Below are positions 1 to 64,000 of a stretch of DNA of 64,000 nucleotides, one piece after another. Positions within the stretch are counted from its first letter, which is position 1, and the number at the start of each line of letters is the position of its first letter. This DNA is from a virus (Duplodnaviria > Caudoviricetes): positions 1 to 64,000 of the IMG/VR virus record IMGVR_UViG_3300042885_000751; one strand, written 5' to 3'. The position numbers and the translations under genes are program-made. The notes below the pieces were generated by a model. The model saw nothing but the letters and a program-made list of their open reading frames with translations. It made no database searches and had not been told where the DNA came from.

Positions 1-1
1 T

Positions 2-214
2 ACAGACTTAAAAAGATGGCAAGCAGAAAAATGGCAAGATACAAAATCAGGAAAAGCTTGTGGGGCTGGTGGTAAAAATGAATACTGCCGGCCAACCAAG
101 AAAGTATCTAAGGATACACCTAAAACTAAGTATGAACTTACTCCTTCTAAACTAGCTGCAAAGAAAGCTGAAAAGTCTAAAGTAGGTATGGGTAGAAGAG
201 TTAAAAATGTATAG
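2..214 (+). CDS. 3' part of a small basic phage protein (DUF5872-like), truncated by the window edge
   Basis: Manual translation of frame 2: TDLKRWQAEKWQDTKSGKACGAGGKNEYCRPTKKVSKDTPKT...KNV*. The LKRW..EKW.D..G..CG...YCRP.K.VS..TPKT pattern is recognised from memory. Not in the ORF track. Confidence 0.65.
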   Translation, partial: TDLKRWQAEKWQDTKSGKACGAGGKNEYCRPTKKVSKDTPKTKYELTPSKLAAKKAEKSKVGMGRRVKNV

Positions 215-216
215 TC

Positions 217-726
217 ATGGCAAATAAAGTTAAACTTACTATAGGTACTGAAAAGCATGTAGTATATAAAAAGACTACTAAAAGAGGTGAAGGTAAAGTT
301 GGTGATATTATGGTGAATCATACAAATAAAAATAAAGGTTCATATGATACTATTAGCTTAACTAGAACTGCTAAAGCTAAAACTGTTGCTCAAGGTGTTA
401 AAGCTGAAAAGGATTGGCACAAAAAGAATGATAAAATGCCCAAAATGAAAAGTGGAGGTAGTACTCCTGCTTGGACACGTAAGGAAGGTAAAAATCAAAC
501 AGGTGGTTTAAATGCTAAAGGAGTAGCAAGTTATAGAGCTGCTAATCCTGGAAGTAAACTTAAGATGGCTGTTACTACTAAACCTTCTAAGTTAGATCCT
601 GATAGTAAAGATGCTAAGAGACGCAAGAGCTTCTGTAGTAGAATGTCAGGGATGCCAGGTCCTGCTAAAAAACCAAATGGAGAACCAACAAGAAAAACTC
701 TTGCTTTGAGAAAGTGGAATTGTTAA
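217..726 (+). CDS. Basic protein with C-terminal DUF6321-like domain
   Basis: AWTRKEGKN..GGLNAKG.ASY...RRKSFCSRM.GM...LALRKWNC, preceded by the linker KMKSGG. Confidence 0.7.
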   Translation: MANKVKLTIGTEKHVVYKKTTKRGEGKVGDIMVNHTNKNKGSYDTISLTRTAKAKTVAQGVKAEKDWHKKNDKMPKMKSGGSTPAWTRKEGKNQTGGLNAKGVASYRAANPGSKLKMAVTTKPSKLDPDSKDAKRRKSFCSRMSGMPGPAKKPNGEPTRKTLALRKWNC

Positions 727-738
727 AATTTATATATT

Positions 739-1416
739 ATGAAAAAAATGCAAACAGGTGGTGCAAAAAAAACAGTTAAAAAAGTTGATGATAAAACATC
801 ATTTAAAGCTGGATTTAAAACTACTCCAATACCTCAAGCTTATAAAGCAGTTGGTAAAATGGCAAAGAATGTTGATGATGCAATTGAAAAAAGATATCCT
901 AATTATACAGGTCCAACATCTTTTTATGCTGGACTTAAATCTGGAGCAAAAACTTTACTTGGATATAAAAAAGGTGGAGTAACTAAAGAACATCCAATAA
1001 CTGCATTTAGAAAAGCTAATGAAGCTAGAGATGTAGTAGTTAAATCTTCTATGAAAAAAATGCAGACTGGCGGTGTTAAAATAAAAGAATCTAGTAAAGA
1101 TGCTTATTATAAAAATAATACTCAAAATTTTAAAGAATATAAAGCTACAACAGATGGTACTGTAAAAAGTACAAGAAAAACTTTTCCTGATGTTTCATCA
1201 AAACCTGCTATGGAAACTACACAATCTATGGATACTACAGGATATGCAAAAGGTAAAAAGTCTTTTAAGTTAACAAACTCATCTGTAGATTTAATTGATA
1301 AAAAAGTATATGGTGCTAAACCAAAAGTAACTGTAAAAAATATATCTAGAAATGATGTTAAAAAAGTTATTGGTGGTATGAAAAGCAATATTGGTAATGC
1401 TTCTAAAAAAAAATAA
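739..1416 (+). CDS. Lys-rich probable internal virion protein with xxGG motifs
   Basis: 225-aa ORF; MKKMQTGG occurs twice, plus YKKGG; no Cys. Confidence 0.6.
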   Translation: MKKMQTGGAKKTVKKVDDKTSFKAGFKTTPIPQAYKAVGKMAKNVDDAIEKRYPNYTGPTSFYAGLKSGAKTLLGYKKGGVTKEHPITAFRKANEARDVVVKSSMKKMQTGGVKIKESSKDAYYKNNTQNFKEYKATTDGTVKSTRKTFPDVSSKPAMETTQSMDTTGYAKGKKSFKLTNSSVDLIDKKVYGAKPKVTVKNISRNDVKKVIGGMKSNIGNASKKK

Positions 1417-1419
1417 CAG

Positions 1420-2118
1420 ATGCTTAATAGTACTATAGTTATAAAAGTAAAACAACGTCTTAACAAATTGGACAGCCAAGACTATGACAACATTGAATGT
1501 TGGCAAGTAGTAGAGTCTTTTAATAAGGCCCAAGTTGAATGGATCAGAAGACAACTTCATGGTATCAATATTGTAAAAGAAGGTGATGAGCAGTCTACTA
1601 GAAGAATAGATGACTTACAAATATTACTAGATACTATTAGCGTACCATTTGTTAAATCTGATATATCTTCTTATTCTGATTTACCTCCTGATTATTTACA
1701 ATGGAAACGTGTAGATATTCAAGCTAAAAAAGGATGTTGTGATGATAGAAGAATGTCAGTGTATCTTGCAGAAGAGGGCAACTTAAATCAATTACTATTT
1801 GATAATGCTAAAAAACCTAGTTTTGAGTGGGCTGAAACATTTGCAACTTTAAAAAATAATAGAGTCAATGTGTATACAAATAATGATTTTGATATTAGTT
1901 CTGGTAGTCTTACATATTATAGACAACCAATAAAAATCCAGATACAAGGATGTATAGATCCTTACACTAGTGTAGAAACTATTACAAATGTAAATTGTGA
2001 ATTTAAAGATGATATAGTTGAATTACTAATTGATGAAGCAGTTAGTATACTTGCTGGTGATATTGAATCAGGTAATCAATTCTCTAGAGGAACAGAAACA
2101 GCAGAAAGAAACAATTAA
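1420..2118 (+). CDS. crAss-like head-tail adaptor/ring protein
   Basis: RLNKLDS.DY...FNKAQ...DDLQ.L...LP.DY...YYRQP...CEF...ELLIDEAV pattern typical of crAss-like ring proteins; lies in the structural block. Confidence 0.65.
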   Translation: MLNSTIVIKVKQRLNKLDSQDYDNIECWQVVESFNKAQVEWIRRQLHGINIVKEGDEQSTRRIDDLQILLDTISVPFVKSDISSYSDLPPDYLQWKRVDIQAKKGCCDDRRMSVYLAEEGNLNQLLFDNAKKPSFEWAETFATLKNNRVNVYTNNDFDISSGSLTYYRQPIKIQIQGCIDPYTSVETITNVNCEFKDDIVELLIDEAVSILAGDIESGNQFSRGTETAERNN

Positions 2119-2129
2119 TATTTATTATA

Positions 2130-2627
2130 ATGGAACAAAACAGAATGTTAAAAAGAAATCCTGATACTACAAAAATCAGTAGACCTCAATTTAAAATTGA
2201 AGAAGTTAAACCTCAACCTACTAAAAATGCAAGTGTAGGTGGTAGTTCACTAGATACAATGGTTTCAGCATGTGCTACTGAATTAATGAATGCAAGAACA
2301 AGTATTCACAAGTTGCATTTAAAAGTAACAGGAGAAGGATCATTTGCTGCACATAAAGCATTAAATGAATTATATGATGCTTTACCTGATCATGCAGATA
2401 CTCTTATAGAAGGATATCAAGGAGCAGCTGAAAAAATTCTTTCTTATAGTGAAGTGGCTCCAAGAACTCTTGATACTGTAGCAGACGGTGTAAATTATCT
2501 TAGAGATATTTATGCAATGATAAATAAATTACAAGGTATGTTACCTTATTCAGAAATAGTAAATAACTTAGATCTTGTTAAAGATAGTATTAACTCAACC
2601 AAATATAAATTATTATTCTTGAAATAA
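2130..2627 (+). CDS. Ferritin/Dps-like protein (DUF5856-like)
   Basis: H.LHL.VTG..SFAAHKALNELYD...DTLIEGYQG...INSTKYKLLFL four-helix-bundle signature. Confidence 0.75.
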   Translation: MEQNRMLKRNPDTTKISRPQFKIEEVKPQPTKNASVGGSSLDTMVSACATELMNARTSIHKLHLKVTGEGSFAAHKALNELYDALPDHADTLIEGYQGAAEKILSYSEVAPRTLDTVADGVNYLRDIYAMINKLQGMLPYSEIVNNLDLVKDSINSTKYKLLFLK

Positions 2628-2690
2628 TTTTGTAAATAGAAATTATTTTATTATATTATATATATATTTATTAATTAAAATTAAATTATT

Positions 2691-4007
2691 ATGGCTTATT
2701 TTAATCATGCCTTTCAAAAGGCTTTTGTTGGAACACAAGGTTTTACAGGTCTTGGTGAAGGACAATTAGGAACACCAGGTAACATTCTTACTACAGGTGA
2801 TTTTGCATTTGTTGATCCAAAAACTTGGGAAGTTCTTGCTATTGATGCACCTCCTACAGGATGTTGCCCATTAATTCTTGCTTCAGGATCTTTGTATTCT
2901 AAAGATAAGATTGGTTCTCACGGTGGATATTTAGAATCTAATAAATCTAAAATCATCAACCCTAAGTATGTTAATAGATTCTACAGAGTAGATCCTAACA
3001 TTGCTCAACAAAATGTTATCAACATTGGGTTCACACCTTTTACTGCTGAAGATGGTGGTACTTGTGAAAGAGAATTTTTATGTGATGAGACTTACTCTTT
3101 ACGTATTGACGTTAAAGGTTCTCCTGCATTAAGATTTTTAAATCACAATGCTTACTTAACTGTTGATGCTTACACAGGATGTTGTCCTGCAGGAGCACTT
3201 GCTCCAACTCCAGTAGATGGTACTTTAGTTATGATCCAATGGGCTCAAGCAATTGTTGGTGAGATTTTACCTAATACAATTGTTAGTTCAGCAAGAACAG
3301 TAATTTCTCCATTTGTATTGCCAGTAGTTACTGCTGAAGATAATTCTTTATGGTATGCTCCAGGAACTGATACAACAGGTTTTGTTGCTCCAGTTGGTTA
3401 TACAATTGGTGGTACTTGGGATAACTATGTATCTCCAGGACATACTCCAGGTGAATACGCAGGTATTACTTTATTTGGTGCTTATGTTGGAACAGACTTC
3501 AGTGACTGTACATTTCAAACTTCTGATTTCTTTGAAAAAGAACCAGTTAAGTTGTATGCTTCTTTAGTAGATTACAATGGTGCTCCATGTGAATTTGAAG
3601 GATTATGTGTTGTTACTGAGTGTGCAGGTTTACAAGCAATGGGTCTTGGTGAATCAGTTGCTAGAGATGTAATCTTGTCAGAAAGATATAGACAAAACTT
3701 CTTTGCTACTGATCTTAGAATAAGAGAGGTAACTCAAGGAAATGAAATCTTGAATACTATTAACAGAACTGCATTCTATACAAGATATTACTTGCAACAT
3801 TCAGTTCCACGTTTCAATAACCCAACTGGTACATTTGATAATGATCAATACTTATTAGAAGTTATTACAACTGGTATTGATTTAGATTTTGAAAAATTTG
3901 TTGATGAGTGGATTCTTGCATGTGGTAACTGTATTGAATTAGAAGTAGTAGAAGCTATTACAGCTTGTACTCCACTTATTCCATTGGAAGCTGCACTTAT
4001 TCCATAA
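2691..4007 (+). CDS. Major structural protein (probable auxiliary capsid or collar protein)
   Basis: 438 aa with its own upstream AT-rich promoter-like region and a downstream terminator. Specific role inferred from position only. Confidence 0.55.
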   Translation: MAYFNHAFQKAFVGTQGFTGLGEGQLGTPGNILTTGDFAFVDPKTWEVLAIDAPPTGCCPLILASGSLYSKDKIGSHGGYLESNKSKIINPKYVNRFYRVDPNIAQQNVINIGFTPFTAEDGGTCEREFLCDETYSLRIDVKGSPALRFLNHNAYLTVDAYTGCCPAGALAPTPVDGTLVMIQWAQAIVGEILPNTIVSSARTVISPFVLPVVTAEDNSLWYAPGTDTTGFVAPVGYTIGGTWDNYVSPGHTPGEYAGITLFGAYVGTDFSDCTFQTSDFFEKEPVKLYASLVDYNGAPCEFEGLCVVTECAGLQAMGLGESVARDVILSERYRQNFFATDLRIREVTQGNEILNTINRTAFYTRYYLQHSVPRFNNPTGTFDNDQYLLEVITTGIDLDFEKFVDEWILACGNCIELEVVEAITACTPLIPLEAALIP

Positions 4008-4031
4008 GTAGTACAAAATTATATTACTAAC

Positions 4032-4066
4032 AAAGGGAGGTGAATTTATTTTCCCTCCCTTTTTTT
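4032..4066 (+). terminator. Intrinsic terminator
   Basis: AAAGGGAGG-loop-CCTCCCTTT followed by a T run, just after the 2691-4007 stop. Confidence 0.85.
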
Positions 4067-4076
4067 ATAAATTATT

Positions 4077-4622
4077 ATGGCACATCATTTATTAAGTTTA
4101 GAAGTACCTACTGTAATGAATACTTGTATAATATCAGTATTAGATACAAGTATTTATTCTCCATTGATGCCCGTATCATGTCCTACATTAAATGTAACTG
4201 TACCTGGATTTAATTATTCAACTCAACTTACAACAGTGCAAGGTGCAAACACAATTCTTACAGCATGTGATTTACAATTACAAACTCAAGGATGTGATGG
4301 TACAACATTTAGTGATTTACCAGATGGTATATATGTTATTAAATATAGTGTGTCACCTAATGATACAGTATTTGTAATATATAACCATTTAAGAATTACA
4401 AGAGCATTAAATATTTATAATAATATTTTATGTAAATTAGATCTTGCTGCGTGTGAACCACCTGCAAGTATTCAAAAGAAATTAGAGATATTGAAGATGG
4501 CTAAGATGTACTTGGATGCTGCAAAAGCAAAAGTAGAATTTTGTCATGAACCAACTCACGGAATGACCTTATATAATTATGCATTAAAGATAATGCGTAA
4601 GATAGAATGTAAAAATTGTTAA
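4077..4622 (+). CDS. Structural protein, probable Ig-like domain plus helical C-terminus
   Basis: LPDGIYVIKYSVSP beta-strand motif; Cys-containing; in the structural block. Confidence 0.55.
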   Translation: MAHHLLSLEVPTVMNTCIISVLDTSIYSPLMPVSCPTLNVTVPGFNYSTQLTTVQGANTILTACDLQLQTQGCDGTTFSDLPDGIYVIKYSVSPNDTVFVIYNHLRITRALNIYNNILCKLDLAACEPPASIQKKLEILKMAKMYLDAAKAKVEFCHEPTHGMTLYNYALKIMRKIECKNC

Positions 4623-4641
4623 ACCATTAAAAACCAACAAG

Positions 4642-4779
4642 ATGGCAAAATGTTCAAACTGCAGTAGAAATTTATCATGTGGCTGTCAAAAAAGAGTTGC
4701 ATCAAATAAAGCACAGGTATGTACAAACTGTATTTCAGCTTATGAAATGAAGCTTAAGCAATTACAACCAAAAAAATAA
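4642..4779 (+). CDS. Small Cys-rich (zinc-ribbon-like) protein, 45 aa
   Basis: Manual translation MAKCSNCSRNLSCGCQKRVASNKAQVCTNCISAYEMKLKQLQPKK*; CxxC, CGC, CxxC; fills the intergenic gap and ends 5 nt before the next ATG. Confidence 0.75.
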   Translation: MAKCSNCSRNLSCGCQKRVASNKAQVCTNCISAYEMKLKQLQPKK

Positions 4780-4784
4780 TTAAG

Positions 4785-6347
4785 ATGGCAATATATAAGT
4801 TATATAATTGTGAGAATGATGAAATAATATATACGGATACTGCTAATTGTCCTTCATGTAGTGCATATATTAATAAATTAATGCCAACTAATGGTTTATC
4901 ACTTCCTTGTTGGTATGTAACAATAGTAGATGTTCCAGTATATCCATTAGCTTTAGTTGGACCAAGTGAAGGAACATGTAGACCTTGTGAAACTAAATGT
5001 TATACAATTACTGGTATAGGCAATGTAACTTATATTAATTATTCTAGTCAACTTATAGAAGATACTATTCCAACAAGAATATGTTCAAAGTCATATCCAG
5101 ATGCTGTAGGCACTGATATTATTATTACAATGGGTGAACCATGTGTAGAAGTTCCTAATGATAAACTACTTATATGTTCAGATGTATGTTATGAATTAAC
5201 TAATTGTAAAACAGATGAGATAATAAATTCTAATTCACAAGAATTAGCATTTCCATATTCACTTAGTGAAACTGTTACACTTGCTGAATTTGAAGGATGT
5301 TGGACAATATCAATTGCAGAGGTATGTACATCTCCTATTCCTGTAACAGTACTTATTACATATACAGATTGTATAGACTGTCTTCCTGTGATTAATTACA
5401 GATTAGAATCATGTGATCCAGCTAGTGACTTTGTATTATATACATCAGAAGACTTATCAACATATGTTGATAGGATAGTAACTCTTGATGAATATGAAGG
5501 GTGTTTTTATGTGACTATATATGTTGGTGAAGTACCTTCTCCAGTAATAGCAACAGTATCTCTTGCTTATGATACATGTCAAGAATGTACTGTAACAAGA
5601 TATGCAGTAATAGATTGTGAAGGCATAGCTCCAACAGTATACACAACTACTGATTTATCTGCATACTTAACATCTATTATTAAACTTAAATTTTGTCCTG
5701 AGTCATGTTACTATGTTGAAGAAACTGATATAAATACTTCAGATGATTTAGTTGTAGTAGATGAAGTATATGAGTCATGTGAAGAATGTTTAACTAATAC
5801 AGTATGTTTCTGTAGTACAATAACTAATAATAGTACTGCAACTGCAACTTTTTCATTTAAAGATTGTGATAATGTAACTAAATCAATTACATTAGCAGCA
5901 GGAGCTACTAGTGTAAAGTTTTGTGTATTAAAATGGATATATCCTTTAGACTGGGATCTTCCTAAAATATTTACTGATAATGGTCCATGTGTAGATAATA
6001 GATGTCCAGCAGATGTTCCTTTTAAAAGTGTAAGACCAGGATATAATTCTCCAGCATGTTCAACTGAATACTATGAAAGAATAGCTTGTTCATACTCTCA
6101 TATCTTATATAAAGACGTTATAGCACAAAGATATGGTATTGCTCCATGTTGTCCGGAAGATGACTTGTATAGACTTGATATTAAATTTCAGTTATTAGAG
6201 TTACAAGCAATTATGAATCCTGATTATGTATGCAGACCTTTCCAAGATTGTTGTACACATAATACAGGTTGCGGATGTGGATGTAATACTCCTAATACTA
6301 ATAGTTGTCAACAAACTATAAATTGTGGTTGCGGTTGCAATTCTTAA
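4785..6347 (+). CDS. Cys-rich repeat structural protein
   Basis: Repeats of YxLxxC...YTxxDLSxY...GC.YV...V...YxxCxEC; CGCGC motifs at the C-terminus. Confidence 0.65.
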   Translation: MAIYKLYNCENDEIIYTDTANCPSCSAYINKLMPTNGLSLPCWYVTIVDVPVYPLALVGPSEGTCRPCETKCYTITGIGNVTYINYSSQLIEDTIPTRICSKSYPDAVGTDIIITMGEPCVEVPNDKLLICSDVCYELTNCKTDEIINSNSQELAFPYSLSETVTLAEFEGCWTISIAEVCTSPIPVTVLITYTDCIDCLPVINYRLESCDPASDFVLYTSEDLSTYVDRIVTLDEYEGCFYVTIYVGEVPSPVIATVSLAYDTCQECTVTRYAVIDCEGIAPTVYTTTDLSAYLTSIIKLKFCPESCYYVEETDINTSDDLVVVDEVYESCEECLTNTVCFCSTITNNSTATATFSFKDCDNVTKSITLAAGATSVKFCVLKWIYPLDWDLPKIFTDNGPCVDNRCPADVPFKSVRPGYNSPACSTEYYERIACSYSHILYKDVIAQRYGIAPCCPEDDLYRLDIKFQLLELQAIMNPDYVCRPFQDCCTHNTGCGCGCNTPNTNSCQQTINCGCGCNS

Positions 6348-6382
6348 TTAAAATTGTTATATTATAAATAGATACTAAAGAT

Positions 6383-7828
6383 ATGAAACCATTAAATTTT
6401 GATAATTCACCATGTAGTCCAACTTCTTCAAATTGTGTAATTTGGGCAGGTCCGGATTTAAAGTGTATAAACTTATGTAGAGGAGATTCTATTACTGATG
6501 TAGTTGAAAAACTTGCAACTGAGTTATGTGCAATTTTAGATACATTAAATATTAATTCTTATGATCTTGATTGTTTTAATTTAGTAAATTGTGCACCAAG
6601 TACTTTTACTGACTTGATTAATTTCTTAATACTTAAAGTATGTGAACTTGAAAATATTCCAGTTACTCCTGATGTACCTCCTTCAAATGGATGTCCTACA
6701 GATTGTATAGTATCAATAGCACCATGTTTTGTAAATGGTACTACAACTACAATGAATCTTACTGAGTATGTAATTGCTATTGGTGAAAAAATATGTGCAA
6801 TTATTGATGTTAATGCATTACAAGATATAGCAATTGCTGATCTAGATGTAAGAGTAACTGATTTAGAAAATACATCACCTCCATCATATACTACACCTAC
6901 TTTTACATTGGGTTGTACTATAGATACATTACCTAGTGGTAGTACACAAGCAATAGATCTTATATTACAAGTATTTATAAATGATATATGGTGTACTTAT
7001 GTTAGTACAACAGGTGATGCTGGATTATTAGCAACTGCAATTGCAAATCAAACTGTTGCATCTACTGATCTTTCAATAGCAAATCCTCTTGCACAGATGT
7101 CTGTACAATATGCAGTATTATGGTCAACACAATTACCAACACCTACTGTTGCTGGTACAATTAATAATATTTGGGCATGTATTGAAGATTTAAGAAATGG
7201 AAAAACAACTCTTACTGCTTTAGATACTGCAACAATCAATATGACAGTAACAGGAGGGCCAGCTTATGTAGTTAGTGCAGATGTAATTCCTTCAGCTCCA
7301 TCAGTTGCAGATACAGCAACTGTAAACTTATCAGTTGGTGCAGGTCCAACATATACATTAACAGCTGATACAATAGTACCAGGTGCAATGTTTGCACAAA
7401 TACAACCACCAAGTTTAACACTTGTTGTACCAGATTTAACAACTAGTTTAATTGATGGTACTACAATACTTTTAACAGAAATATATGATGATGATAATGC
7501 ATATAATGCTTTAACAGGTTTGTGGACTTGTCCAGCAACAGGAATATATAATTTTAGTTTTTATGTACATTTATCAGAAGGACTTGTTGGTTTTACATCA
7601 GGTAGTATTGTAGCTGGTATTACAAGTAGTACAGGTTCAATATATCATGTAGCTTCTACATGTGGAATTACTAATCAATCATTATATGTTGATCTTAATG
7701 GAACTATGTTAGGATTAGAAATGAATATAGGTACTCAAGTATGTCTCAGAGTAGTTAATTTTTCTAATGTAAATTATACAACATCTAGTGGTGACATTGC
7801 AAAAATGACAATACAAAAAGTTAAATAA
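6383..7828 (+). CDS. Tail fibre/spike protein with C-terminal C1q-like domain
   Basis: N-terminal NCVIWAGPDLKC anchor, short coiled coil (IADLDVRVTDLE), C-terminal YNALTGLWTCPATGIYNFSF typical of gC1q folds. Confidence 0.65.
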   Translation: MKPLNFDNSPCSPTSSNCVIWAGPDLKCINLCRGDSITDVVEKLATELCAILDTLNINSYDLDCFNLVNCAPSTFTDLINFLILKVCELENIPVTPDVPPSNGCPTDCIVSIAPCFVNGTTTTMNLTEYVIAIGEKICAIIDVNALQDIAIADLDVRVTDLENTSPPSYTTPTFTLGCTIDTLPSGSTQAIDLILQVFINDIWCTYVSTTGDAGLLATAIANQTVASTDLSIANPLAQMSVQYAVLWSTQLPTPTVAGTINNIWACIEDLRNGKTTLTALDTATINMTVTGGPAYVVSADVIPSAPSVADTATVNLSVGAGPTYTLTADTIVPGAMFAQIQPPSLTLVVPDLTTSLIDGTTILLTEIYDDDNAYNALTGLWTCPATGIYNFSFYVHLSEGLVGFTSGSIVAGITSSTGSIYHVASTCGITNQSLYVDLNGTMLGLEMNIGTQVCLRVVNFSNVNYTTSSGDIAKMTIQKVK

Positions 7829-7838
7829 ATAAAATACT

Positions 7839-10139
7839 ATGAATACATGTATAAAATGCGGATGTGATGATGCTTATCCTTCTTTACCTCCATGTCCAAC
7901 TCCAATAGATTGTCCTAATCCACAACCATGTGCAGAATTTTTTGATGCGCAATGTGTAAGATATACATTACCAGATATTATGTGTGGACTAAATATTGTT
8001 GTTGCACAAGATTCTTCAATTGCTGAGGCATTAGAAAGTATTGTATTGTTTTTTTGTACAAATTTTTCAAATAGTGTACAATCAGTAACGGGTTTAAATA
8101 CAGACAATACTGATCCACTTAATCCTATAGTTAAAGTTTCTGTAGATGGAATTACAATTACAGGTTTGGGTACACCAGCAAGTCCACTTATTGCTGTAGC
8201 AGGAGGTGTTGATGGTTCAGGAACACTCAATTATCTAGCAAAATGGACACCAGACGGAAATACATTAGGTAATAGTTTAATAAGAGATGATGGAACAACT
8301 ATTGGAATTGGAATAGCACCTTCTTCTAATGCACTTTTGTATGTTAGCAATGCCTCAAACAATGTAGCTGTTAGAATAGAACAATTATTAAATGCAACTA
8401 CTACAACAAATGGAGCTTATATTACTAACACTGGTATTAATACTGGAGAAAACAGAGGTTTAGAAATAAGTGTTAATAATTCAAGTTTAATAAATACTGG
8501 ACTTTTAACGGTAGTTACAGCAAATGCTCCTGCAACTGGTGTTGGTGGCCAATTTATAGTAACAGGTACTTCATTAAGTAAATATGCTTTACGATTACAG
8601 GATGGAACTGAAGGGTCAGGTAAGTTTTTAAAATCAATTACAGCAAATGGAGAAGCAAACTGGGCTAACATTACAGCAGCAGATGTTTCTGGAGTTGTAG
8701 GTGGATCTGGTACAGTTGATTATCTTGCTCGTTGGACACCAAGTGGTACTCAATTAGGTATAGGATTAATACGAGATGATGGAACTACAGTAGGTATAAA
8801 TACAGCACCTGTGAGTACAATTCAGCTACAAGTGCTTTCTTCTAAAACAAATGCGGTAGTAGGGATAACAAATAAAGCCACTGGAAATAATGTTGGTGTT
8901 TATGGAGAAGCCAACGGTGTTGGGGCTGGACAAAATAGTGGAGTCAGAGCTCTTGCTTCAGGAGGTACTGTTGTAAATATTGGTGTTTACGGAGAAGCAA
9001 ATGGTGCATCAGTTTCTGGGTATGGTGGTTCTTTTTATGCAATTAATGCAACAAGCACTAATATAGGTGTTATAGCTAGTGCAGGTGGAGGAACAACTGC
9101 TATTGGAGGTCAATTTAGTACAAGTGGAGCTGGTTCAAATTATTCACTAAAACTTTTAGATGGTAGTGAAGGTGTTGGAAAAGTATTGACTTGTATGACT
9201 GCAACTGGAGAAGCTAATTGGGTAACTCCTAGTGGAGGAGGAGTTTCAGGTTCTGGTATAAATAATTATGTAGCACGTTGGACTCCAGATGGTGCAACTT
9301 TAGGAACTGGTTTAATTAGAGATGATAATACTAGTGTTGGAATTGGTGCATCTCCTACAGCAAACTATAGATTACGTATTGAGACATCTACACAATTATA
9401 TGGTATGTATGCTAAAACAAGTTTAGCAGGTACAGGTAATCAAGTTGGTGTAGCTGGTTTTTCAGATGGTTTAAGTACGGGAGGTCAAAATGCAGGTGTT
9501 GTAGGATTAGCGTCAGGAAATACAAATATAAATATAGGAGGTAGTTTTTCTGCGCTTTCAGCAACTGTAGGTACAAATATAGGTGTTTATGCGCAAGTCC
9601 AATTTGGTGCTAATAATTATGCTGCTCAGTTAAGAGATGGAACAGAAGTTGTTGGAAGAGTTTTAACATGTATGACTGCTACTGGAGAAGCTAATTGGGC
9701 TACATTACCTACTATAGGGGGATTAACTTGGACTACCCTATCAGGAACTAACCCTTCAGCAACACTTGCAGCTAATAATGGATATCTTATTAAAAATACT
9801 ACAGGTGCATTTACATCTGTAACTCTTCCTTCATCAGGAGTAGTTGTAGGAGATATTATAAAAATCATTGCTACCGATGGTGGTGGTGGTTCTTTATCAA
9901 CATGGAGAATTTTAGAAGGTAGCGCAACAGATGTTATAATTTACTCTTTTTATGATATAACTACTGATTCTGAAATTACAGGTGTAAAAAATACTTCACC
10001 ATTATTAACTTTTGATGATAATGTAGCAGGATCATATACAATGTTTAGAAATCAATCTTTAACATTAACTTGTGTGGAAGTTTTAGGAGCAGGGTATGCT
10101 TGGAATGTAGAATTAGCAAATGGTAAAATGATTAGTTAA
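7839..10139 (+). CDS. Tail fibre protein with repeated modules
   Basis: Gly/Thr-rich; three copies of GSGxxNY(L/V)A(K/R)WTPxGxxLGxxLIRDD and three of L(Q/L/R)DG(T/S)ExxG(K/R)xLxxxTAxGEANW; C-terminal VTLP...VGDII.I motif. Confidence 0.8.
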   Translation: MNTCIKCGCDDAYPSLPPCPTPIDCPNPQPCAEFFDAQCVRYTLPDIMCGLNIVVAQDSSIAEALESIVLFFCTNFSNSVQSVTGLNTDNTDPLNPIVKVSVDGITITGLGTPASPLIAVAGGVDGSGTLNYLAKWTPDGNTLGNSLIRDDGTTIGIGIAPSSNALLYVSNASNNVAVRIEQLLNATTTTNGAYITNTGINTGENRGLEISVNNSSLINTGLLTVVTANAPATGVGGQFIVTGTSLSKYALRLQDGTEGSGKFLKSITANGEANWANITAADVSGVVGGSGTVDYLARWTPSGTQLGIGLIRDDGTTVGINTAPVSTIQLQVLSSKTNAVVGITNKATGNNVGVYGEANGVGAGQNSGVRALASGGTVVNIGVYGEANGASVSGYGGSFYAINATSTNIGVIASAGGGTTAIGGQFSTSGAGSNYSLKLLDGSEGVGKVLTCMTATGEANWVTPSGGGVSGSGINNYVARWTPDGATLGTGLIRDDNTSVGIGASPTANYRLRIETSTQLYGMYAKTSLAGTGNQVGVAGFSDGLSTGGQNAGVVGLASGNTNINIGGSFSALSATVGTNIGVYAQVQFGANNYAAQLRDGTEVVGRVLTCMTATGEANWATLPTIGGLTWTTLSGTNPSATLAANNGYLIKNTTGAFTSVTLPSSGVVVGDIIKIIATDGGGGSLSTWRILEGSATDVIIYSFYDITTDSEITGVKNTSPLLTFDDNVAGSYTMFRNQSLTLTCVEVLGAGYAWNVELANGKMIS

Positions 10140-10186
10140 TTTAAAAATATGTCGCAGTTTGTTGGTTTCTGTGGCTAACAACGAGA

Positions 10187-10221
10187 CCCCGGTATGTATT
10201 TTATTACCGGGGTTATTTTTT
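10187..10221 (+). terminator. Intrinsic terminator
   Basis: CCCCGGTA-loop-TACCGGGG followed by TTATTTTTT, after the fibre genes. Confidence 0.85.
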
Positions 10222-10240
10222 ATATATGAGTTATATATAT

Positions 10241-10248
10241 TATATTTG
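10241..10248 (+). promoter_or_regulatory. Bacteroidota-type -7 promoter element
   Basis: TATATTTG matches TAnnTTTG; lies between a terminator and the start at 10303. Confidence 0.5.
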
Positions 10249-10302
10249 TTTAACTTGTAATTTTTATAAGTCTGAAAAATTTAGTATATTAATGTATAAG
10301 GT

Positions 10303-10893
10303 ATGGAAAGTAAAATATTTAAGGGACCAGATGTAAAAGGTAAAAGATTTAGACAAGATGTATATCATGTATTAAATAGACAATTCTATAAAGCATTTAA
10401 AGAAAAGTATCCTAAATATAAGGATGTAAGTACTAAGGACCTATATAAAATATGTACAACATTCCATAACTTATTTTTTGAAACAGTAATTGAAACTAGG
10501 GATGGTGTAAAGTTACCAGAAAATTTAGGTAACATATTTATTGGTACATGTCAAACAAGTAAGTTTAGAAGAAACATTGATTTTGGCAAGTCAACAAAAT
10601 ATGGAGTAATAGTAACAAATACAAATTGGGATACAGATGGCAAGCTTGCTAAAATCTTTTATACTAATAATGCTACTAAGTATACTTTTAGTAATAGAGA
10701 GTGTTGGGCTTTTGCAGGATGTAGAAACTTTAAAAGAAGTGTAGCTAAAACATATTCAGAAAATTGGCCTATGTATATACAGGTTGATCCAATGAAAAAA
10801 ATACGTAAAATGTTTACTAAGTCTAGGCAAAAGGATTACGTTAAAAGTATTGAAAAAGAAAAGTTAAAAACATATAATGAATTTGATATATGA
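10303..10893 (+). CDS. HU/IHF-like DNA-binding protein
   Basis: Basic; helical N-terminus then GVKLPENLGNIFIG. Sits directly upstream of the tail ring and stabilisation genes, as in crAss-like phages. Confidence 0.6.
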   Translation: MESKIFKGPDVKGKRFRQDVYHVLNRQFYKAFKEKYPKYKDVSTKDLYKICTTFHNLFFETVIETRDGVKLPENLGNIFIGTCQTSKFRRNIDFGKSTKYGVIVTNTNWDTDGKLAKIFYTNNATKYTFSNRECWAFAGCRNFKRSVAKTYSENWPMYIQVDPMKKIRKMFTKSRQKDYVKSIEKEKLKTYNEFDI

Positions 10894-11561
10894 CAACAAT
10901 TGGTGAAGCAATATCAAGAGTTAGGAATGCACTTAAAGCTGTAAAGGAGGATCCATTCTTAACTGATAGAACAATATATTTTGCAATATCAAAATATGGG
11001 AAATCTCTTTTAAAGAGAGAAGATAATCAGAATAGGTTAATGAAGATAAGCTCAATATTTTCTACTTTAACATTTGTTGAATTAATAGATGTAGATAAAG
11101 TAGAGGCAGGATGCTTTGGTATTACTTCTGGTTGTTATATAAAAAGAACTAAAGAAAGACTACCTAAGTTTTTTGATGGACTTAATGGGCCACTTATACG
11201 TACTGTATCTTCATTAGATACATCAGTAGAATTATTCAGAACTGATCCAGGTACATATTCTTCTATGACTAAAGTAAATAGTTTCAGATATAATACTAGA
11301 AAATATTTCTGGTATTTAGATGGTTATTTATATATGCCTAATGTTCCATGGGAAGCAATTAAAGTAGAAGGTATGTTTGAAGATACTATTACAGGATTTA
11401 CATGTGATACATCTCAAGAATGTAGATTCAGAAATGATGATCAATTAATGTTTCCAGATTACTTATTTGGTGAGATTGAACAATATGTATTAAAAGAATT
11501 AACTATGTCTATTAATGTACCTGCAAATGGTCCTGATGATAGTCAAAACTCATTAAGATAA
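10890..11561 (+). CDS. Tail tubular/ring protein
   Basis: MTTIGEAISRVRN...LTDR.IY...CYIKRTKERLP...YFWYLDGYLY...FPDYL pattern; synteny. Confidence 0.65.
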   Translation: MTTIGEAISRVRNALKAVKEDPFLTDRTIYFAISKYGKSLLKREDNQNRLMKISSIFSTLTFVELIDVDKVEAGCFGITSGCYIKRTKERLPKFFDGLNGPLIRTVSSLDTSVELFRTDPGTYSSMTKVNSFRYNTRKYFWYLDGYLYMPNVPWEAIKVEGMFEDTITGFTCDTSQECRFRNDDQLMFPDYLFGEIEQYVLKELTMSINVPANGPDDSQNSLR

Positions 11562-12577
11562 TGGACTTTAACTATACTCTCAAATTCCGTACATTTGACC
11601 AATTACTGGAAGATGTTACTATTGACTTAAATACATATGCTCTTGAAAATTTAATTGAGCCTCAACAACTAATTAAAGTTGCAAAAAGAGTAACATATGA
11701 TTTAGGTCTTAGAATCAATATGACCAAAGAAGCTATATTAGAAGTAGAACATCATAAGATAAAATTACCTGATGATTTTTACACTATGAACTTTGGGTCA
11801 ATATGTGGATCATTTAGACAAAATGTAGGTTATCAATCTGGAGGTACTACTACTATGGAAGTACCTTATACTGAAGTACCAAGTACAATAGATATATGTG
11901 CCCCTCCTACAGTTAATTGTAGCACTTGTAATGCTAATCCATGTAATCATACTGTTGCTTGTGCAAATAGTACATTTAATAATACTCCTATATTAGTTCC
12001 ACAATATGATCCTAATAATCCATTTGGTAATACTTGTGTAAGACCAAGAGTATTTTCTAATTGTAAAGGTGAAGCATTTGAATTAATTCAAGTATTACCT
12101 ACTGGAGAAACAAGAACATATGAATCACTTATTCCTTTGAGGTTTAGATCTTCAAGAGAAATAGAATGTGATTGCCCTAATCTTTATCTTAATGCACCTA
12201 ATGAAGCATGGATTAAAGATGGTTTCTTACATACTACATTTGATTGTGGTAAAGTATATATTAATTATCAAGGAACACTAGAAGATGATAATGGTAACTT
12301 ATTAGTTCCAGATCATGATGAGATTAATGAGTATTATGAATATGCTGTAAAGCAAAGAATATTTGAAAACTTATATCTTAATGGTGAAGATGTAGTACAG
12401 AAATTACAACTCATAGAACAAAGATTAAAAGCTGCAAGAAATTATGCTTTATCAATTGTTAATACACCTAACTTTGCAGAGATGAAAGGATTATGGATGG
12501 CTAACAGAAGAGCACAATATTCTAAATACTATGACATGTTTAAAAGTTTTAACTATAACAGTATGCGGATATTATAA
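11561..12577 (+). CDS. Tail ring/adaptor protein
   Basis: EAILEVEHHKIKLPDDF...GKVYINYQG...DDNGNLLVPD pattern; coupled by a TAATG overlap. Confidence 0.65.
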   Translation: MDFNYTLKFRTFDQLLEDVTIDLNTYALENLIEPQQLIKVAKRVTYDLGLRINMTKEAILEVEHHKIKLPDDFYTMNFGSICGSFRQNVGYQSGGTTTMEVPYTEVPSTIDICAPPTVNCSTCNANPCNHTVACANSTFNNTPILVPQYDPNNPFGNTCVRPRVFSNCKGEAFELIQVLPTGETRTYESLIPLRFRSSREIECDCPNLYLNAPNEAWIKDGFLHTTFDCGKVYINYQGTLEDDNGNLLVPDHDEINEYYEYAVKQRIFENLYLNGEDVVQKLQLIEQRLKAARNYALSIVNTPNFAEMKGLWMANRRAQYSKYYDMFKSFNYNSMRIL

Positions 12578-12589
12578 TATTATTATGTT

Positions 12590-15500
12590 ATGGCAAAGAA
12601 AAATATACAAGATACAGGTCAAAATAAAACAAATACCTTTATAAAGGGATTAAATAAAGATTCAGATCCTACATTTGTAAGTGAGGGCATGTGGACTCAT
12701 GCGCGTAATGCAGTTAACAATACATTAGAAGGTAATGTTGGTACATTATCAAATGAAACATCAAATGTATTTTGTGCAGAAGCAGGAGCAACTTTAGGTG
12801 GTAAAAAATATATTATAGGTGCAATACATTTATATAGTGATAAATGGATTCTTTTTACTGTAGCACATCCATCATCAGGAGTTGGTGCAGCTACTGGACA
12901 TGAAATAGGATTATTTGAAGAAGATACCTGTAGATATAGAATTATTGTACAGGATACATGTTTAAATTTTGATAAACAATTTTTAATTACTGGTGCATCA
13001 AGAGAAAAAGAAGATTGCTCATGGTCTGTATATTTTGCTGATGGTAATAATCCTGATAGATATTTAAATGTTGGGGATGATGCTTTATGGCCATCTTCTG
13101 ATTATATATGGATTGGTAATAATACATATGCAAATGGATCAGGTGTAAATATTCAATGGCCAGGAGTTCAATGGGATCAAGAATGTAAAGATGAAAACGG
13201 TATAGTAGTTCCAGCTCCAGGTGGTTATATTCCTGTAGGATGTATTATATGTAAAGATTTAACAACATTAAATTGTGAAGCCTTAAGACTTGCAAGATTA
13301 ATGAATACTCCAACTATTCAAGTTGAACCAGGTGTTGGTGGAGGTGTATTAAGAAATGGATCATACTTTGCAACTCTTGCGTATACTATTAAAGGTCAAA
13401 GAGTTACAGATTATTTTTCACCAAGTAATACTCAACCAATTTGGAATGTTAATGATGTACAAGGATCTATTGATATATTAATTACAGCTGACTCAACACA
13501 TTTTGATGAATTTGAATTAGTAGTAGTACAAATAATTAATCAAGGAGCAGTAGCAAAAAGAATAGGTTTATATTCTACAAATACTTCTGTAGTACATTTA
13601 GATCAGATTAAAGATGATTTAATAACTATTCCAATTGAATTTCTTCCTTTAAGAACTCCGGTGTATGAAACATCAGATCAAATTACTGAGGTTAATACAT
13701 ACTTATTAAGAATTGCACCAAGATCTAAATTTGATTTTAACTATCAACCTTTAGCTAATCAAATAAGATCACAATGGGTATCAGTAGAGTATCCAGCAGA
13801 TTATTATGTAAAAGGAGGAAGTAATACAAGTTACTTAAGAGATGAAGTATATGCTTTCTTTATCAGATGGGTGTATAGTACTGGAGATAAATCTTCTTCA
13901 TATCATATTCCTGGACGTGCTCCAACACAATACGGAGCAACCTTTGAAACAGATCCTGCAACAGGTATAGATGTTTTAGATACAACTGATAGAGTATTTG
14001 AAGTATATAATACAGCAACTTTAGGTGGCTTGCCTCCTGTAACAACATTACCTGATGGAGGCATAATTAAAGCTCAAGGTAGAATGGGATACTGGGAATC
14101 AACAGAAAAATATCCAGATAATAGAGATGATATATGGAATGCATCATCACAATGTTGGTCAGGTACAACTGATCCTCAATTTGATTTATGTGCCAAACCA
14201 ATAAGACATCATAAATTTCCTGATAACATTACTCAAGGTTCACTTTTAACTAATCATTATTCTCAAGGTGGTAATGGTATTAGATTAATGGGTGTAAACT
14301 TTACTAATATATTTTTACCAAAAGATAATGATGGTAATGATATACCAGGAATAGTAGGTTATGAAATACTAAGAGGATCTAGAGAAGGTAATAGAAGCAT
14401 TATTGCTAAAGGTATGGTAAATAACATGCGCACCTATGACATTAAAGGTAACAGTGCTGGAAACAGAATTGGTTTATATCCTAATTATCCTTTTAATACT
14501 ATTACACCACTTTCAAGTTTATTAGGTGGAAATGTTTCAGGTGTTAATGATCCATATATTAGATTGACAAATAGCAATGATCAAATTGTAGATCAAATAA
14601 TACCAACTAATTTAATGACTTTTCATTCACCAGATACTAATTTTAGAAATCCTTATTTATCTGTTACTGAATTAAAAATATATGGTAGTTTAAGAGGTAC
14701 TTCAATACAGTATTTTCAAGAACCCAATAATCATCCAAAATTTAAACTGTTAGCTGATATAGCAGTAGCTGCAGGGATATTAGCCGGTGTTATTGAAGTT
14801 GCATTACAACAAGGAGGTAAATGGACAATTAATGAAAATACAAGTACTCCAGGTACTGGTGCTGGAGATATTGTTGGAGCTGTATCACGTACAGCTGGAG
14901 GTATTTTTCAACCAATAAAAAGTGCTTATGATGCTACAGTTTCAGCTTATTTGACATCAGGTGGATTTTTACTTGATTCAGTTAATCCAATTGGTGATCC
15001 AATTTATCAACTTTTTAATATCCCATATCAAGCTGCTGCTGGAGTTGCTGCTGCTGCTGGAGCAATTAGTATTAATGGTAAAAGTTATACAAAAGATATA
15101 CCTAAATATAAATACGCAGGTCCTTTTGGTATTGCTAATTTTATTCAACAATCATTTTTCTATTTTTCAGAAGGAGCAAATACAACAATTAGATTAATAT
15201 ATGCATTAATACCATATAGACAATATGCATTACAAGCTATTGCAGAAGGTTATTATAGTAGTTTTGCTGCACCAATTGCAGGTAATAGACAAAGATTTAA
15301 TATTGAGGATAGTTTATATTTAAAAAATAATATTCAAAGTATTAAACCTTTTAGTGGGATTAGTTATATAATTAATAATCTTCAAAGACAGACAACTGTT
15401 ACTTTAAGAACTACTAATAACTTAAATCAAAATTTTGGACCTGATTTTATTACAGATCCTTCTTCTCCTACAGGATTAGCTGATACTTCACTTGTAACAT

Positions 15501-17878
15501 TAGGTACTGCTATACAAGCAGGTATAGGTTTACCAGTTAATATGACATCAGGTAAAACTAATGAATTTAATCTTAATATTGCAAGTCATTATGTTGGTAT
15601 AAAAGTTAGATTAAAAAATCAATATGGTCAACTTGATTCTCTTAAACAAATACCTATTACACCAGCAGAACAAAAATTAAATTATAATAATCAAAACATA
15701 CCAGTAGTATTTAGTAGTTTCTGGTGTACTATTAGTACTCCTTATGGTACTGCAGCTAAATTAGTTACTTTAGAAGTAATAACTCAAACCCCAGTATTAT
15801 TTGGAGGAGATGTTTATGTAAATAGATATACTGAAAAGAATAACATGTTCTTTTTCTATGATTGGTTATATGGTCAACCTGATGGTTATGAATATAATTA
15901 TATTTTAAAACATATGATTGCTGAACCAAGGTTCTGGGCTAATAGTGCAGAATATGATGTAGGTGATCTTACACCAGGTTCAATTGCAGATTTACTTGAT
16001 CCACCTCCTGGAACAGGACTTTTACCAACAGGTTTTTATAATTTAGATTACTATGTAGGTGACTTACGTAAATATGATTATAATCAAGATCAACCAACAG
16101 GTTCTCCAGATAAATATCCTGGAATCTTTGGTGCTAAAGATTCATATTTTTATTTAGCTAATTCTTCAGTAAGAGATTTCTTTGTTGAGTCAGATGTAAT
16201 AGTAGATTTTAGACAACCTGGTTTAGAAACTTGGCAAAAAAATTATGATGTAAATACATATACCAATTTACCAGAAATGTTTAATATGGACCCTAATACA
16301 ATAACACTGGGTAACTATTATGCATATGACTATTCATTAAGTATATCTAAAGTATTTACACAATATTTTTCACAAGGTAATCTTCAATCAAGATATTATG
16401 ATCCTAATGTATCTCAGTTATGTTATACTTACTATCCTGATAGAGTAGTATATTCATTACCACAACAAAATGAATCATCAAAAGATTCATGGTTTGTATA
16501 TTTAGTAAATAACTATAAAGAATTTAAAAATAGAATTACTAGTATAAAACCTTATGCTAAGACTGGTATGTTTATTACATTCCAAAATGCTAGTCCATTA
16601 ATGTATCAAGGTGTAGATACTCTTACAACTGAGTTGGGTACCAAACTTACTATAGGTGATGGTGGTTTATTTGCTAACCCTCCTCAGAATGTTACTATAT
16701 CAGATGTACAGTATGAGTATGGTTCTTCTCAAAATAAATTTGGTGTTATTGGAACTCCTGCTGGCATGTATTATATGTCTCAAAATCAAGGAAGAGTATT
16801 TTCATTTACTCAAAATTTAACAGAAATATCTCAAGCAGGTATGAAATGGTGGTTTAGTTTATTCTTACCATATAAACTTACTGAAGATTTTCCAGAATAT
16901 CCACATACAGATAATCCTGTAGCAGGTATTGGTACTCAAGCAGTATATGATAATTATAACGGTGTTATATATTTCTGTAAAAAAGATTATAAACTAAGAC
17001 CTGAATATATAGGTAAAGTAGTATATGTTTCTTATGGTGATTATTTCTTAGTAAATGGTTCAGCAAAAGTAGAATTAGGTAATCCACTTATATTTGAAAA
17101 TGCTTCATGGACCACAAGTTTTGACCCTAAAAATCAACATTGGATATCTTTCCATGACTGGCATCCAGATTTTGTATTACCAGCAAGACAATATTTTGCA
17201 ACAACTAAAGGAGGTAAGGTATGGAAACATAATGCAGTATGTAACAGTTACTGTAATTTCTATGGTGTTCAACATCCATTTGAAGTTGAAATACCCCTTA
17301 TTACGGGACAAACAGTTACCACTCTAAAATCTATAGAGTATATACTTGAATGCTATAAGAATCATTCTAATAACTGTGTAGATCAATTCCATGTGTTAGA
17401 TTATAATTTTGATAAAGCAGTAATATTTAATTCAGAACAAGTATCAGGATACTTAAATCTTAATATTTTTCCTAAGAATAATATTACTCTAGCTAATACA
17501 TATCCAATTATTAATCCTACATCTATAGATATATTATTCTCTAAAGAAGAAAATAAATATAGATTTAATCAATTCTGGGATATAACAAGAAATAGAGGTG
17601 AGTTTCCAGTTGGATCTAATTATCCTCCAACAGGACCATTAGTTCCTGGTACTACAGTATTAGCAGGAAGTTATGATCAAGAATCAATATGGGTAACACA
17701 GTCTAATGGATATATAAAAACATTAACTCCAACAAATTTGAATTATAATAAAACAGAGCTACAAAGAAAAAAATTCAGAAATTATTTAAATTTTTTATAT
17801 TTAAGCAGAACTGATTCAAAAGATGTTAATATGATTATTAAATTGAGTAATAGTAAAAATCAAATATCACTAAGATAA
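12590..17878 (+). CDS. Tail stabilisation/muzzle protein (P22 gp10-like, crAss type)
   Basis: 1762 aa; FIKGLNKD...ARNA...G.LSNE, SYLRDEVYAFFI, PIRHHKFPD, WISFHDWHP motifs characteristic of this family. Confidence 0.8.
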   Translation: MAKKNIQDTGQNKTNTFIKGLNKDSDPTFVSEGMWTHARNAVNNTLEGNVGTLSNETSNVFCAEAGATLGGKKYIIGAIHLYSDKWILFTVAHPSSGVGAATGHEIGLFEEDTCRYRIIVQDTCLNFDKQFLITGASREKEDCSWSVYFADGNNPDRYLNVGDDALWPSSDYIWIGNNTYANGSGVNIQWPGVQWDQECKDENGIVVPAPGGYIPVGCIICKDLTTLNCEALRLARLMNTPTIQVEPGVGGGVLRNGSYFATLAYTIKGQRVTDYFSPSNTQPIWNVNDVQGSIDILITADSTHFDEFELVVVQIINQGAVAKRIGLYSTNTSVVHLDQIKDDLITIPIEFLPLRTPVYETSDQITEVNTYLLRIAPRSKFDFNYQPLANQIRSQWVSVEYPADYYVKGGSNTSYLRDEVYAFFIRWVYSTGDKSSSYHIPGRAPTQYGATFETDPATGIDVLDTTDRVFEVYNTATLGGLPPVTTLPDGGIIKAQGRMGYWESTEKYPDNRDDIWNASSQCWSGTTDPQFDLCAKPIRHHKFPDNITQGSLLTNHYSQGGNGIRLMGVNFTNIFLPKDNDGNDIPGIVGYEILRGSREGNRSIIAKGMVNNMRTYDIKGNSAGNRIGLYPNYPFNTITPLSSLLGGNVSGVNDPYIRLTNSNDQIVDQIIPTNLMTFHSPDTNFRNPYLSVTELKIYGSLRGTSIQYFQEPNNHPKFKLLADIAVAAGILAGVIEVALQQGGKWTINENTSTPGTGAGDIVGAVSRTAGGIFQPIKSAYDATVSAYLTSGGFLLDSVNPIGDPIYQLFNIPYQAAAGVAAAAGAISINGKSYTKDIPKYKYAGPFGIANFIQQSFFYFSEGANTTIRLIYALIPYRQYALQAIAEGYYSSFAAPIAGNRQRFNIEDSLYLKNNIQSIKPFSGISYIINNLQRQTTVTLRTTNNLNQNFGPDFITDPSSPTGLADTSLVTLGTAIQAGIGLPVNMTSGKTNEFNLNIASHYVGIKVRLKNQYGQLDSLKQIPITPAEQKLNYNNQNIPVVFSSFWCTISTPYGTAAKLVTLEVITQTPVLFGGDVYVNRYTEKNNMFFFYDWLYGQPDGYEYNYILKHMIAEPRFWANSAEYDVGDLTPGSIADLLDPPPGTGLLPTGFYNLDYYVGDLRKYDYNQDQPTGSPDKYPGIFGAKDSYFYLANSSVRDFFVESDVIVDFRQPGLETWQKNYDVNTYTNLPEMFNMDPNTITLGNYYAYDYSLSISKVFTQYFSQGNLQSRYYDPNVSQLCYTYYPDRVVYSLPQQNESSKDSWFVYLVNNYKEFKNRITSIKPYAKTGMFITFQNASPLMYQGVDTLTTELGTKLTIGDGGLFANPPQNVTISDVQYEYGSSQNKFGVIGTPAGMYYMSQNQGRVFSFTQNLTEISQAGMKWWFSLFLPYKLTEDFPEYPHTDNPVAGIGTQAVYDNYNGVIYFCKKDYKLRPEYIGKVVYVSYGDYFLVNGSAKVELGNPLIFENASWTTSFDPKNQHWISFHDWHPDFVLPARQYFATTKGGKVWKHNAVCNSYCNFYGVQHPFEVEIPLITGQTVTTLKSIEYILECYKNHSNNCVDQFHVLDYNFDKAVIFNSEQVSGYLNLNIFPKNNITLANTYPIINPTSIDILFSKEENKYRFNQFWDITRNRGEFPVGSNYPPTGPLVPGTTVLAGSYDQESIWVTQSNGYIKTLTPTNLNYNKTELQRKKFRNYLNFLYLSRTDSKDVNMIIKLSNSKNQISLR

Positions 17879-20583
17879 TGGGATTTAATAAAAAAGTATT
17901 ATCTAAAGCTGTATCAGAATTAGATAAAGCAAAAGCACCAGCAAAGCCAAGAGATATAACTGTTGATCCTATGGGTTATTGGAATCCTGCTAATCAAGGT
18001 CAACCAGTAAGAATCCCTGGTAATGATATTACTATGCAAGGTGTACCTTATCCTGTATGGGCTCAACCTAATGTAGGTCCTGGATCAATGATGCAGCCTA
18101 ATCAAGATTATAACTTTCCTGGTGCATCTTATGTAGATGAAACACCTATGGCAAAAAAGGGTGGTACTCTTCAAAGCAAAAAGTATTCTAAGAGTATGTC
18201 TGCTACTAATAAACTCTTTGCTAAGAATAAGTTATTCCAAAATAAAAAGAGTAAGATATTTGATCCTAATGCTGAGTTTAAAACAGGAGGTTCTAAACTT
18301 GGTACTATTAATCTTAATCCTAATCCATTAAGTCACTATGAATTAAATTATGGTTTTAATTTACCTACTGAAGAAGATGGTGGAGAAGCTGATTATGAAG
18401 ACCAAGATCTTACTGATGAAGAGATACAAGCATATAGAGATGCAGGATATGAAATAGAAGAATTACCAGAAGCACAAGTAGGTGGTCCACAAAATACTGC
18501 AGGTCCAAGAGCAGAAGAAATATCTACTAATGTAGATGCTATGAATGCAATGATGAAAGCTAGAATGGCTACAGATGCTGCATTTGGAAATTCATCAGCT
18601 CAAAGAATGATTTCTCCTAATCCTAAAACTTATGATTTTGGGAATGGAAATTTAGGTACACATTTTATGGCTTCCATGGGAAATCAAGCAGTACCATTGT
18701 TACAAGATAAAGGTGGTAATGAATTAGAATATAATGAAAACCCTCCTCCAAGTAATGAAGATATGAATTTCAGAACTCCTGAAGAAGCTCAATATTTTGC
18801 GGAACACTATAAAGAAGTGGCACCAATGATGAAAGGATTTAAGAAGGGTGGTTATGTACAACATGAACTTGCTAAAGCACAAAAAGGTGAAGAAAAACAA
18901 GATCCTGATATTTCTTTAGAAGATTATTTAAAACTATATGAAAACTCTTTAGCTTTAGAAAAAGGCATTACAAGTATGCCTAATTATAAATTAGAAAATA
19001 CTGATACTAATGTAGATGATTATTTAAAACAATTAGAAACAGCAAGAAATAATTGGCTTGAATATGACACAGTTCATAATAAAAATAGAAAAGAAATACA
19101 AGACCGTTTAAATGATAAAAAATCTCCACCAACAGAAAAAAATAGGATAGCATTTGAAAAGATATTAAAAGAAAAATTACAACCTAGAGAAATTCAGGAT
19201 TATTATACTGTTGTATCACCAAATAATTTTTATCAAAGAGATATCACAAATGCTTTTGTAAATAAAGAGTTTACACCTGCATATTATGATTCTAGAATAA
19301 AACCTTCTTCAAGAAATACTTATTATGGCTACCGTCCAGGACGAGATGGTACTGAGGAAACATTTGATAAAATTGAATTATATAAATATGATCCAGTTGA
19401 AGTTAAAAAACAAGCTTTATTAAAATATACTGATTCTGAAGAAGCTTTTCAAAATGCTTTAAATAAATCTACAGGCAATGATATAACTCCATTAAAACGT
19501 ATACAATATGCACAATCTGTGCAACCCAAACAAGAAATAATACCTGCTGTACCATATGTAAAACTTAAACATTATAGAGATTGGAATCCTACTGGTTATC
19601 ATGGTGAAAATATAGAAATGCCAGAAGGATATACTCAACAAGATGTTGAAAAAGAAATAAGAAAAAGGCAATCAGCAGAATATGATAAAAGAGCATTAGA
19701 GTATCAACAACAAGAAAAAGCTAAAATTACTAAAAGATTAAAACCAGTAGGTCTTACTGAAAATTTTAAAGAAGGTGGAACACTAGTTAAAGCACAGAAT
19801 GGTAAAACAGTAAAACCATTATTAATATCAGATCCTAAAAAGTATGCTTATAGAAAAACTGCATATGATGACAGTTTAAAAATATATAATATTGATAAAA
19901 ATGTAATAGATTTATCTAAAAAAAATGCAATTGGTAATTTACCAGATGATGTATATTTTAATAATGCAAAATTAATTATGAATTATCAGGATCAAATTAA
20001 TAAAATAAAAAAAAATTCAAAAGTAAAACATAATATGGTAAAACTCCCTGGTAATCAAATTAAAGGGGATATTGCAAAAGGTTATAAAAAACCTGTAGAA
20101 CCAGTAAACTATATACAATCATTACAACCAATAGATAAAAAACCTGTAAAGCATATACCTCCCAAAAATGTTGTTATAAATAAACCTGCTCCTGCTGTAC
20201 AAGAAAACAATATAGTAGGTACTTTAGTTCCAAGAATCATACAACAATTTGTAACACCAAATACTGAGTTACAACCTACTAATTTTCAAACAATACCTAA
20301 GAAACCACAAGGTCCAAGATACGGTACATTAGCTGGTGATGAGAATTTAAACTTACCTGAGAACTACACTCAACAACAAAGAGAAGCAGCTAGAAAAAAA
20401 AGAGATGCTGATGAGTTTACAAGAAAAACATTAGAGTATCAAGCTAAACAACGTGGTACAAAGGCACCTATAGCACAGATGTTTCAAAAAGGTGGTGATG
20501 TTGAATCTTGGGAAGATGAACTAGATGATGATGAAATTAAAGCCTTAGAAGCAGCAGGATATACTATAGAAAGAATTAAATAA
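17878..20583 (+). CDS. Internal virion (cargo) protein with xxGG-delimited modules
   Basis: Cys-free; IPGNDITMQGVPYPV...YNFPGASYVDETPM domain; many [FAM]xxGG motifs. Confidence 0.6.
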   Translation: MGFNKKVLSKAVSELDKAKAPAKPRDITVDPMGYWNPANQGQPVRIPGNDITMQGVPYPVWAQPNVGPGSMMQPNQDYNFPGASYVDETPMAKKGGTLQSKKYSKSMSATNKLFAKNKLFQNKKSKIFDPNAEFKTGGSKLGTINLNPNPLSHYELNYGFNLPTEEDGGEADYEDQDLTDEEIQAYRDAGYEIEELPEAQVGGPQNTAGPRAEEISTNVDAMNAMMKARMATDAAFGNSSAQRMISPNPKTYDFGNGNLGTHFMASMGNQAVPLLQDKGGNELEYNENPPPSNEDMNFRTPEEAQYFAEHYKEVAPMMKGFKKGGYVQHELAKAQKGEEKQDPDISLEDYLKLYENSLALEKGITSMPNYKLENTDTNVDDYLKQLETARNNWLEYDTVHNKNRKEIQDRLNDKKSPPTEKNRIAFEKILKEKLQPREIQDYYTVVSPNNFYQRDITNAFVNKEFTPAYYDSRIKPSSRNTYYGYRPGRDGTEETFDKIELYKYDPVEVKKQALLKYTDSEEAFQNALNKSTGNDITPLKRIQYAQSVQPKQEIIPAVPYVKLKHYRDWNPTGYHGENIEMPEGYTQQDVEKEIRKRQSAEYDKRALEYQQQEKAKITKRLKPVGLTENFKEGGTLVKAQNGKTVKPLLISDPKKYAYRKTAYDDSLKIYNIDKNVIDLSKKNAIGNLPDDVYFNNAKLIMNYQDQINKIKKNSKVKHNMVKLPGNQIKGDIAKGYKKPVEPVNYIQSLQPIDKKPVKHIPPKNVVINKPAPAVQENNIVGTLVPRIIQQFVTPNTELQPTNFQTIPKKPQGPRYGTLAGDENLNLPENYTQQQREAARKKRDADEFTRKTLEYQAKQRGTKAPIAQMFQKGGDVESWEDELDDDEIKALEAAGYTIERIK

Positions 20584-20643
20584 ACTTTTAATGTTTATTC
20601 AGTAAACCAAAAATTATTATATTTAATATATATTACATGTTAT

Positions 20644-23166
20644 ATGAAAAAGAGAGTAAGAATATATAAAAAAGGAGGTCAGTCAAATGCACCTACTCAA
20701 GAACAAATATATAAACATATTGCTGATAGAATGTCTGCAGAAGATTATGACGGTGATGCTGATACTATTTTACAAGAATTAACACAAGTTGGTATAGATC
20801 CTCAGACTGCTGATAGTTACATTACTGAAGTAGGTGATTATCTTGAACAAAATAATTCTGCTCAATCTGCTGAACAAGAACAACTTAGTGCAGAAGAAGC
20901 ACAAGCACAGGCTGAAGAAGAACAAGCAACAATTGAAGCACAAAATGCAGCAGAAGAAGAAGCAAGAAAAGCTCAATTATATGCAATGTATAATACTGAT
21001 ACAGAAGAAACTACTCAAGATGATAATGCAGATGAAGAAATCATTATGAGACAAGGTGGTTCTAAACCAAGTAAAAGAAGTTTTATTAATCAATATACTA
21101 AACTTGCTAAAAGACAACAAGGTGGAAACACACCTTCTCCAGGAGCAGATGATGTACTTGGTGGTAGAGAAGAACATGTAAGTAATTTCTTTAAAGGTAT
21201 AGGTGAATCAGTTACTTCAGCACAACAAAAACAAGCAGCTGAAGAACAATATAATGCTATATACGGTAATCCACAAGTTGGTGCATATGCACAAGATGGT
21301 GGTATACAGCAAGAACAAATAGATACCGAAAGCCCGTTAGATCATTGGAGTAAACAAGGTGCTGCTACAAGACATATATTTTCTGATAATATGTATACTC
21401 AAAATGATGTTGCAGCATTAGAACAATATGGAGGTAATACAGGTCAAGGTCTATATAAATTTATAGGAGGAGGTGATAATGAATCAGCAGATGAACAATA
21501 TCAAGATTCTGATTTAGATTATCAAAGATATGCTAAACGTGGCGGAACTTTAAATAAATATCAAGATAAAGGAGAAGTTAAACCTAATCTTTATAATCCT
21601 ACCACAGGAGTTTTATATACACCTGAGGAACTTGCTGCTAACAAAACATTAGCAGATAAAGAACTAGCAGATAAAACTGCAACTCCTACAGATACTGAAG
21701 ATTATAAAAAAAAGTATAATGAATTAATTAATCAAAATACTACTGATGCTCAAAAACAGCAACAAATGATGCAACAGTATATGATGCAACAGTACATGCA
21801 ACAAATGGGTAATCAAGGTATGTTTAGATCTCCTATTATTAGTAGAGGTGAACAATATAATAAAGCTGTTGGTTCTCCATACTATACTCAATCAGGTGAA
21901 AGATATACAGGACCAGATCTTGCCGGTAGATTACCATCAAGTGTAAATGTAGATAAATATGGTATATTTGGTAGACCTAAAAAAATGACATATAACTATG
22001 GTGATAATGAAAATTCATCTTCTACTGTTCCTCCATTAATTAAAATGCCAGAAAATGGAGAGTCAGAAGATGCACCATATAGAGGTAAAACTTTTGGTGA
22101 AAGATTAGGTAGAGGAATGGTGAATACAAAAATACCAGGAATACAACAACTTGGAGCTAAACTAATACCCTCTAATTTTGATTATGATGGTTCTAATAAC
22201 CTTACTGAATCTTCAAGAAATAGTCCATTAGTTACTAGTAATGAACCTTATTATCCGCCTATGAGCCCAAGAGCTCAAAGAAGAGAAAATAGAGATGATA
22301 GACAGTTAAATAGATTTCTTGGTAATAATAATTTTACAAATTCAAATCCTGAATCTGAATTTATTAATACACCAGAAAATCAAAAACAAATTGATCAAGC
22401 AAAAAAAATTGAAGCATTAGCAGCTGGTAGTACAAATTCTAATTTATCAGATGATCAAAATGCATATCAAGATTTTTTAATTAGACATCAAGGACCAGCA
22501 TATAAAGAATATGGTGGACCAATTGATTATACTCAATATGCTTATGGAGGAGATATATCTGTACCAGAATTATATAGAGCTCAAGTAGGTACTCAAGTAG
22601 CAGTTGATCCTAATGCTAATAATATGAGTTTTGCAAATCTTCAAGGATTTTTTGCTGGAACAGGTGCTGTAGATGCAGAGGGTAATACAGTTGATGCAAC
22701 ACTTCCTGAAAGTATGCAAGTTGATAATATTACAATTGATCCTAATCAACCAAATAGAGCACCAATAACTGATACTCCAGAAGGTGTTTCTCAAAAGTTT
22801 AGAAATAAACAAGCTTGGGATATTGATAAAGCAGGAATTGGAGATTTAAGTTTATTAGCAGCTAATGCTTTTGCAAATACTGCTGATGAAGTTAGAGCTA
22901 ATAGACAAGAGAATCAAATGTTAGAAAATATAACATCTGCTGAAACTAATTTTGGTATTAATAATACTTATGATCAAGGAGACTATGATCCTAACTCAGG
23001 TTTATTTAGGCCAAATAAAATGGGATTCAATGGTGTTTCAAAATATGGTGGAGGAGTTTATGCTATGGGTGGAAACACTGAAGATGAAAATGAAGATACT
23101 CAATACATGACTCAAGAAGAAATAGATGACTTCATTGCTAATGGAGGTGAATTAGAATACTTATAA
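20644..23166 (+). CDS. Internal virion (cargo) protein
   Basis: Cys-free, Q/E-rich low complexity, many xxGG motifs. Confidence 0.6.
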   Translation: MKKRVRIYKKGGQSNAPTQEQIYKHIADRMSAEDYDGDADTILQELTQVGIDPQTADSYITEVGDYLEQNNSAQSAEQEQLSAEEAQAQAEEEQATIEAQNAAEEEARKAQLYAMYNTDTEETTQDDNADEEIIMRQGGSKPSKRSFINQYTKLAKRQQGGNTPSPGADDVLGGREEHVSNFFKGIGESVTSAQQKQAAEEQYNAIYGNPQVGAYAQDGGIQQEQIDTESPLDHWSKQGAATRHIFSDNMYTQNDVAALEQYGGNTGQGLYKFIGGGDNESADEQYQDSDLDYQRYAKRGGTLNKYQDKGEVKPNLYNPTTGVLYTPEELAANKTLADKELADKTATPTDTEDYKKKYNELINQNTTDAQKQQQMMQQYMMQQYMQQMGNQGMFRSPIISRGEQYNKAVGSPYYTQSGERYTGPDLAGRLPSSVNVDKYGIFGRPKKMTYNYGDNENSSSTVPPLIKMPENGESEDAPYRGKTFGERLGRGMVNTKIPGIQQLGAKLIPSNFDYDGSNNLTESSRNSPLVTSNEPYYPPMSPRAQRRENRDDRQLNRFLGNNNFTNSNPESEFINTPENQKQIDQAKKIEALAAGSTNSNLSDDQNAYQDFLIRHQGPAYKEYGGPIDYTQYAYGGDISVPELYRAQVGTQVAVDPNANNMSFANLQGFFAGTGAVDAEGNTVDATLPESMQVDNITIDPNQPNRAPITDTPEGVSQKFRNKQAWDIDKAGIGDLSLLAANAFANTADEVRANRQENQMLENITSAETNFGINNTYDQGDYDPNSGLFRPNKMGFNGVSKYGGGVYAMGGNTEDENEDTQYMTQEEIDDFIANGGELEYL
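21766..21804 (+). repeat. Coding 15-bp tandem repeat (MMQQY)
   Basis: atgatgcaacagtat atgatgcaacagtac atgcaacaa. Confidence 0.7.
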
Positions 23167-23175
23167 TTTTATATT

Positions 23176-26148
23176 ATGTACTTTAAAGTAAAAATAACTA
23201 AGGGATTACCACAAGCAAAATCAGGAGGTTTTACAGGTAACAATTTAAATAAACAAGTAATTAGTTTTGGTGGTGCTGATATGAATGCTGCATCAAGACA
23301 TCTTGAAAATACTAGGTATCTAAAACAAGTACCAAGAGATGAAGCTAATCTAGAAGCTGAAAAAGGTGAGTCTGCATTTGGTGATATCAATGGAGATGGG
23401 TTTCCTGAACATATGCTTATTGGTGGAAAAAGACATAGTAATGGGGGAACTCCTTTAAATTTGCCTGATGGTACATTTATCTTTAGTGATACTGCATCTA
23501 TGAAAATTAAAGATCCAAAAATACTTGCTAAATTTGGTAAAAAAACTGGTTCTTTTACTCCTGCTGAATTAGCTAAACCATATGATATTAATAAGTATAG
23601 AAAGATACTAGAAGATCCTAACTCAGATAAAGTAGATAAAAAGTCTGCTGAGTTAATGATTAAAAATATTAATATGAAACTTGGTGCATTAGCTCTTGCA
23701 CAAGAAAGTAAAAAAGGATTCCCACAAGGTATACCTGAAGTAGCTAAACCATATATGGAAGCAATGGGTATAAAAGAAGAAGACTTGATGCCACAAAAAC
23801 CACAAGCAGAAGCACAGGTTAATAGTCAAGCAATGCAAAACCCATATGAAAATCAAGGTATGGGTATGCAATCTCCTGAAGAAGAATCTGTAGAACAAGT
23901 TCAAGGTATGCAAAATTCTCAAGAAGAGTCTATGGAATCTCCAATGGGAAGATATGGCTTTCAAATGGGTAGAAGATTGAGAGTTGCTCAAGAAGGAATG
24001 CAACAAGGTCAACCTTCTCCTGAAGAAATGGCAATGATGCAACAACAAGGAGCACCACAACAACAAGGTGGGGCTGATCCTCTTGCACAAATGGTACAAC
24101 AAGTTCAACAAATGTTACAACAAGGTGTACAACCTGCAGATGTAGTAATGCAATTGTTACAAAAACAAGTTCCACCTCAAGCAATAATGCAAATACTTGT
24201 ACAAGTAGGTATGCCTCAAGAAGAAGCACAGGCTACTATTCAACAAGTAATGGAACAAGGACAACAAAATCCTCAAGAGGAAATGATGGAAGCTCCTATG
24301 GCTCAATATGGAATGAGTATGGGTGGTTATGACATGCCGTTTCATGATACACAATATAGAAATGGTGGTTCAATAAATAGATTTCAAGGAGGTGGTTCAA
24401 CATATAGTATTCCAAAAGATGCACTTGTAATTGATAGAAGTAAATATAAAACTGATGCAGAATATGAAATAGGAAGAAATTTAGAATTTGCTAAAGCAGG
24501 TACTAAACCAGTTTATATATTATATCCAGATGGAAAATATAAAAAAGTAACACAAAAAACTAAAGCAAAAGATCCATATACAGGTACTGATTTAGGACCT
24601 ACTTTTAATAACTCAGCTGATGCAGCAATACAGTTTAGAGAAATGGGTAAATCCATTAATACTCCTGAATTTACAAATTTACTTGCAGATTATACCCTTA
24701 AAGCTATTAAGGATGAGTCCAAATATATAGGTAAATCTGGTAAACGTAGTAAAGCATTTGATGATTTTAGTAAAGAAAACTTTACTCCTGAGCAAATTAG
24801 AAATGCTTTTATGCAACATCAAAAAAGAAATATTGCATTACAAGCAAATGGTATACAAGCAAGATATTTTGAAGATGCACCAACTGGTAGATTATTAACT
24901 CCTGAACAAATTGTTTCTAAAAAAATAATGGATAAAGGTAAACCAGTAACATTAGCTCAAGCAAAAGAAGTTGTTAAAAAATATAAAGAAAATGACATTA
25001 CTGATTTAAATAAAGCATTTATTAAAGTTGGGATCCCATTGGAAAATACAGCATTAGAACAAGCTACTTTTCAAGGATTTACTGATGCATTAAAAAATAA
25101 AGCAAATTTAACACCTGAACAACAAAAAACATTAGAAAACTGGGGAGAATATGAATCAGGAGCAGCAGATGAAACCGGTCAATTAAATAATCAAATATCT
25201 CCTATTGATAGAGTATATACTAATACTACAGGTGAACAGTTATCTGAATATAATTTACCAACTGAATATGATTATACTGAAGATGATGTAGAACCAATAG
25301 ACCGTACTGTTGATACAACAGAAGAAGAAACAATATATCCTCCAACAATGCCAGCTAAACCATGGGCACAAGATAAATTAAATAGACTTAATGCTGGATT
25401 AGATTATTTTAGTGCTGAAAAATATTTACCATGGGCAGCTAGTTATAATCCTGAAATGTTAGATCCTACTTTCTATGATCCTACTAGAGAATTAGCAGCA
25501 CAATCTGAACAAGCAAATATAACTAATCAAGCATTAGGACAATTTATGGGGGCACAAGATTTATCTTCTAGAGCAGCATCTATTCAAGGTCAAGGAGCTA
25601 AACAAGCAGCAGATACATTAGGAAGATATAATAATCTTAATGTAGGTGTAGCAAATCAATTTGCTGGTAATAATGCACAAATAAGAAATGAAGCTCAAAG
25701 ATATAATCAAGCACAAAATAAACAGTTATATGATCAAAATGTAATTGCTAATCAACAATTTGATAATAGTAAACGTGCACTAAGACATAACTTAGGAGAT
25801 GCAGAAAATACATTACTTACTAATATGTATAAAACTGATGCATTAAATCAACAGTTTCCACAATATGCAATTGATCCTAGTACAGGTGGTAAAATGTATT
25901 TTACAAGACCAAAAGCTCCAAAACCTACTACATATCAAGATGATTTAGATTATGCTGATAAAATACAAAATTCAAATTTAGATCCTAAATTAAAAGAAAT
26001 ATTATTAACTCAGCATTTAAAAAGTTCACGTGGTAATGTTGCTAACACAGATGCAGAATCAGTACTTGCACAATATCAAAAGAAAGGTGGTACTACTCAA
26101 ATGGCATATGTAATGGGGTCTAATGTTTTTCCTTTTATGTTTACATAA
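23176..26148 (+). CDS. Internal virion (cargo) protein
   Basis: NLEAEKGE...GGKRHSNGGTPLNLPDGTFIFSD domain, Q/M-rich middle, N/Q-rich helical C-terminus; Cys-free. Confidence 0.65.
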   Translation: MYFKVKITKGLPQAKSGGFTGNNLNKQVISFGGADMNAASRHLENTRYLKQVPRDEANLEAEKGESAFGDINGDGFPEHMLIGGKRHSNGGTPLNLPDGTFIFSDTASMKIKDPKILAKFGKKTGSFTPAELAKPYDINKYRKILEDPNSDKVDKKSAELMIKNINMKLGALALAQESKKGFPQGIPEVAKPYMEAMGIKEEDLMPQKPQAEAQVNSQAMQNPYENQGMGMQSPEEESVEQVQGMQNSQEESMESPMGRYGFQMGRRLRVAQEGMQQGQPSPEEMAMMQQQGAPQQQGGADPLAQMVQQVQQMLQQGVQPADVVMQLLQKQVPPQAIMQILVQVGMPQEEAQATIQQVMEQGQQNPQEEMMEAPMAQYGMSMGGYDMPFHDTQYRNGGSINRFQGGGSTYSIPKDALVIDRSKYKTDAEYEIGRNLEFAKAGTKPVYILYPDGKYKKVTQKTKAKDPYTGTDLGPTFNNSADAAIQFREMGKSINTPEFTNLLADYTLKAIKDESKYIGKSGKRSKAFDDFSKENFTPEQIRNAFMQHQKRNIALQANGIQARYFEDAPTGRLLTPEQIVSKKIMDKGKPVTLAQAKEVVKKYKENDITDLNKAFIKVGIPLENTALEQATFQGFTDALKNKANLTPEQQKTLENWGEYESGAADETGQLNNQISPIDRVYTNTTGEQLSEYNLPTEYDYTEDDVEPIDRTVDTTEEETIYPPTMPAKPWAQDKLNRLNAGLDYFSAEKYLPWAASYNPEMLDPTFYDPTRELAAQSEQANITNQALGQFMGAQDLSSRAASIQGQGAKQAADTLGRYNNLNVGVANQFAGNNAQIRNEAQRYNQAQNKQLYDQNVIANQQFDNSKRALRHNLGDAENTLLTNMYKTDALNQQFPQYAIDPSTGGKMYFTRPKAPKPTTYQDDLDYADKIQNSNLDPKLKEILLTQHLKSSRGNVANTDAESVLAQYQKKGGTTQMAYVMGSNVFPFMFT

Positions 26149-26213
26149 ACTTTATAGGTTTAGTAAACTTATAAAATTTTAATATATTTACAATATAGAT
26201 TAATACTAATAAT

Positions 26214-29201
26214 ATGAGTACTTACATAAGTGGTGTCACTGATTTTATTCCTCAATTTCAACCTTTTCAACCTGATTTAAACTTTTATGCAAATGCATTG
26301 CAAACAAAGCAGAATCAGTATGATACAAACTATAAAGCATTAAATAATGTTTATGGTCAATATTTCTATGCAGATTTAACTCATGGGGATAATCTTAAAA
26401 AGAAAGATGAATTACTTAAAGCAATTGACTTTAATTTAAAACGTGTCTCTGGTTTAGATTTATCATTAGAGCAAAATGTTGATCAAGCTACTCAAGTATT
26501 TAAACCATTTTATCAAGATAAATATCTTATGAGAGATATGGCTTGGACTAAAAATAAAAATAGTGAGAGAGAATATGGCCTTGGTTTAAAGAATAATAGA
26601 GATGAAAAACAAGGAAAGAAATATTGGGAAGAAGGTATAAGATTTTTAGATTATAAAACTGAAGAGTTTAAAAATGGATCACTTGAAGATACAATGAATA
26701 TGGGAAATGCAACATATACTCCTTATGTCAATGTAATTGAAAAAGCTCAAAAAATTGCTAAAGATCAAGGTTTTCATGTTGAAAGTGTAGATACTAGTCC
26801 AGATGGTAAATGGATGATTACTACTACAAACGGTAAACAAATATTACCTCAATTAAAATATTTACTTGAAGCACAACTTGGATCTGATCCTGGTGTTATT
26901 GATGTATATAGAACTCAAGCATATGTAAATAGAAAAGATTATGCATATTCTAATGCAGCTCAATTTAATGGGGATAAGAATGCTGCTGAAATGAAATATC
27001 TTTCAGATAATTATACTATACTTAAGGCAGAAAATGATGCAAGAAAAAAACAACTAGAAAAAAATAGCCAAGTATATGATAATAAAGCAAAACAAGTTAC
27101 TCAAGCTATAGAAAGTGGATCATCTACCCCAGATACAGAATCATATCTTGAAAGAATAAGTCATGCAACTGCTGTTAATTCAGCTGTACTTGCAACTACT
27201 GATGCTACTGTGTCAGCTTTATCAACTAGTACTGGAACATTAACTACATCTACAGGATTCACAAATCCATATGGAGATATTGAATCTTTAAGAAATAAAA
27301 TTGATAATGGAATGGCATCTAAATTGATGCAAAAAGATTTAAGTGAAGCAGCAGATATCTTTGTATCATTAAACGCTAAACAAAAAGTAGATGCAAATCC
27401 ATTTGCTATTCAAGAAATAGCTCATAACTATAGAATGCAAGAAACTGCATTAAGAAATCAAGGTACAATGCAAGCAGCATTGTTAAGAAATCAATCAGAT
27501 AGAGAAATTGCTAATGATAAAGTTCTTTATGATACTGGAGCTTATGTACCAGATCAAGAAAAATATGTAATGGGTCCTAATGGTGAACAAATGTTAAATC
27601 CAAATTTTAACAGACCTGTACTTATGGAAGGAGCAGATGAAATTTCTGTTGAAAAAGTTGGTTCTGGATCAACTGGAATAGTTAATGTTCAAGATGTTGT
27701 AAATAATCAATCAACTAAAGCTGCAAAAGATATAGTTGAACCATATATGAATAACATGTTTGCATCAATGTCAGAATTATGGGATAAAAATTTATTATCA
27801 GCTGAAGATAGAGATATGATTCTTGGTAAAGGAAGTAGTATTGTAGAATTTAATAAAAAATATCAAGAAAATCCTGCTGCATATATTAAAAGTATGGGAG
27901 CTCAAAAACTTAAATCAATTTCAGCTGCTTTTCAAAAATATTTAACAGATAATAATAATGTTGGTATTAATGATATTGATATAACAATAGATAAAATGTC
28001 AAAACTTAATACTAATGTAAATGATTATGTAAGATATAAAGAAGATGTTACAGATTGGAAATTAAAAAGTGTTCCTCTTGTTAAAGAGCATGTAGCTAAA
28101 AATAATCCTGCTCTTAAAGACTATTTAAAAGATATATTTGATAAAAATGGTAATTTAATTAGTGAAAATGCATTTAATAAAAAATATAATTTAGCATCTG
28201 CAAATAAAGAAGCTCTAAAAGGATATATACAATATCAAACAACAAATCCTAAATCAAGTGGAATCATAACACAAAGTACAATAGATAGAGTTCAAGGATT
28301 TGATATATATAATAAAATTAAAGAAGCTGTTCATGAAGCATATGGTTCTTCACAAGTAAATTCAAAAGTTCCATCAGGATTTAATCCATTAGGTGCTAAT
28401 ATTAAAGGAGCAGGATTAAGTGTTGAAAGAAATATAATGAATGTACATGGTGGTGCTTATTTAACTACAAATGCTCAATATTGGAATCAAACTAAAAAAG
28501 ATATAAGCAGTATGGATTTTGGTGATAGCAAATCAGTACAAACTTCATTTAGTGGACCAGTTTTAGGTGTTAATGGAACTAAAAATCAAACAGCTAAAGC
28601 ATTACTTGATGCTTATATTGCACATGTTAATAAAAAAGAAAATAAAGCAACAGGGTTTAAAGTTGGTTCACAAATGATTGCAGCTGGAGATTACACAAAA
28701 GGTGCAATGATATTTTATCCAGATAAAGCATTTTTAAAAGAATATACAGGTGCAAAAGTAAAAAATGAAAATGATGAATGGGTTATGTCAAATTTAATAA
28801 CTCCACAAGAAGAACAAGAAATTTTAAAAAATGGTATATCAGTTATATCTAATGTAAATAATTTTCAAAATGGACTTATGAAATCTTCTTATATGAGCCC
28901 TTTACAAGCGTCAATTGCATATAATAAAGAAAAAGGAGTTACTATAGTAGATGCAAAAGATAAAACAGGTTATAATACTTTGAATATTAGAGTTGATGAA
29001 TTTAATACTGGAGATTATATATATACTCAAACTTATTCAGTATATGATCCTAATACTAAAAGTTTAATAAAATCAAAACCATATACTGTTTCATCTGTTA
29101 ATACTGGAAACAATGTTGATGCCGTAAGAGATAATATGATGGTAAAATGGGATATGCAAAGAATTCAAAATAATGAATTATTTAATAATGTAAGTAGATA
29201 A
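26214..29201 (+). CDS. Ejected cargo protein
   Basis: 995 aa, Cys-free; PQFQPFQPD...LQTKQNQYD N-terminus resembles crAss-like cargo proteins upstream of the RNAP block. Confidence 0.6.
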   Translation: MSTYISGVTDFIPQFQPFQPDLNFYANALQTKQNQYDTNYKALNNVYGQYFYADLTHGDNLKKKDELLKAIDFNLKRVSGLDLSLEQNVDQATQVFKPFYQDKYLMRDMAWTKNKNSEREYGLGLKNNRDEKQGKKYWEEGIRFLDYKTEEFKNGSLEDTMNMGNATYTPYVNVIEKAQKIAKDQGFHVESVDTSPDGKWMITTTNGKQILPQLKYLLEAQLGSDPGVIDVYRTQAYVNRKDYAYSNAAQFNGDKNAAEMKYLSDNYTILKAENDARKKQLEKNSQVYDNKAKQVTQAIESGSSTPDTESYLERISHATAVNSAVLATTDATVSALSTSTGTLTTSTGFTNPYGDIESLRNKIDNGMASKLMQKDLSEAADIFVSLNAKQKVDANPFAIQEIAHNYRMQETALRNQGTMQAALLRNQSDREIANDKVLYDTGAYVPDQEKYVMGPNGEQMLNPNFNRPVLMEGADEISVEKVGSGSTGIVNVQDVVNNQSTKAAKDIVEPYMNNMFASMSELWDKNLLSAEDRDMILGKGSSIVEFNKKYQENPAAYIKSMGAQKLKSISAAFQKYLTDNNNVGINDIDITIDKMSKLNTNVNDYVRYKEDVTDWKLKSVPLVKEHVAKNNPALKDYLKDIFDKNGNLISENAFNKKYNLASANKEALKGYIQYQTTNPKSSGIITQSTIDRVQGFDIYNKIKEAVHEAYGSSQVNSKVPSGFNPLGANIKGAGLSVERNIMNVHGGAYLTTNAQYWNQTKKDISSMDFGDSKSVQTSFSGPVLGVNGTKNQTAKALLDAYIAHVNKKENKATGFKVGSQMIAAGDYTKGAMIFYPDKAFLKEYTGAKVKNENDEWVMSNLITPQEEQEILKNGISVISNVNNFQNGLMKSSYMSPLQASIAYNKEKGVTIVDAKDKTGYNTLNIRVDEFNTGDYIYTQTYSVYDPNTKSLIKSKPYTVSSVNTGNNVDAVRDNMMVKWDMQRIQNNELFNNVSR

Positions 29202-32200
29202 TGGAAAATACTTTTAGCCCTTTAGATCCACTTGGACCAGAATTTGGTAAAGTTCAAGGACCTGCAATTAATGCACAAAGTTTATCTCCATTTGAAGGTG
29301 ATGTATTAAAAGAAAATAAAATTGATTTTTTTCCTATTGCACATGATTTTAGTATTGCTGCACATCCTAAATATCCTGTACAAGATGTTGTAACTGGGCG
29401 TAGTCCAAATAGACCAGGTTATCAAAATCCAAATAAAAATCTTACAGCACAACAACGTGCAGATGCATGGGCAGCTGATAGTGAGATGATGATCAGATCA
29501 CATAATGATAAAAATACATATGCAAAAATGAATATGTATAATGCTGGTCCATCTGGTAATTCATTTTATAAAAGATATGCAGCTTTTGGTGAGAAAAAAT
29601 TTAATGAATTAGGTTTTTCTCCAATGAGAGATAATGAAGCAATATATAATGCTAATACAACTTGGGGAGAAAGAGCATCAAGAATGATGAAAAATTCATT
29701 TTTACCTTTACTAGGTAGAGGATTTGTATCTGGTCCAAAGAGTTTATTTAAAATGATGCAAGGTGATTTTAGTTCTGATCTTGAAGATGCAAGAGCATAT
29801 GAAGAAGCTGCAGCTATAGGTCAAGATACATCAGGAGGTTTTGGAGCATTCTTTACTAATACTTCAATGAGTTTTGCATATACTGCGGGTATTATTGGTG
29901 AAGCAATTGTTGAAGAAGTTGCAGGTGCTTTACTTGCTCCTGTTACTTTTGGTGGTTCTTTTTTTGCTGCTACTGCTAACAATTTAAGAAAAGTTGGTAA
30001 ACTTGGTGATGCTGTTGATTTAGCTGTTGATGGATATAGAGCTGTTAATACTACACTTAAAGAAGCAAATAGTATCAATGGTGCTAGAAAAATGTGGAAA
30101 GGAGCAGAAACTTTTGGCAATAATAAACTTGTTAAATTTTTAAATCCACTTGAAAATACATATAGTGCAGTTATGGGCATTGGTAAAAATGCAGATAACT
30201 TAACAGGTCTTGCAAGATTATCACGTGAAACTAGTAAAACAGCAGGTGGTTTATTCAGAGATGTAAGAAATATTAATATGGCATTATCAGAAGCCCGTCT
30301 AGAAGGTGGTATGAATGATAATAAAGTATATGATGAATTATATGATGAATACTACAGAAAGAATGAAAGAGCTCCAAGTGATGAAGAGCAATATGAAATG
30401 ACTAAAACTGCAAAAGCATCTGGTATAAATACATTGATGTGGAATACTGCATTAATATTTGCATCAAATAAAATTGTACTTCCTAACTTAATGAAATCCG
30501 GTGCAGGTAAAAATGCAATTGGTAATAAGTTAGATGATGTATTAACCATGAAAGATGGTAAAGTTGTACTTGAAAAAAAATTTGATGCAGGTAAAAAAAT
30601 TGCAAAAGGTGAATTTACATATGTTGCTAATTCATTTAAAAACTCACTTAAAGGATTTAAAGCTGCTCCAATTAGAACTACTGCTAAAGTAGCTGGAACA
30701 TATCTAAAAGGTAATTTACTTGAAGGTGTTCAAGAAAACTTACAAGATGTTATATCAGTAGCTAATGAAGAATACTATATTAATTCATATAAGAATAAAG
30801 AATTAGGTGCTCACTTATATAATAAATCACAAAGTTCATTAATGCTAGATGGATTAAAAAATCAATTCTCATCACAGGGATTTGAAACATTTGCTTCAGG
30901 TGCATTAATGGGTTTATTTTCTGGTGGATTAAACTTAATTAAAGGAGGTTTAGATGCAGGTTATAATAATATATTTAATAAAGAAGAATATAATACATAT
31001 AAAGCAGAAAGAAAAACACATGGTGAAAATGTAGCAAAACAATTAACTGCATTGTATAATGACCCTAATGAATTCTTTGACCCAAAGTTATTTAATTATG
31101 GTAATCAAAATAATGTTGTAGCAAATACAGAAGATGCAGATACTAAAGATAAAAAAGATGATTTGCGTGATGCATTCATGAGTCAAGTATGGACATCATT
31201 AAGTTCTAATACACTTAATTATTTTAAAGATCATATCTCTTCATTTAAAGATGTAACACCAGAAGAGTTTGAAGATGCATTTGGATTTGAAAAAGGTACT
31301 GGTATTGAAAGACAAGGTAAAATTGATACTATTATATCTAAGATAGATGATGTTAAAAAAACATATGATTATGCAAGTGATAGATTTCCTAATCCAATTG
31401 ACTTAAGTAAATATGATAAAGCTTTACCTGAATATAGAGAAGCAGCATTACTTAGTAGAGCTTGGAATGAAGGGGTAAGGCAATATGTTTTTTCAAACCA
31501 TAAATATATGGACAATGTTGATAGAATGGTAAGTATTTCTGGTACCATTCTAGATAATCCATCTATGAAAAAGATGTCTCAAACAGACATGCAAATGATA
31601 CTTCAACCTTCAAAAATAAATGATGAAGTACAATTACTTAAATCAGAAATAGAAGGGCTTAGTCAATTAACTGATTCTAAGTCTAAAGCAGAATTATTAA
31701 AAAAACAAAATAAAGTAACAGCTTTAGAAGAATATGCATCTGCACATAATATGCATGAAGCATACTATAACAGTTCTACAAGAGATCAGTTTATTAATGA
31801 TTTATTTGAAGAAGTAAAAAAACAACAAGGTGTTGCAGAATTAACAGAAGATGATAAAAAACAAATACTTGAGATTCAAGAAAATGCAGTTGATAATGAT
31901 TTAGAATTAGCATATAAAAACTTTTTAAAAGTTGCAAATGGCATTGATTCATCTTATATATTTGATACTGATGTTGATGAAAGTTTTAGTAAGCTTAAAG
32001 ATCATTATAAAATAGATGAAGAAACAAAAGATCTTGTTAAACAAATTAATTTAATGCATGACCCAAAGTTTTTTATGGGTCAAGTTAATAAATCTAAAGT
32101 TTGGATGACTAATATGTACAATAATAGAAAAGACTATTTTGTAGATATGGTTAATAAGCAAATTAATGGATTAGAAAATAATACATTCTTAAATGCATTA

Positions 32201-34891
32201 GCTGATAAAAATATATTCATGGATCTTGAAGAATTTCAAAATTATATGGATAATAATGTTCCACCTAAAGAATTTCTTAATGATACTACAAAACAAGTAA
32301 TAAAACCAGGTACTATTGAATATGCATTAATATTTGATATGCTACAAAAGAATAAAGAATTAAAAACTCAAGAGACATCAAAAGAAACATTTGAAGAAAA
32401 ATTACAAACAGTACTTGATGGTTTAGATATAGCAGAACAAAAAGAAATTGATAAGCTAGAAAAAACTGAAGTTAAAACTAAAGTTAAAACAGTTAAGAGA
32501 GAGGGTATAAAAATTAAAGATGTTGCTATTGAAATTGCACTTGGAGAATATGTAGATATAACAATTGAAAAAACAGATCAGGTATTAACATTATTTAGTT
32601 CTGCTGAAGGATTAAGAAATAATAATAAAGATGGTGACGTAATTAGCATTAAGGATATCAAGGATACATTCTCTGAATATACAATTTATAAACTTGAACT
32701 TAAACCAAATGCAGCAGAGGTTAAAGAAATAAATAAAAAATATACAGATCTTAAGAAAGAAGCAATAGATAAATTTAAAGCTGAAAAAAGTAAAAATGAA
32801 TTAAAACAATATTCAATATATACTGAGTTAAAAGATTTCCCTAAAGACTTATACAAAGAGTTGCAGGCTGAATTTAATAAATCTGAAGAACTAGCAGCTG
32901 CATCTGATGAAGACTTATCTGATGAAGAGATATTAGATATGTTTAAAGCATTTATTGAAAAAGATGCTAATGCTAAAACTATTATAGATAATTATAATGG
33001 TAAAAATGCAGAAGAAGTAAAAAAAGAAGAATCTGGTGAAATAGAGGAATTTGATTTTCAATATAATAATAAAACTGAAAACACTTCTAAATTTGATAAT
33101 GAGCAAATAAAAACTTTAAGTAGTCAATTTAAGAATTTTAGAGATAGTGAAACTGATCCTGTAAAAAAAGAATATTATGCAAAGGTGGTTAATGATTTTA
33201 AAAAATTAATTGCTACACGTTTACTAAAAAGCTATAAACCTGATATACAAGAGACAATAAGAATTATAAAAGAAAAGTTAACTGATCAACAAGGAAGAGC
33301 ACAAAAAATAGGTCAACTGGGTTATTTAGTAAATAATAAAATTCTTGAAAGAGTAACTAATTTTATACAAGGTTTAAAAAGTAATAAATATAAATACACA
33401 GGAAAACAAATAATAACTAATGCTTTTGATATTACTATTAATAAAACTGGATTGAATAAAGAAAGCATTGATGCTTTCATGACTGAGATTGATGAAAAAT
33501 TAATGCCAACTCCAACAAAAGATACAGGATATACAAAAGATACTCTTGATGGTGTTGCATCCACTTCAAATAATTTAAGAAATTACTTAAATGATATACT
33601 TGAAAATAAAGAAACAAATGGTCTTAAGAGTAAAAAAGATCAGTTAGATGCAATACAAAAATATATATCTGATAATGCATATGAGTATACAAGAAAAGCT
33701 GGTGATTATTTAGATGAGCAATTAAAAAGTTTCTTTACTAAAGGAGAAAAACCAGAATTTAAAGAATCAGAAATTATTAGAGAAGCATTTGATGATATAT
33801 TTGGACCTAAAGGTTTTTTAAAACCCATTAAACAAAAAATAGATTCAGGTGAGTTATATGTATTAGCAAAAAATCTTGTAGTATTTGATGAAGAAAGTGG
33901 TATTGCTGGTGAAATGGATTTACTGCTTATTGATAAACAAGGTAAATTACACATAGTAGATTTTAAAACTGGTGAACAAAAAAAATGGAATGGCTTTGTT
34001 GAAGGAACAGATTCAGGTTTAAATAAAACTGAAGACTATACTCTACAACAATATACTTATGCTAGATTATTAAAAAAGATGACAGGACTTGATGCTGAAA
34101 TAAACATCATGCCTATTGAAATAAATATTAATAAATATAGATATCAAATTGGAACTGTAAATGAACCTACTAATAAAAAGTTATTAGGTTTAGATAATTG
34201 GTATTTTCCATTAGATCCTAATTTTGCTGATGCTAAAACTAAAATAGATAAAGAAATTAGTATTACAGAACCTGTTATTACTGAGCCTGTTATTACAGAA
34301 CCTGGTATTAAAGTAGCTACAGAAGTAAAATTAAGTGATGAAGATAAAACTAAACTAGGTAGACTTGGTTATAAATCTGAATTTTATAGACAGCTTTCTA
34401 AAGAAGACTTAACAAAAATACTTCAAGATAGTATTCCAATTGAAGTGTTTACTAAAGAGCAAACAATAACTGAAGAAAAACAAGTTACAAAAGTATCTGA
34501 ACTTACTTTTAAAAATGGTGATACTGTTATAGTTGAGAAAACAATACCTGGTAGAAAAAATGATCCTGATTTTGCTTCAGTAGGTGCAGTAATAACTGTT
34601 ATAGAAACTACAGAAAAAGGTGTCAGATTTACATACATGGGACGCCAAAAAACATTATCTTTGTCTGAGTTAGATAAATATGTTACAACAAAAACTATTG
34701 AGAAAACTAAAGAAGCTGAAAAGGGTGATGAAGTTTTAGATGCAATAGATCAAGACTTAATTGCTGAGTCATTAAAAGTATTAAAAGATTTTATTTCTAG
34801 TGATACAAATATAAATAAAGCAAAAACAAATGCTAATGATAAAACATTAGTAGAGATTTATGATGAATTATTAAAATACTTAGATTGTTAA
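29201..34891 (+). CDS. Giant cargo protein with hydrophobic segments and a PD-(D/E)xK nuclease domain
   Basis: 1896 aa; Gly/Ala hydrophobic stretches in the N-terminal third; IAGEMDLLLID...IVDFKTG...QQYTY RecB-like motifs at about 33900-34070. Confidence 0.7.
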   Translation: MENTFSPLDPLGPEFGKVQGPAINAQSLSPFEGDVLKENKIDFFPIAHDFSIAAHPKYPVQDVVTGRSPNRPGYQNPNKNLTAQQRADAWAADSEMMIRSHNDKNTYAKMNMYNAGPSGNSFYKRYAAFGEKKFNELGFSPMRDNEAIYNANTTWGERASRMMKNSFLPLLGRGFVSGPKSLFKMMQGDFSSDLEDARAYEEAAAIGQDTSGGFGAFFTNTSMSFAYTAGIIGEAIVEEVAGALLAPVTFGGSFFAATANNLRKVGKLGDAVDLAVDGYRAVNTTLKEANSINGARKMWKGAETFGNNKLVKFLNPLENTYSAVMGIGKNADNLTGLARLSRETSKTAGGLFRDVRNINMALSEARLEGGMNDNKVYDELYDEYYRKNERAPSDEEQYEMTKTAKASGINTLMWNTALIFASNKIVLPNLMKSGAGKNAIGNKLDDVLTMKDGKVVLEKKFDAGKKIAKGEFTYVANSFKNSLKGFKAAPIRTTAKVAGTYLKGNLLEGVQENLQDVISVANEEYYINSYKNKELGAHLYNKSQSSLMLDGLKNQFSSQGFETFASGALMGLFSGGLNLIKGGLDAGYNNIFNKEEYNTYKAERKTHGENVAKQLTALYNDPNEFFDPKLFNYGNQNNVVANTEDADTKDKKDDLRDAFMSQVWTSLSSNTLNYFKDHISSFKDVTPEEFEDAFGFEKGTGIERQGKIDTIISKIDDVKKTYDYASDRFPNPIDLSKYDKALPEYREAALLSRAWNEGVRQYVFSNHKYMDNVDRMVSISGTILDNPSMKKMSQTDMQMILQPSKINDEVQLLKSEIEGLSQLTDSKSKAELLKKQNKVTALEEYASAHNMHEAYYNSSTRDQFINDLFEEVKKQQGVAELTEDDKKQILEIQENAVDNDLELAYKNFLKVANGIDSSYIFDTDVDESFSKLKDHYKIDEETKDLVKQINLMHDPKFFMGQVNKSKVWMTNMYNNRKDYFVDMVNKQINGLENNTFLNALADKNIFMDLEEFQNYMDNNVPPKEFLNDTTKQVIKPGTIEYALIFDMLQKNKELKTQETSKETFEEKLQTVLDGLDIAEQKEIDKLEKTEVKTKVKTVKREGIKIKDVAIEIALGEYVDITIEKTDQVLTLFSSAEGLRNNNKDGDVISIKDIKDTFSEYTIYKLELKPNAAEVKEINKKYTDLKKEAIDKFKAEKSKNELKQYSIYTELKDFPKDLYKELQAEFNKSEELAAASDEDLSDEEILDMFKAFIEKDANAKTIIDNYNGKNAEEVKKEESGEIEEFDFQYNNKTENTSKFDNEQIKTLSSQFKNFRDSETDPVKKEYYAKVVNDFKKLIATRLLKSYKPDIQETIRIIKEKLTDQQGRAQKIGQLGYLVNNKILERVTNFIQGLKSNKYKYTGKQIITNAFDITINKTGLNKESIDAFMTEIDEKLMPTPTKDTGYTKDTLDGVASTSNNLRNYLNDILENKETNGLKSKKDQLDAIQKYISDNAYEYTRKAGDYLDEQLKSFFTKGEKPEFKESEIIREAFDDIFGPKGFLKPIKQKIDSGELYVLAKNLVVFDEESGIAGEMDLLLIDKQGKLHIVDFKTGEQKKWNGFVEGTDSGLNKTEDYTLQQYTYARLLKKMTGLDAEINIMPIEININKYRYQIGTVNEPTNKKLLGLDNWYFPLDPNFADAKTKIDKEISITEPVITEPVITEPGIKVATEVKLSDEDKTKLGRLGYKSEFYRQLSKEDLTKILQDSIPIEVFTKEQTITEEKQVTKVSELTFKNGDTVIVEKTIPGRKNDPDFASVGAVITVIETTEKGVRFTYMGRQKTLSLSELDKYVTTKTIEKTKEAEKGDEVLDAIDQDLIAESLKVLKDFISSDTNINKAKTNANDKTLVEIYDELLKYLDC
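34262..34309 (+). repeat. Coding 15-bp tandem repeat (ITEPV x3)
   Basis: attacagaacctgtt attactgagcctgtt attacagaacctggt att. Confidence 0.75.
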
Positions 34892-34895
34892 TATT

Positions 34896-37800
34896 ATGGT
34901 AAACTGTTCATTATCACCAACACAAGTTGAAAATTTATATAAGTTAATATATAAACAAATGCTTAATTCTTTAGAGGATAATTCTTTTAATCAAGAAGCA
35001 TTTATGACTGACCTATTTGAAAAAATAGAACAAAAAGCAGATATTAATACAGCATCTACTTTTTTACAAGTTGTACCTGTTTTAATGAAAGAGGCACTTG
35101 AACAAGATGAATTAGGAAATGTTAATTTTGATTTAAATATTAATAGGGAATTAATAAATAACTTTAAAAATACAGAAAACGGATTATTTAAAACATTAAA
35201 ATATTTTAAACCTGAAGCTACTTTAGCAGATTTAGAAATCAGTATGGAAATAGAAAAAGGTATAATAAATACTCCTGAATCAGATCAAGGTGATGAATTA
35301 ACTGATATACTTAATGATCCATTTAGATGGCAAGCAGATGATGCTTTAACTTCTACAATGCAAGAACTTTCTACTAGAAAACCTGATGAAAAAGACACTG
35401 GAGCTAAAGAAAAAAAAGATCCTAATAAAGAAAGAATATATAGAGCAATAAGAAAGATTAAAGAAAAAGGTGTAAGAAAAGAAGGTGGACCTGAATTAAT
35501 TTATCAAGGTAAAGTATTAAAATTAAAAACAGTAAAATTATTAAGTCTTAATGCTAAAAATTTACTTGATAAAACTACTGTTGCATTTGTAATAAAAAGT
35601 AATTCAATAGTAGATCAAGGTACTAGTCTAGAAGATGTAACTCCTGCTAAAGATATAATTGCATTAGTAGTAACTGATGAAAATGGTGTAGAATTATTTT
35701 TTGATGAAAATGGAAACATATCTACTAAAGAAGAAGGTGGTCAAATTGTATATCAATTTTTAAGAGATGTAAGAACTGAAAAAGATTCTAATAAATTAAG
35801 AGTTACAGACATATATGGTTTAGAAGATAGAATTCTTTCACCTGCAGAATTAATTGAAAAAGATGCTCATAATAGTAAAATGAGTATGGAGTCATATAAA
35901 AAATGGTTAATTGACCAGGGTACTACATATGAAGAATTACTTGTTGCAGTAGATAATAAACAACAAGAAAGCTTTAAAGAATTACAAAATTTAAGAGATG
36001 ATGCACGTGCAGATAAACCTAAATTATTAAACATAACAGATATTAGTGCTGGTATTACTGATGTTTTCTTTTCTGAAACAAGTACAACATTAGATGACTT
36101 TCTTACTAGTAGTAAAAAAACATTTGAAGATTTAGATCTTCAAATTAATCCAGATAAATTTACTGCTCAAGTATATGTAAATGATACTTATTATACAATT
36201 GATAGACCTAATTTACCTGAAGAATACATAAATCAAATTGCTGCTGTATTAGTAAATCCTAAATTAACTAATGAACAGAAAAATAATTTTTATTTACAGT
36301 TTACTAATAATAATATTAATAGAGATAAAAGAAAATTACTTGTATTTTATGATTCAGTAACAAAAGAATTAACAGCTAAATATAGAACTAAGTCTTCTGA
36401 AAGTGCTCAATTATTTGATTTATCAGCTTCTGGTGCTGAAAAAATTATAATTGACAGTTTATTGTATGAAAGTACATATGTTAAAACTAATGGTGAAACA
36501 GAAATTTATGCTACTACCATGGGTTATAATAAAGATTTACTTATAAGTAAAGGTGTCAGTAAATTTTATACATATGACCGTACTACTGATAAACTTATAG
36601 CTAAGTCATATAAAGATTTTCTTAATGGATTAGACTTAAAAGTTTTAAAACCAGATACTGAAAAAAATGATAAAGATAAAGCAGTAAATAATCCATATTT
36701 TCAATTTAGAATTGATAAAGATTTTATTGCTGAAACAGAAGAAGTTAAAGAAGCAACAACATCTACTCCTGTAGATAAAATTAAAGAAACTAAAGATAAC
36801 CTTGTTGCTAAATTAAAAGTTAATAAAGATTTATCTGGTACTATATACAGTGGTAAAGCACTTACAGATGCTACATTTGAAATGATGATAGATGGTGTAC
36901 GTGTAGAAGGTAGATATGAGGATGGTAAACCAATTGCAGGTATAAAAATTGGTGATCCGGTAACATTTATAGTTAATGATGTATCTCCTACTATAACTGA
37001 TGTGATATCAATATATAAAGGAGATAAAAAAATAGGTCAAGTAAGTCAAACTGATTTTACCTTAAAACCAAAAACTCCTAAAGCAACTGTTACTCCACAA
37101 CAAAAAGCAGCTGAAAAAGATAAACCACTTACTAATCCAGATAAAGTTGGTCAAGCTGATGATACAACTGGTATAAGTGATGCATTTGATTTAAATAGAT
37201 CTGCTAAATTACCTAATAATGTTACTCAAGAAGAAATTACTGCTGCTCAAGAATGGTGGGATAATTCTCCATTATCTAAACTTATTAAACTTGAGCACAT
37301 GGCTAACATTGTTAACTCTGATGTTTATGCAAGATTTATTATAGCAGGTAAAAGATTAGAGGATACTAAAATACAATTAGATACTGCTACTGGTAGTTCT
37401 GCTGTAGATTTATACCATGAAGCTTGGCATGCATTTTCTCAATTATATTTAACTAAGGATCAAAAAACTAAGTTATATGCTGAGACAAGAAAAAGATTAA
37501 ATAACTATGATCTTTCTCCAATTGAAGTAGAAGAAATTATTGCTGAAGACTTTAGAGATTATGCTAAAAATCCTCAAACTATAAAAGATGGGCCAACAAG
37601 AAATAGTTTATTCAGAAAAATCTGGAATTTCATTAAAGCATTATTTGGTAAACAAAATACTAAAGATGAGTTATTTGAGAAATTATTTTTTGCAAGTAAA
37701 AACCCTAAGCTTTTAAACAAATATACTCCACTTGTTGATAACCATATGTTCAACACTCTTAATAGAGCAAGAGGTATAGTCAACACTGAAACAAAAGAAC

Positions 37801-40800
37801 TTGTTTTAAATTATCAAGATAGTCTTAAGGTATCAAATCAAATTGATTCTGCTTTATCACAGATTATTGATGAAGTGTATAATGATAGACTTAATAAAAA
37901 TATTAATAAAGTTAAAGATCTAGCAGGAAATATAGTAACAGTAAATAAAACTGGAACTATTCAGATATTAACTATTGATAAAAATAAAAAAGAAGCTTAT
38001 GCTAGAATTGAATTAAGATTTAATAAAAGACTTGATAAATTCAAAACAGAACTAGAAACTACTCCTCAAGAAGATTTTAATAAAAGAAGTTTATTAAATA
38101 ATAAAATAAGAATAATAGAAGAAGCACTTGCTAATTGGGATAATGTATTAGAGTTTCATAAAGAACACAGTACATTTGATTTAATTAAACAAAAGTACAT
38201 TGAAATAAATGAAGAAGAAACTGAAATAGATGAAGATAAAACTGGTACAGAAGTTGTTGAAGAATCTGAAGCAGTATCTAAAAGTGAAGTAGGTGAAAAA
38301 TCATTATTACAATTAGCTGAAAAAGAAACTCTTTACATTCTAAAAAGTCTATTTAAAATAGTTGATGGTAAACAAGTAGAAGGGCCATTAGGTTTTCCAG
38401 AATTAGTTGACTTTAGTAAAATATGGAATACAGTTACTAAAGTAATTGGAGGTGAAAAGAATCCAGTTAAAATGTATCTTAAACTTCAAGAAGCTATACC
38501 TTTTTATCCAGAATTAGCACAACTTGTAAATAATAAATTCCCAGATCCAAGAAATATTAAAACATTACAAGAATTTAATATCAAAGCAGCATTTTGGCAA
38601 GATTTTAAAAAACCTTTAATAAGATATGTTCAATTAACAGTTGATACAGATAAAGAAACAGGTAATTATAAATCTGAAGTAACTGATGCTTCAATTGAAT
38701 TTAAAAATATTATAAATAGTTTTAAGAGTGCATTTAATTCATCTGCAGAAACTAAATATATCAGTAAAAATGAAAATAATAAATCAGCATTAAAACTTGA
38801 TACACTAATTAAAGCTTTTCCTACTACTGCATCTATTGCTTTACCTGCACAACAGATTGAATTTGTTAATGCATTAGGAATTGGTTTACAAGATTTAAAA
38901 AGTATTAAAGATGAATTAGGTTCTAAAGACTATAGTATTTTTTATATATATCAAATTGCAAAAGCAGTTGATACATTAAATAAAGATTCTAAACTTAGTA
39001 ATAATGAGCAAAAAGAATTTATTAAAAAATTCATAGATAATCCTATTGATGCATTATATGGTAAAATACCTGCAGGTATATATAAAACTACTACAAGTGA
39101 AAAAGCTGTAATACAAAACTTAGCAAAATTACAAAGTAAATATGGTAATAATTATGCAAGTTTTAGTGTATTAAATGCAGAGAAAAAACTTGTAAATGAA
39201 TTTACAGAAGATAGTAGTGTTACTATGATAGTAGATGCTATTAACAATGTTAAAAATGGTAGAGATTTATGGATGAATAAAGGATATAACTATATGAGTT
39301 ACCTTAATCCATTGATAAACGGTTTTACTGAGCAATCACAATTACTTAAAAGTATATTTGAGGTTGAAGAAAATACATGGGCAAGAAGAGGAGATGCTAA
39401 GTTAGATCTTGTAATGGTGTCTGGTACTCAAATAGTAAATCTTGATGGTGCTAATACTACTTCTCTTGATGTACATAGTAAATATATTCAAGAATTAAAC
39501 ATGATGTTAAAATCAGGTTTCCAAGAATTTATGAGACATGCTTCTAAGTCATCATCATTTGGTATGAAGTCTAATAAGTTAAACTTATATGTTGACATTG
39601 AAAAATTTAAACCAGGAGGAGATGCTAATCAATACGCTGTTGATAATATATTTTTAGGTTATATCCAAGCTGAGTTACTTAGAATACAAAAAATAAGAGG
39701 AAATAAAGAAGAGTATAAAAAATATGTAGGTTATAATAGAGAAATTAAATCTGCAGATGGTAAAACTGTTCTTGGAATGGCTGGTGAGTTCTTTACTGCA
39801 TTTGATAATATATTAACTAAAGATACTAAAGAAGAGATAATTGAAAAAGTAAAAGATGGTAAATTACTTGATTATTTAGAGTCAGACCCTAAATTAAAAG
39901 AAGATATAACTGAGCAAGTAAGTGCATATTTTGAAAGACAGTCTGCTGATAACAAGAAAGATTTTCAAAAATCTAAATGGATTGACCCAGCATTAACAAA
40001 TAAATTAAAAGTTTATGAATTATCAACAGATGATGAAGAAACTACGCTTATTAAAGCACATACAATGAATGCATGGATTCATAATTTTGAGACTGCTAGT
40101 TTAATATATGGTGATATTGTACAGTATAATCATGCTAAACAAGAATTACATAAAAGAAATCCAGGTTCTACTTCAGGTGGTAGAGGATTCATGGATGATC
40201 TTTATACTCAAAACTTTTTAAATAGTGACTTAATTAAAGGTACATCATATGGTGCTAAACTTGCAACTATGGATGAATTTGGTAGTGATTATGCTCCATT
40301 TAGTTACAGTAACACTTATAATACTGCTATTATGCAGGAAGTTAAAAGAAGTTCAGTATATGTTAAAAATATTGAAAAAGGTCTAAGAGAAGATTATAAA
40401 AACAGAGGATTATCTCAAGCAGAAATTGATAAAAGACTTCTTAAAGAATTAAAACCATATAAAGATATGGAAGAGGGTGATGGTCAAGGTTATATAACTA
40501 TTGATGCATACCGTCTATTAAGACTTGCTGAAAAGAATTGGTCATCTGAACAAGAAGATTTATTCCAAAAAGTAATTAGTGGTAAAGAAGTTAGTACTGA
40601 AGATATAACACAAATCTTTCCTGTATATAAATTACAACACTTTGGCCATTTAGCTAATACACCATTACCGGTTAATGCAATGCATAAATTTGCATTGATG
40701 CCATTAATTCCATCACTTATTGTTGGTTCTGATTTAGAGTCATTACATCACCAAATGATGAAAGGTAATATACAATATGCTACATTCCAAACTGGTTCTA

Positions 40801-43800
40801 AAGTAGGTAGTGTAACATCTCAATTAAATAAAGATGGTAAAGCAGTAGCAGATCAGATATATGATGATAATGGTGCTCAAAAAACATTAAAATCAGATAT
40901 TGCTTTTACTCCAAATACAATATACTTAGCATATCTTAAAAATGTTACAGCTGTTCCAATTAAATTAAAAGGTAAAACAGTATTCTCTACTCAGTTAAGA
41001 AAACTTATTATTGAAGGTTTATATGAGAATGGTAAATTAGTTAATCAAGAATATGCACCATTTGTTAAAGCTTATGAAGATGCTGTAAATGGTTATACTG
41101 AAATACTAAAAACTGAATTATTAAATGAAATTGGTTATGAATATAAAGATGGTAAATATGTTAGTGGTAATATAACTAAATTCATGGATGTAGTTCAAAG
41201 AGAACTTACTAGAAAAGATTTACCAGAACATTTAATTGACTATATTCAAGTTGGTTCTAATAATGTTTTAACAAAAGATTTATCATTACATATGCTTTCA
41301 GGAGACATTGAAAAAATGATAACATCACTTGTTGAAAAAAGAATCATAAAACAAAAAGTAAAAGGTGAAGCATTAGTACAGGTTGCTAGTTCTTTAACTA
41401 ATGGATTATGGGATTCAGGTTTTAAATTTGAAAAAGCTCAAACTGCAGAAATAGAAAAATACTTAGGTACTAATAACTTACCTTTCTATAATCCAGGTGA
41501 AAATGGTAATACATCTGCAATGAAAGTTGCTATTGCATTACAAGGTGATTTTAAAAATCTTTTAAAACTGAAAGATCTTGATGGTGTAGAAATAGGTACA
41601 AGAGAAAGATTAAATGTATTAATTAAAAATGATGAGTGGTTAAATAAAGGCAATAACCGGAAATCTGTTACTTTATCAGCTGTAAGGATCCCTGTACAAG
41701 GAATGAACTCTATGGAGTTTATGGAAGTATATGAATTTTTAGATCCAGCTGCAGGTTCTATTATTATTCCTCCATCAGAAATTGTTGCTAAATCAGGAGC
41801 AGATTATGATGTTGATAAGCTTACTACATTCATGCCTAATATAGATGAAAATGGTAATTATGTAACATCTAATATATCTGAGGAAACATTAAAAAAATTA
41901 ATTGCAAATGCAGAATCTAAAGGTGATAAAGCTGAAGTAGTTAAATTAATTGCATTACAGAAAAAAGCAATTGAAAATAGATTAATTGATTCTATCAGAG
42001 GTATATTACAACTACCTGATAATTATGCTACATTAGTAAGACCAAATGAAACTTACTTAATGAAAGATATTGCAGATGAGTTAGTAGACTCTTCACCTGA
42101 ATATGGAAGATATAAAACTATTAGTCCAACAAATACATTAGAGGTAGGTTATAATCTAGCTAAACATGATTATAATATGACAGGGAAAGATGTATTAGGT
42201 ATTATTGCTCTTGAAAATGCATTACATCCATTGTATACAGCATTAGGTGCTGCTTTACCAAAAACATATTATGGTTCAGTTAAAAATAAAAGGACTAAAA
42301 AATATGAAGATGATAAAAGTATAATCTATGATATGAGATTATTACTTGATCATAATAAAACTGAAGATGGAAGAATTTCTTTATCAGGTATTAATAGTGT
42401 AGATGGCCAAGATAAAATAGCAGATTTATTTTCACATTTAATGAATGGTTCTGTGGATGTTGAGAAAGATGCATGGATTTTCTTTATTCAAGCTAATAAA
42501 GAACTTATACCAATGTTGTTGAATTTACTTAAAGCTGGTGTCCCAAAAAGACAAGCAGTTTATTTTATATCTCAACCATTAGTAAAAGAATATGCAAATC
42601 AACAAAGACTATATGCTAGTACATATGCAAATCTTACTGGTAAAGAAACATTACCTGATGAAAATGCAAAATATAATGCTCTTCAAGCTACATTAAAACA
42701 AACTGATATTAGTCAAGCTATTTTTAAAGCAAATGAAAATAGATTAAATAATACATTAGATAATCTTAATCCTAATACTATTATAAAAGTAAAACCAAAA
42801 AATAATAAAGATTCATTTGAAATTACTGTTAAAGAATTTAAAAAATTTATTACTGAAGGTGAGATTAAATTAGACTATACTGATGCATTACTTGATATTA
42901 AAGGTAATGTAATATTTAAAAGTATAATTGCAGATCCTAATAATGCGTTTTATCACCCAATGTCTACTCCAAACTATAAAGATGTTGTACTTGCAGCAAC
43001 TGAAGGTATGGATAAGTTTACTACAGCTGATTTAAAAGAGACAATGGAAAGTAATGATACTACAAGTCCAAAAGCTATTGCAATGTTCTTACATTACCTA
43101 GAATATGAAAGGCAAATAAAAGATATGGCTGATCTTAAAAGACAGTCAAATCCTGATACTGCTACTTCTAAAACTATACAGGAGATCATGCAAAGAAAAA
43201 TTGGTTTAGATATTTTATCTAGGTCATCTAAAATAGATCAAGATTTAGTAAGAAAATTAAGAGAAGAGTCTATATTAGGATCTTTCTTTGATAATGTTAT
43301 TACTCAAGATTTAGTAGAACCTTTATTTCCATTAACAGATGATAAAAGAGTATCTGATTATTTACTTAATTATATTAATAATAATAACATTCCACTTAAA
43401 TTTGGTGAAGGAGCAGATGGCATAACTAATTTTATCACATCATTTAAACAAGCAATGGTAAATTATATTTATCAAAACAGATTAAATGAGATAATAACTA
43501 CTAAAGAGTCATTCCCAGGTGTACCAGAATTATTTAATTCTTTAAATCACCAAGCATATGTGACTAGATTTATGAGTATGATAAGTGAAAATACTCACTT
43601 AAAAGAATTGTATTCAGTACTAGAACAGATTACTGATGTACCGGTAAATATATTTGATTCTAAAACTAAGCAAATTAAAGGTCAGATATCTGTATTAACA
43701 TTAAACAATAAACCTGTAGTAAAAGGAGCACTATCTGATAGTTATCATCAAAACTTAATTGATCTTGCTGATGAAAATGTTATTAAAGTAAAAGATCCAG

Positions 43801-44813
43801 TTAAGAATAAAAAAATATCAGACATGTTTAAGATATTACCTCTTATATCTGTTTTACAGAATGGAGTAGGTAACACTAAATATGGTCTTAGTTATGTTCT
43901 TCCTGATACTACATACTTTGAAATAGTAGAACCAGCATCTAGAGAATTTATTTCTAATAAGATGAATACATCTACTTTTGATAAAATTGCAGCTATGATG
44001 ATTGCTAATGACCCTAATGTAAATAATTACATTGATGGTTCAATTATATTTAAACCTACTACTCAACCATCTACTCAACAACAAGCTCCAGTAGGTAAAG
44101 TTTTTGATTATAATTATAAAATACCTTATGAAAAACTTAAAGCAGTCATACCGGCTAGTAAATTTAATTCATTATTTATTAAAATTGAGGATTTACTAAA
44201 TAATTATAGAATTAGTAAAGATGTACTTGATACTGTTCTTACTAAAAGCTCAGATAAAATGAAAGGTTTAATATTACTTATAGAAAAGCGATTTAGAAAT
44301 GAAAATCTTATATATGGTACACCTGAATTTGATTTAAATATATGGGAAGAAAATAGAAATTACCTTTCAACTCTACTACATGCTGAACTTAAAAAGATTT
44401 ATCCAAATTTACCTGCACTTGAAAAAATACAAACAGTTGCAAAAAGACAAGCTTCAGTAACTGAAGAAGAACCAGATGGACAAACTGGAGAAGGCACAAC
44501 TGAAAATCCAGTACCAGAAGAAAGAAATATAATAGTAAATCAATATACTTTCACAATTAAACCAGATGGTAAAATATATTATGGTAACGGTAAAGAATTA
44601 ACTGAACAAACTATTAAAAATAAAGTGTATATTAGAAAAGAATTACAAGATGGTACATTAAGAGTGTCTACCTTTGATAAAAAAAATTATTATGTGCTTT
44701 CAGATAATAGAATAATTGATTCTGGAAAAACTGTAGGTGATGAATCTGTATTAAATTCTTTAACTAAAGAAAGAATATTAGAAGCAGCTTCACTTTATAA
44801 AAAATCTTGTTAA
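34896..44813 (+). CDS. Giant virion DNA-dependent RNA polymerase (crAss type) with zincin-like HExxH domain
   Basis: GADYDVDKL catalytic DxDxD (41802-41816) preceded by VRIP; DGQGY and HKF motifs; YHEAWH...EEIIAEDF at about 37416. Confidence 0.85.
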   Translation: MVNCSLSPTQVENLYKLIYKQMLNSLEDNSFNQEAFMTDLFEKIEQKADINTASTFLQVVPVLMKEALEQDELGNVNFDLNINRELINNFKNTENGLFKTLKYFKPEATLADLEISMEIEKGIINTPESDQGDELTDILNDPFRWQADDALTSTMQELSTRKPDEKDTGAKEKKDPNKERIYRAIRKIKEKGVRKEGGPELIYQGKVLKLKTVKLLSLNAKNLLDKTTVAFVIKSNSIVDQGTSLEDVTPAKDIIALVVTDENGVELFFDENGNISTKEEGGQIVYQFLRDVRTEKDSNKLRVTDIYGLEDRILSPAELIEKDAHNSKMSMESYKKWLIDQGTTYEELLVAVDNKQQESFKELQNLRDDARADKPKLLNITDISAGITDVFFSETSTTLDDFLTSSKKTFEDLDLQINPDKFTAQVYVNDTYYTIDRPNLPEEYINQIAAVLVNPKLTNEQKNNFYLQFTNNNINRDKRKLLVFYDSVTKELTAKYRTKSSESAQLFDLSASGAEKIIIDSLLYESTYVKTNGETEIYATTMGYNKDLLISKGVSKFYTYDRTTDKLIAKSYKDFLNGLDLKVLKPDTEKNDKDKAVNNPYFQFRIDKDFIAETEEVKEATTSTPVDKIKETKDNLVAKLKVNKDLSGTIYSGKALTDATFEMMIDGVRVEGRYEDGKPIAGIKIGDPVTFIVNDVSPTITDVISIYKGDKKIGQVSQTDFTLKPKTPKATVTPQQKAAEKDKPLTNPDKVGQADDTTGISDAFDLNRSAKLPNNVTQEEITAAQEWWDNSPLSKLIKLEHMANIVNSDVYARFIIAGKRLEDTKIQLDTATGSSAVDLYHEAWHAFSQLYLTKDQKTKLYAETRKRLNNYDLSPIEVEEIIAEDFRDYAKNPQTIKDGPTRNSLFRKIWNFIKALFGKQNTKDELFEKLFFASKNPKLLNKYTPLVDNHMFNTLNRARGIVNTETKELVLNYQDSLKVSNQIDSALSQIIDEVYNDRLNKNINKVKDLAGNIVTVNKTGTIQILTIDKNKKEAYARIELRFNKRLDKFKTELETTPQEDFNKRSLLNNKIRIIEEALANWDNVLEFHKEHSTFDLIKQKYIEINEEETEIDEDKTGTEVVEESEAVSKSEVGEKSLLQLAEKETLYILKSLFKIVDGKQVEGPLGFPELVDFSKIWNTVTKVIGGEKNPVKMYLKLQEAIPFYPELAQLVNNKFPDPRNIKTLQEFNIKAAFWQDFKKPLIRYVQLTVDTDKETGNYKSEVTDASIEFKNIINSFKSAFNSSAETKYISKNENNKSALKLDTLIKAFPTTASIALPAQQIEFVNALGIGLQDLKSIKDELGSKDYSIFYIYQIAKAVDTLNKDSKLSNNEQKEFIKKFIDNPIDALYGKIPAGIYKTTTSEKAVIQNLAKLQSKYGNNYASFSVLNAEKKLVNEFTEDSSVTMIVDAINNVKNGRDLWMNKGYNYMSYLNPLINGFTEQSQLLKSIFEVEENTWARRGDAKLDLVMVSGTQIVNLDGANTTSLDVHSKYIQELNMMLKSGFQEFMRHASKSSSFGMKSNKLNLYVDIEKFKPGGDANQYAVDNIFLGYIQAELLRIQKIRGNKEEYKKYVGYNREIKSADGKTVLGMAGEFFTAFDNILTKDTKEEIIEKVKDGKLLDYLESDPKLKEDITEQVSAYFERQSADNKKDFQKSKWIDPALTNKLKVYELSTDDEETTLIKAHTMNAWIHNFETASLIYGDIVQYNHAKQELHKRNPGSTSGGRGFMDDLYTQNFLNSDLIKGTSYGAKLATMDEFGSDYAPFSYSNTYNTAIMQEVKRSSVYVKNIEKGLREDYKNRGLSQAEIDKRLLKELKPYKDMEEGDGQGYITIDAYRLLRLAEKNWSSEQEDLFQKVISGKEVSTEDITQIFPVYKLQHFGHLANTPLPVNAMHKFALMPLIPSLIVGSDLESLHHQMMKGNIQYATFQTGSKVGSVTSQLNKDGKAVADQIYDDNGAQKTLKSDIAFTPNTIYLAYLKNVTAVPIKLKGKTVFSTQLRKLIIEGLYENGKLVNQEYAPFVKAYEDAVNGYTEILKTELLNEIGYEYKDGKYVSGNITKFMDVVQRELTRKDLPEHLIDYIQVGSNNVLTKDLSLHMLSGDIEKMITSLVEKRIIKQKVKGEALVQVASSLTNGLWDSGFKFEKAQTAEIEKYLGTNNLPFYNPGENGNTSAMKVAIALQGDFKNLLKLKDLDGVEIGTRERLNVLIKNDEWLNKGNNRKSVTLSAVRIPVQGMNSMEFMEVYEFLDPAAGSIIIPPSEIVAKSGADYDVDKLTTFMPNIDENGNYVTSNISEETLKKLIANAESKGDKAEVVKLIALQKKAIENRLIDSIRGILQLPDNYATLVRPNETYLMKDIADELVDSSPEYGRYKTISPTNTLEVGYNLAKHDYNMTGKDVLGIIALENALHPLYTALGAALPKTYYGSVKNKRTKKYEDDKSIIYDMRLLLDHNKTEDGRISLSGINSVDGQDKIADLFSHLMNGSVDVEKDAWIFFIQANKELIPMLLNLLKAGVPKRQAVYFISQPLVKEYANQQRLYASTYANLTGKETLPDENAKYNALQATLKQTDISQAIFKANENRLNNTLDNLNPNTIIKVKPKNNKDSFEITVKEFKKFITEGEIKLDYTDALLDIKGNVIFKSIIADPNNAFYHPMSTPNYKDVVLAATEGMDKFTTADLKETMESNDTTSPKAIAMFLHYLEYERQIKDMADLKRQSNPDTATSKTIQEIMQRKIGLDILSRSSKIDQDLVRKLREESILGSFFDNVITQDLVEPLFPLTDDKRVSDYLLNYINNNNIPLKFGEGADGITNFITSFKQAMVNYIYQNRLNEIITTKESFPGVPELFNSLNHQAYVTRFMSMISENTHLKELYSVLEQITDVPVNIFDSKTKQIKGQISVLTLNNKPVVKGALSDSYHQNLIDLADENVIKVKDPVKNKKISDMFKILPLISVLQNGVGNTKYGLSYVLPDTTYFEIVEPASREFISNKMNTSTFDKIAAMMIANDPNVNNYIDGSIIFKPTTQPSTQQQAPVGKVFDYNYKIPYEKLKAVIPASKFNSLFIKIEDLLNNYRISKDVLDTVLTKSSDKMKGLILLIEKRFRNENLIYGTPEFDLNIWEENRNYLSTLLHAELKKIYPNLPALEKIQTVAKRQASVTEEEPDGQTGEGTTENPVPEERNIIVNQYTFTIKPDGKIYYGNGKELTEQTIKNKVYIRKELQDGTLRVSTFDKKNYYVLSDNRIIDSGKTVGDESVLNSLTKERILEAASLYKKSC

Positions 44814-44823
44814 TAATAATATT

Positions 44824-45582
44824 ATGGCTTGTAAACTACAAATTAAAGAAGATTTAAATAAAGAAATTGATAAAAAACTAGGTGGGTATAGAGATACTAC
44901 ACATAGTGACTTTAATGCTGAAAGAATCTTAAAAGATATTAATAATGAATATCCTAAACTAGCTAGTAAAAGTGTTTTTGATAAAGATATAGTTGTAATA
45001 AACATTTCTGAAAAAGTTCTTGATAGTATTGTTGATGAAAAATATAATGCTCAATTACAAATAGAAGAAGAGTTAGCAATGATGTCTGGTGAAGTAGATT
45101 TTGATGAAAGAGATATTAGTTTTTATAATGGTGATGAAGCTTTATTTGATCAGGAAAATAGAGAAGAAGCAGAAATAGAAGTAGATGAAGAATACATAGA
45201 AGAATACCCTATTCAAACTGAATATAAAAAAGAATTTGAGAAGACTGGTAAAAAACCAAAATCAGTTATAATTGGTGGTTCAAAAGCTATTTTAAATAAT
45301 AATGATACATATGATATAACAGATTTATCAGGTAAAATAGTATTATTAAAAAATATTGACCTAGATACTATGGAATTAGTAGAAGAACCAGTATCTTTAA
45401 AACCATATAATCAAAAAGCATTTAATTCTTTTGTAAATGATACTATGTTAAATCTATTTACAGAAGAACAACTTGCTTATAAAGGTATTGACATTAATGA
45501 TATATTTGATGAATTAGAAGTAATTACTACTGAATCTGAGTTAGTCAAAATAATGGTTAAAGTACTTAAAAATTTGTGTTAA
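44824..45582 (+). CDS. Acidic hypothetical protein (probable cargo/linker)
   Basis: 252 aa, E/D-rich, Cys only at residue 3 and the last residue. Confidence 0.6.
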   Translation: MACKLQIKEDLNKEIDKKLGGYRDTTHSDFNAERILKDINNEYPKLASKSVFDKDIVVINISEKVLDSIVDEKYNAQLQIEEELAMMSGEVDFDERDISFYNGDEALFDQENREEAEIEVDEEYIEEYPIQTEYKKEFEKTGKKPKSVIIGGSKAILNNNDTYDITDLSGKIVLLKNIDLDTMELVEEPVSLKPYNQKAFNSFVNDTMLNLFTEEQLAYKGIDINDIFDELEVITTESELVKIMVKVLKNLC

Positions 45583-45600
45583 TTAAAAATTCTAAACAAT

Positions 45601-48600
45601 ATGTATTGCCCAATTAAAACCAGCAAAGAATATGTAAAAATACTTAACTCAGTAAATGGAAATGATACTAGAGCTGAAGAAGAATGGATTAAACAAGGTT
45701 TTGCTAATAATAAAGATTTAAATTATATACCTGATGAATTAACTGATAATGCTGAAGTAAAAAAAGATGATATATCTACTATGGTGGATAGTATTTGGGG
45801 ATATTTAGAAAAACAATTAAAAATACTTCAAGGTCAAAAATTAATTAATCAAGAAGAAAAAGAAGAAAGACAAAAAAAATTAATTGAAGAATTTAGACAT
45901 CTTGAAGGTATTAATTCTATTAACATGTTTGTTAAAGACAGTTATGAAAAAGCTTTAGAAATTGAAAAATTAATGAAAGCTATCATTAATAAAAAAGATG
46001 ATGGCACAGATGATTTTAAAAAAAATCAAATTGCTGAACTTACTAAGTTAAATAATTTTGCTAGTGGTTATAGTATTCTTGATGAAATTTCTAAAGCTGA
46101 TATATATAGTTTTTTTACTGCAAAAGAAGGAGAAGAACAAGTCTCTGAAGAAACTGGTAAAACTATAAGAGAAATGTTAACAGATGCAATCTCAATAAAA
46201 AAAGCAGTTAAAGAACAATATATAAGACAGGGTATACCATTAATGGCCTCATTTTTACTTAATTATAAAAATTTAAATTTAGATGAAGCAATTGATAATG
46301 AAGTAAATGCATTAATAAAAAAATTAGAAGCTGAAAAAACATCTGCAAATGCTAATGATAAAAAAATTAAACAGATAACAGATAGAATTACTAAATATAG
46401 ATCTTTTACACAGACTCAAGAGTCAATGGAAGATTTATTAAAATTTGCTGCTAAAGATGAAGGTTCAATGGAATTTTGGTTTGGACCATTAATAACTAAT
46501 GCAGATGCTTCATTAGGTTTATTTGCAAGAGCAGTTAAAACAGAATTTGAAAGTGCAAGACAATTGGATATAGATATAGCAAAACTTGCAGGTAAAGCAT
46601 TTACAAAATATAAAGATAGTCAAGCAGAAAGCAGAGACAATCCAGCTAAGTTTAATGAAGGTTTATATGAAGTATTATCATCTTATAGTACAGATAAGAA
46701 TGGTGAACCTGTTATTACTAAAAAAATGGCTTTTGTACAAAAATACCGTATGAGTGATTATAATAAAGAGTTAAATAAAATATATACTAATCCAATTAAA
46801 GGTACTGATCTTTCACCTGCTCAATTAAGAGCAAAATCTGATTATGAAGCTAATAAAACTACTATAATAAGAGACTGGTATGCTGAGAATGCACAAAAGA
46901 AAAGTGATGCAGAAATTGATAAAATTCTTGCTGAAAAAAATAAATTACTAAATTCTGGTGCTTGGAATCAAAAAGATTATGATAAATGGCATAAATCTGT
47001 TTTAAAAATCTTAGATAATGGTACTAAGATTTATATGAAAGAATTTAGTGAGCCAGCTGATAAATATCTTAATAAAAAATGGGAAGCTTTGTATGATAAA
47101 AATGATAAACCTAAAAATGCTAAAGGGGAATACCATTCATTTTTATTAAATCTATATCTTGATGCTCAAGAAAAAGTACCAGATACTCAAAAAATGGGTT
47201 ATGTTTTACCATCAATACATAAACGTACTATAGAAAGAAGTAGTATTAAAAGTGTTATAAAAGATAAATTTGAAGATGCAACAACTATAAGAGGAGATGA
47301 ACCTGAATTTGGTGTTTCAGATTTATCTAATGAAAGTGCAAAGTTTATACCCGTATACTATACTCAAGATATGGATGCTGATGAAGTAAGTTTAGATTTA
47401 ATAAGATCTGTAGAACTTTATTCTCAAATGGCAAATAAATATGAATCAGTAAATAATATCTCAGCAGAAACATCAATGTTTAAAGCCATTATAGGAGATA
47501 GAGAAGTTGCTGTAACTACTTCTAAAGATGTTAAAGTATTAGATGCACTTGCAAATAAACTTGGTATTAAATCTACTATTAAAAAACAAGGTGAAGCAAA
47601 TTCTAAAAAACATGTAGATGCATTTATAAATATGCAATTATATAATGAAATGCAAAAAGCTGAAGTAATTGGAAGTTATTCTATGGGTAAATTAACAAAT
47701 CTTGCTTTAAGTTATTCTGCTATAACAAGTATTGCTGCAGATTTACTTAAAGGTGTTGCAAATAATTTACAAGGTAATATCCAATTAATTATTGAAGCTA
47801 ACTCATCTGAATTTTTCAGTAGAAAAGATTTAAGAAAAGGTAAATTGTATTATGCAAAAAATGTAACCTCATTTCTTTCTGATTTTGGTAAACCAACACC
47901 TGATTCATTAGTAGGTAATCTTGTAAATCATTATGACCCAATGCAAGGTAACTATAAAGATCAGTATGGTAAAAATGTTTCAGGTAGTGTATTTGCTAAG
48001 TTAATGAGAACAGATACACTATTCTTTAATCAGCATTTTGGTGAGCATGAGATACAAGTATCTGCAATGTTTGCATTAATGGAAGCAACTAAAGTAACTG
48101 ATACTAATACTGGAGAAACAATTTCTCTTTTAGATGCATATACTAAATACGGCATTAAAGAACTTGATAAAAATACAGATTTCAATAATACAAAGAAACT
48201 TGACTTACAAAATAGAATACATGCAATAAGTAAAAAATTACATGGTGTCTATAATGATTTTGATAAAGGTACTGCACAAAGATATTCAGTAGGTAGATTA
48301 GCTATCATGTATAGAAAACATCTTATACCTGGTTATAAAAGAAGATATGGTAAACTTCAAGTAGATCAAGAACTTGGTGCTGTAACTGAAGGTTACTATA
48401 TAACTTTTTATAATACAATGTTAAAAGATTTGGCTAAGCTGAAACTTAATATGATGCAGAACTGGTCAACATATACACCTTTTGAAAAAGCACAAATCAA
48501 AAGAGTAATGGCTGAAACAGTAATCATATTTGGAACAACTGCTTTTATAATGTTATTAATGCATGCTTTTGGTGATGATGATGATGAGAAAAAAGGATAT

Positions 48601-48915
48601 GTATACAATTTTATGTTGTATGAATTATCTAGAATGCAATCTGAAACTGCATCATATATATCTCCTCAAGATGCTTATCGTACTGTTAAATCTCCATCAG
48701 CTATGGTTAGTACAATAGAAAGAATGACAAAATTTGTTGATCAATTTTTATTTACATGGAGTCCTGAAAAATTAAGTTATCAAAGAAAAGAAGGTGTATG
48801 GAATAAAGGTGATAATAAATCTTGGGCATACTTTCTTAAACTAATGGGTTTCTCTGGATATAATTTTAATCCAGAAGCAGCAGTTAAATCATTTAAAGCT
48901 ACACTATTAAAATAA
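45601..48915 (+). CDS. Large helical cargo protein
   Basis: 1104 aa; KKLHGVYN...GRLAIMYRKHL..GYKRRY C-terminal region and one hydrophobic helix (VIIFGTTAFIMLLMHAF). Confidence 0.65.
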   Translation: MYCPIKTSKEYVKILNSVNGNDTRAEEEWIKQGFANNKDLNYIPDELTDNAEVKKDDISTMVDSIWGYLEKQLKILQGQKLINQEEKEERQKKLIEEFRHLEGINSINMFVKDSYEKALEIEKLMKAIINKKDDGTDDFKKNQIAELTKLNNFASGYSILDEISKADIYSFFTAKEGEEQVSEETGKTIREMLTDAISIKKAVKEQYIRQGIPLMASFLLNYKNLNLDEAIDNEVNALIKKLEAEKTSANANDKKIKQITDRITKYRSFTQTQESMEDLLKFAAKDEGSMEFWFGPLITNADASLGLFARAVKTEFESARQLDIDIAKLAGKAFTKYKDSQAESRDNPAKFNEGLYEVLSSYSTDKNGEPVITKKMAFVQKYRMSDYNKELNKIYTNPIKGTDLSPAQLRAKSDYEANKTTIIRDWYAENAQKKSDAEIDKILAEKNKLLNSGAWNQKDYDKWHKSVLKILDNGTKIYMKEFSEPADKYLNKKWEALYDKNDKPKNAKGEYHSFLLNLYLDAQEKVPDTQKMGYVLPSIHKRTIERSSIKSVIKDKFEDATTIRGDEPEFGVSDLSNESAKFIPVYYTQDMDADEVSLDLIRSVELYSQMANKYESVNNISAETSMFKAIIGDREVAVTTSKDVKVLDALANKLGIKSTIKKQGEANSKKHVDAFINMQLYNEMQKAEVIGSYSMGKLTNLALSYSAITSIAADLLKGVANNLQGNIQLIIEANSSEFFSRKDLRKGKLYYAKNVTSFLSDFGKPTPDSLVGNLVNHYDPMQGNYKDQYGKNVSGSVFAKLMRTDTLFFNQHFGEHEIQVSAMFALMEATKVTDTNTGETISLLDAYTKYGIKELDKNTDFNNTKKLDLQNRIHAISKKLHGVYNDFDKGTAQRYSVGRLAIMYRKHLIPGYKRRYGKLQVDQELGAVTEGYYITFYNTMLKDLAKLKLNMMQNWSTYTPFEKAQIKRVMAETVIIFGTTAFIMLLMHAFGDDDDEKKGYVYNFMLYELSRMQSETASYISPQDAYRTVKSPSAMVSTIERMTKFVDQFLFTWSPEKLSYQRKEGVWNKGDNKSWAYFLKLMGFSGYNFNPEAAVKSFKATLLK

Positions 48916-48920
48916 ACACA

Positions 48921-49055
48921 ATGACAGGTAAAACAACAGGAAGCGCAAGTGCTTCAGTAAAAGTATCAAGACCAGGTGTACACTCTAAGAATGGTACATC
49001 TAAGCTTAAGAAATCAAAGCTCTATAAGAAAGGTTATCGGGGGCAAGGCAAGTAG
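48921..49055 (+). CDS. Small basic protein ending YRGQGK, 44 aa
   Basis: Manual translation MTGKTTGSASASVKVSRPGVHSKNGTSKLKKSKLYKKGYRGQGK*; starts 5 nt after the previous stop. Confidence 0.7.
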   Translation: MTGKTTGSASASVKVSRPGVHSKNGTSKLKKSKLYKKGYRGQGK

Positions 49056-49093
49056 GAAAAAAAAAGGAGAGAACCGTTATGGCTCTCTCCTTT
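49056..49093. terminator. Bidirectional terminator at the convergence of the two gene blocks
   Basis: A run, then AAAGGAGAGAACC-GTTAT-GGCTCTCTCCTTT. Confidence 0.8.
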
Positions 49094-49129
49094 AAGTTTA
49101 AATCTTTATTATTTAAATATATCAAGTTT

Positions 49130-49158
49130 AAAAAAGGAGATACATTGCTGTACCTCCT
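49130..49158 (-). terminator. Second terminator for the - strand block
   Basis: + strand reads AAAAAAGGAGATACA-TTGC-TGTACCTCCT: hairpin with the U tract on the - strand. Confidence 0.65.
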
Positions 49159-49202
49159 AATTGATATATTTGTTTAACTATACTCCCTTGGAGCAAGTGC
49201 TT

Positions 49203-50465
49203 TTATAGGAAGAACTCTCCTCCTAATGTGTCATCATCAGTATCATCTAGATTAAAATCAAAATTAAAATCATCATCTTCTAGTATACCTTTTGCTATAA
49301 CTTTAATTTCTCTTTTATCTAACTTTTCTTGTAGTTGTATAAGTTCCTCAGCTTCAGCAGGTTTAACCTCTTCTACTTCAAGTGTTTCTTCAAGTGCTAT
49401 TTTCTCAGCATTTGGTATTCTTATTAGAATATCATCTAAAGATAATCTTTCTGGTTCAACTAATTCAGGTTCACCTTCTATTGCAGCTACTCTAGCATTA
49501 TACTCTTCATCAGACTCAATGTGAATCTCAATATCATCAACTATAGGTGCTTCAAAAGTATTACCTGCTGGATCTTCATAGAATAGAACATCTCTTTCAG
49601 CTTCTTCCCTTTCTTCAACAACTTGTAATAACTCAGCATCTACTTCAGCTTTTTCAATCTCAGTAAGAATGTTTAACTGATTCTCAGGTTGACCATAGTT
49701 TAACTCTAATGGATCTACAGAAACTAATTCTGCATCTTCAACAAAGTTAATTAAATCAAATTCAAATGCAATAAACCAGTGAAATTTTCTCTGGTCATCC
49801 ATCCAGTCTCTTGGATGTGATTTCTTCAATGCATAAGTAACATGATTATAAAATGCCCACAATGAATTTATCTCACAGTTGTAGTCATAACCTGGTTTAT
49901 CCATTTGTTGTTTTACAATAGATATCTGCTCATTAGTAAGAAGTTCATACTCTGCGTATAATACACCCAATAATTCAGCTTGTTTTCTTTCAGTAATAGT
50001 AATTTTCTTCATTGTATCTTTATCAGCTACAATTCTGTCAAAGTATACATCTGCATTACTAATTTGCTCAATGATTGCTTTAACAGTTTCAGTGTCTGCA
50101 GTTCCAAGATGTTTTCTTCCATATGAACCCATATCTCCGGCTACTACACCATTCATGCATATAAACACATAACCACCCATTGCACATTTAAATCTCATTA
50201 GTTTATTATAACTATTAGACCATGCAAACATTAATCCTATCTCAGGATCTTTATCATAATTAATATAATATATACCTTGAGCAATAGAGCCATCAGAATT
50301 AGATCTGTATGTTTCTTTTTCTACAGTGAAACCATGGAGAGTTAATTGCTCCATAGTATGATTAATAATAAATTCATGTGAGATAACAGTATATGACTCT
50401 GCATGATTTGGTAATGCTACACTAGTTAAATATTCTTTTGTGCAGTCTTTAGTTCTTATTGCCAT
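49203..50465 (-). CDS. DUF932/DUF945-like protein with long acidic tail
   Basis: YTVISH...AWSNSYNK...F.C.NG...RKH.G...SLWAFYNHVT.ALK motifs. Confidence 0.65.
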   Translation of the reverse strand: MAIRTKDCTKEYLTSVALPNHAESYTVISHEFIINHTMEQLTLHGFTVEKETYRSNSDGSIAQGIYYINYDKDPEIGLMFAWSNSYNKLMRFKCAMGGYVFICMNGVVAGDMGSYGRKHLGTADTETVKAIIEQISNADVYFDRIVADKDTMKKITITERKQAELLGVLYAEYELLTNEQISIVKQQMDKPGYDYNCEINSLWAFYNHVTYALKKSHPRDWMDDQRKFHWFIAFEFDLINFVEDAELVSVDPLELNYGQPENQLNILTEIEKAEVDAELLQVVEEREEAERDVLFYEDPAGNTFEAPIVDDIEIHIESDEEYNARVAAIEGEPELVEPERLSLDDILIRIPNAEKIALEETLEVEEVKPAEAEELIQLQEKLDKREIKVIAKGILEDDDFNFDFNLDDTDDDTLGGEFFL

Positions 50466-50466
50466 T

Positions 50467-52467
50467 TTAAAATAATTTTAATTGATTACTATTTGGTGCT
50501 AACTGGTTAATTTCTTTATTGATTTTTTGTAAATAGAATTGCTTATTGATTAAATATTCATCAAAAGGTTTTTCTACATAGTTAATGAATACAGTTTGCA
50601 TCCACTTACCACTTTCAACTTGTATCTTTCTACCATCAGTTTTATTTGTCTTAATAATTTTAGACCCTTTCTCAGATATATAATATCTAATAGTCTGCTG
50701 TAGTTTTGTAGCTGAATACTCAGAGTTTTCTATTTTCTCTTCAATAAATTCCCAGTCACCTTTGATCTTAACTCCTCCACAATAATCATACACATTAGTC
50801 TGAGTAAGTAAAAAAGCTTCAGGTTTAATACCGTGTACAAAATGATAATATATTGCTCTTGGTATAATTAAAAAACTTTTATTCTTATGTAAGGCAAGAT
50901 TATTAAACTCAAATCTACCTTTACACTTAGTTGCAGCATAATAGAACTTATCACCTTCTTCTTTAAAAAGATAATGCGGGTTCTCTTGCTTTACTTCATT
51001 ATATTTATCTATGTCTACAGGTTTGTAATCATGTATTGCTATATAGTTATTTACATCTCCAAGAATCATTTTACTATAAGTATCATGTTCTAATTGAAGA
51101 TTAGTTATCTTTTCCCATCTATTGCAAATCTCTAGATATTTATCTTGATATTCTCTAGGTATAATAGTTTCTAGACCATCAGTATTTTGCATTAAAGGAT
51201 ATGCATCAGGAATCTCCTCACATATCATCTCATATAGCATGCATAAACTTAACTGGCCATTAATTGTAATTTGCATAGTAAACTCTGGGTCATACAGAAA
51301 ACTATTAGCATCATTACTTAATCCATAAGTTGAATTAAGAATAATCTTATATACATAATTCCTTACATCTTTTTTACTTATCTTTTTTCTTTCATTAAAG
51401 AACCATTCATATAACTCACAAAACTCTGCTTTTGGTAAATGTGCAGGAGACCAACCATTTCTGATTGCTAAGTTAGGATAATATGATACTACGTCACTTG
51501 TCATAATAATAACATCTTTATCAGACTCATATATACCACTTTTCCTTGCACCGTGAATACCACCTAAACCAAAATCAGTTTTAACACCTTTATAATTCAG
51601 ACTATATTTAAATCCTCCTTTTGTGTTTTCTGGATATACAATTATTTCATTAAATCTTGTTAATAGTTTTTGAAAAGTTGCAGTTTTAAATTCAGTATAA
51701 TCAAGTATTATATCTTTTACTGTAATACTTTCTCTTTTAGTTCTTAATTGTCTTAAGTCATATTTTTTAATACCGGTACTCTCACTCAAGAAATGTAAAA
51801 ATAACTCTTTACTAATTCTTGGCTCAGATGCACTGAATAAAGGAATGTTATACTCCTCAGTTAATGTCTTCCGTAAAGCAATTTGACTTTTACTAAGCAT
51901 CATTATACGCTTAGTTGACTTTACATCATTCCAACAATAACCAATTATCTCATCAATCTGATCAAATGTGGTCACTTTGGTAGTATGGTGTATAGGCATA
52001 TCCTGTATGCTTTCCCAATCCATACTATACTGAATCCACTTTAGTGAGCTTCTTTTAGCTGGATTATCCCAATGATTTAACTTAAAGACATCTACTTGCT
52101 TTATGCTCATTGTCTTTTCATAAAAATCTAGAAATTCTCCACTACTTTGTTTATTGATTACATGCTGTGCTTTATCATATATCCAGTTAGCAATTTCACT
52201 ACCTGACATATAGGATAGACTTTCAGCATTCTGAATTATATATTCAGTTATCTGACCATCAAATCCTAATCCATTATAAGATACATGCCATTCATCATGT
52301 AATATATTTCTTTTAATAAATTGAATATAATCATCAAAATCATTTTGTAAATCATGTACAACAAATACATGTCTTTCATCTGATTTTATGCTTTCAAAGC
52401 ATCCTATGAAACAGTCAATCATAGTTTCATAATCCATTACCCAGTGGGTCTTAGCTGTTTCTCCCAT
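50467..52467 (-). CDS. polB: DNA polymerase family B
   Basis: Exonuclease motifs DYET, SYNGLGFD, YCWND; polymerase motifs SDVVSYYPN, YKIILNSTYG, QNTDG. Confidence 0.9.
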   Translation of the reverse strand: MGETAKTHWVMDYETMIDCFIGCFESIKSDERHVFVVHDLQNDFDDYIQFIKRNILHDEWHVSYNGLGFDGQITEYIIQNAESLSYMSGSEIANWIYDKAQHVINKQSSGEFLDFYEKTMSIKQVDVFKLNHWDNPAKRSSLKWIQYSMDWESIQDMPIHHTTKVTTFDQIDEIIGYCWNDVKSTKRIMMLSKSQIALRKTLTEEYNIPLFSASEPRISKELFLHFLSESTGIKKYDLRQLRTKRESITVKDIILDYTEFKTATFQKLLTRFNEIIVYPENTKGGFKYSLNYKGVKTDFGLGGIHGARKSGIYESDKDVIIMTSDVVSYYPNLAIRNGWSPAHLPKAEFCELYEWFFNERKKISKKDVRNYVYKIILNSTYGLSNDANSFLYDPEFTMQITINGQLSLCMLYEMICEEIPDAYPLMQNTDGLETIIPREYQDKYLEICNRWEKITNLQLEHDTYSKMILGDVNNYIAIHDYKPVDIDKYNEVKQENPHYLFKEEGDKFYYAATKCKGRFEFNNLALHKNKSFLIIPRAIYYHFVHGIKPEAFLLTQTNVYDYCGGVKIKGDWEFIEEKIENSEYSATKLQQTIRYYISEKGSKIIKTNKTDGRKIQVESGKWMQTVFINYVEKPFDEYLINKQFYLQKINKEINQLAPNSNQLKLF

Positions 52468-52505
52468 AATCCATATTCAGTTAAGCTGTTTCCCCCTATT
52501 TAGTT

Positions 52506-52538
52506 AAAAACACAGAGCATCAGTAATGACACTCTGTG
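52506..52538 (-). terminator. Intrinsic terminator upstream of polB
   Basis: - strand CACAGAGTGTCA-TTAC-TGATGCTCTGTG-TTTTT. Confidence 0.75.
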
Positions 52539-52548
52539 AATTATTTAA

Positions 52549-52935
52549 TTATTTTGCAGGTTGTACTGCTTTAGCTAATGTAGTCTGAAAGTCAAACTCT
52601 TTAGCATTAATACCTATATAGTTAATTAGATTTTTAATATCTAACTTGTTATCTAAGTAGTACTCTTGAAATGTTTCACTTGACACTCTTTCTTCTTTTA
52701 CATTTCTACCATTAGGTCTCAATGCTTTAGTAGCAGTAGGGTCTCCATTTTCATCTAGTTTTGGTAACATGTGTAATGTAGTTTTAGTTACTTTACCTAT
52801 GATAACAAATAATCCTGATGTCAAATCATAGATACACTCTACATAAGGTGAATCATTAGATACTGGGATCATTCTGAATGTACTATGGCCATTCCATTCT
52901 GAACTAATTAATGTCATTGTGTTTTCTCCTGTCAT
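52549..52935 (-). CDS. Hypothetical protein
   Basis: 128-aa ORF, co-oriented and tightly packed. Confidence 0.7.
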   Translation of the reverse strand: MTGENTMTLISSEWNGHSTFRMIPVSNDSPYVECIYDLTSGLFVIIGKVTKTTLHMLPKLDENGDPTATKALRPNGRNVKEERVSSETFQEYYLDNKLDIKNLINYIGINAKEFDFQTTLAKAVQPAK

Positions 52936-52940
52936 AATTT

Positions 52941-53510
52941 TTATTTTAAATCTTTATTTAATTTTTGTAACTCTTCTACATTTACTATTAATATTTCTTT
53001 TTCCATGTCTGGTATAGTACATAATTCTCCTACACTTCTTAATGTCTCTTCTGGGATATCAAGTAACTCAGAATAAATATTAAAATACTTTTCAGGAAAT
53101 AAAAAACTATCCATATACATGAAATTGCTTCCATTCTTATCAAAATGGTCTCTTATTTTGCGCTTAACTGTGGGATTCATCTTACTATATCTACCATTGA
53201 TTAAATGCATCCAATCATCTTTCATATCAGAAAAATCAAATGTATATAATACCTCAGTATCATTTAGTTTAATATAATCACTTAGTCTATTATGTTTTAA
53301 CAGTACATTTTTCTCAAAATTAAGATAATCTTGATCTTTTCTTTCATGAAAAATTGCTACTAGTTTCATATCCTCAGGTTTTACATAATCATTCCAGCCA
53401 AAATAAGTTTGAACTGGAGTGACACTTGAACCTTTTTTAATTCCCAAGAGTGGATATACAAATATCTTGGACTTTTGAAAGTAATTCTTATAAAGCGCAC
53501 TAATACTCAT
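52941..53510 (-). CDS. Hypothetical protein
   Basis: 189-aa ORF, co-oriented and tightly packed. Confidence 0.7.
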   Translation of the reverse strand: MSISALYKNYFQKSKIFVYPLLGIKKGSSVTPVQTYFGWNDYVKPEDMKLVAIFHERKDQDYLNFEKNVLLKHNRLSDYIKLNDTEVLYTFDFSDMKDDWMHLINGRYSKMNPTVKRKIRDHFDKNGSNFMYMDSFLFPEKYFNIYSELLDIPEETLRSVGELCTIPDMEKEILIVNVEELQKLNKDLK

Positions 53511-53515
53511 AATTG

Positions 53516-54523
53516 TTATAATTTTACATTACCGGTTGCTAATTGATATGGAAGAGTAAAATCCTTATTAGTATAATGATAGTCTACAACTGTCAATATT
53601 TCTCTAAAGTTTTCTTCCCACACCTTTAATGTTTCTGTTGATACTTGAAAAGGATAAATTAAATTAGCTTTATCAATCACAATAAAAGTAATAACAATTT
53701 TCCATTCAGGCATATCAGGTAAACCCTTAAGATATTTACCCAAACTCAATTGTTTATACATGACGGCCTGTATCCAATATTTGTAATATTGCACTGAGTC
53801 TGGAAAATCCTGAATAGGCTTACCAGTTGTTTTTAAGTCATTAATGAATAAAGTCTTAGTATTATAGTCCATGACTACATTATCTAAGATACCTTTAAAA
53901 CCAAATTTATATTTACTTGATTTTATCTGTACACCTTCTTCATTAAAGATTTTAATATTCTCATCTATATCACCATTAAGTTGCATCAACTCACTCACAA
54001 TTGGATGCTTTCTTAATAACTCTACAGATTCTTTTGCTGTGTCTAATGTGATTTGATCCACAATAGTTTTACCTTGCTTTACTTTTAAAAATTCAAAGTA
54101 TTGCATATTTTGTTCAGTTGCCATTTTTGCAATTCTACCTTCATCATTTTTTAATGATTGGTGCAAGTTAATACCTGCAAGTACATTAATTATTGAATCA
54201 GGGAAATCAGTTAATGTTAAATCAGTATCAGGTTGTGATTGATAAACCTTAAAGACTTCATCTACTAATAACCTGTTGTTATCTTTTGGAAGATTACTAG
54301 GTATTACTATAAACTCTTTATCAAAATTCTTTGGTTCAAGTAATAAACAATGTACTACTTTCCCTGCTACTAAATGAGCATCAACCATATCTTCTCTTTG
54401 ATTTAAGATATAGTGTCTATAAAAAGCTGCTGGTGAATACAACAGCTTATTAATACTTGAGTAACTAAAATAAAAGTCACTGTTATAAAATTGATTTAAT
54501 TCTTCATTATAAGAGATAGTCAT
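53516..54523 (-). CDS. PD-(D/E)xK exonuclease (RecE/ExoVIII-like)
   Basis: FSYSSI...G..VHCLLLEP...FKGILD...INDLKTT...YWIQAVMY. Confidence 0.8.
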   Translation of the reverse strand: MTISYNEELNQFYNSDFYFSYSSINKLLYSPAAFYRHYILNQREDMVDAHLVAGKVVHCLLLEPKNFDKEFIVIPSNLPKDNNRLLVDEVFKVYQSQPDTDLTLTDFPDSIINVLAGINLHQSLKNDEGRIAKMATEQNMQYFEFLKVKQGKTIVDQITLDTAKESVELLRKHPIVSELMQLNGDIDENIKIFNEEGVQIKSSKYKFGFKGILDNVVMDYNTKTLFINDLKTTGKPIQDFPDSVQYYKYWIQAVMYKQLSLGKYLKGLPDMPEWKIVITFIVIDKANLIYPFQVSTETLKVWEENFREILTVVDYHYTNKDFTLPYQLATGNVKL

Positions 54524-55760
54524 CAGTGTTTGTTTTTAATTCTAGATTCACATTATCAAAGTCAATTAAGATTTTATTTATTTTTTCAGGTTCTGTTGCA
54601 ATAGATGCAACAACTGCTTCTTCTTCTAAATCAGGTAATTCAATTTCTGGGGATGATGCAATAAAGTCTTCTTGCACTACAAAAGTATAATTAAAATCCA
54701 TAACTTCAAGATATTCAGTACATAAAGTAATAGTTTTTACTCTAAAAAACATAGAATCACCTCCTCTAGTTATATCATCCCCGTGTAGCTTTAGCACTAT
54801 ATCAATATTTTCTTTAGTTAATTGCTTATGCTTTTTCAGTTTATTCATAACATCATCAATATTCATTCTAAAATATGAATTTGGTAATGTCATTAAAGAT
54901 AATAATGATTTAAAATTTACATGCCCTTTACTTCTACATTGTTGCATTTTATCAGAGTATGAATAAAATAGTAAACTAAGATACAACACACTATCTTCAA
55001 AATTTGAATTAGCCATAATTTCCATAGCCATTGTGTGATTATCATTATCAGAACTTTTAAACATTTCACATAAGCTGTCATACATATCAGAATCAATACC
55101 TAATGCTTCATTTCCATTAAGATGTTTTAGTAATTCTGATTCATCATATACTGGTAAAGCTGAATTATTTATTTCATGATAAGCACTAAGATATTCATCT
55201 AGTATATAATCATATCTTATAGAAGAATAACTAGTACCAGATGTTAATCTAAATGGAATATTTCCATTTTGAAGAAAACCTCTTGTATTATAAGAAATTG
55301 CAATTAATTCTTCAGTATAAAATTCTAATGCATCATCTACTTTTTCATTATAATAAGTATCACCTGAATCTAAAGCTACGTAATCTTGAAAATATTGTTT
55401 AAAATCAACAGTATTAACAGTATATGTCCATCCATGAGTAGTATATTTAGAATTACTATTTTCTGAAACAAACATTGCTGTTGCATCTGCTAAATTAGTA
55501 GTAGATTTAATTTTGTAATCCTTTGTAAGATTTTTAAGTTTTACTCTTGGAATATTAACTCCTTTTGCAAAAAATAATTTATCATTTAATACAGGTGTAT
55601 AACCTGTTGATATTGTATTGAATATTTTATTATTATTCACATTATCAAAATCACATAATTTAATATCTACTTCAAATTTAAAAGCTAACTTGCTCATATC
55701 ATAAGAATCATACCAATCAGTATCTACAAGACTCATGTCTATAAATAATATTTCTTTCAT
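54507..55760 (-). CDS. Hypothetical protein associated with the AAA/vWA module
   Basis: 417 aa; shares the motif M.xS.D.(D/E)NH..A.EI..N with 59273-59680. Confidence 0.65.
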   Translation of the reverse strand: MKEILFIDMSLVDTDWYDSYDMSKLAFKFEVDIKLCDFDNVNNNKIFNTISTGYTPVLNDKLFFAKGVNIPRVKLKNLTKDYKIKSTTNLADATAMFVSENSNSKYTTHGWTYTVNTVDFKQYFQDYVALDSGDTYYNEKVDDALEFYTEELIAISYNTRGFLQNGNIPFRLTSGTSYSSIRYDYILDEYLSAYHEINNSALPVYDESELLKHLNGNEALGIDSDMYDSLCEMFKSSDNDNHTMAMEIMANSNFEDSVLYLSLLFYSYSDKMQQCRSKGHVNFKSLLSLMTLPNSYFRMNIDDVMNKLKKHKQLTKENIDIVLKLHGDDITRGGDSMFFRVKTITLCTEYLEVMDFNYTFVVQEDFIASSPEIELPDLEEEAVVASIATEPEKINKILIDFDNVNLELKTNTDDYLL

Positions 55761-55773
55761 ATATTTTAATTTT

Positions 55774-55799
55774 AAAAAAAGCGGCTTTTACACCGCTTT
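55774..55799 (-). terminator. Intrinsic terminator after the AAA ATPase
   Basis: - strand AAAGCGG-TGTAAAAG-CCGCTTT-TTTT. Confidence 0.8.
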
Positions 55800-55856
55800 A
55801 TATTTGTTTTAATTGTGTTTATGCTCCTTTTTATGGGAAACAGTTTTATGCTTTTA

Positions 55857-56609
55857 CTATTTTACAGCCATCTTTACTACTTGTGGATTCATCATTAGCT
55901 TAGAAAACTTAGGTTTATTTCCTGCTAGTAACTCTTTCACTAAATAGTATTTAAGATCATTAGTAAATGCGTCACAGTCTGTAGTAAGTTTTACTAATCT
56001 GTTTATCATAGCATCACTTATAGAATGATTAGCTGCATGTGTCAATGAATAATTTATAAGTCTTGTAGTAATAATACTACTGATATCAGCTCTAAATTCA
56101 TCTCCAGTACCTATTGCTCCATTTAATGCTCCAACTACATATGCTTCATTTACATTAGTCATAATATCAGCTGGAGATATAATTTTATCCATCTTATTAT
56201 TAATAAACATAGTGAACATACTAGAAAATTCAGGTCCTACTGAACCTTCTCCAATCATTTGAATTAACGGCAACTGCTCTTCAAACTTTTCAATAGAACT
56301 AATAGCATTAAAGAAAGTAGTAATAGCTCTTGGATTAACTTTTTGAGTTACTACTTCTGGATTCATCAACATAAAATTAATACATCTACCATCAATTCCT
56401 ACTTGTTCAGCCCACTTAGCCCATACATTAATATCAAATTTAATTTCAACTGAGATAAATCTAGTCTTTTGAGCTACATCTAATGCAGTTACATTATAAT
56501 CTCCATTGTCTGGATTTGAAGTTAATATTATGTGCCAGTTCTTTGGTAACTTCCAAGAAATATATTCTTGCTGATCAATCAATTCCATTGTTGCTTGCAT
56601 AAAGCGGTG
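55857..56609 (-). CDS. MoxR-like AAA+ ATPase, exon 2
   Basis: HRFMQATMELID...WHIILTSNP...LD.AQKTRF (sensor 1, Arg finger), VNPRA; continues exon 1 in frame once the intron is removed. Confidence 0.85.
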   Translation of the reverse strand, partial: HRFMQATMELIDQQEYISWKLPKNWHIILTSNPDNGDYNVTALDVAQKTRFISVEIKFDINVWAKWAEQVGIDGRCINFMLMNPEVVTQKVNPRAITTFFNAISSIEKFEEQLPLIQMIGEGSVGPEFSSMFTMFINNKMDKIISPADIMTNVNEAYVVGALNGAIGTGDEFRADISSIITTRLINYSLTHAANHSISDAMINRLVKLTTDCDAFTNDLKYYLVKELLAGNKPKFSKLMMNPQVVKMAVK

Positions 56610-57656
56610 CATTATGTTATCTCATAGGCTCTTTATCCTATGATTCTGTAGTTTCTTTTAGATTATATCTACAGTTCAGACTATATCATCACATATTTCT
56701 ATGTGTTCTGCGCTCTTGGTATTTTACTGCCTGTTCTAGGCTCCATATACTAGTCGTTGCACCTTCCTTACATCCCTGTAAGGCTTGGCTCAGGATTGTC
56801 CATCTCTGGAGTTTCCCTGAGTTCACAGAATTTATTGCGGACCAGCCACTTTATGCTTTTTTCCATCTATAACCACCTGCTGTTAAGTCTTTAGATATTG
56901 CTCTATTAATATTAGAGATACTAAGTTCTTTACTTGCTTGTTTTATAGACTCCCATTTTTTGATAAAAATATTATCAGTAGTATATTGTAATACTGGTTC
57001 TAATCTATATTCTTTCAATCTATATAACATATTAATGTTATAAGTAAAAGACCATATAAATCCTCCTGCAGAAGATGTATTACCTTTACAAACTGCTTTT
57101 ATACCATTAATACTTTTAGCATTAATAGATTTAGCAGCAGCTGTAAGAGATTCAAAACTTTCTAAATACTCACCTTTATCAAGTGAATACATATGTACTG
57201 CTTTAAGATTATGAGGTTTTAAACCATTTGCATAAGCTTTTTTCTTAGCATCACTTATCCTTTGTTTACATATATCATCTCTCACTAATGTTTGTGGATC
57301 TAGTATATGATTTATATAAGGAATAATTGTGTTAATATAATAAGCTTCTCTTTCAATTAAAATATCATCAGTGCATTCCTCTACAACATTAAAGTAAATT
57401 TCATTTTTACCATATTTATTATATAAGTTTTGCATTGTTCTATTATGATGCTTTAAATTTTCAAGAGACCACAAATGATGTTTTAACCTGTGACCAATAT
57501 TACAAGAGCTACCAATGTACTCTTTATCATTAATTTTAATTTTATAGATTCCTACACACTTTAATGCTATCTTAAGTGTTTGCATGTTTAATTTTTCCAT
57601 ATCATAAAGATAATCAAATTATTCACACTAACACAATTAGACTGCATATTTTGTTA
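56610..57656 (-). mobile_element. Group I self-splicing intron (1047 nt)
   Basis: 5' splice after U (GCGGAU|UAA), terminal G (AAUG|CAC). P4 CUCAGG/CCUGAG, P3 UUCUGUG/CGCAGAA, P7 GACUA/UAGUC in GCAACGACUA and GAUAUAGUCUG. IGS GUCCGC at 56837-56842. Confidence 0.92.
56851..57600 (-). CDS. Intron-encoded GIY-YIG homing endonuclease with two NUMOD1-like repeats
   Basis: GIYKI...YIGSS...R...E..YI...N; C-terminal repeats FESLTAAA...AGGFIW and WESIKQA...AGGYRW. Confidence 0.88.
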   Translation of the reverse strand: MEKLNMQTLKIALKCVGIYKIKINDKEYIGSSCNIGHRLKHHLWSLENLKHHNRTMQNLYNKYGKNEIYFNVVEECTDDILIEREAYYINTIIPYINHILDPQTLVRDDICKQRISDAKKKAYANGLKPHNLKAVHMYSLDKGEYLESFESLTAAAKSINAKSINGIKAVCKGNTSSAGGFIWSFTYNINMLYRLKEYRLEPVLQYTTDNIFIKKWESIKQASKELSISNINRAISKDLTAGGYRWKKA

Positions 57657-58079
57657 ATCCGCACGTGTATAATCATCTAAAATCAAGAAACCACCTTCAC
57701 CTTTACCTTGAATCCACTCTGGAGCAGCATGAGACATTCTACTATTACTAGTAGGTTTATATTTATTCTTAATGTAAGTTTCCATTAAAGATTCTTGGAC
57801 CCATTTAGTAAAACCATCTTCTCTAACCATTTCAAATTCTTTGAATGGAAAACCAATTAAATCACCTAACTCTTCTATCTGAGAAAGATTTAATTTAATA
57901 ATATCCATACCCATTTCAGTTGCTAATTGCTTAACAGCTGAAGTCTTACCAAGACCAGCGTCACCTTCTACATTTATTGCAACAGGCACTTTACCTTCAG
58001 CTTGGATATATTGATTATTACCAACTATGTGTTTTAAAAACCCTTTTAACTCATCTACATTTAATTGAACTTGACTCAT
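57657..58079 (-). CDS. MoxR-like AAA+ ATPase, exon 1
   Basis: Walker A GDAGLGKT, GDLIGFP, Walker B LILDD followed by YTRAD. Confidence 0.88.
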
Positions 58080-58092
58080 CTTTTTTAATTTT

Positions 58093-59283
58093 TTAAATTT
58101 CTAACTTAATAACTTTTCCCGGTAAATCTGTATTCATACCAGATTGCTCAGACAGCACCCACAATATAGGAGCTTTTGGCTTTACACTTGTACAGCATTC
58201 ACCGTCAGTAAAATACACTAAGCTAGTATACTTTCTTATATTTTCATTATAATATTCAAGGACGGGATCAAATTCTGTCCCACCTCTTCCATATATCTCA
58301 ATTTCATTTTTACCTTTATAAGGCTCTATGCTTTTGATAGCAGTATCACATTGTACTATGGTAATATCAACACCTTGTTTATAGATGTGTAATATCTCAT
58401 TCATAAACTCATGTAATTCTTGATCACATACGGATCCTGAAGTATCAATAGCCAACAACATATGTTGTTTCATTTTAATTTTAAGACCGGGATTCTCAGA
58501 ATATCTTCTATTCTCTTTTCTCCTTATCTTTTTAGTATACACTTTTGATGACACACCAGTAAATCTTCTGATATATCCTTTCCAATCAAATTTAGCAGGC
58601 TTGATTTCTTCCATTTCAAGTAAACCCTCAATTTCTCCAGGGATATTACCTCTTTTCTTTTCAGTCATTTCCTTAGCATCATTGAGAATCTTATTTAATT
58701 GTTTCTCAATTAGCTTTTGCTCAGCTTCAGTCATGTCTTCAAAATCAGCCCAAGTAGGATGATCACTGGCCATTTCATCTCCAGCATCCATTTGATCAGC
58801 TAACTTATCAAAATTATCATCACCACTTGTGCCACTTTTGTCTTTATCTTCTTTAGCCTGTTGTAGTTTATCATAATAATATCTACAACCTGCTTTTCTA
58901 TCAAGATTTAAATCAGGATAATCATCTATATTAATACCACCTTCTGGTAGTAATTCATCTAAGATATACTGATTAATCTCCATATCCATAGCAATATTAG
59001 CTAATCTCTTATCACTAAACTTAAAATACATAGTAAGATGACCAAAAGCTATATGAAGTAATTCATGCTTAAGTAAACCTAATCTATGATCTTCAGATAA
59101 ACTTGTCCAGAAATCTTCATTAATTGTAAGTTGATAATTAATATTATTTTTACTTACACCAGCAGTAGGAACTATTTTATTATTCCATACTTTATTTAAC
59201 ATGATTAAAAAGAACCCATAATAGGGCTCCTTTAACATCAAGTCTTTACTGGTTTTTGCTAAACTATCTTCTCTATTTTTCAT
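58093..59283 (-). CDS. Putative metallopeptidase + vWA domain protein (DUF2201-like)
   Basis: LKHELLH (HExxH), NIAMD.EIN; MIDAS-like IDTSGS, GRGGTEF, YFTDG. Confidence 0.85.
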   Translation of the reverse strand: MKNREDSLAKTSKDLMLKEPYYGFFLIMLNKVWNNKIVPTAGVSKNNINYQLTINEDFWTSLSEDHRLGLLKHELLHIAFGHLTMYFKFSDKRLANIAMDMEINQYILDELLPEGGINIDDYPDLNLDRKAGCRYYYDKLQQAKEDKDKSGTSGDDNFDKLADQMDAGDEMASDHPTWADFEDMTEAEQKLIEKQLNKILNDAKEMTEKKRGNIPGEIEGLLEMEEIKPAKFDWKGYIRRFTGVSSKVYTKKIRRKENRRYSENPGLKIKMKQHMLLAIDTSGSVCDQELHEFMNEILHIYKQGVDITIVQCDTAIKSIEPYKGKNEIEIYGRGGTEFDPVLEYYNENIRKYTSLVYFTDGECCTSVKPKAPILWVLSEQSGMNTDLPGKVIKLEI

Positions 59284-59680
59284 TTTTCAATGTTATTGAG
59301 TAATTTAATTTATTAATTGGATAACCCCAGTTTGACATTGCAGTTTTTAATTCTTCAACATGAATTTTTAAATAGTAATCCATAATTTCAGGTTCTACTG
59401 CTGCAGTAATTAAGGTATTAACAATTTGTGCTGCACTTAACTTATACTCACTTTGAATACCTAATTCACTGATTTTTTCAAAAGCATTAGGTATATTTTC
59501 ACGCCAATAACTTTCAGTTTTTAAACTCATACCATAAAATATGATTAACCATCCTTCAGATGCATCAATATCACAATTATTTAGTATTTCATTTGCAACA
59601 ACATGATTCTCTTTATCAGGAGAATTATACATTTCATATATACTTTCAACACTCTCTCTATTCAGTACTACTTTTTCCAT
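59273..59680 (-). CDS. Hypothetical protein
   Basis: 135 aa; overlaps the vWA gene start; motif shared with 54507-55760. Confidence 0.65.
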   Translation of the reverse strand: MEKVVLNRESVESIYEMYNSPDKENHVVANEILNNCDIDASEGWLIIFYGMSLKTESYWRENIPNAFEKISELGIQSEYKLSAAQIVNTLITAAVEPEIMDYYLKIHVEELKTAMSNWGYPINKLNYSITLKNEK

Positions 59681-59692
59681 TAGTTTTCTGTT

Positions 59693-60088
59693 TTAATATA
59701 ATTTACCTGTTTCTTTTTCATACTTCATTTGCCATTCAGATGCTTTTGCTAAATCATATTGGTGACGATAAAAATCTGTTGCAAGTAATAAAAGTGATTC
59801 TTGATATACTTCTTTTGCTACATACATTTTAGGCCAACTTACTAGTATGCTTTCTAAATTTTTTTTAACATCATGACTTTCATTAATCCATTTTTCATAT
59901 ATGCCGTAATGACCATGAAAATCTACAGGAAAAGTCATAATAAAACCATAAGCATCTTTATTATAATTTGTGTTTTCTTTTACAAAAATTGGTACTTCAT
60001 CAAGAGGTTTTTGCCAACCTAATTCTGTCATTATAACATCAATCTTAGGTGTAGCATATACTTTTTGTGTAAATGCATTTTCTTCCAT
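59693..60088 (-). CDS. Hypothetical protein
   Basis: 131 aa; coupled to the upstream ORF by TAATG. Confidence 0.65.
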   Translation of the reverse strand: MEENAFTQKVYATPKIDVIMTELGWQKPLDEVPIFVKENTNYNKDAYGFIMTFPVDFHGHYGIYEKWINESHDVKKNLESILVSWPKMYVAKEVYQESLLLLATDFYRHQYDLAKASEWQMKYEKETGKLY

Positions 60089-60225
60089 TAGTCTTTAATT
60101 TTAGTTTTTATTTTATTAATCCATTCAGGAAAAGCCATAAACCAAAGAGCATACAAACCCATGCATGTTAAAAGTAATAAACTGATTCCTAGTATAACCA
60201 ATACTATTATTCCAATAATCTTCAT
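60088..60225 (-). CDS. Small single-pass membrane protein, 45 aa
   Basis: Manual translation MKIIGIIVLVILGISLLLLTCMGLYALWFMAFPEWINKIKTKIKD*; TAATG overlaps at both ends. Confidence 0.75.
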   Translation of the reverse strand: MKIIGIIVLVILGISLLLLTCMGLYALWFMAFPEWINKIKTKIKD

Positions 60226-60572
60226 TAGTCTTCAATTTTTAAAGTTTTTATTGCCCATTCTTTAGGTTTACCTGATGATATCATATCAACCCATTCTTTA
60301 GCAGTAGGAATATAGTTATTACAATCCTCTTTTACATGTTGTTCTCCAACATATCTTGTATATACAGTTTTACCATCTGAATTTATAAATGATGCTCCAA
60401 ATACTTTTTCACATTCAAATATACCTTCACTGTGGTGACGGAACATTCTGTGTTTACTATGACCTATCCAAGCTTTAGTTTCATCAAACCAGTTGTGAAT
60501 TGCCTCATAATCAGATATTTGTCCTCCAAATTTCTTTACTGAGCTTTTACAATGTTGTAAGGGGTGTGCCAT
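60225..60572 (-). CDS. DUF6915-like protein
   Basis: MAHP..H.KSSVKKFGG...DY..IH.WFDETK...HR..RHHSEGIFECE..FG...R.VGEQHV.ED. Confidence 0.75.
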   Translation of the reverse strand: MAHPLQHCKSSVKKFGGQISDYEAIHNWFDETKAWIGHSKHRMFRHHSEGIFECEKVFGASFINSDGKTVYTRYVGEQHVKEDCNNYIPTAKEWVDMISSGKPKEWAIKTLKIED

Positions 60573-61158
60573 TTTTTGTGTTATTATAGACAGTTTCTAT
60601 CCATTTTAGAAAATCTGCTAAGGGTAAATCACTTTTTGCTCTATTGCAGATTTTACAACAACTGACAGTGTTATCAAGAGTGTATCCTTTTTGAGAGTTT
60701 ACTCTGTCAATACCATTATACATTACAGGTATACCGGCTCTAACAGCTTTTGTAGTAGAATTTAATATCTGATAAACAGCAAAAGGTTCTACTTTACAGT
60801 AAATACAGTTCTTACTAAGAAGCTTTTTAAACTCATCAAATGTCAAGTCAAAAGATAAACCTCTTTCTCGAGCATGTTTTTTATAAGAGTAAAGTAATGC
60901 ATTATAGCTAGTGTCTTTATTCCGTTTACCTATAAGCTTATTTGTTCTGCAGGGAGTTTTTCCACAACAAATTGAATTACCATTTCTGATATTAGTCAGT
61001 TGTACTTTTAAAAGTTTTTTACATCTGCATTGCACAAGCACTAGTCTTTTGTTTCCGGTACTAACACCTGCTTCACCTTGATAAGTAAAGAAAGTTGCTT
61101 TTTCTGTTGATGTGTAGATAACCTGTCCAGGTTCATAATTTAGTTTATATTTTTCCAT
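60547..61158 (-). CDS. Free-standing HNH-family (His-Me finger) homing endonuclease
   Basis: N-terminal CRC...GNSICCG; C-terminal CIYC...NGIDRVNSQKGY..DNTVSCCKICN.AK. Confidence 0.8.
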   Translation of the reverse strand: MEKYKLNYEPGQVIYTSTEKATFFTYQGEAGVSTGNKRLVLVQCRCKKLLKVQLTNIRNGNSICCGKTPCRTNKLIGKRNKDTSYNALLYSYKKHARERGLSFDLTFDEFKKLLSKNCIYCKVEPFAVYQILNSTTKAVRAGIPVMYNGIDRVNSQKGYTLDNTVSCCKICNRAKSDLPLADFLKWIETVYNNTKNGTPLTTL

Positions 61159-61276
61159 AAGATTTAGTATTGTACATTACAAATATACAATAATAAATCT
61201 TATAATGTATGTAATCTTCCCATGTTCCTCCCCACCTTTTTGCAGCAGATTTGGCATGCATTATTGGATGACTCAT
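61145..61276 (-). pseudogene. Orphan 5' fragment of a DUF6915-like gene
   Basis: MSHPIMHAKSAAKRWGGTWEDYIH aligns with MAHPLQHCKSSVKKFGGQISDYEAIH (60572), then runs into unrelated AT-rich sequence and stops after 43 aa. Confidence 0.8.
61180..61187 (-). promoter_or_regulatory. TAnnTTTG promoter element for the HNH cassette
   Basis: TATATTTG on the - strand, 21 nt before the HNH ATG. Confidence 0.6.
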
Positions 61277-61277
61277 T

Positions 61278-61682
61278 TTATTTAATGTATTTTTTAATAA
61301 GTTCTATTATACATGTTTCTTCAGCTATTTTTCTATTAGAATAGGAAAAACTTTTTATTACATTTTCTTCATCAAAAGAAATAGTAAATCCAAATTCTGT
61401 TTTTCCAACTTGTTGTATTGAAATTAACCAATCTGTTTTTTCATCAAACCAATTAAATACAAAAGGTCTAAGTGCCGCAACACAAGATTTTTCAGTTGTA
61501 TTTTCTAACTTGTCAATAATTTCATTTGTTATGTATCTTGAATACCAGCCAACATGAGCATCTTTAATATACAACATAAGGCTCATTCCATCATAGCCTA
61601 AATCTTTTAATTGTTTTGAAAACTCATAATCAAGATATCCAGTATCAATTTCCATTTTTTCTATTTCTTGTTTTTTATTCAT
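61278..61682 (-). CDS. Hypothetical protein
   Basis: 134 aa; YEFSKQLKDLGYD N-terminal motif; TAATG coupling. Confidence 0.65.
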   Translation of the reverse strand: MNKKQEIEKMEIDTGYLDYEFSKQLKDLGYDGMSLMLYIKDAHVGWYSRYITNEIIDKLENTTEKSCVAALRPFVFNWFDEKTDWLISIQQVGKTEFGFTISFDEENVIKSFSYSNRKIAEETCIIELIKKYIK

Positions 61683-62074
61683 TATTTCTTATTTTTATCT
61701 TTTAAATTACCTTCATGATGATAATCTTCATACTCAGTTACTCTGACACTATTATTAATTGTATATGTACCAAGTTCTACATCAATATAAACATAACCAC
61801 GACCACCTTCATCATTCCACCAGTCTTCTATATCATCTAATAACATCTCTTGACAGTAATCTTCAATTAAAGTACTTAATCCACTATCAATATCATTTAA
61901 TAAGTATTCTTGATCCCAATTTTCTAAATCATAATAACCTATATCTGGATCTTGAGTAGCATGAACATATTCAATTGCTCCACTATCTCCAGCACCTTCA
62001 TAATGTACTACAACTTTTTTAATACCATGATTAACTAAGCCAAACATTATTTTTTCTAGTCTATTTTCATCCAT
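61682..62074 (-). CDS. DUF6878-like protein
   Basis: GI..V.V.YEGAGDSGAIE...DWWNDEGG.G motifs. Confidence 0.7.
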   Translation of the reverse strand: MDENRLEKIMFGLVNHGIKKVVVHYEGAGDSGAIEYVHATQDPDIGYYDLENWDQEYLLNDIDSGLSTLIEDYCQEMLLDDIEDWWNDEGGRGYVYIDVELGTYTINNSVRVTEYEDYHHEGNLKDKNKK

Positions 62075-62083
62075 AACTTTTTA

Positions 62084-62503
62084 TTATTTAAACTTATAAA
62101 ATTTACCTAATATATTACCGTTTAAATATCTATCAGACTCAAGTACTCCTAATACAAATTGATGTTTAGTTTCCTGGTATGATAATTCTAATTTAGTAGT
62201 ACATATCATTAGTATATCTCTTTTAATTTTTACATTATCTTTGTGTGCTTTTTTCAGTACTTCATTGCTACTGTAATAATTTTGATAAGTAGCTTTTCTT
62301 ACTCTTTTATATGTCTTCAATCTCTTATCAGTTGGCATAGCCTTCTTACTCAGTTTTGTTTTAATATCTGCATAAAAATTCTTTTTACCAATATAACTAA
62401 TTGATTTTCCATCTATTATTGCAGTCATATTATAAATAAAACCTATTGCATTTTCAGGAATCATATCTTCGGTAAAAATTTTACCTTTATATATCCAACT
62501 CAT
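62084..62503 (-). CDS. GIY-YIG-like nuclease
   Basis: GFIY...YIGKK...YYSSN...R.IL...LSY.E...YLN.NI. Confidence 0.7.
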   Translation of the reverse strand: MSWIYKGKIFTEDMIPENAIGFIYNMTAIIDGKSISYIGKKNFYADIKTKLSKKAMPTDKRLKTYKRVRKATYQNYYSSNEVLKKAHKDNVKIKRDILMICTTKLELSYQETKHQFVLGVLESDRYLNGNILGKFYKFK

Positions 62504-62514
62504 AATTTTAAAAT

Positions 62515-62748
62515 TTAAGCATCACCTTGTGGTATAATACTGCTACGTTCTTGTATAAATTTACCTGAGAATACCTCAGTTAATGTTTCTTTTACATTGA
62601 TACCACCTTCTCTTTCAATAGTCTCTATCAATAATACTACTGCATGTATAAGATGTGCAGGAGTAACTCCACTTATCTTTAAATTTGTAGTAAACTTTTC
62701 TGGTGCCTCTTTATCAAACTCATAATTTATTTTAATCTTACCTTTCAT
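62515..62748 (-). CDS. Hypothetical protein
   Basis: 77 aa; overlaps the primase stop. Confidence 0.55.
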   Translation of the reverse strand: MKGKIKINYEFDKEAPEKFTTNLKISGVTPAHLIHAVVLLIETIEREGGINVKETLTEVFSGKFIQERSSIIPQGDA

Positions 62749-63724
62749 ATAATGTTTTATTAAGTAATAATAATACTTCTTCTTTTACTTTTTCAATACC
62801 GTGCACTTTAATAGCATCTGACACATCTTTCTCCATATCAAGAATAATAAAATCAAGATTATATCTTTCTTTATATTTTTTCATAGAATTAATACCTGCT
62901 TCATCATTATCAAATAGTACACATATCTTTTTATATTTTTCTTTAAGTTTATTTATGCTCTGCTCTTTAATCATAGTGTTTTCACTATCCGGAGCAATAC
63001 ACTCTATATCCTTAAAGCCAAGCTTATTAAAAGCCATTATATCTTTCAATGAAGAAGTAATAACTAAATAATCTACTGTAAGTGATAGTTGTTGTGATCC
63101 TTGTATATGATTAGCTAACTTTAAGAATTTTTTATTCATATTCTTAGGCTGATAAATCTTATACAATGTACCATCTTTTTTAAAATAGCCATACAGATTT
63201 AAGCCTGTAATAATAATTTCAGATGTAGTACCATTAAGTTCAAGTCTGGTCATCTTATAATATTCTAATGCAGATACATTATATGCTTCTAGCATTTTAG
63301 AACCAATATGATATTGTCCCCAGTATTTCTGATCAAAGTTGGACCAATGCCTAATAGTATAATCAGTTACTTTATAATTTTCATAAGTTTTAATTTCAGG
63401 AGCTTTATAAGGTTTATGATCATCTAAGTATTTAACATAGTCATTAACTATTTTATAAGAAACTTCTCCTCTATCTTTAATACCAAATATATATTGTACT
63501 AAAGCTATAGAATCTCCCTGATAACCTGATGAAAAATCTTTAAACTTATATGTCATTGTTGCAGCATCCATATAAATAATCATTGATGGAGTCTTTTCAG
63601 TTTTAAATACAGATTTAATCTTTATCTGCTGTCCGTCTAATTGTTCAGTAAGATTTAAATAATTCTCAAAGATCCAGATTGTTGGTACATCTTGGAATCT
63701 AATCACATTTTTAGTTGAAATCAT
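62738..63724 (-). CDS. DNA primase (DnaG-like TOPRIM)
   Basis: EKTPS and FKDFSSG..GD.I N-domain; LVITSSLKD, LFDNDEAG, KDVSD. Confidence 0.8.
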   Translation of the reverse strand: MISTKNVIRFQDVPTIWIFENYLNLTEQLDGQQIKIKSVFKTEKTPSMIIYMDAATMTYKFKDFSSGYQGDSIALVQYIFGIKDRGEVSYKIVNDYVKYLDDHKPYKAPEIKTYENYKVTDYTIRHWSNFDQKYWGQYHIGSKMLEAYNVSALEYYKMTRLELNGTTSEIIITGLNLYGYFKKDGTLYKIYQPKNMNKKFLKLANHIQGSQQLSLTVDYLVITSSLKDIMAFNKLGFKDIECIAPDSENTMIKEQSINKLKEKYKKICVLFDNDEAGINSMKKYKERYNLDFIILDMEKDVSDAIKVHGIEKVKEEVLLLLNKTLYER

Positions 63725-63741
63725 ATCTTTTAACTTTAATT

Positions 63742-63772
63742 AAAAAGGGAGCCCATTTCCTGACTCCCTTTT
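63742..63772 (-). terminator. Intrinsic terminator (possibly bidirectional)
   Basis: AAAAAGGGAG-loop-CTCCCTTTT. Confidence 0.75.
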
Positions 63773-63781
63773 AAACTATTG

Positions 63782-64000
63782 TTAGTCTAAATCAAAGTCT
63801 GAGCCAACCTTAGTTGATACCTCAAAATCATCTTCACCAAAAGTTTCTACTTTCTTAGCTTCTAATTTTTTAAGATGTAGAGCTTCAGAATATAGTAACT
63901 GTTTACCAGATCCAAGTTTAGCATATGCAAAACCATCTCTAGAAGATTTTGGCAAATATAAGTCATAATTTGTATAACCCGTTTTACCTTCATATTCTTT
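63782..64000 (-). CDS. 3' end of a probable single-stranded DNA-binding protein (truncated)
   Basis: Manual translation KEYEGKTGYTNYDLYLPK...TFGEDDFEVSTKVGSDFDLD*; acidic-hydrophobic tail, next to primase. Confidence 0.5.
   Translation of the reverse strand, partial: KEYEGKTGYTNYDLYLPKSSRDGFAYAKLGSGKQLLYSEALHLKKLEAKKVETFGEDDFEVSTKVGSDFDLD

Follow-up and report, generated by a model that had tools for sequence, protein, structure and literature searches.

Paired terminal cysteines at the gene breaks of a split virion RNA-polymerase module in a crAss-like phage

Gene content at the late end of the genome

The window, that is, the whole 64,000-nucleotide stretch of DNA analysed here, covers positions 1-64,000 of IMG/VR virus record IMGVR_UViG_3300042885_000751, a record of 73,934 bases that is 63% complete. 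It is the late end of the genome of an uncultured crAss-like phage, in which a ring protein and a muzzle protein are followed by four proteins devoid of Cys and then by a virion RNA-polymerase module (Table 1), in the gene order of crAss001. The ring protein, which contains 11 Cys, marks the phage as crAss-like. The muzzle protein also matches a PHROG virion structural protein (E = 3.5e-47); with 17 Cys, it is the product of the final Cys-bearing structural gene ahead of the cargo block. None of the four proteins that follow found a family in PHROGs, nor did the three searched against Pfam find one there; the 901-aa protein has 37% identity over 110 aa to Lbo-JY46 protein 86. Because they are syntenic with crAss001 gp45 and gp46, we regard all four as candidate cargo. 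A recount gave 0 Cys in each, as the earlier note on this DNA had it, and they are not part of the Cys chain described below.

Table 1. Late-region features of the window, with the cysteines of the polymerase module
Feature	Position	Strand	Basis or cysteine content
Tail ring protein	11561..12577	+	Pfam PF24228 CrAss_Ring_1, 47.5 bits (cut-off 27)
Muzzle protein, 1762 aa	12590..17878	+	Pfam PF25731 crAss_MUZ, 109.4 bits (cut-off 27)
Four Cys-free candidate cargo proteins, 901/840/990/995 aa	17878..29201	+	Position
gp47-like protein, 1896 aa (proposed first link)	29201..34891	+	Sole Cys is the last residue (codon 34886-34888)
Virion RNA polymerase homologue, 3305 aa (proposed second link)	34896..44813	+	Cys4 (34905-34907) and Cys3305 (44808-44810) only
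Adaptor, 252 aa (proposed third link)	44824..45582	+	Cys3 (44830-44832) and Cys252 (45577-45579) only
gp49-like protein, 1104 aa (proposed last link)	45601..48915	+	Sole Cys is residue 3 (codon 45607-45609)

The four reading frames of the module have the boundaries and lengths that had been claimed for them. By blastp, three of the products are homologous to the crAss001 trio gp50/gp49/gp47: the 3305-aa protein matches gp50 (E = 9e-13) and the phi14:2 RNA polymerase g066 (E = 8e-28), the 1104-aa protein matches gp49 (E = 2e-53) and phi14:2 g065 (E = 2e-42), and the 1896-aa protein has weak matches to gp47 (E = 3e-9) and to Lbo-JY46 protein 82. Searched against Pfam, the four proteins yielded no family above threshold and no intein or Hint domain. 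The description of the 1896-aa protein as nuclease-containing fits a PD-(D/E)XK match at residues 1550-1627, but at 20.9 bits this match lies below the Pfam cut-off of 22. Split inteins, with protein trans-splicing, were considered and rejected: there are no Hint fragments, and Cys as the last residue and as residue 3-4 leaves no room for intein halves.

The catalytic motif reported for the crassvirus polymerase is DFDxD (10.1101/2020.03.07.982082). The 3305-aa protein does not contain this exact motif; it has DYDVD at residue 2303, in a region whose aligned counterpart in g066 contains DFDID at 1361, and its close orthologue P0021 has DFDVD. A phmmer search of the protein against all PDB sequences, run to look for a sequence relation to N4 gp50, returned nothing at E <= 1, which is a weak test since it also missed phi14:2 gp66, found by blastp. 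The 252-aa adaptor, modelled with AlphaFold2 at a mean pLDDT of 71.5, is predicted to have two folded domains (residues 1-88 and 129-252) with a disordered acidic linker between them, residues 89-127 falling below a pLDDT of 50. Its C-terminal domain is found again at the very end of proteins ranging from 37 to 4865 aa.

Comparable modules are phi14:2 gp67-gp66-gp65 and crAss001 gp47-gp50-gp49, which are homologous, occupy the same place after the muzzle gene, have the same terminal-Cys topology and are known to be fused or split depending on the phage. The window's module differs in being divided among four genes, in including the 252-aa adaptor and in having an interior wholly free of Cys. 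Module proteins have been found in phi14:2 and crAss001 virions by mass spectrometry (PMC10172136, 10.1101/2020.03.07.982082), those of crAss001 being detected in this way with their structure not resolved (PMC10172136). The word "cysteine" does not occur in the text of either paper.

Six cysteines at facing termini

The eight consecutive plus-strand proteins that begin with the 901-aa protein total 10,283 aa and contain six Cys (0.058%), compared with 193 Cys in the 10,203 aa of the window's other 31 reading frames (1.89%). The binomial probability of six or fewer in the block is 4.5e-75, or 6.5e-43 against the 1.15% of the minus-strand genes alone. All six lie at the facing termini of the last four proteins, which read ...KYLDC* / MVNC...KKSC* / MAC...KNLC* / MYCP.... 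Our computational recount of the 6557 aa in these four proteins found no internal Cys and so agrees with the earlier count; the first protein has Cys1896 only, with none at its N-terminus, and the last has Cys3 only, with none at its C-terminus. Six Cys placed at random in 6557 aa would all fall within 5 residues of any of the eight termini with P = 3.5e-14, and, with six of the eight termini filled, both empty ones would be the outer ends with P = 1/28.

Depletion of Cys has a counterpart in N4-type phages. The statement that the ejected N4-type RNA polymerase lacks Cys is in print (PMC11445570): the giant virion RNA polymerase and companion ejection proteins of Schitoviridae (N4-like) are almost free of Cys, a loss that the source ascribes to envelope passage. 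The N4-type polymerase shares this depletion with the window's module, but it is one chain that does not follow a terminal-Cys rule, and it belongs to a different polymerase fold family (PMC13434306).

Conservation of the pairs and their relation to gene breaks

Relatives keep the same residues. All 32 gp47-like homologues have exactly one Cys (32 in 62,909 aa), which is the last residue in 24 and the next-to-last in 8, and in all 64 gp49-like homologues (72 Cys in 70,710 aa) a CP[IN] motif places Cys at residue 3-6; in these two families the rule holds down to about 30% identity. Among 16 adaptor homologues, Cys3 and the terminal Cys are each present in 15, the two exceptions being truncated, and Cys is one of the final two residues in 68 of the 72 matches to a profile of the adaptor's C-terminal domain. 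The 80 viral-contig loci show one, two or three junctions with a Cys pair at each, so that Cys stands on both sides at 100/100 junctions; when one locus is taken per cluster (55 clusters at 90% identity or above), the count is 72/72. A C-terminal Cys is found in none of the 80 homologues of the 1104-aa protein that end these loci. Of 583 control pairs of adjacent reading frames none has Cys on both sides, while a C-terminal Cys occurs in 7 and an N-terminal Cys in 51.

Could the residues be a by-product, tolerated at unconstrained ends or encoded by codons that serve as DNA or translation-coupling signals (TGTTAA, ATGTTAA)? All three C-terminal Cys of the window are encoded by TGT followed by TAA, and in relatives the ATG of the following gene shares bases with the Cys codon and stop (a gap of -7) at 37 of 100 junctions. 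At the other 63 that overlap is missing, however, one to three residues may trail the Cys, the codon of the N-terminal Cys comes after the start codon, and the C-terminal Cys of gp47 is kept even where its gene is on the other strand, far from the start of gp50. Relatives use TGC as well as TGT for terminal Cys, a variation which therefore points to selection on the protein. Tolerance does not yield conservation at 32/32, 64/64 and 100/100. Conservation, control and strand data thus contradict the by-product explanation, and we consider it extremely improbable.

The pairs also follow the breaks between genes. In P0021 (3543 aa) and P0065 (4411 aa) the RNA polymerase and the adaptor domain form one chain, whose only Cys are residue 4-5 and the final residue, none lying at the join. 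Where phi14:2, crAss001 and DAC15 break the module as gp47 / gp50 / gp49, each break has its Cys pair; so has the single break of crAss002 and Lbo-JY46, between gp47 and a fused gp50+gp49, and that of Suoliviridae, between a giant protein and a gp49-like one. The phi14:2 module has 4 Cys in 5,398 aa, all of them terminal. In crAss001, DAC15, IAS and cr116_1, gp47 is encoded on the strand opposite gp50 and gp49, and the topology (C-terminal only, both, N-terminal only) is retained. Over 10 GenBank phages, both Cys are present at 15 of 17 junctions; the exceptions are a missing N-terminal Cys in IAS gp056, at a stretch of ambiguous bases, and in cr116_1 gp049, which follows an endonuclease-like gene. 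Gut crassviruses do have internal Cys (1 in crAss001 gp50, 3 in DAC15 gp076, 8 in cr116_1 gp051 and 9 in IAS gp056), crAss001 gp50 has its C-terminal Cys 8 residues short of the end, and Lbo-JY46 protein 85 has an orphan Cys5.

The Cys pattern, then, is conserved, is linked to gene breaks and is independent of gene order. It is seen in three Crassvirales families, Steigviridae, Intestiviridae and Suoliviridae, and also in Lbo-JY46, a cyanophage with crAss-like cargo genes. The claim that every C-terminal Cys is matched by exactly one Cys at the beginning of the next product is borne out by these comparisons, fused and split genes included: the pairing is conserved, tracks the breaks and does not depend on strand.

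A different possibility is that each terminal Cys acts alone, as a tag for packaging or processing, as an anchor to the portal, the capsid interior or a DNA end, or in a link between copies of the same protein. Terminal position by itself would suit a tag, and in phage A4 (considered below) a linked pair of ejection proteins belongs to a ring of five-fold symmetry on the portal. If the residue were a tag, however, all cargo proteins should have it at one and the same end, whereas the first protein has Cys at the C-terminus only, the last at the N-terminus only and those between at both, in the window, in phi14:2, crAss001 and DAC15 and across the 100 contig junctions. In addition, the four upstream Cys-free proteins carry no such residue, and fused orthologues lose both Cys at the join. 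We consider solitary action of these residues unlikely.

A proposed disulfide linkage of the split module

The earlier note knew of no description of such a linkage, but there is one. In the cryo-EM structure of the pre-ejectosome of cyanopodophage A4 (Anabaena phage A-4L; PNAS 2025, PMC12002296), Cys1715 of gp27 forms a disulfide with Cys5 of gp26; the C-terminal helix of gp27 enters a cleft of gp26 and is stabilised there by the bond, and the linked pair is part of a five-fold ring on the portal. By our count on KF356198, Cys1715 is the sole Cys among the 1717 residues of gp27 and Cys5 the sole Cys among the 1114 of gp26. These are consecutive large ejection proteins, and their Cys signature equals that of the window's three junctions. 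The differences are that A4 has one link instead of three, that the pair includes no RNA polymerase, and that A4 is a T7-like podophage of 41.7 kb in Saffermanviridae, not Crassvirales. Its proteins gave no blastp match at E <= 0.01 to the window and crAss proteins, and hhalign assigned a probability of 0.4% to a match between the gp49-like alignment and A4 gp26. Since gp26 has no detectable homology to the gp49-like family, A4 serves as an analogy rather than an orthologue. The A4 paper gives the bond as a structural detail and does not generalise from it, and neither "crAss" nor "RNA polymerase" occurs in its main text.

By analogy with A4, we suggest that the facing terminal Cys pairs form inter-chain disulfides inside the assembled particle and thereby join the split module, and we put the probability of this reading at roughly 60%. 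The module, cut here into genes for a gp47-like protein, a gp50-like RNA polymerase, the 252-aa adaptor and a gp49-like protein, would have been purged of Cys by selection, as were other phage proteins ejected through the tail, with a single Cys spared at each terminus turned towards the next member. Each disulfide would clamp the docking of one protein's C-terminal tail or domain with the N-terminal region of the next, so that the split proteins could be packed, and probably delivered, as a 1:1:1:1 unit of about 6,550 residues, joined in the order found in relatives that have a single polypeptide. The joined product would be nearly linear, because each Cys lies 0-3 residues from a C-terminus or 3-6 from an N-terminus. 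Bond formation in the particle, reductive release in the host and any role in threading would be further, conjectural parts of the same scheme. Counting against disulfide formation, phages assemble in a reducing cytoplasm, and those of the gut live in an anoxic habitat. A search of the 73,934-base, 63% complete record gave no Erv1/ALR oxidase, and it gave no match in control genomes either. Disulfides do form in crAss001 virions, among tail and portal-vertex proteins (PMC10172136).

Modelling of facing pairs, one of the checks suggested for the idea, gave a partial answer. Complex prediction for the adaptor paired with the first 400 residues of the 1104-aa protein scored 0.49, against 0.00 for the best of three controls; between runs, at least 47% of contacts are shared and the partner pLDDT is at least 60, but one of the three runs scored 0.02. 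Of 80 solved complexes 58 passed the mark applied, as did 2 of 110 mismatched pairs; 7 of the 80 and both of the passing mismatches did so at 0.60 or below. Our own alignments were used, so that these benchmark counts hold only roughly. As regards a bond between the two Cys, the prediction returned no contacts. The prediction thus lends weak support to docking between the two proteins.

Such a contact would also be compatible with non-covalent docking of the termini, the pair of thiols either binding one metal ion (Zn, Fe or Cu) between them or serving as a redox-sensitive latch; the chain would then be real but kept together by coordination. The comparative evidence of pairing, break tracking and strand independence fits this arrangement as well, and thiolates, as opposed to disulfides, are stable in a reducing cytoplasm. 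Two thiolates by themselves make a poor metal site, however, and neither the window nor its relatives have a conserved His or extra Cys next to either terminus; moreover, in the only structure solved for this signature the bond is reported to be a disulfide (PMC12002296). Metal sharing or a latch therefore strikes us as improbable.

It is also conceivable, at a lower level still, that other covalent thiol chemistry rebuilds one polypeptide, for example by a ligation without inteins in which the C-terminal Cys undergoes an acyl shift and a trimmed N-terminal Cys then attacks. The Cys are placed where ligation would need them, the few residues that precede the N-terminal Cys or follow the C-terminal one are variable and might serve as leaving groups, and a preprint reports the three module proteins as one polyprotein in some phages (10.1101/2020.03.07.982082). 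Against this, the Pfam search described above found no domain for such a reaction, the N-terminal Cys is at residue 3-6 and not at residue 1, mass spectrometry of crAss001 virions found gp47, gp49 and gp50 separate, with their own masses (PMC10172136), and the bond in A4 is a plain disulfide (PMC12002296). We think ligation very unlikely.

Taken as a whole, the interpretation in the earlier note is partly supported. If the pairs are indeed disulfides, the phi14:2 and crAss001 trios should run as one species of about 600-700 kDa when no reductant is present, and the linkage would explain why genes of the module can be split and fused time and again, why Cys is missing from its interior and how a 1:1 stoichiometry is kept up. 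The terminal-Cys rule offers a concrete hypothesis for the packing and delivery of the multi-protein crassvirus RNA polymerase, and it turns what was one structural observation, in phage A4, into a rule seen in three Crassvirales families and Lbo-JY46.

We speculate further, while thinking it rather doubtful, that a terminal cysteine code operates in Crassvirales and in certain other podophages, in which a Cys pair replaces the peptide bond wherever a giant ejected polyprotein has been split. Inside the particle the pieces would be rejoined in the order gp47, gp50, adaptor, gp49 into a near-linear thread of 5,000-6,500 residues with fixed stoichiometry, which would pass the tail piece by piece and be released by the reducing host as an active multi-subunit RNA polymerase. 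Under such a code, sequence alone would predict the binding partners of cargo proteins, those encoded on the opposite strand included, and their true start codons. As an aid to annotation, the rule orders cargo proteins, assigns partners across strands and flags wrong starts: crAss002 obeys it only when gp33 begins at Met33 and not at the annotated start.

Cysteine placement in the cargo block

The earlier note held that four consecutive ejected proteins carry only six Cys, all at adjoining termini, and a scripted count of Cys in each gene product matched those positions exactly. Across the cargo block, 6 Cys occur in 10,283 aa, as against 193 in the 10,203 aa of the window's 31 other ORFs (binomial P = 4.5e-75); random placement of six Cys would put every one of them no more than five residues from a terminus with P = 3.5e-14. 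Each of the three C-terminal Cys codons in the window DNA is TGT followed by TAA, and the N-terminal codons are TGT, TGT, and TGC. The cysteine observation stands confirmed, with a far stronger case than a single window alone would suggest.

Features of the window and their Cys content
Feature	Position	Strand	Length (aa)	Cys	Remarks
Cys-rich protein	4077-6347 (both)		181	9	C-terminal end ECKNC; no Pfam/PHROG family
Cys-rich protein	4077-6347 (both)		520	45 (8.65%)	C-terminal end GCGCNS; no Pfam/PHROG family
crAss tail ring protein	11561-12577	+			PF24228, 47.5 bits (cut-off 27)
Crassvirus muzzle protein	12590-17878	+	1762	17	PF25731, 109.4 bits (cut-off 27)
Four candidate cargo proteins			901, 840, 990, 995	none	
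Intergenic gap	20584-20643				
Intergenic gap	26149-26213				
gp47-like protein	29201-34891	+	1896	1896 (last residue) only	
RNA polymerase (gp50-like)	34896-44813	+	3305	4 and 3305 (last) only	
Adaptor	44824-45582	+	252	3 and 252 (last) only	
gp49-like protein	45601-48915	+	1104	3 only	

The ORF listing places nine consecutive genes, all on the + strand, between 12590 and 48915. Since ring and muzzle genes are present, and DNA polymerase and other replication genes lie downstream of the cargo block on the minus strand, the window is placed at the late end of a genome of crAss-like type. The whole record, a virus contig, runs to 73,934 bases and has an estimated completeness of 63%; GC content throughout the window is 26-33%. 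A short way upstream, the structural module encodes two Cys-rich proteins, in sharp contrast to the Cys-free cargo block. Within that block just two intergenic gaps are of any size; both contain AGTAAAC and, after it, an AT-rich stretch that ends in TTACA, and they may act as promoters or terminators dividing the block into transcription units.

By blastp, the 1896-aa protein shows weak likeness to crAss001 gp47 (E = 3e-9) and to protein 82 of phage Lbo-JY46; the 3305-aa protein matches crAss001 gp50 and phi14:2 g066, the crystallized virion RNA polymerase (E = 8e-28 for g066), with DYDVD at residue 2303 in place of the DFDID of g066; and the 1104-aa protein matches crAss001 gp49 (E = 2e-53) and phi14:2 g065 (E = 2e-42). 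According to one crAss001 report, gp45, gp46, gp47, gp49, and gp50 are present in the virion by mass spectrometry, are termed cargo, and are thought to go through the tail partly unfolded (PMC10172136). PHROGs returned no family for the seven proteins of the block other than the 3305-aa one, the sole Pfam result on the chain proteins was a sub-threshold PD-(D/E)XK match, and a PDB sequence search gave no match for the 3305-aa protein or for a gp49-like profile. In the 1104-aa protein, HFGEH at residue 812 fits an HxxEH pattern, and G814, E815, and E817 are invariant in 44 homologues; phi14:2 g065, which does not align with it before residue 739, has an HEIMH motif at residue 245.

The 252-aa adaptor has no counterpart by tblastn in 50,697 GenBank phage records. 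Its AlphaFold2 model (mean pLDDT 71.5) predicts two domains, one N-terminal (1-88) and one C-terminal (129-252), joined by an acidic, disordered linker (89-127), with Cys3 starting the first helix and Cys252 coming after the last. Foldseek of this model against the PDB found no match at E <= 0.001, and we do not trust the likeness to winged-helix regulators that was its best result (E = 0.29).

Conservation of terminal cysteines at gene breaks

The terminal Cys are conserved in relatives of the chain proteins. All 32 members of the 1896-aa family contain exactly one Cys, the last residue in 24 and the next-to-last in 8 (32 Cys per 62,909 aa), and all 64 members of the 1104-aa family, with identity as low as 31% across the first 350 residues, carry a Cys at residue 3-6 within a CP[IN] motif (72 Cys per 70,710 aa), with no C-terminal Cys in any full-length member. 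Among 16 homologues of the 252-aa protein, down to 47% identity, Cys3 and the C-terminal Cys are each found in 15, both exceptions being truncated proteins (30 Cys per 3,856 aa). A profile of this family, run against 1.84 billion representatives, gave 72 hits, in which the adaptor C-terminal domain always forms the extreme C-terminus of the protein, whose length ranges from 37 to 4865 aa; a Cys is among the last two residues in 68 of the hits.

Several of these hits prove by blastp to be orthologues of the 3305-aa polymerase with the adaptor C-terminal domain fused at the end. Two of the fused proteins, P0021 (3543 aa) and P0065 (4411 aa), have Cys only at residue 5 or 4, respectively, and at the last residue, so that there is no Cys where the window has ...KKSC* followed by MAC...; the Cys pair of the window's polymerase/adaptor break is absent in single-chain orthologues. 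Hit P0037 (4865 aa, Met at position 8) has Cys at 12 and at the last residue, and P0049 (3537 aa) has Cys at 5, at the last residue, and at two internal positions. As a separate matter, among hits P0021-P0085 the adaptor C-terminal domain caps giant proteins in which varied inserts between polymerase core and cap recur in different combinations, an architecture resembling that of polyvalent proteins.

Upstream + strand ORFs were read in 80 viral-contig loci that carry homologues of the 1104-aa protein, these being the best 80 of 111 matches that were confirmed; the loci form 55 clusters at >=90% identity. Start codons in these loci and in the controls were set by a mechanical rule that takes the earliest ATG from 25 bases ahead of the previous stop onward, and each junction between neighboring module proteins was scored for a Cys among the five final residues of the upstream protein and the eight initial ones of the downstream protein. 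Both Cys were present at 100 of 100 junctions, and at 72 of 72 when one locus was kept per cluster (one junction in 35 clusters, two in 17, three in 1, and none in 2, at contig ends); in the 3 loci of the 80 without a junction, the contig end was reached. The last protein carried a C-terminal Cys in none of the 80, and the one-locus-per-cluster set holds 145 terminal versus 30 internal Cys over 205,487 aa. Control pairs from the same pipeline, taken from the other strand of these loci and of the window and including spurious antisense ORFs, had both Cys in 0 of 583 adjacent pairs, with a C-terminal Cys in 7 and an N-terminal Cys in 51. Given the counts at the junctions and in these controls, we reject chance as an explanation.

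At 37 of the 100 junctions (loci L022-L098) the next ATG overlaps the C-terminal Cys codon and stop, leaving a gap of -7 bases; ATGTTAA was read in the DNA at the overlapping junctions of loci L005-L007, and the downstream protein at overlap junctions begins ML-x-C. This is an unusual coupling arrangement, and it fixes TGT as the Cys codon. We also reject the possibility that a DNA signal explains the pairs, since the overlap occurs at just that fraction of junctions and the control pairs lack the Cys pair throughout.

The pattern in known phages

Cys positions in cargo proteins of known phages
Phage	Proteins and Cys
phi14:2	g067 (1797 aa): sole Cys last; g066 (2180 aa): 3, 2179; g065 (1421 aa): 3
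crAss001	gp47: 2339 of 2341; gp50: 5, 1334, 2404 of 2412; gp49: 5
DAC15	gp078: 2220 of 2222; gp076: 5, 2265 of 2265, 3 internal; gp077: 4, 1 internal
crAss002	gp32: 2019 of 2020; gp33 (gp50+gp49 fusion): Met33-Ser-Cys35
Suoliviridae cr55_1, cr4_1, cr118_1	giant protein of 4551, 4491, and at least 3654 aa in view: Cys three from end
Lbo-JY46	protein 82 (gp47-like, 1552 aa): sole Cys last; protein 81 (2748 aa): sole Cys 4

Both Cys are present at 15 of 17 junctions across ten GenBank phages, the gp47-to-gp50 junction being assigned by topology, not adjacency, in 4 of the 10. In crAss001, DAC15, IAS, and cr116_1, gp47 lies on the opposite strand to gp50 and gp49, and the Cys rule therefore cannot stem from shared junction DNA. 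In cr55_1, cr4_1, and cr118_1 the protein that comes after the giant one is gp49-like and has Cys at 3-5. Some internal Cys are kept in gut crassviruses, so a Cys-free interior is not universal.

The N-terminal Cys is missing from IAS gp056, in a stretch with ambiguous bases, and from cr116_1 gp049, at a site that comes after an endonuclease-like gene and structured-looking DNA. In cr116_1 (locus L017, NC_055882, 9560-10410), gp051 ends in TGT TAA and is followed by structured-looking DNA, the 215-aa gp050 (annotated 'gene 17 product of Salmonella phage PVPSE1'), and gp049, an order that may reflect a single gene interrupted by an intron that carries a homing endonuclease; IAS gp055/gp056 shows a similar oddity within ambiguous bases. 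The Met33-Ser-Cys35 of crAss002 gp33 fits the N-terminal motif of its orthologues, which suggests that the annotated start is too early and that translation probably begins 32 codons further on (locus L011, MN917146 8163-8270). The 170-base gap ahead of this proposed start is structured-looking.

The Leptolyngbya phage Lbo-JY46 (locus L012, PP438436, 1139-21629) is a cyanophage not classified in Crassvirales whose gp47-like and gp49-like homologues obey the Cys rule, the gp49-like part being C-terminal in protein 81. A 674-aa protein of this phage has its sole Cys at residue 5, and no partner was found for it.

Proposed linkage between facing termini

The pairing of facing termini proposed in the earlier note is well supported by the comparative data, and its interpretation overall is partly supported, with a hypothetical chemistry and purpose. 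The best-supported reading in our analysis is that each facing Cys pair would form an interchain disulfide and so hold a docking contact in place; the pieces of the split module would then be packed, and probably also delivered, as a single unit in the order gp47-like protein, polymerase, adaptor, gp49-like protein. The bond, the moment at which it would form, its presumed reduction by the host, and any part in threading are our inferences. Rival readings are that the Cys share a metal, act as independent tags, serve some other thiol chemistry, or are a by-product. A split intein is rejected on the placement of Cys at the termini and the lack of any Pfam family above threshold in the chain proteins. 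Disulfides are reported in the tail and portal vertex of crAss001 virions (PMC10172136). A search for sulfhydryl oxidase (PF04777) found none in the 73,934-base record (63% complete), but it also matched no control genome and is therefore uninformative.

One link of this kind is already solved. In the cryo-EM structure of cyanopodophage A4 (PNAS 2025, PMC12002296), a one-link disulfide joins the ejection proteins gp27 and gp26 through Cys1715 and Cys5, and neither protein (1717 and 1114 aa) has any other Cys in the A-4L genome. We found no sequence homology between this pair and the window proteins and so reject gp26 as a homologue of the gp49-like family; A4 is instead an analogous solved example of one link, a single disulfide, whereas the chain proposed for the window would have several links and include an RNA polymerase. 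Suppression of Cys in N4-like ejection proteins is documented in PMC11445570. For terminal Cys in crassvirus cargo we found no description in the mainly open-access texts searched, and the word 'cysteine' occurs 0 times in the main texts of PMC10172136, 10.1101/2020.03.07.982082, PMC7886860, PMC10136315, and PMC13434306. What is new relative to the searchable literature is a proposed multi-link chain with RNA polymerase, kept in every crass-like lineage sampled here, that tracks gene fission.

When the adaptor was paired with residues 1-400 of the 1104-aa protein, complex prediction scored 0.49, with the best control at 0.00 and one of three runs at 0.02, which lends weak support to a predicted docking of these two proteins.

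What the first reader, a model, noticed from the sequence alone, without database searches (positions are those of the whole stretch)
60225..61276. HNH cassette that split a gene and supplied a replacement 5' end
Seen: order on the - strand is orphan N-terminus (MSHPIMHAKSAAKRWGGTWEDYIH, coupled to the upstream stop), TATATTTG promoter, HNH gene, then a complete DUF6915-like gene with a divergent N-terminus (MAHPLQHCKSSVKKFGGQISDY) overlapping the HNH stop by 26 nt. I see no intron core. Inference: splicing-free homing in which the element inserts near codon 24 and repairs the host gene with a recoded, cleavage-resistant start plus its own promoter. Similar partial-gene duplication is known for fungal mitochondrial homing endonucleases.
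Basis: partly seen in the sequence, partly recalled or inferred. Interest (0 to 1): 0.7.

Follow-up and report, generated by a model that had tools for sequence, protein, structure and literature searches.

The report
Endonuclease cassette replaces a gene's start
A selfish nuclease gene has landed inside the first 25 or so codons of a lake-phage gene and keeps that gene whole by bringing a substitute gene start with it, an intron-free trick so far described for fungal mitochondria rather than phages.

Summary
On the - strand lie an upstream gene, a 23-codon orphan DUF6915 start, a 49-nt leader, a 203-aa HNH gene and a complete DUF6915 gene overlapping the HNH end by 26 nt.

Relatives settle the reading. 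HNH-free L001 matches the window up to orphan codon 23 and again from codon 28 (97-98% nt). Only the roughly 716 nt between differ. A second phage lineage (L093) carries the same cassette: HNH 94% aa, replacement start 96% nt. Its orphan and gene body are different, and they equal the intact gene of its own HNH-free relatives (66/66 nt).

The nuclease is a PacI-like HNH under purifying selection (dN/dS about 0.2). Diverged relatives (44-49% aa identity) always sit before a DUF6915 gene. Orphans of 3-28 codons accompany 20 of 25 HNH-bearing loci and 1 of 84 HNH-free loci.

No intron was found. Cleavage, immunity of the new start and promoter activity are untested.

The closest precedent is fungal mitochondrial endonuclease ORFs that carry a replacement gene 3' end (PMC3630166). 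I rate this a new variant of a known kind.

The parts
61278..61682 (-). Upstream 134-aa gene (U134). Native context, not part of the cassette. Its stop is coupled to the orphan start (TAA-A-ATG).
   Evidence: ORF. It has no Pfam, PHROG or NCBIfam family. It is 396/405 nt identical to the HNH-free relative L001.
61208..61276 (-). Orphan native 5' end of the DUF6915 gene, codons 1-23. The open frame runs on through the leader to a stop at 61145 (43 aa).
   Evidence: Pfam DUF6915 profile positions 1-25, E 2.8e-6. 23/23 aa and 62/66 nt (codons 1-22) identical to the start of L001's intact gene. Only 37/65 nt identical to the replacement start of the same window.
61159..61207 (-). Cassette leader. 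The left junction lies between 61211 and 61207. It holds TATATTTG (61180-61187) and an imperfect palindrome (61169-61190). Presumed promoter or operator.
   Evidence: Absent from L001 and present in L093 (alignment A1). Conserved in 16 cassette contexts whose HNH proteins are only 44-49% identical to the window's (A5; A4). Unique in the window. The sigma-70 scan found no site here. Function not shown.
60547..61158 (-). 203-aa PacI-like HNH (His-Me finger) endonuclease gene, the presumed homing endonuclease.
   Evidence: PHROG endonuclease VII / HNH families, E 1.6e-14 to 6.4e-13. Family profile against PDB: R.PacI 3ldy_A, E 8.4e-5. AF2 model pLDDT 81.5. Foldseek top hit PacI, E 2e-4, prob 1.00. 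dN/dS 0.19-0.24 against the L093 and L113 copies. Single copy in the 73.9-kb record.
60492..60572 (-). Replacement 5' end, codons 1-27 of the working DUF6915 gene, carried by the cassette. Its first 26 nt overlap the HNH ORF.
   Evidence: 78/81 nt identical to L093's cassette copy and 76/81 to the HNH-free allele of L029, but 41/81 to the native L001 start. Contigs of other alleles in four runs break off exactly at 60491 (loose ends).
60225..60491 (-). Native body of the DUF6915 gene, codons 28-115 plus stop. Together with the replacement start it forms the intact 115-aa gene (60225-60572).
   Evidence: Codons 28-92 are 190/195 nt identical to L001 and 150/195 to L093. The whole gene hits Pfam DUF6915, E 1e-39. 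The last 72 nt resemble L013 (67/72) more than L001 (56/66), a second and separate mosaic joint.

Best explanation
This is a free-standing homing-endonuclease cassette of about 716 nt (window about 61207 to 60492, - strand). It is inserted inside the 5' end of a phage DUF6915 gene.

The cassette has three parts: a conserved leader (presumed promoter), a PacI-like HNH nuclease gene, and a foreign copy of codons 1-27 of the target gene.

Likely course of events (inferred):
1. During mixed infection the nuclease cuts HNH-free alleles near codons 22-28.
2. The break is repaired by copying from the HNH-bearing genome.
3. The right-hand joint forms by homology in the invariant TGGTTTGATGAAACTAA stretch (codons 28-33).
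4. The left-hand end keeps the recipient's own first 22-23 codons. It joins by very short or imperfect homology (GAAGATTAC at the joint).
5. The native start is therefore stranded as an orphan, and the gene is read from the imported start. No splicing is needed.

Across the wider HNH family the same process leaves orphans of 3-28 codons and sometimes drags in an extra gene. This fits one-sided, partly illegitimate break repair. Once an orphan exists it can serve as the left homology arm, which makes the cassette self-contained within one gene.

Shown here: the insertion polymorphism, the exact joints, the mosaic ancestry, the nuclease fold and its purifying selection.

Inferred: cleavage, its position, immunity of the imported start, and promoter activity.
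For: 1. Empty and filled sites. L001 equals the window to codon 23 and from codon 28 on: U134 97.8%, orphan 93.9%, body 97.4% nt. Only the cassette is extra, and 12 nt (codons 24-27) are converted.

2. Same cassette, other background. L093/L113 carry leader+HNH at 94.0% nt and the replacement start at 96.3%. Their orphan is only 69% and their body 76.9% identical to the window's. L093's orphan (66/66 nt) and body (99.2%) equal its HNH-free relative L128. 14 of 15 such relatives share the 22-aa start.

3. The left joint follows GAAGATTAC in both lineages.

4. Family-wide pattern. Every HNH locus that has downstream DNA has a DUF6915 gene directly after the HNH (32 loci L093-L125 apart from L117, whose contig ends; some are duplicate fetches). 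Orphan-like starts occur in 20 of 25 distinct HNH-adjacent loci and in 1 of 84 HNH-free loci.

5. The HNH is optional. It is adjacent in 3 of the 80 loci fetched with the DUF6915 gene alone (L049, L061, L064).

6. The nuclease is credible. PacI profile hit E 8.4e-5 and fold hit E 2e-4. Two CxxC pairs and D151, R152, Y159, N163, N172 are invariant in 15 sequences. dN/dS is 0.19-0.24.

7. Codons 1-27 are nearly twice as diverse as codons 28-92 among 69 distinct alleles (0.281 against 0.155). 31 of 2346 pairs have a body at least 97% identical and a start at most 75% identical. Contigs of other alleles break at 60491.

8. One-sided homing with illegitimate joints at microhomology is documented for the T4 td intron (review PMC2988022, passage read).
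Against: - No cleavage, target site or super-Mendelian inheritance has been shown. Everything rests on metagenome assemblies.
- Pfam and NCBIfam do not recognise the nuclease. It also lacks the canonical His base (D-R at 151-152), so activity is inferred from likeness to PacI.
- Only two backgrounds carry this exact cassette type. One old insertion followed by recombination in the flanks is not excluded.
- Five of 25 HNH-adjacent loci show no orphan. Four of these are free-standing after another gene's stop; the fifth lacks upstream DNA. Orphan lengths also vary. Insertion into the gene is therefore not obligatory, and orphans may be accidental scars rather than a designed feature.
- Eight of the 20 orphan calls are one lineage with only 'MAH'.
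- The imported start is nearly a natural HNH-free allele (L029/L030), so nothing shows it was selected for resistance.
- The leader in the window lacks the upstream TTTG of the family consensus.
Confidence: 0.75

Rival explanations
1. Ordinary phage mosaicism. Illegitimate recombination between diverged co-infecting phages swapped the gene start. The HNH is only a passenger that lives in the intergenic space before DUF6915, and it played no part in making the break.
For: This region is highly mosaic: the upstream genes differ between lineages, and there is a second joint near codon 92 of the window's gene. L073 has an orphan followed by a U134-like gene and no HNH. L109, L121 and L118 carry an extra gene between orphan and HNH. 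Four HNH loci are cleanly intergenic.
Against: Orphans go with the HNH: 20 of 25 against 1 of 84. The right joint is always at codon 27/28. The same left joint recurs in two backgrounds. The HNH is under purifying selection. Before its DUF6915 start, L073 has a stretch resembling the 3' end of the HNH-2 gene, which would fit HNH loss, but the match is weak and AT-rich.
Confidence: 0.12
2. The HNH and DUF6915 are a functional pair, for example a nuclease with its partner or immunity protein. The module is exchanged as a unit because start and nuclease must match, not because it is selfish.
For: Strict adjacency in all loci with downstream DNA. Each HNH type travels with its own class of DUF6915 start. 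The 83%-identical P0002 ends ..DGTPITTL, consistent with the same overlapping start, though this is inferred from the reading frame only.
Against: DUF6915 genes stand without the HNH in 77 of 80 loci fetched with the DUF gene. They also occur in Streptomyces, Bacillus, Gordonia and Sinorhizobium phages (127 records). Only 27 codons travel with the HNH; the body stays native.
Confidence: 0.08
3. The orphan is exon 1 of a gene interrupted by an intron, or by a bypassed or trans-spliced segment, that contains the HNH.
For: The orphan keeps its start codon and its coupling to the upstream gene. An earlier unverified note (e1-6218539) proposes a group I intron elsewhere in this phage.
Against: No Rfam family reaches its gathering score in 59000-63000 and none of the 5 weak matches is an intron. 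Only 49 nt of the cassette are non-coding. A complete gene with its own start follows. In relatives the orphans are cut to 3-16 codons or decayed (L049 MAHPNK*), which would destroy an exon.
Confidence: 0.02
4. Assembly chimera of two co-occurring alleles.
For: Many alleles of this gene coexist in the same lakes.
Against: The same joints occur in contigs of separate runs, with 0 differences over the left joint and 1 over the right. 17 runs hold at least half of the sampled words. The identical HNH protein is on 17 contigs. L093 and L113 come from two collections.
Confidence: 0.01

Closest known systems
Mobile endonuclease ORFs (mORFs) of fungal mitochondria that carry a replacement gene end: Allomyces macrogynus atp6; Glomus sp. 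atp6, atp9, cox2, nad3 (PMC3630166, passages read; the Allomyces paper itself was not seen)
   Same: An endonuclease ORF sits inside a gene together with a foreign, diverged copy of the displaced gene end. The native end is left behind as an unused remnant that matches endonuclease-free relatives. No intron or intein is involved. The two copies differ strongly (63.5% nt in Glomus atp6; 57% here).
   Different: This case is the mirror image: the 5' end is replaced, not the 3' end. The element must therefore supply a start codon and probably a promoter, rather than an in-frame continuation. The nuclease is a separate ORF in another frame and a PacI-like HNH, not LAGLIDADG or GIY-YIG. The host is a bacteriophage, not an organelle.
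Free-standing homing endonucleases of T4-type phages (seg and mob genes; 'intronless homing' with co-conversion of flanks; review PMC2988022, passages read)
   Same: An optional nuclease gene lies between or beside conserved genes. The inferred spread is by double-strand-break repair with co-conversion of neighbouring sequence. Four loci of this family are cleanly intergenic.
   Different: In the window the element lies inside the coding sequence and duplicates part of it. The word stem 'duplicat' does not occur in that review (0 occurrences).
Homing-endonuclease insertions that split phage genes (mobE in Aeromonas phage Aeh1 nrdA, mobA in T4 topoisomerase gene, seg in gene 43; same review)
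   Same: A free-standing nuclease gene interrupts a coding region without an intron.
   Different: In those cases both gene pieces are kept and their products reassemble. Here the upstream piece is discarded and replaced by an imported copy, so the gene stays in one piece.
One-sided homing with illegitimate double-strand-break repair (T4 td intron, Parker et al. 1999, known to me only through the review's passage)
   Same: Homology on one side only, with joints at microhomology and variable resection. This would explain orphans of 3-28 codons and the variable cargo on the left side.
   Different: That was a laboratory construct. Here the pattern is seen as natural products, and no experiment was done.
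Restriction endonuclease R.PacI (PDB 3ldy)
   Same: Best sequence-profile and fold match. Shared G-x-D-R ... G-Y ... N ... C-x-I-C-N-R-x-K-S core with two zinc CxxC pairs. PacI is reported to use a tyrosine in place of the histidine base (PMC3384342, passage read).
   Different: 19% identity. There is an extra N-terminal beta domain of about 60 residues. The genomic setting is that of a homing element, with no methylase partner seen in the neighbourhood.

Membership tests
HNH / His-Me finger nucleases (PacI-like branch) | beta-beta-alpha-metal fold | tested here: met
   AF2 model, pLDDT 81.5. Foldseek top hit R.PacI 3ldy_A, E 2e-4, prob 1.00, TM(target) 0.52; the next HNH hit is 4h9d at E 0.15. 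The family profile hits PacI at E 8.4e-5.
HNH / His-Me finger nucleases (PacI-like branch) | Two zinc-binding cysteine pairs flanking the active site | tested here: met
   C118, C121, C168 and C171 are invariant in 15 family members (A4). They align with PacI's CGYCG and CFICN.
HNH / His-Me finger nucleases (PacI-like branch) | Catalytic general base (His, or Tyr in PacI) and metal-binding Asn | tested here: inconclusive
   There is no His at the usual place: D151-R152 are invariant. Y159, N163 and N172 are invariant and align with PacI's G-Y, N and C-N. The Tyr role in PacI is taken from PMC3384342. Which residue acts here is inference.
HNH / His-Me finger nucleases (PacI-like branch) | Match to a curated HNH family model | tested here: not met
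   No Pfam HNH family at E up to 0.1; only DUF7200 at E 0.043, below its cut-off. No NCBIfam family at E up to 1. PHROG families named endonuclease VII / HNH do match.
Homing endonuclease gene (free-standing) | Presence/absence polymorphism at one site between otherwise near-identical genomes | tested here: met
   Window against L001, L093 against L128-L142, L049 against L014.
Homing endonuclease gene (free-standing) | Same element in different genomic backgrounds | tested here: met
   Cassette 94-96% nt identical between the window and L093, while the flanks are 69-77% identical.
Homing endonuclease gene (free-standing) | Site-specific cleavage of the endonuclease-free allele and resistance of the carrier allele | not testable with these tools
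   Needs the protein and a cleavage assay.
Group I (or II) intron | Conserved ribozyme core | tested here: not met
   An Rfam E-value scan of 59000-63000 gave 5 weak matches, none an intron and none near its gathering score. Only 49 nt of the cassette are non-coding.
Intein | In-frame insertion with splicing blocks | tested here: not met
   The orphan frame ends at a stop (61145). The HNH is a separate ORF, and the gene restarts with its own ATG in another frame.
Fungal-mitochondrial type mORF with gene-end duplication | Endonuclease ORF plus a foreign copy of the displaced gene end plus a native remnant | tested here: met
   The arrangement is a mirror image (5' end).
Fungal-mitochondrial type mORF with gene-end duplication | Inserted end (and often the ORF) in phase with the host gene's upstream part | tested here: not met
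   The imported piece is the start of the gene and the HNH is in another frame. I therefore file it as working like an mORF, not as a member.
DUF6915 (PF21866) | Match above Pfam's gathering score | tested here: met
   Gene: 135.2 bits against 27. Orphan: 27.8 bits against 27.

The most novel reading that the evidence does not exclude
These PacI-like HNH genes are a family of 'exon-replacement' homing elements. Each carries a promoter, a nuclease and an immune copy of the first 27 codons of its target. It can therefore colonise a coding sequence with both homology arms inside one gene (orphan on the left, gene body on the right) and needs neither intron nor intein. Rival cassettes carrying different start alleles overwrite one another. 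The window's orphan belongs to the allele class that HNH-2 cassettes carry. This serial overwriting would drive the twofold excess diversity of DUF6915 codons 1-27. If true, it would be a third solution, besides introns and inteins, to the problem of living inside a gene, now seen in phages.
Probability: 0.45. Interest if true: 0.75.

Novelty: new variant of a known kind. Interest (0 to 1): 0.6.

Why it matters
Homing endonucleases are usually said to survive inside genes only by hiding in self-splicing introns or inteins, or else to stay between genes. Here a phage nuclease gene sits inside a coding sequence and keeps the gene whole by importing a substitute start.

This mirrors the 3'-end replacement known from fungal mitochondria. 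It suggests that end replacement is a general, independently evolved route.

The material is unusually clean and testable. Matched empty and filled alleles exist in three lineages. The joints are defined to within about 4 nt. There is a small nuclease to express, and a natural series of decaying orphans to compare.

It also offers an explanation for the sharp boundary between a hypervariable first 27 codons and a conserved remainder in a widespread phage protein of unknown function. And it adds a natural, apparently homing, relative to the rare PacI branch of HNH nucleases.

Tried and rejected
**Intron.** The Rfam E-value scan of 59000-63000 gave only 5 chance-level matches. Rejected.

**Cultured relatives.** blastn against 50,697 phage records matched only 179 nt of the gene body in 13 Bacillus phage records at 70-73%. 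No close isolate exists there.

**Promoter.**
- The sigma-70 scan found 22 sites against 21.5 expected, and none in the leader.
- TANNTTTG occurs 107 times against 114 expected.
- The leader motif and its 12-mers recur nowhere else in the window.
- So only conservation across cassettes speaks for a function.

**Expression and splicing.** The two RNA runs laid (X18, X22) gave contigs only on 60188-60491, the conserved gene body, with several differences, so probably from relatives. Nothing lay on the HNH, leader or orphan. The one joint listed (60377 to 60468 in DNA run X13, side 33) is unrelated to the cassette. This says nothing either way about transcription or splicing.

**Endo VII / F-CphI 'DHHRN' family.** Considered because of the PHROG label (abstract of PMC6083498 read). 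The invariant D-R in place of D-H and the PacI matches argue for the PacI branch. I made no direct comparison with F-CphI.

**Prior description.**
- 'homing endonuclease' + 'partial duplication' + 'bacteriophage': 3 papers, none relevant by title or abstract start.
- 'free-standing homing endonuclease' / 'intronless homing': 55 papers, 20 listed.
- 'DUF6915': 0 papers.
- 'crAss-like' + 'homing endonuclease' + 'HNH' + 'intron': 5 papers, 3 listed, none on this by title.
- These searches cover only the held open-access library. Supplements were not consulted.

**Sampling limit.** Only the best 80 of at least 591 DUF6915 loci in IMG/VR were examined. Rows were de-duplicated by exact local sequence before the 25/84 count. 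L117 (orphan and HNH, but the contig ends before the gene) is outside that count.
Full report
**What is in the window.**

On the - strand the order is as follows:
- a 134-aa gene (61278-61682);
- one base after its stop, an ATG at 61276 that opens a 43-codon frame;
- a 203-aa ORF (60547-61158);
- a 115-aa ORF (60225-60572) that overlaps the previous one by 26 nt.

Pfam places the 115-aa protein in DUF6915 (E 1e-39). It places residues 2-26 of the 43-codon frame on profile positions 1-25 of the same family (E 2.8e-6, just above the curated cut-off).

The middle ORF has no Pfam or NCBIfam family. It does match PHROG families named endonuclease VII and HNH endonuclease (E 1.6e-14 and 6.4e-13) and phage genes so annotated at up to 36% identity.

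An Rfam scan of 4 kb around the site found nothing resembling an intron. The window belongs to a 73.9-kb, roughly 63% complete virus record with one copy of this nuclease.

**The empty site.**

IMG/VR holds close relatives of the upstream gene (12 loci).
- In L001 that gene (396/405 nt identical) is followed, four bases after its stop codon, by an intact DUF6915 gene.
- The first 23 residues of that gene are the window's orphan, residue for residue. At the DNA level 62 of 66 nt match, and all four differences are synonymous.
- The DNA alignments (A1, A2) show the window and L001 running together up to ...GAAGATTACATA (codon 23, 61208). They part for the whole leader, HNH ORF and the first 27 codons of the working gene. 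They rejoin at TGGTTTGATGAAACTAA (codon 28, 60491) for 190 of 195 nt.
- The native codons 24-27 (AIEE) are replaced by the cassette's AIHN.
- The working start shares only 41 of 81 nt with L001's start.

The inserted unit is thus about 716 nt, 61207 to 60492.

**The same cassette elsewhere.**

A scan with the nuclease found one IMG/VR contig (L093), and a metagenome scan found a second record of that type (L113).
- Leader plus HNH are 94.0% identical to the window's, and the replacement start is 96.3% identical.
- The orphan is a different sequence (69%), the gene body differs (76.9%), and the upstream gene is only 30% identical at protein level to the window's DUF6878 gene (61682-62074). No U134 homologue is present there.
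- Fifteen HNH-free relatives of that second background (L128-L142) were then fetched with its upstream gene.
- 14 of the 15 begin their intact DUF6915 gene with the 22 residues of L093's orphan, and the fifteenth has 21 of 22.
- L128 matches L093's orphan at 66 of 66 nt and its gene body at 99.2%.
- In both lineages the left joint follows GAAGATTAC.

This is the classical signature of a mobile insertion: one element, two backgrounds, each with its own empty-site allele.

**The wider family.**

An alignment of four nucleases was used to scan IMG/VR and the JGI metagenomes. It gave 32 further loci, some of them duplicates of one contig, with nucleases 44-49% identical to the window's.
- Every one that has downstream DNA has a DUF6915 gene directly behind the HNH. 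L117's contig ends first.
- Upstream of a conserved leader, many have an orphan DUF6915 start placed exactly where the gene should begin after the preceding gene.

| Orphan length | Loci |
|---|---|
| 27-28 codons | L117, L120, L109, L121 |
| 16 | L061/L064 |
| 15 | L114/L115 |
| about 9 | L118, L119, L123 |
| 4-5, decayed | L049 |
| 3, weak | L101 group |
| none | L095, L110, L111, L112 |

(Table.)

- In L109/L121 and L118 an extra gene lies between orphan and HNH.
- After de-duplication, orphan-like starts accompany 20 of 25 HNH-adjacent loci against 1 of 84 HNH-free loci. Eight of the 20 are one lineage with only three codons, and L125 lacks upstream DNA.
- The exception, L073, has a 9-codon orphan, a U134-like gene and no HNH.
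- Among the 80 loci fetched with the DUF6915 gene alone, 3 carry the HNH, so it is optional.
- A third matched pair exists for the diverged cassette type: L014 (empty) and L049 (filled) are 100% identical over codons 28-92 and 60.5% over codons 1-27.

**The nuclease.**

- A profile of 15 family members hits the restriction enzyme PacI (E 8.4e-5). The alignment covers the C-x-x-C, G-x-D-R, G-Y, N and C-x-I-C-N-R-x-K-S elements.
- An AlphaFold model (pLDDT 81.5) has PacI as its only Foldseek hit below E 0.001 (E 2e-4).
- PacI is reported to have replaced the usual histidine base with a tyrosine (PMC3384342, passage read). Here D151, R152, Y159, N163, N172 and four cysteines are invariant.
- Between the window and the L093/L113 copies dN/dS is 0.19-0.24, so the protein has been kept working.

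**The leader.**

- The 49 nt before the HNH start are conserved across 16 cassette contexts, with consensus ..TTTG-N20-TAcATTTA..TAATGTA..AATTATAATCTTATG (A5). The proteins behind them have diverged to below 50% identity.
- The window's TATATTTG is the TAnnTTT(G/A) box of that consensus. Its upstream TTTG is missing because the joint with the orphan lies there.
- The motif occurs nowhere else in the window. Generic promoter scans are uninformative.
- I read the leader as the cassette's own promoter or operator. That is inference.

**Mechanism.**

- The right joint is always at the boundary between a variable start and the invariant codons 28-33.
- Among 69 distinct alleles, mean pairwise difference is 0.281 for codons 1-27 and 0.155 for codons 28-92. 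Codons 28, 30 and 35 do not vary at all.
- Contigs of other alleles in four runs break off at exactly 60491.
- The left joint varies between cassette types, both in orphan length and in how much donor DNA precedes the HNH.
- This is what one-sided, partly illegitimate double-strand-break repair produces, as described for the T4 td intron in the review PMC2988022. The broken gene's 3' part finds perfect homology. Its 5' part has only a diverged counterpart or none, and is joined after variable resection.
- For the window's cassette type, the identical joint in two backgrounds argues that the orphan-bearing form is itself transmissible, with the orphan serving as a short left arm.
- Cleavage near codons 22-28 and immunity of the imported start are predictions, not results.
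- The imported start is close to a natural HNH-free allele (L029/L030, 76/81 nt). It is a borrowed allele, not demonstrably 'recoded'.

**Comparison with what is known.**

- The nearest precedent is the mobile endonuclease ORFs of fungal mitochondria (Allomyces atp6; Glomus atp6, atp9, cox2, nad3). They carry a foreign copy of the gene's C-terminus and leave the native one as a silent remnant matching endonuclease-free relatives (PMC3630166, passages read).
- The phage case is the mirror image. It replaces the 5' end, so it needs its own start and probably its own promoter, and it uses a different nuclease family.
- Phage free-standing endonucleases are known to co-convert flanks and, rarely, to split genes into two working pieces (PMC2988022). 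That review does not mention duplication (0 occurrences of 'duplicat').
- My searches of the held library found no description of this arrangement in phages, and no paper naming DUF6915.

**Reality of the sequence.**

- Seventeen lake or freshwater runs hold at least half of the sampled words; six may be the source.
- Contigs from two other runs bridge the left joint with no difference and the right joint with one.
- The identical nuclease is recorded on 17 contigs, and an 83% variant (P0002) ends in a way consistent with the same overlapping start.

**Verdict.**

Its claims about resistance and the promoter are still open. It is a new variant of a known kind, moderately surprising and readily testable.

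Noticed in passing
window 62084-62503 (-): A SegE-type GIY-YIG endonuclease gene (Pfam E 3.8e-20) lies two genes upstream. Unlike the HNH, a homologue is present at the same place in nearly all relatives examined (55-98% aa identity). It therefore looks fixed rather than optional.
   Followed up: partly
window 60225-60296 (-): The last 72 nt of the DUF6915 gene resemble L013 (67/72) more than the otherwise closest relative L001 (56/66). This is a second recombination joint near codon 92, unrelated to the cassette.
   Followed up: partly
L073:3561-3995: A 9-codon orphan DUF6915 start is followed by a U134-like gene and then the intact gene, with no HNH. The stretch just before the intact start faintly resembles the 3' end of the HNH-2 gene, which could mean the nuclease was lost.
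   Followed up: partly
L109:1945-3479, L121, L118:2067-3464: In these cassettes an extra gene lies between the orphan and the HNH: a U134-like 127-aa gene in L109/L121, and an unrelated 117-aa gene in L118. The inserted block can therefore carry cargo.
   Followed up: partly
L029:3230-4000 and window 61278-61682: The U134-like small proteins (FDEPC... LYQQAFRWFRE... YEEAELxCLxKLIE motifs) form a family with tandem paralogues in some relatives (two copies in L029). They have no Pfam, PHROG or NCBIfam match.
   Followed up: no
L001:3202-3992 and other loci: The DUF6878 gene upstream (window 61682-62074) is present as two diverged tandem copies (about 42-45% aa identity) in several relatives, but once in the window.
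   Followed up: no
L120, L117 orphan ends: The two 27-codon orphans end in the 8-bp palindrome TTCATGAA right at the joint with the cassette. The nuclease's structural relative PacI is known to me (recall) to cut an 8-bp palindrome. This is a possible clue to the target of the HNH-2 type. Untested.
   Followed up: no
P0005: A gene caller fused a 4-codon orphan (MAHP), the translated leader and the HNH into one 223-aa 'protein' that its source names McrA. Annotated N-terminal extensions of such nucleases may hide orphans.
   Followed up: no
window 58093-59283 (-): The 396-aa protein matches a PHROG labelled 'HNH endonuclease' (E 7.5e-65). The PHROG label may be misleading.
   Followed up: no
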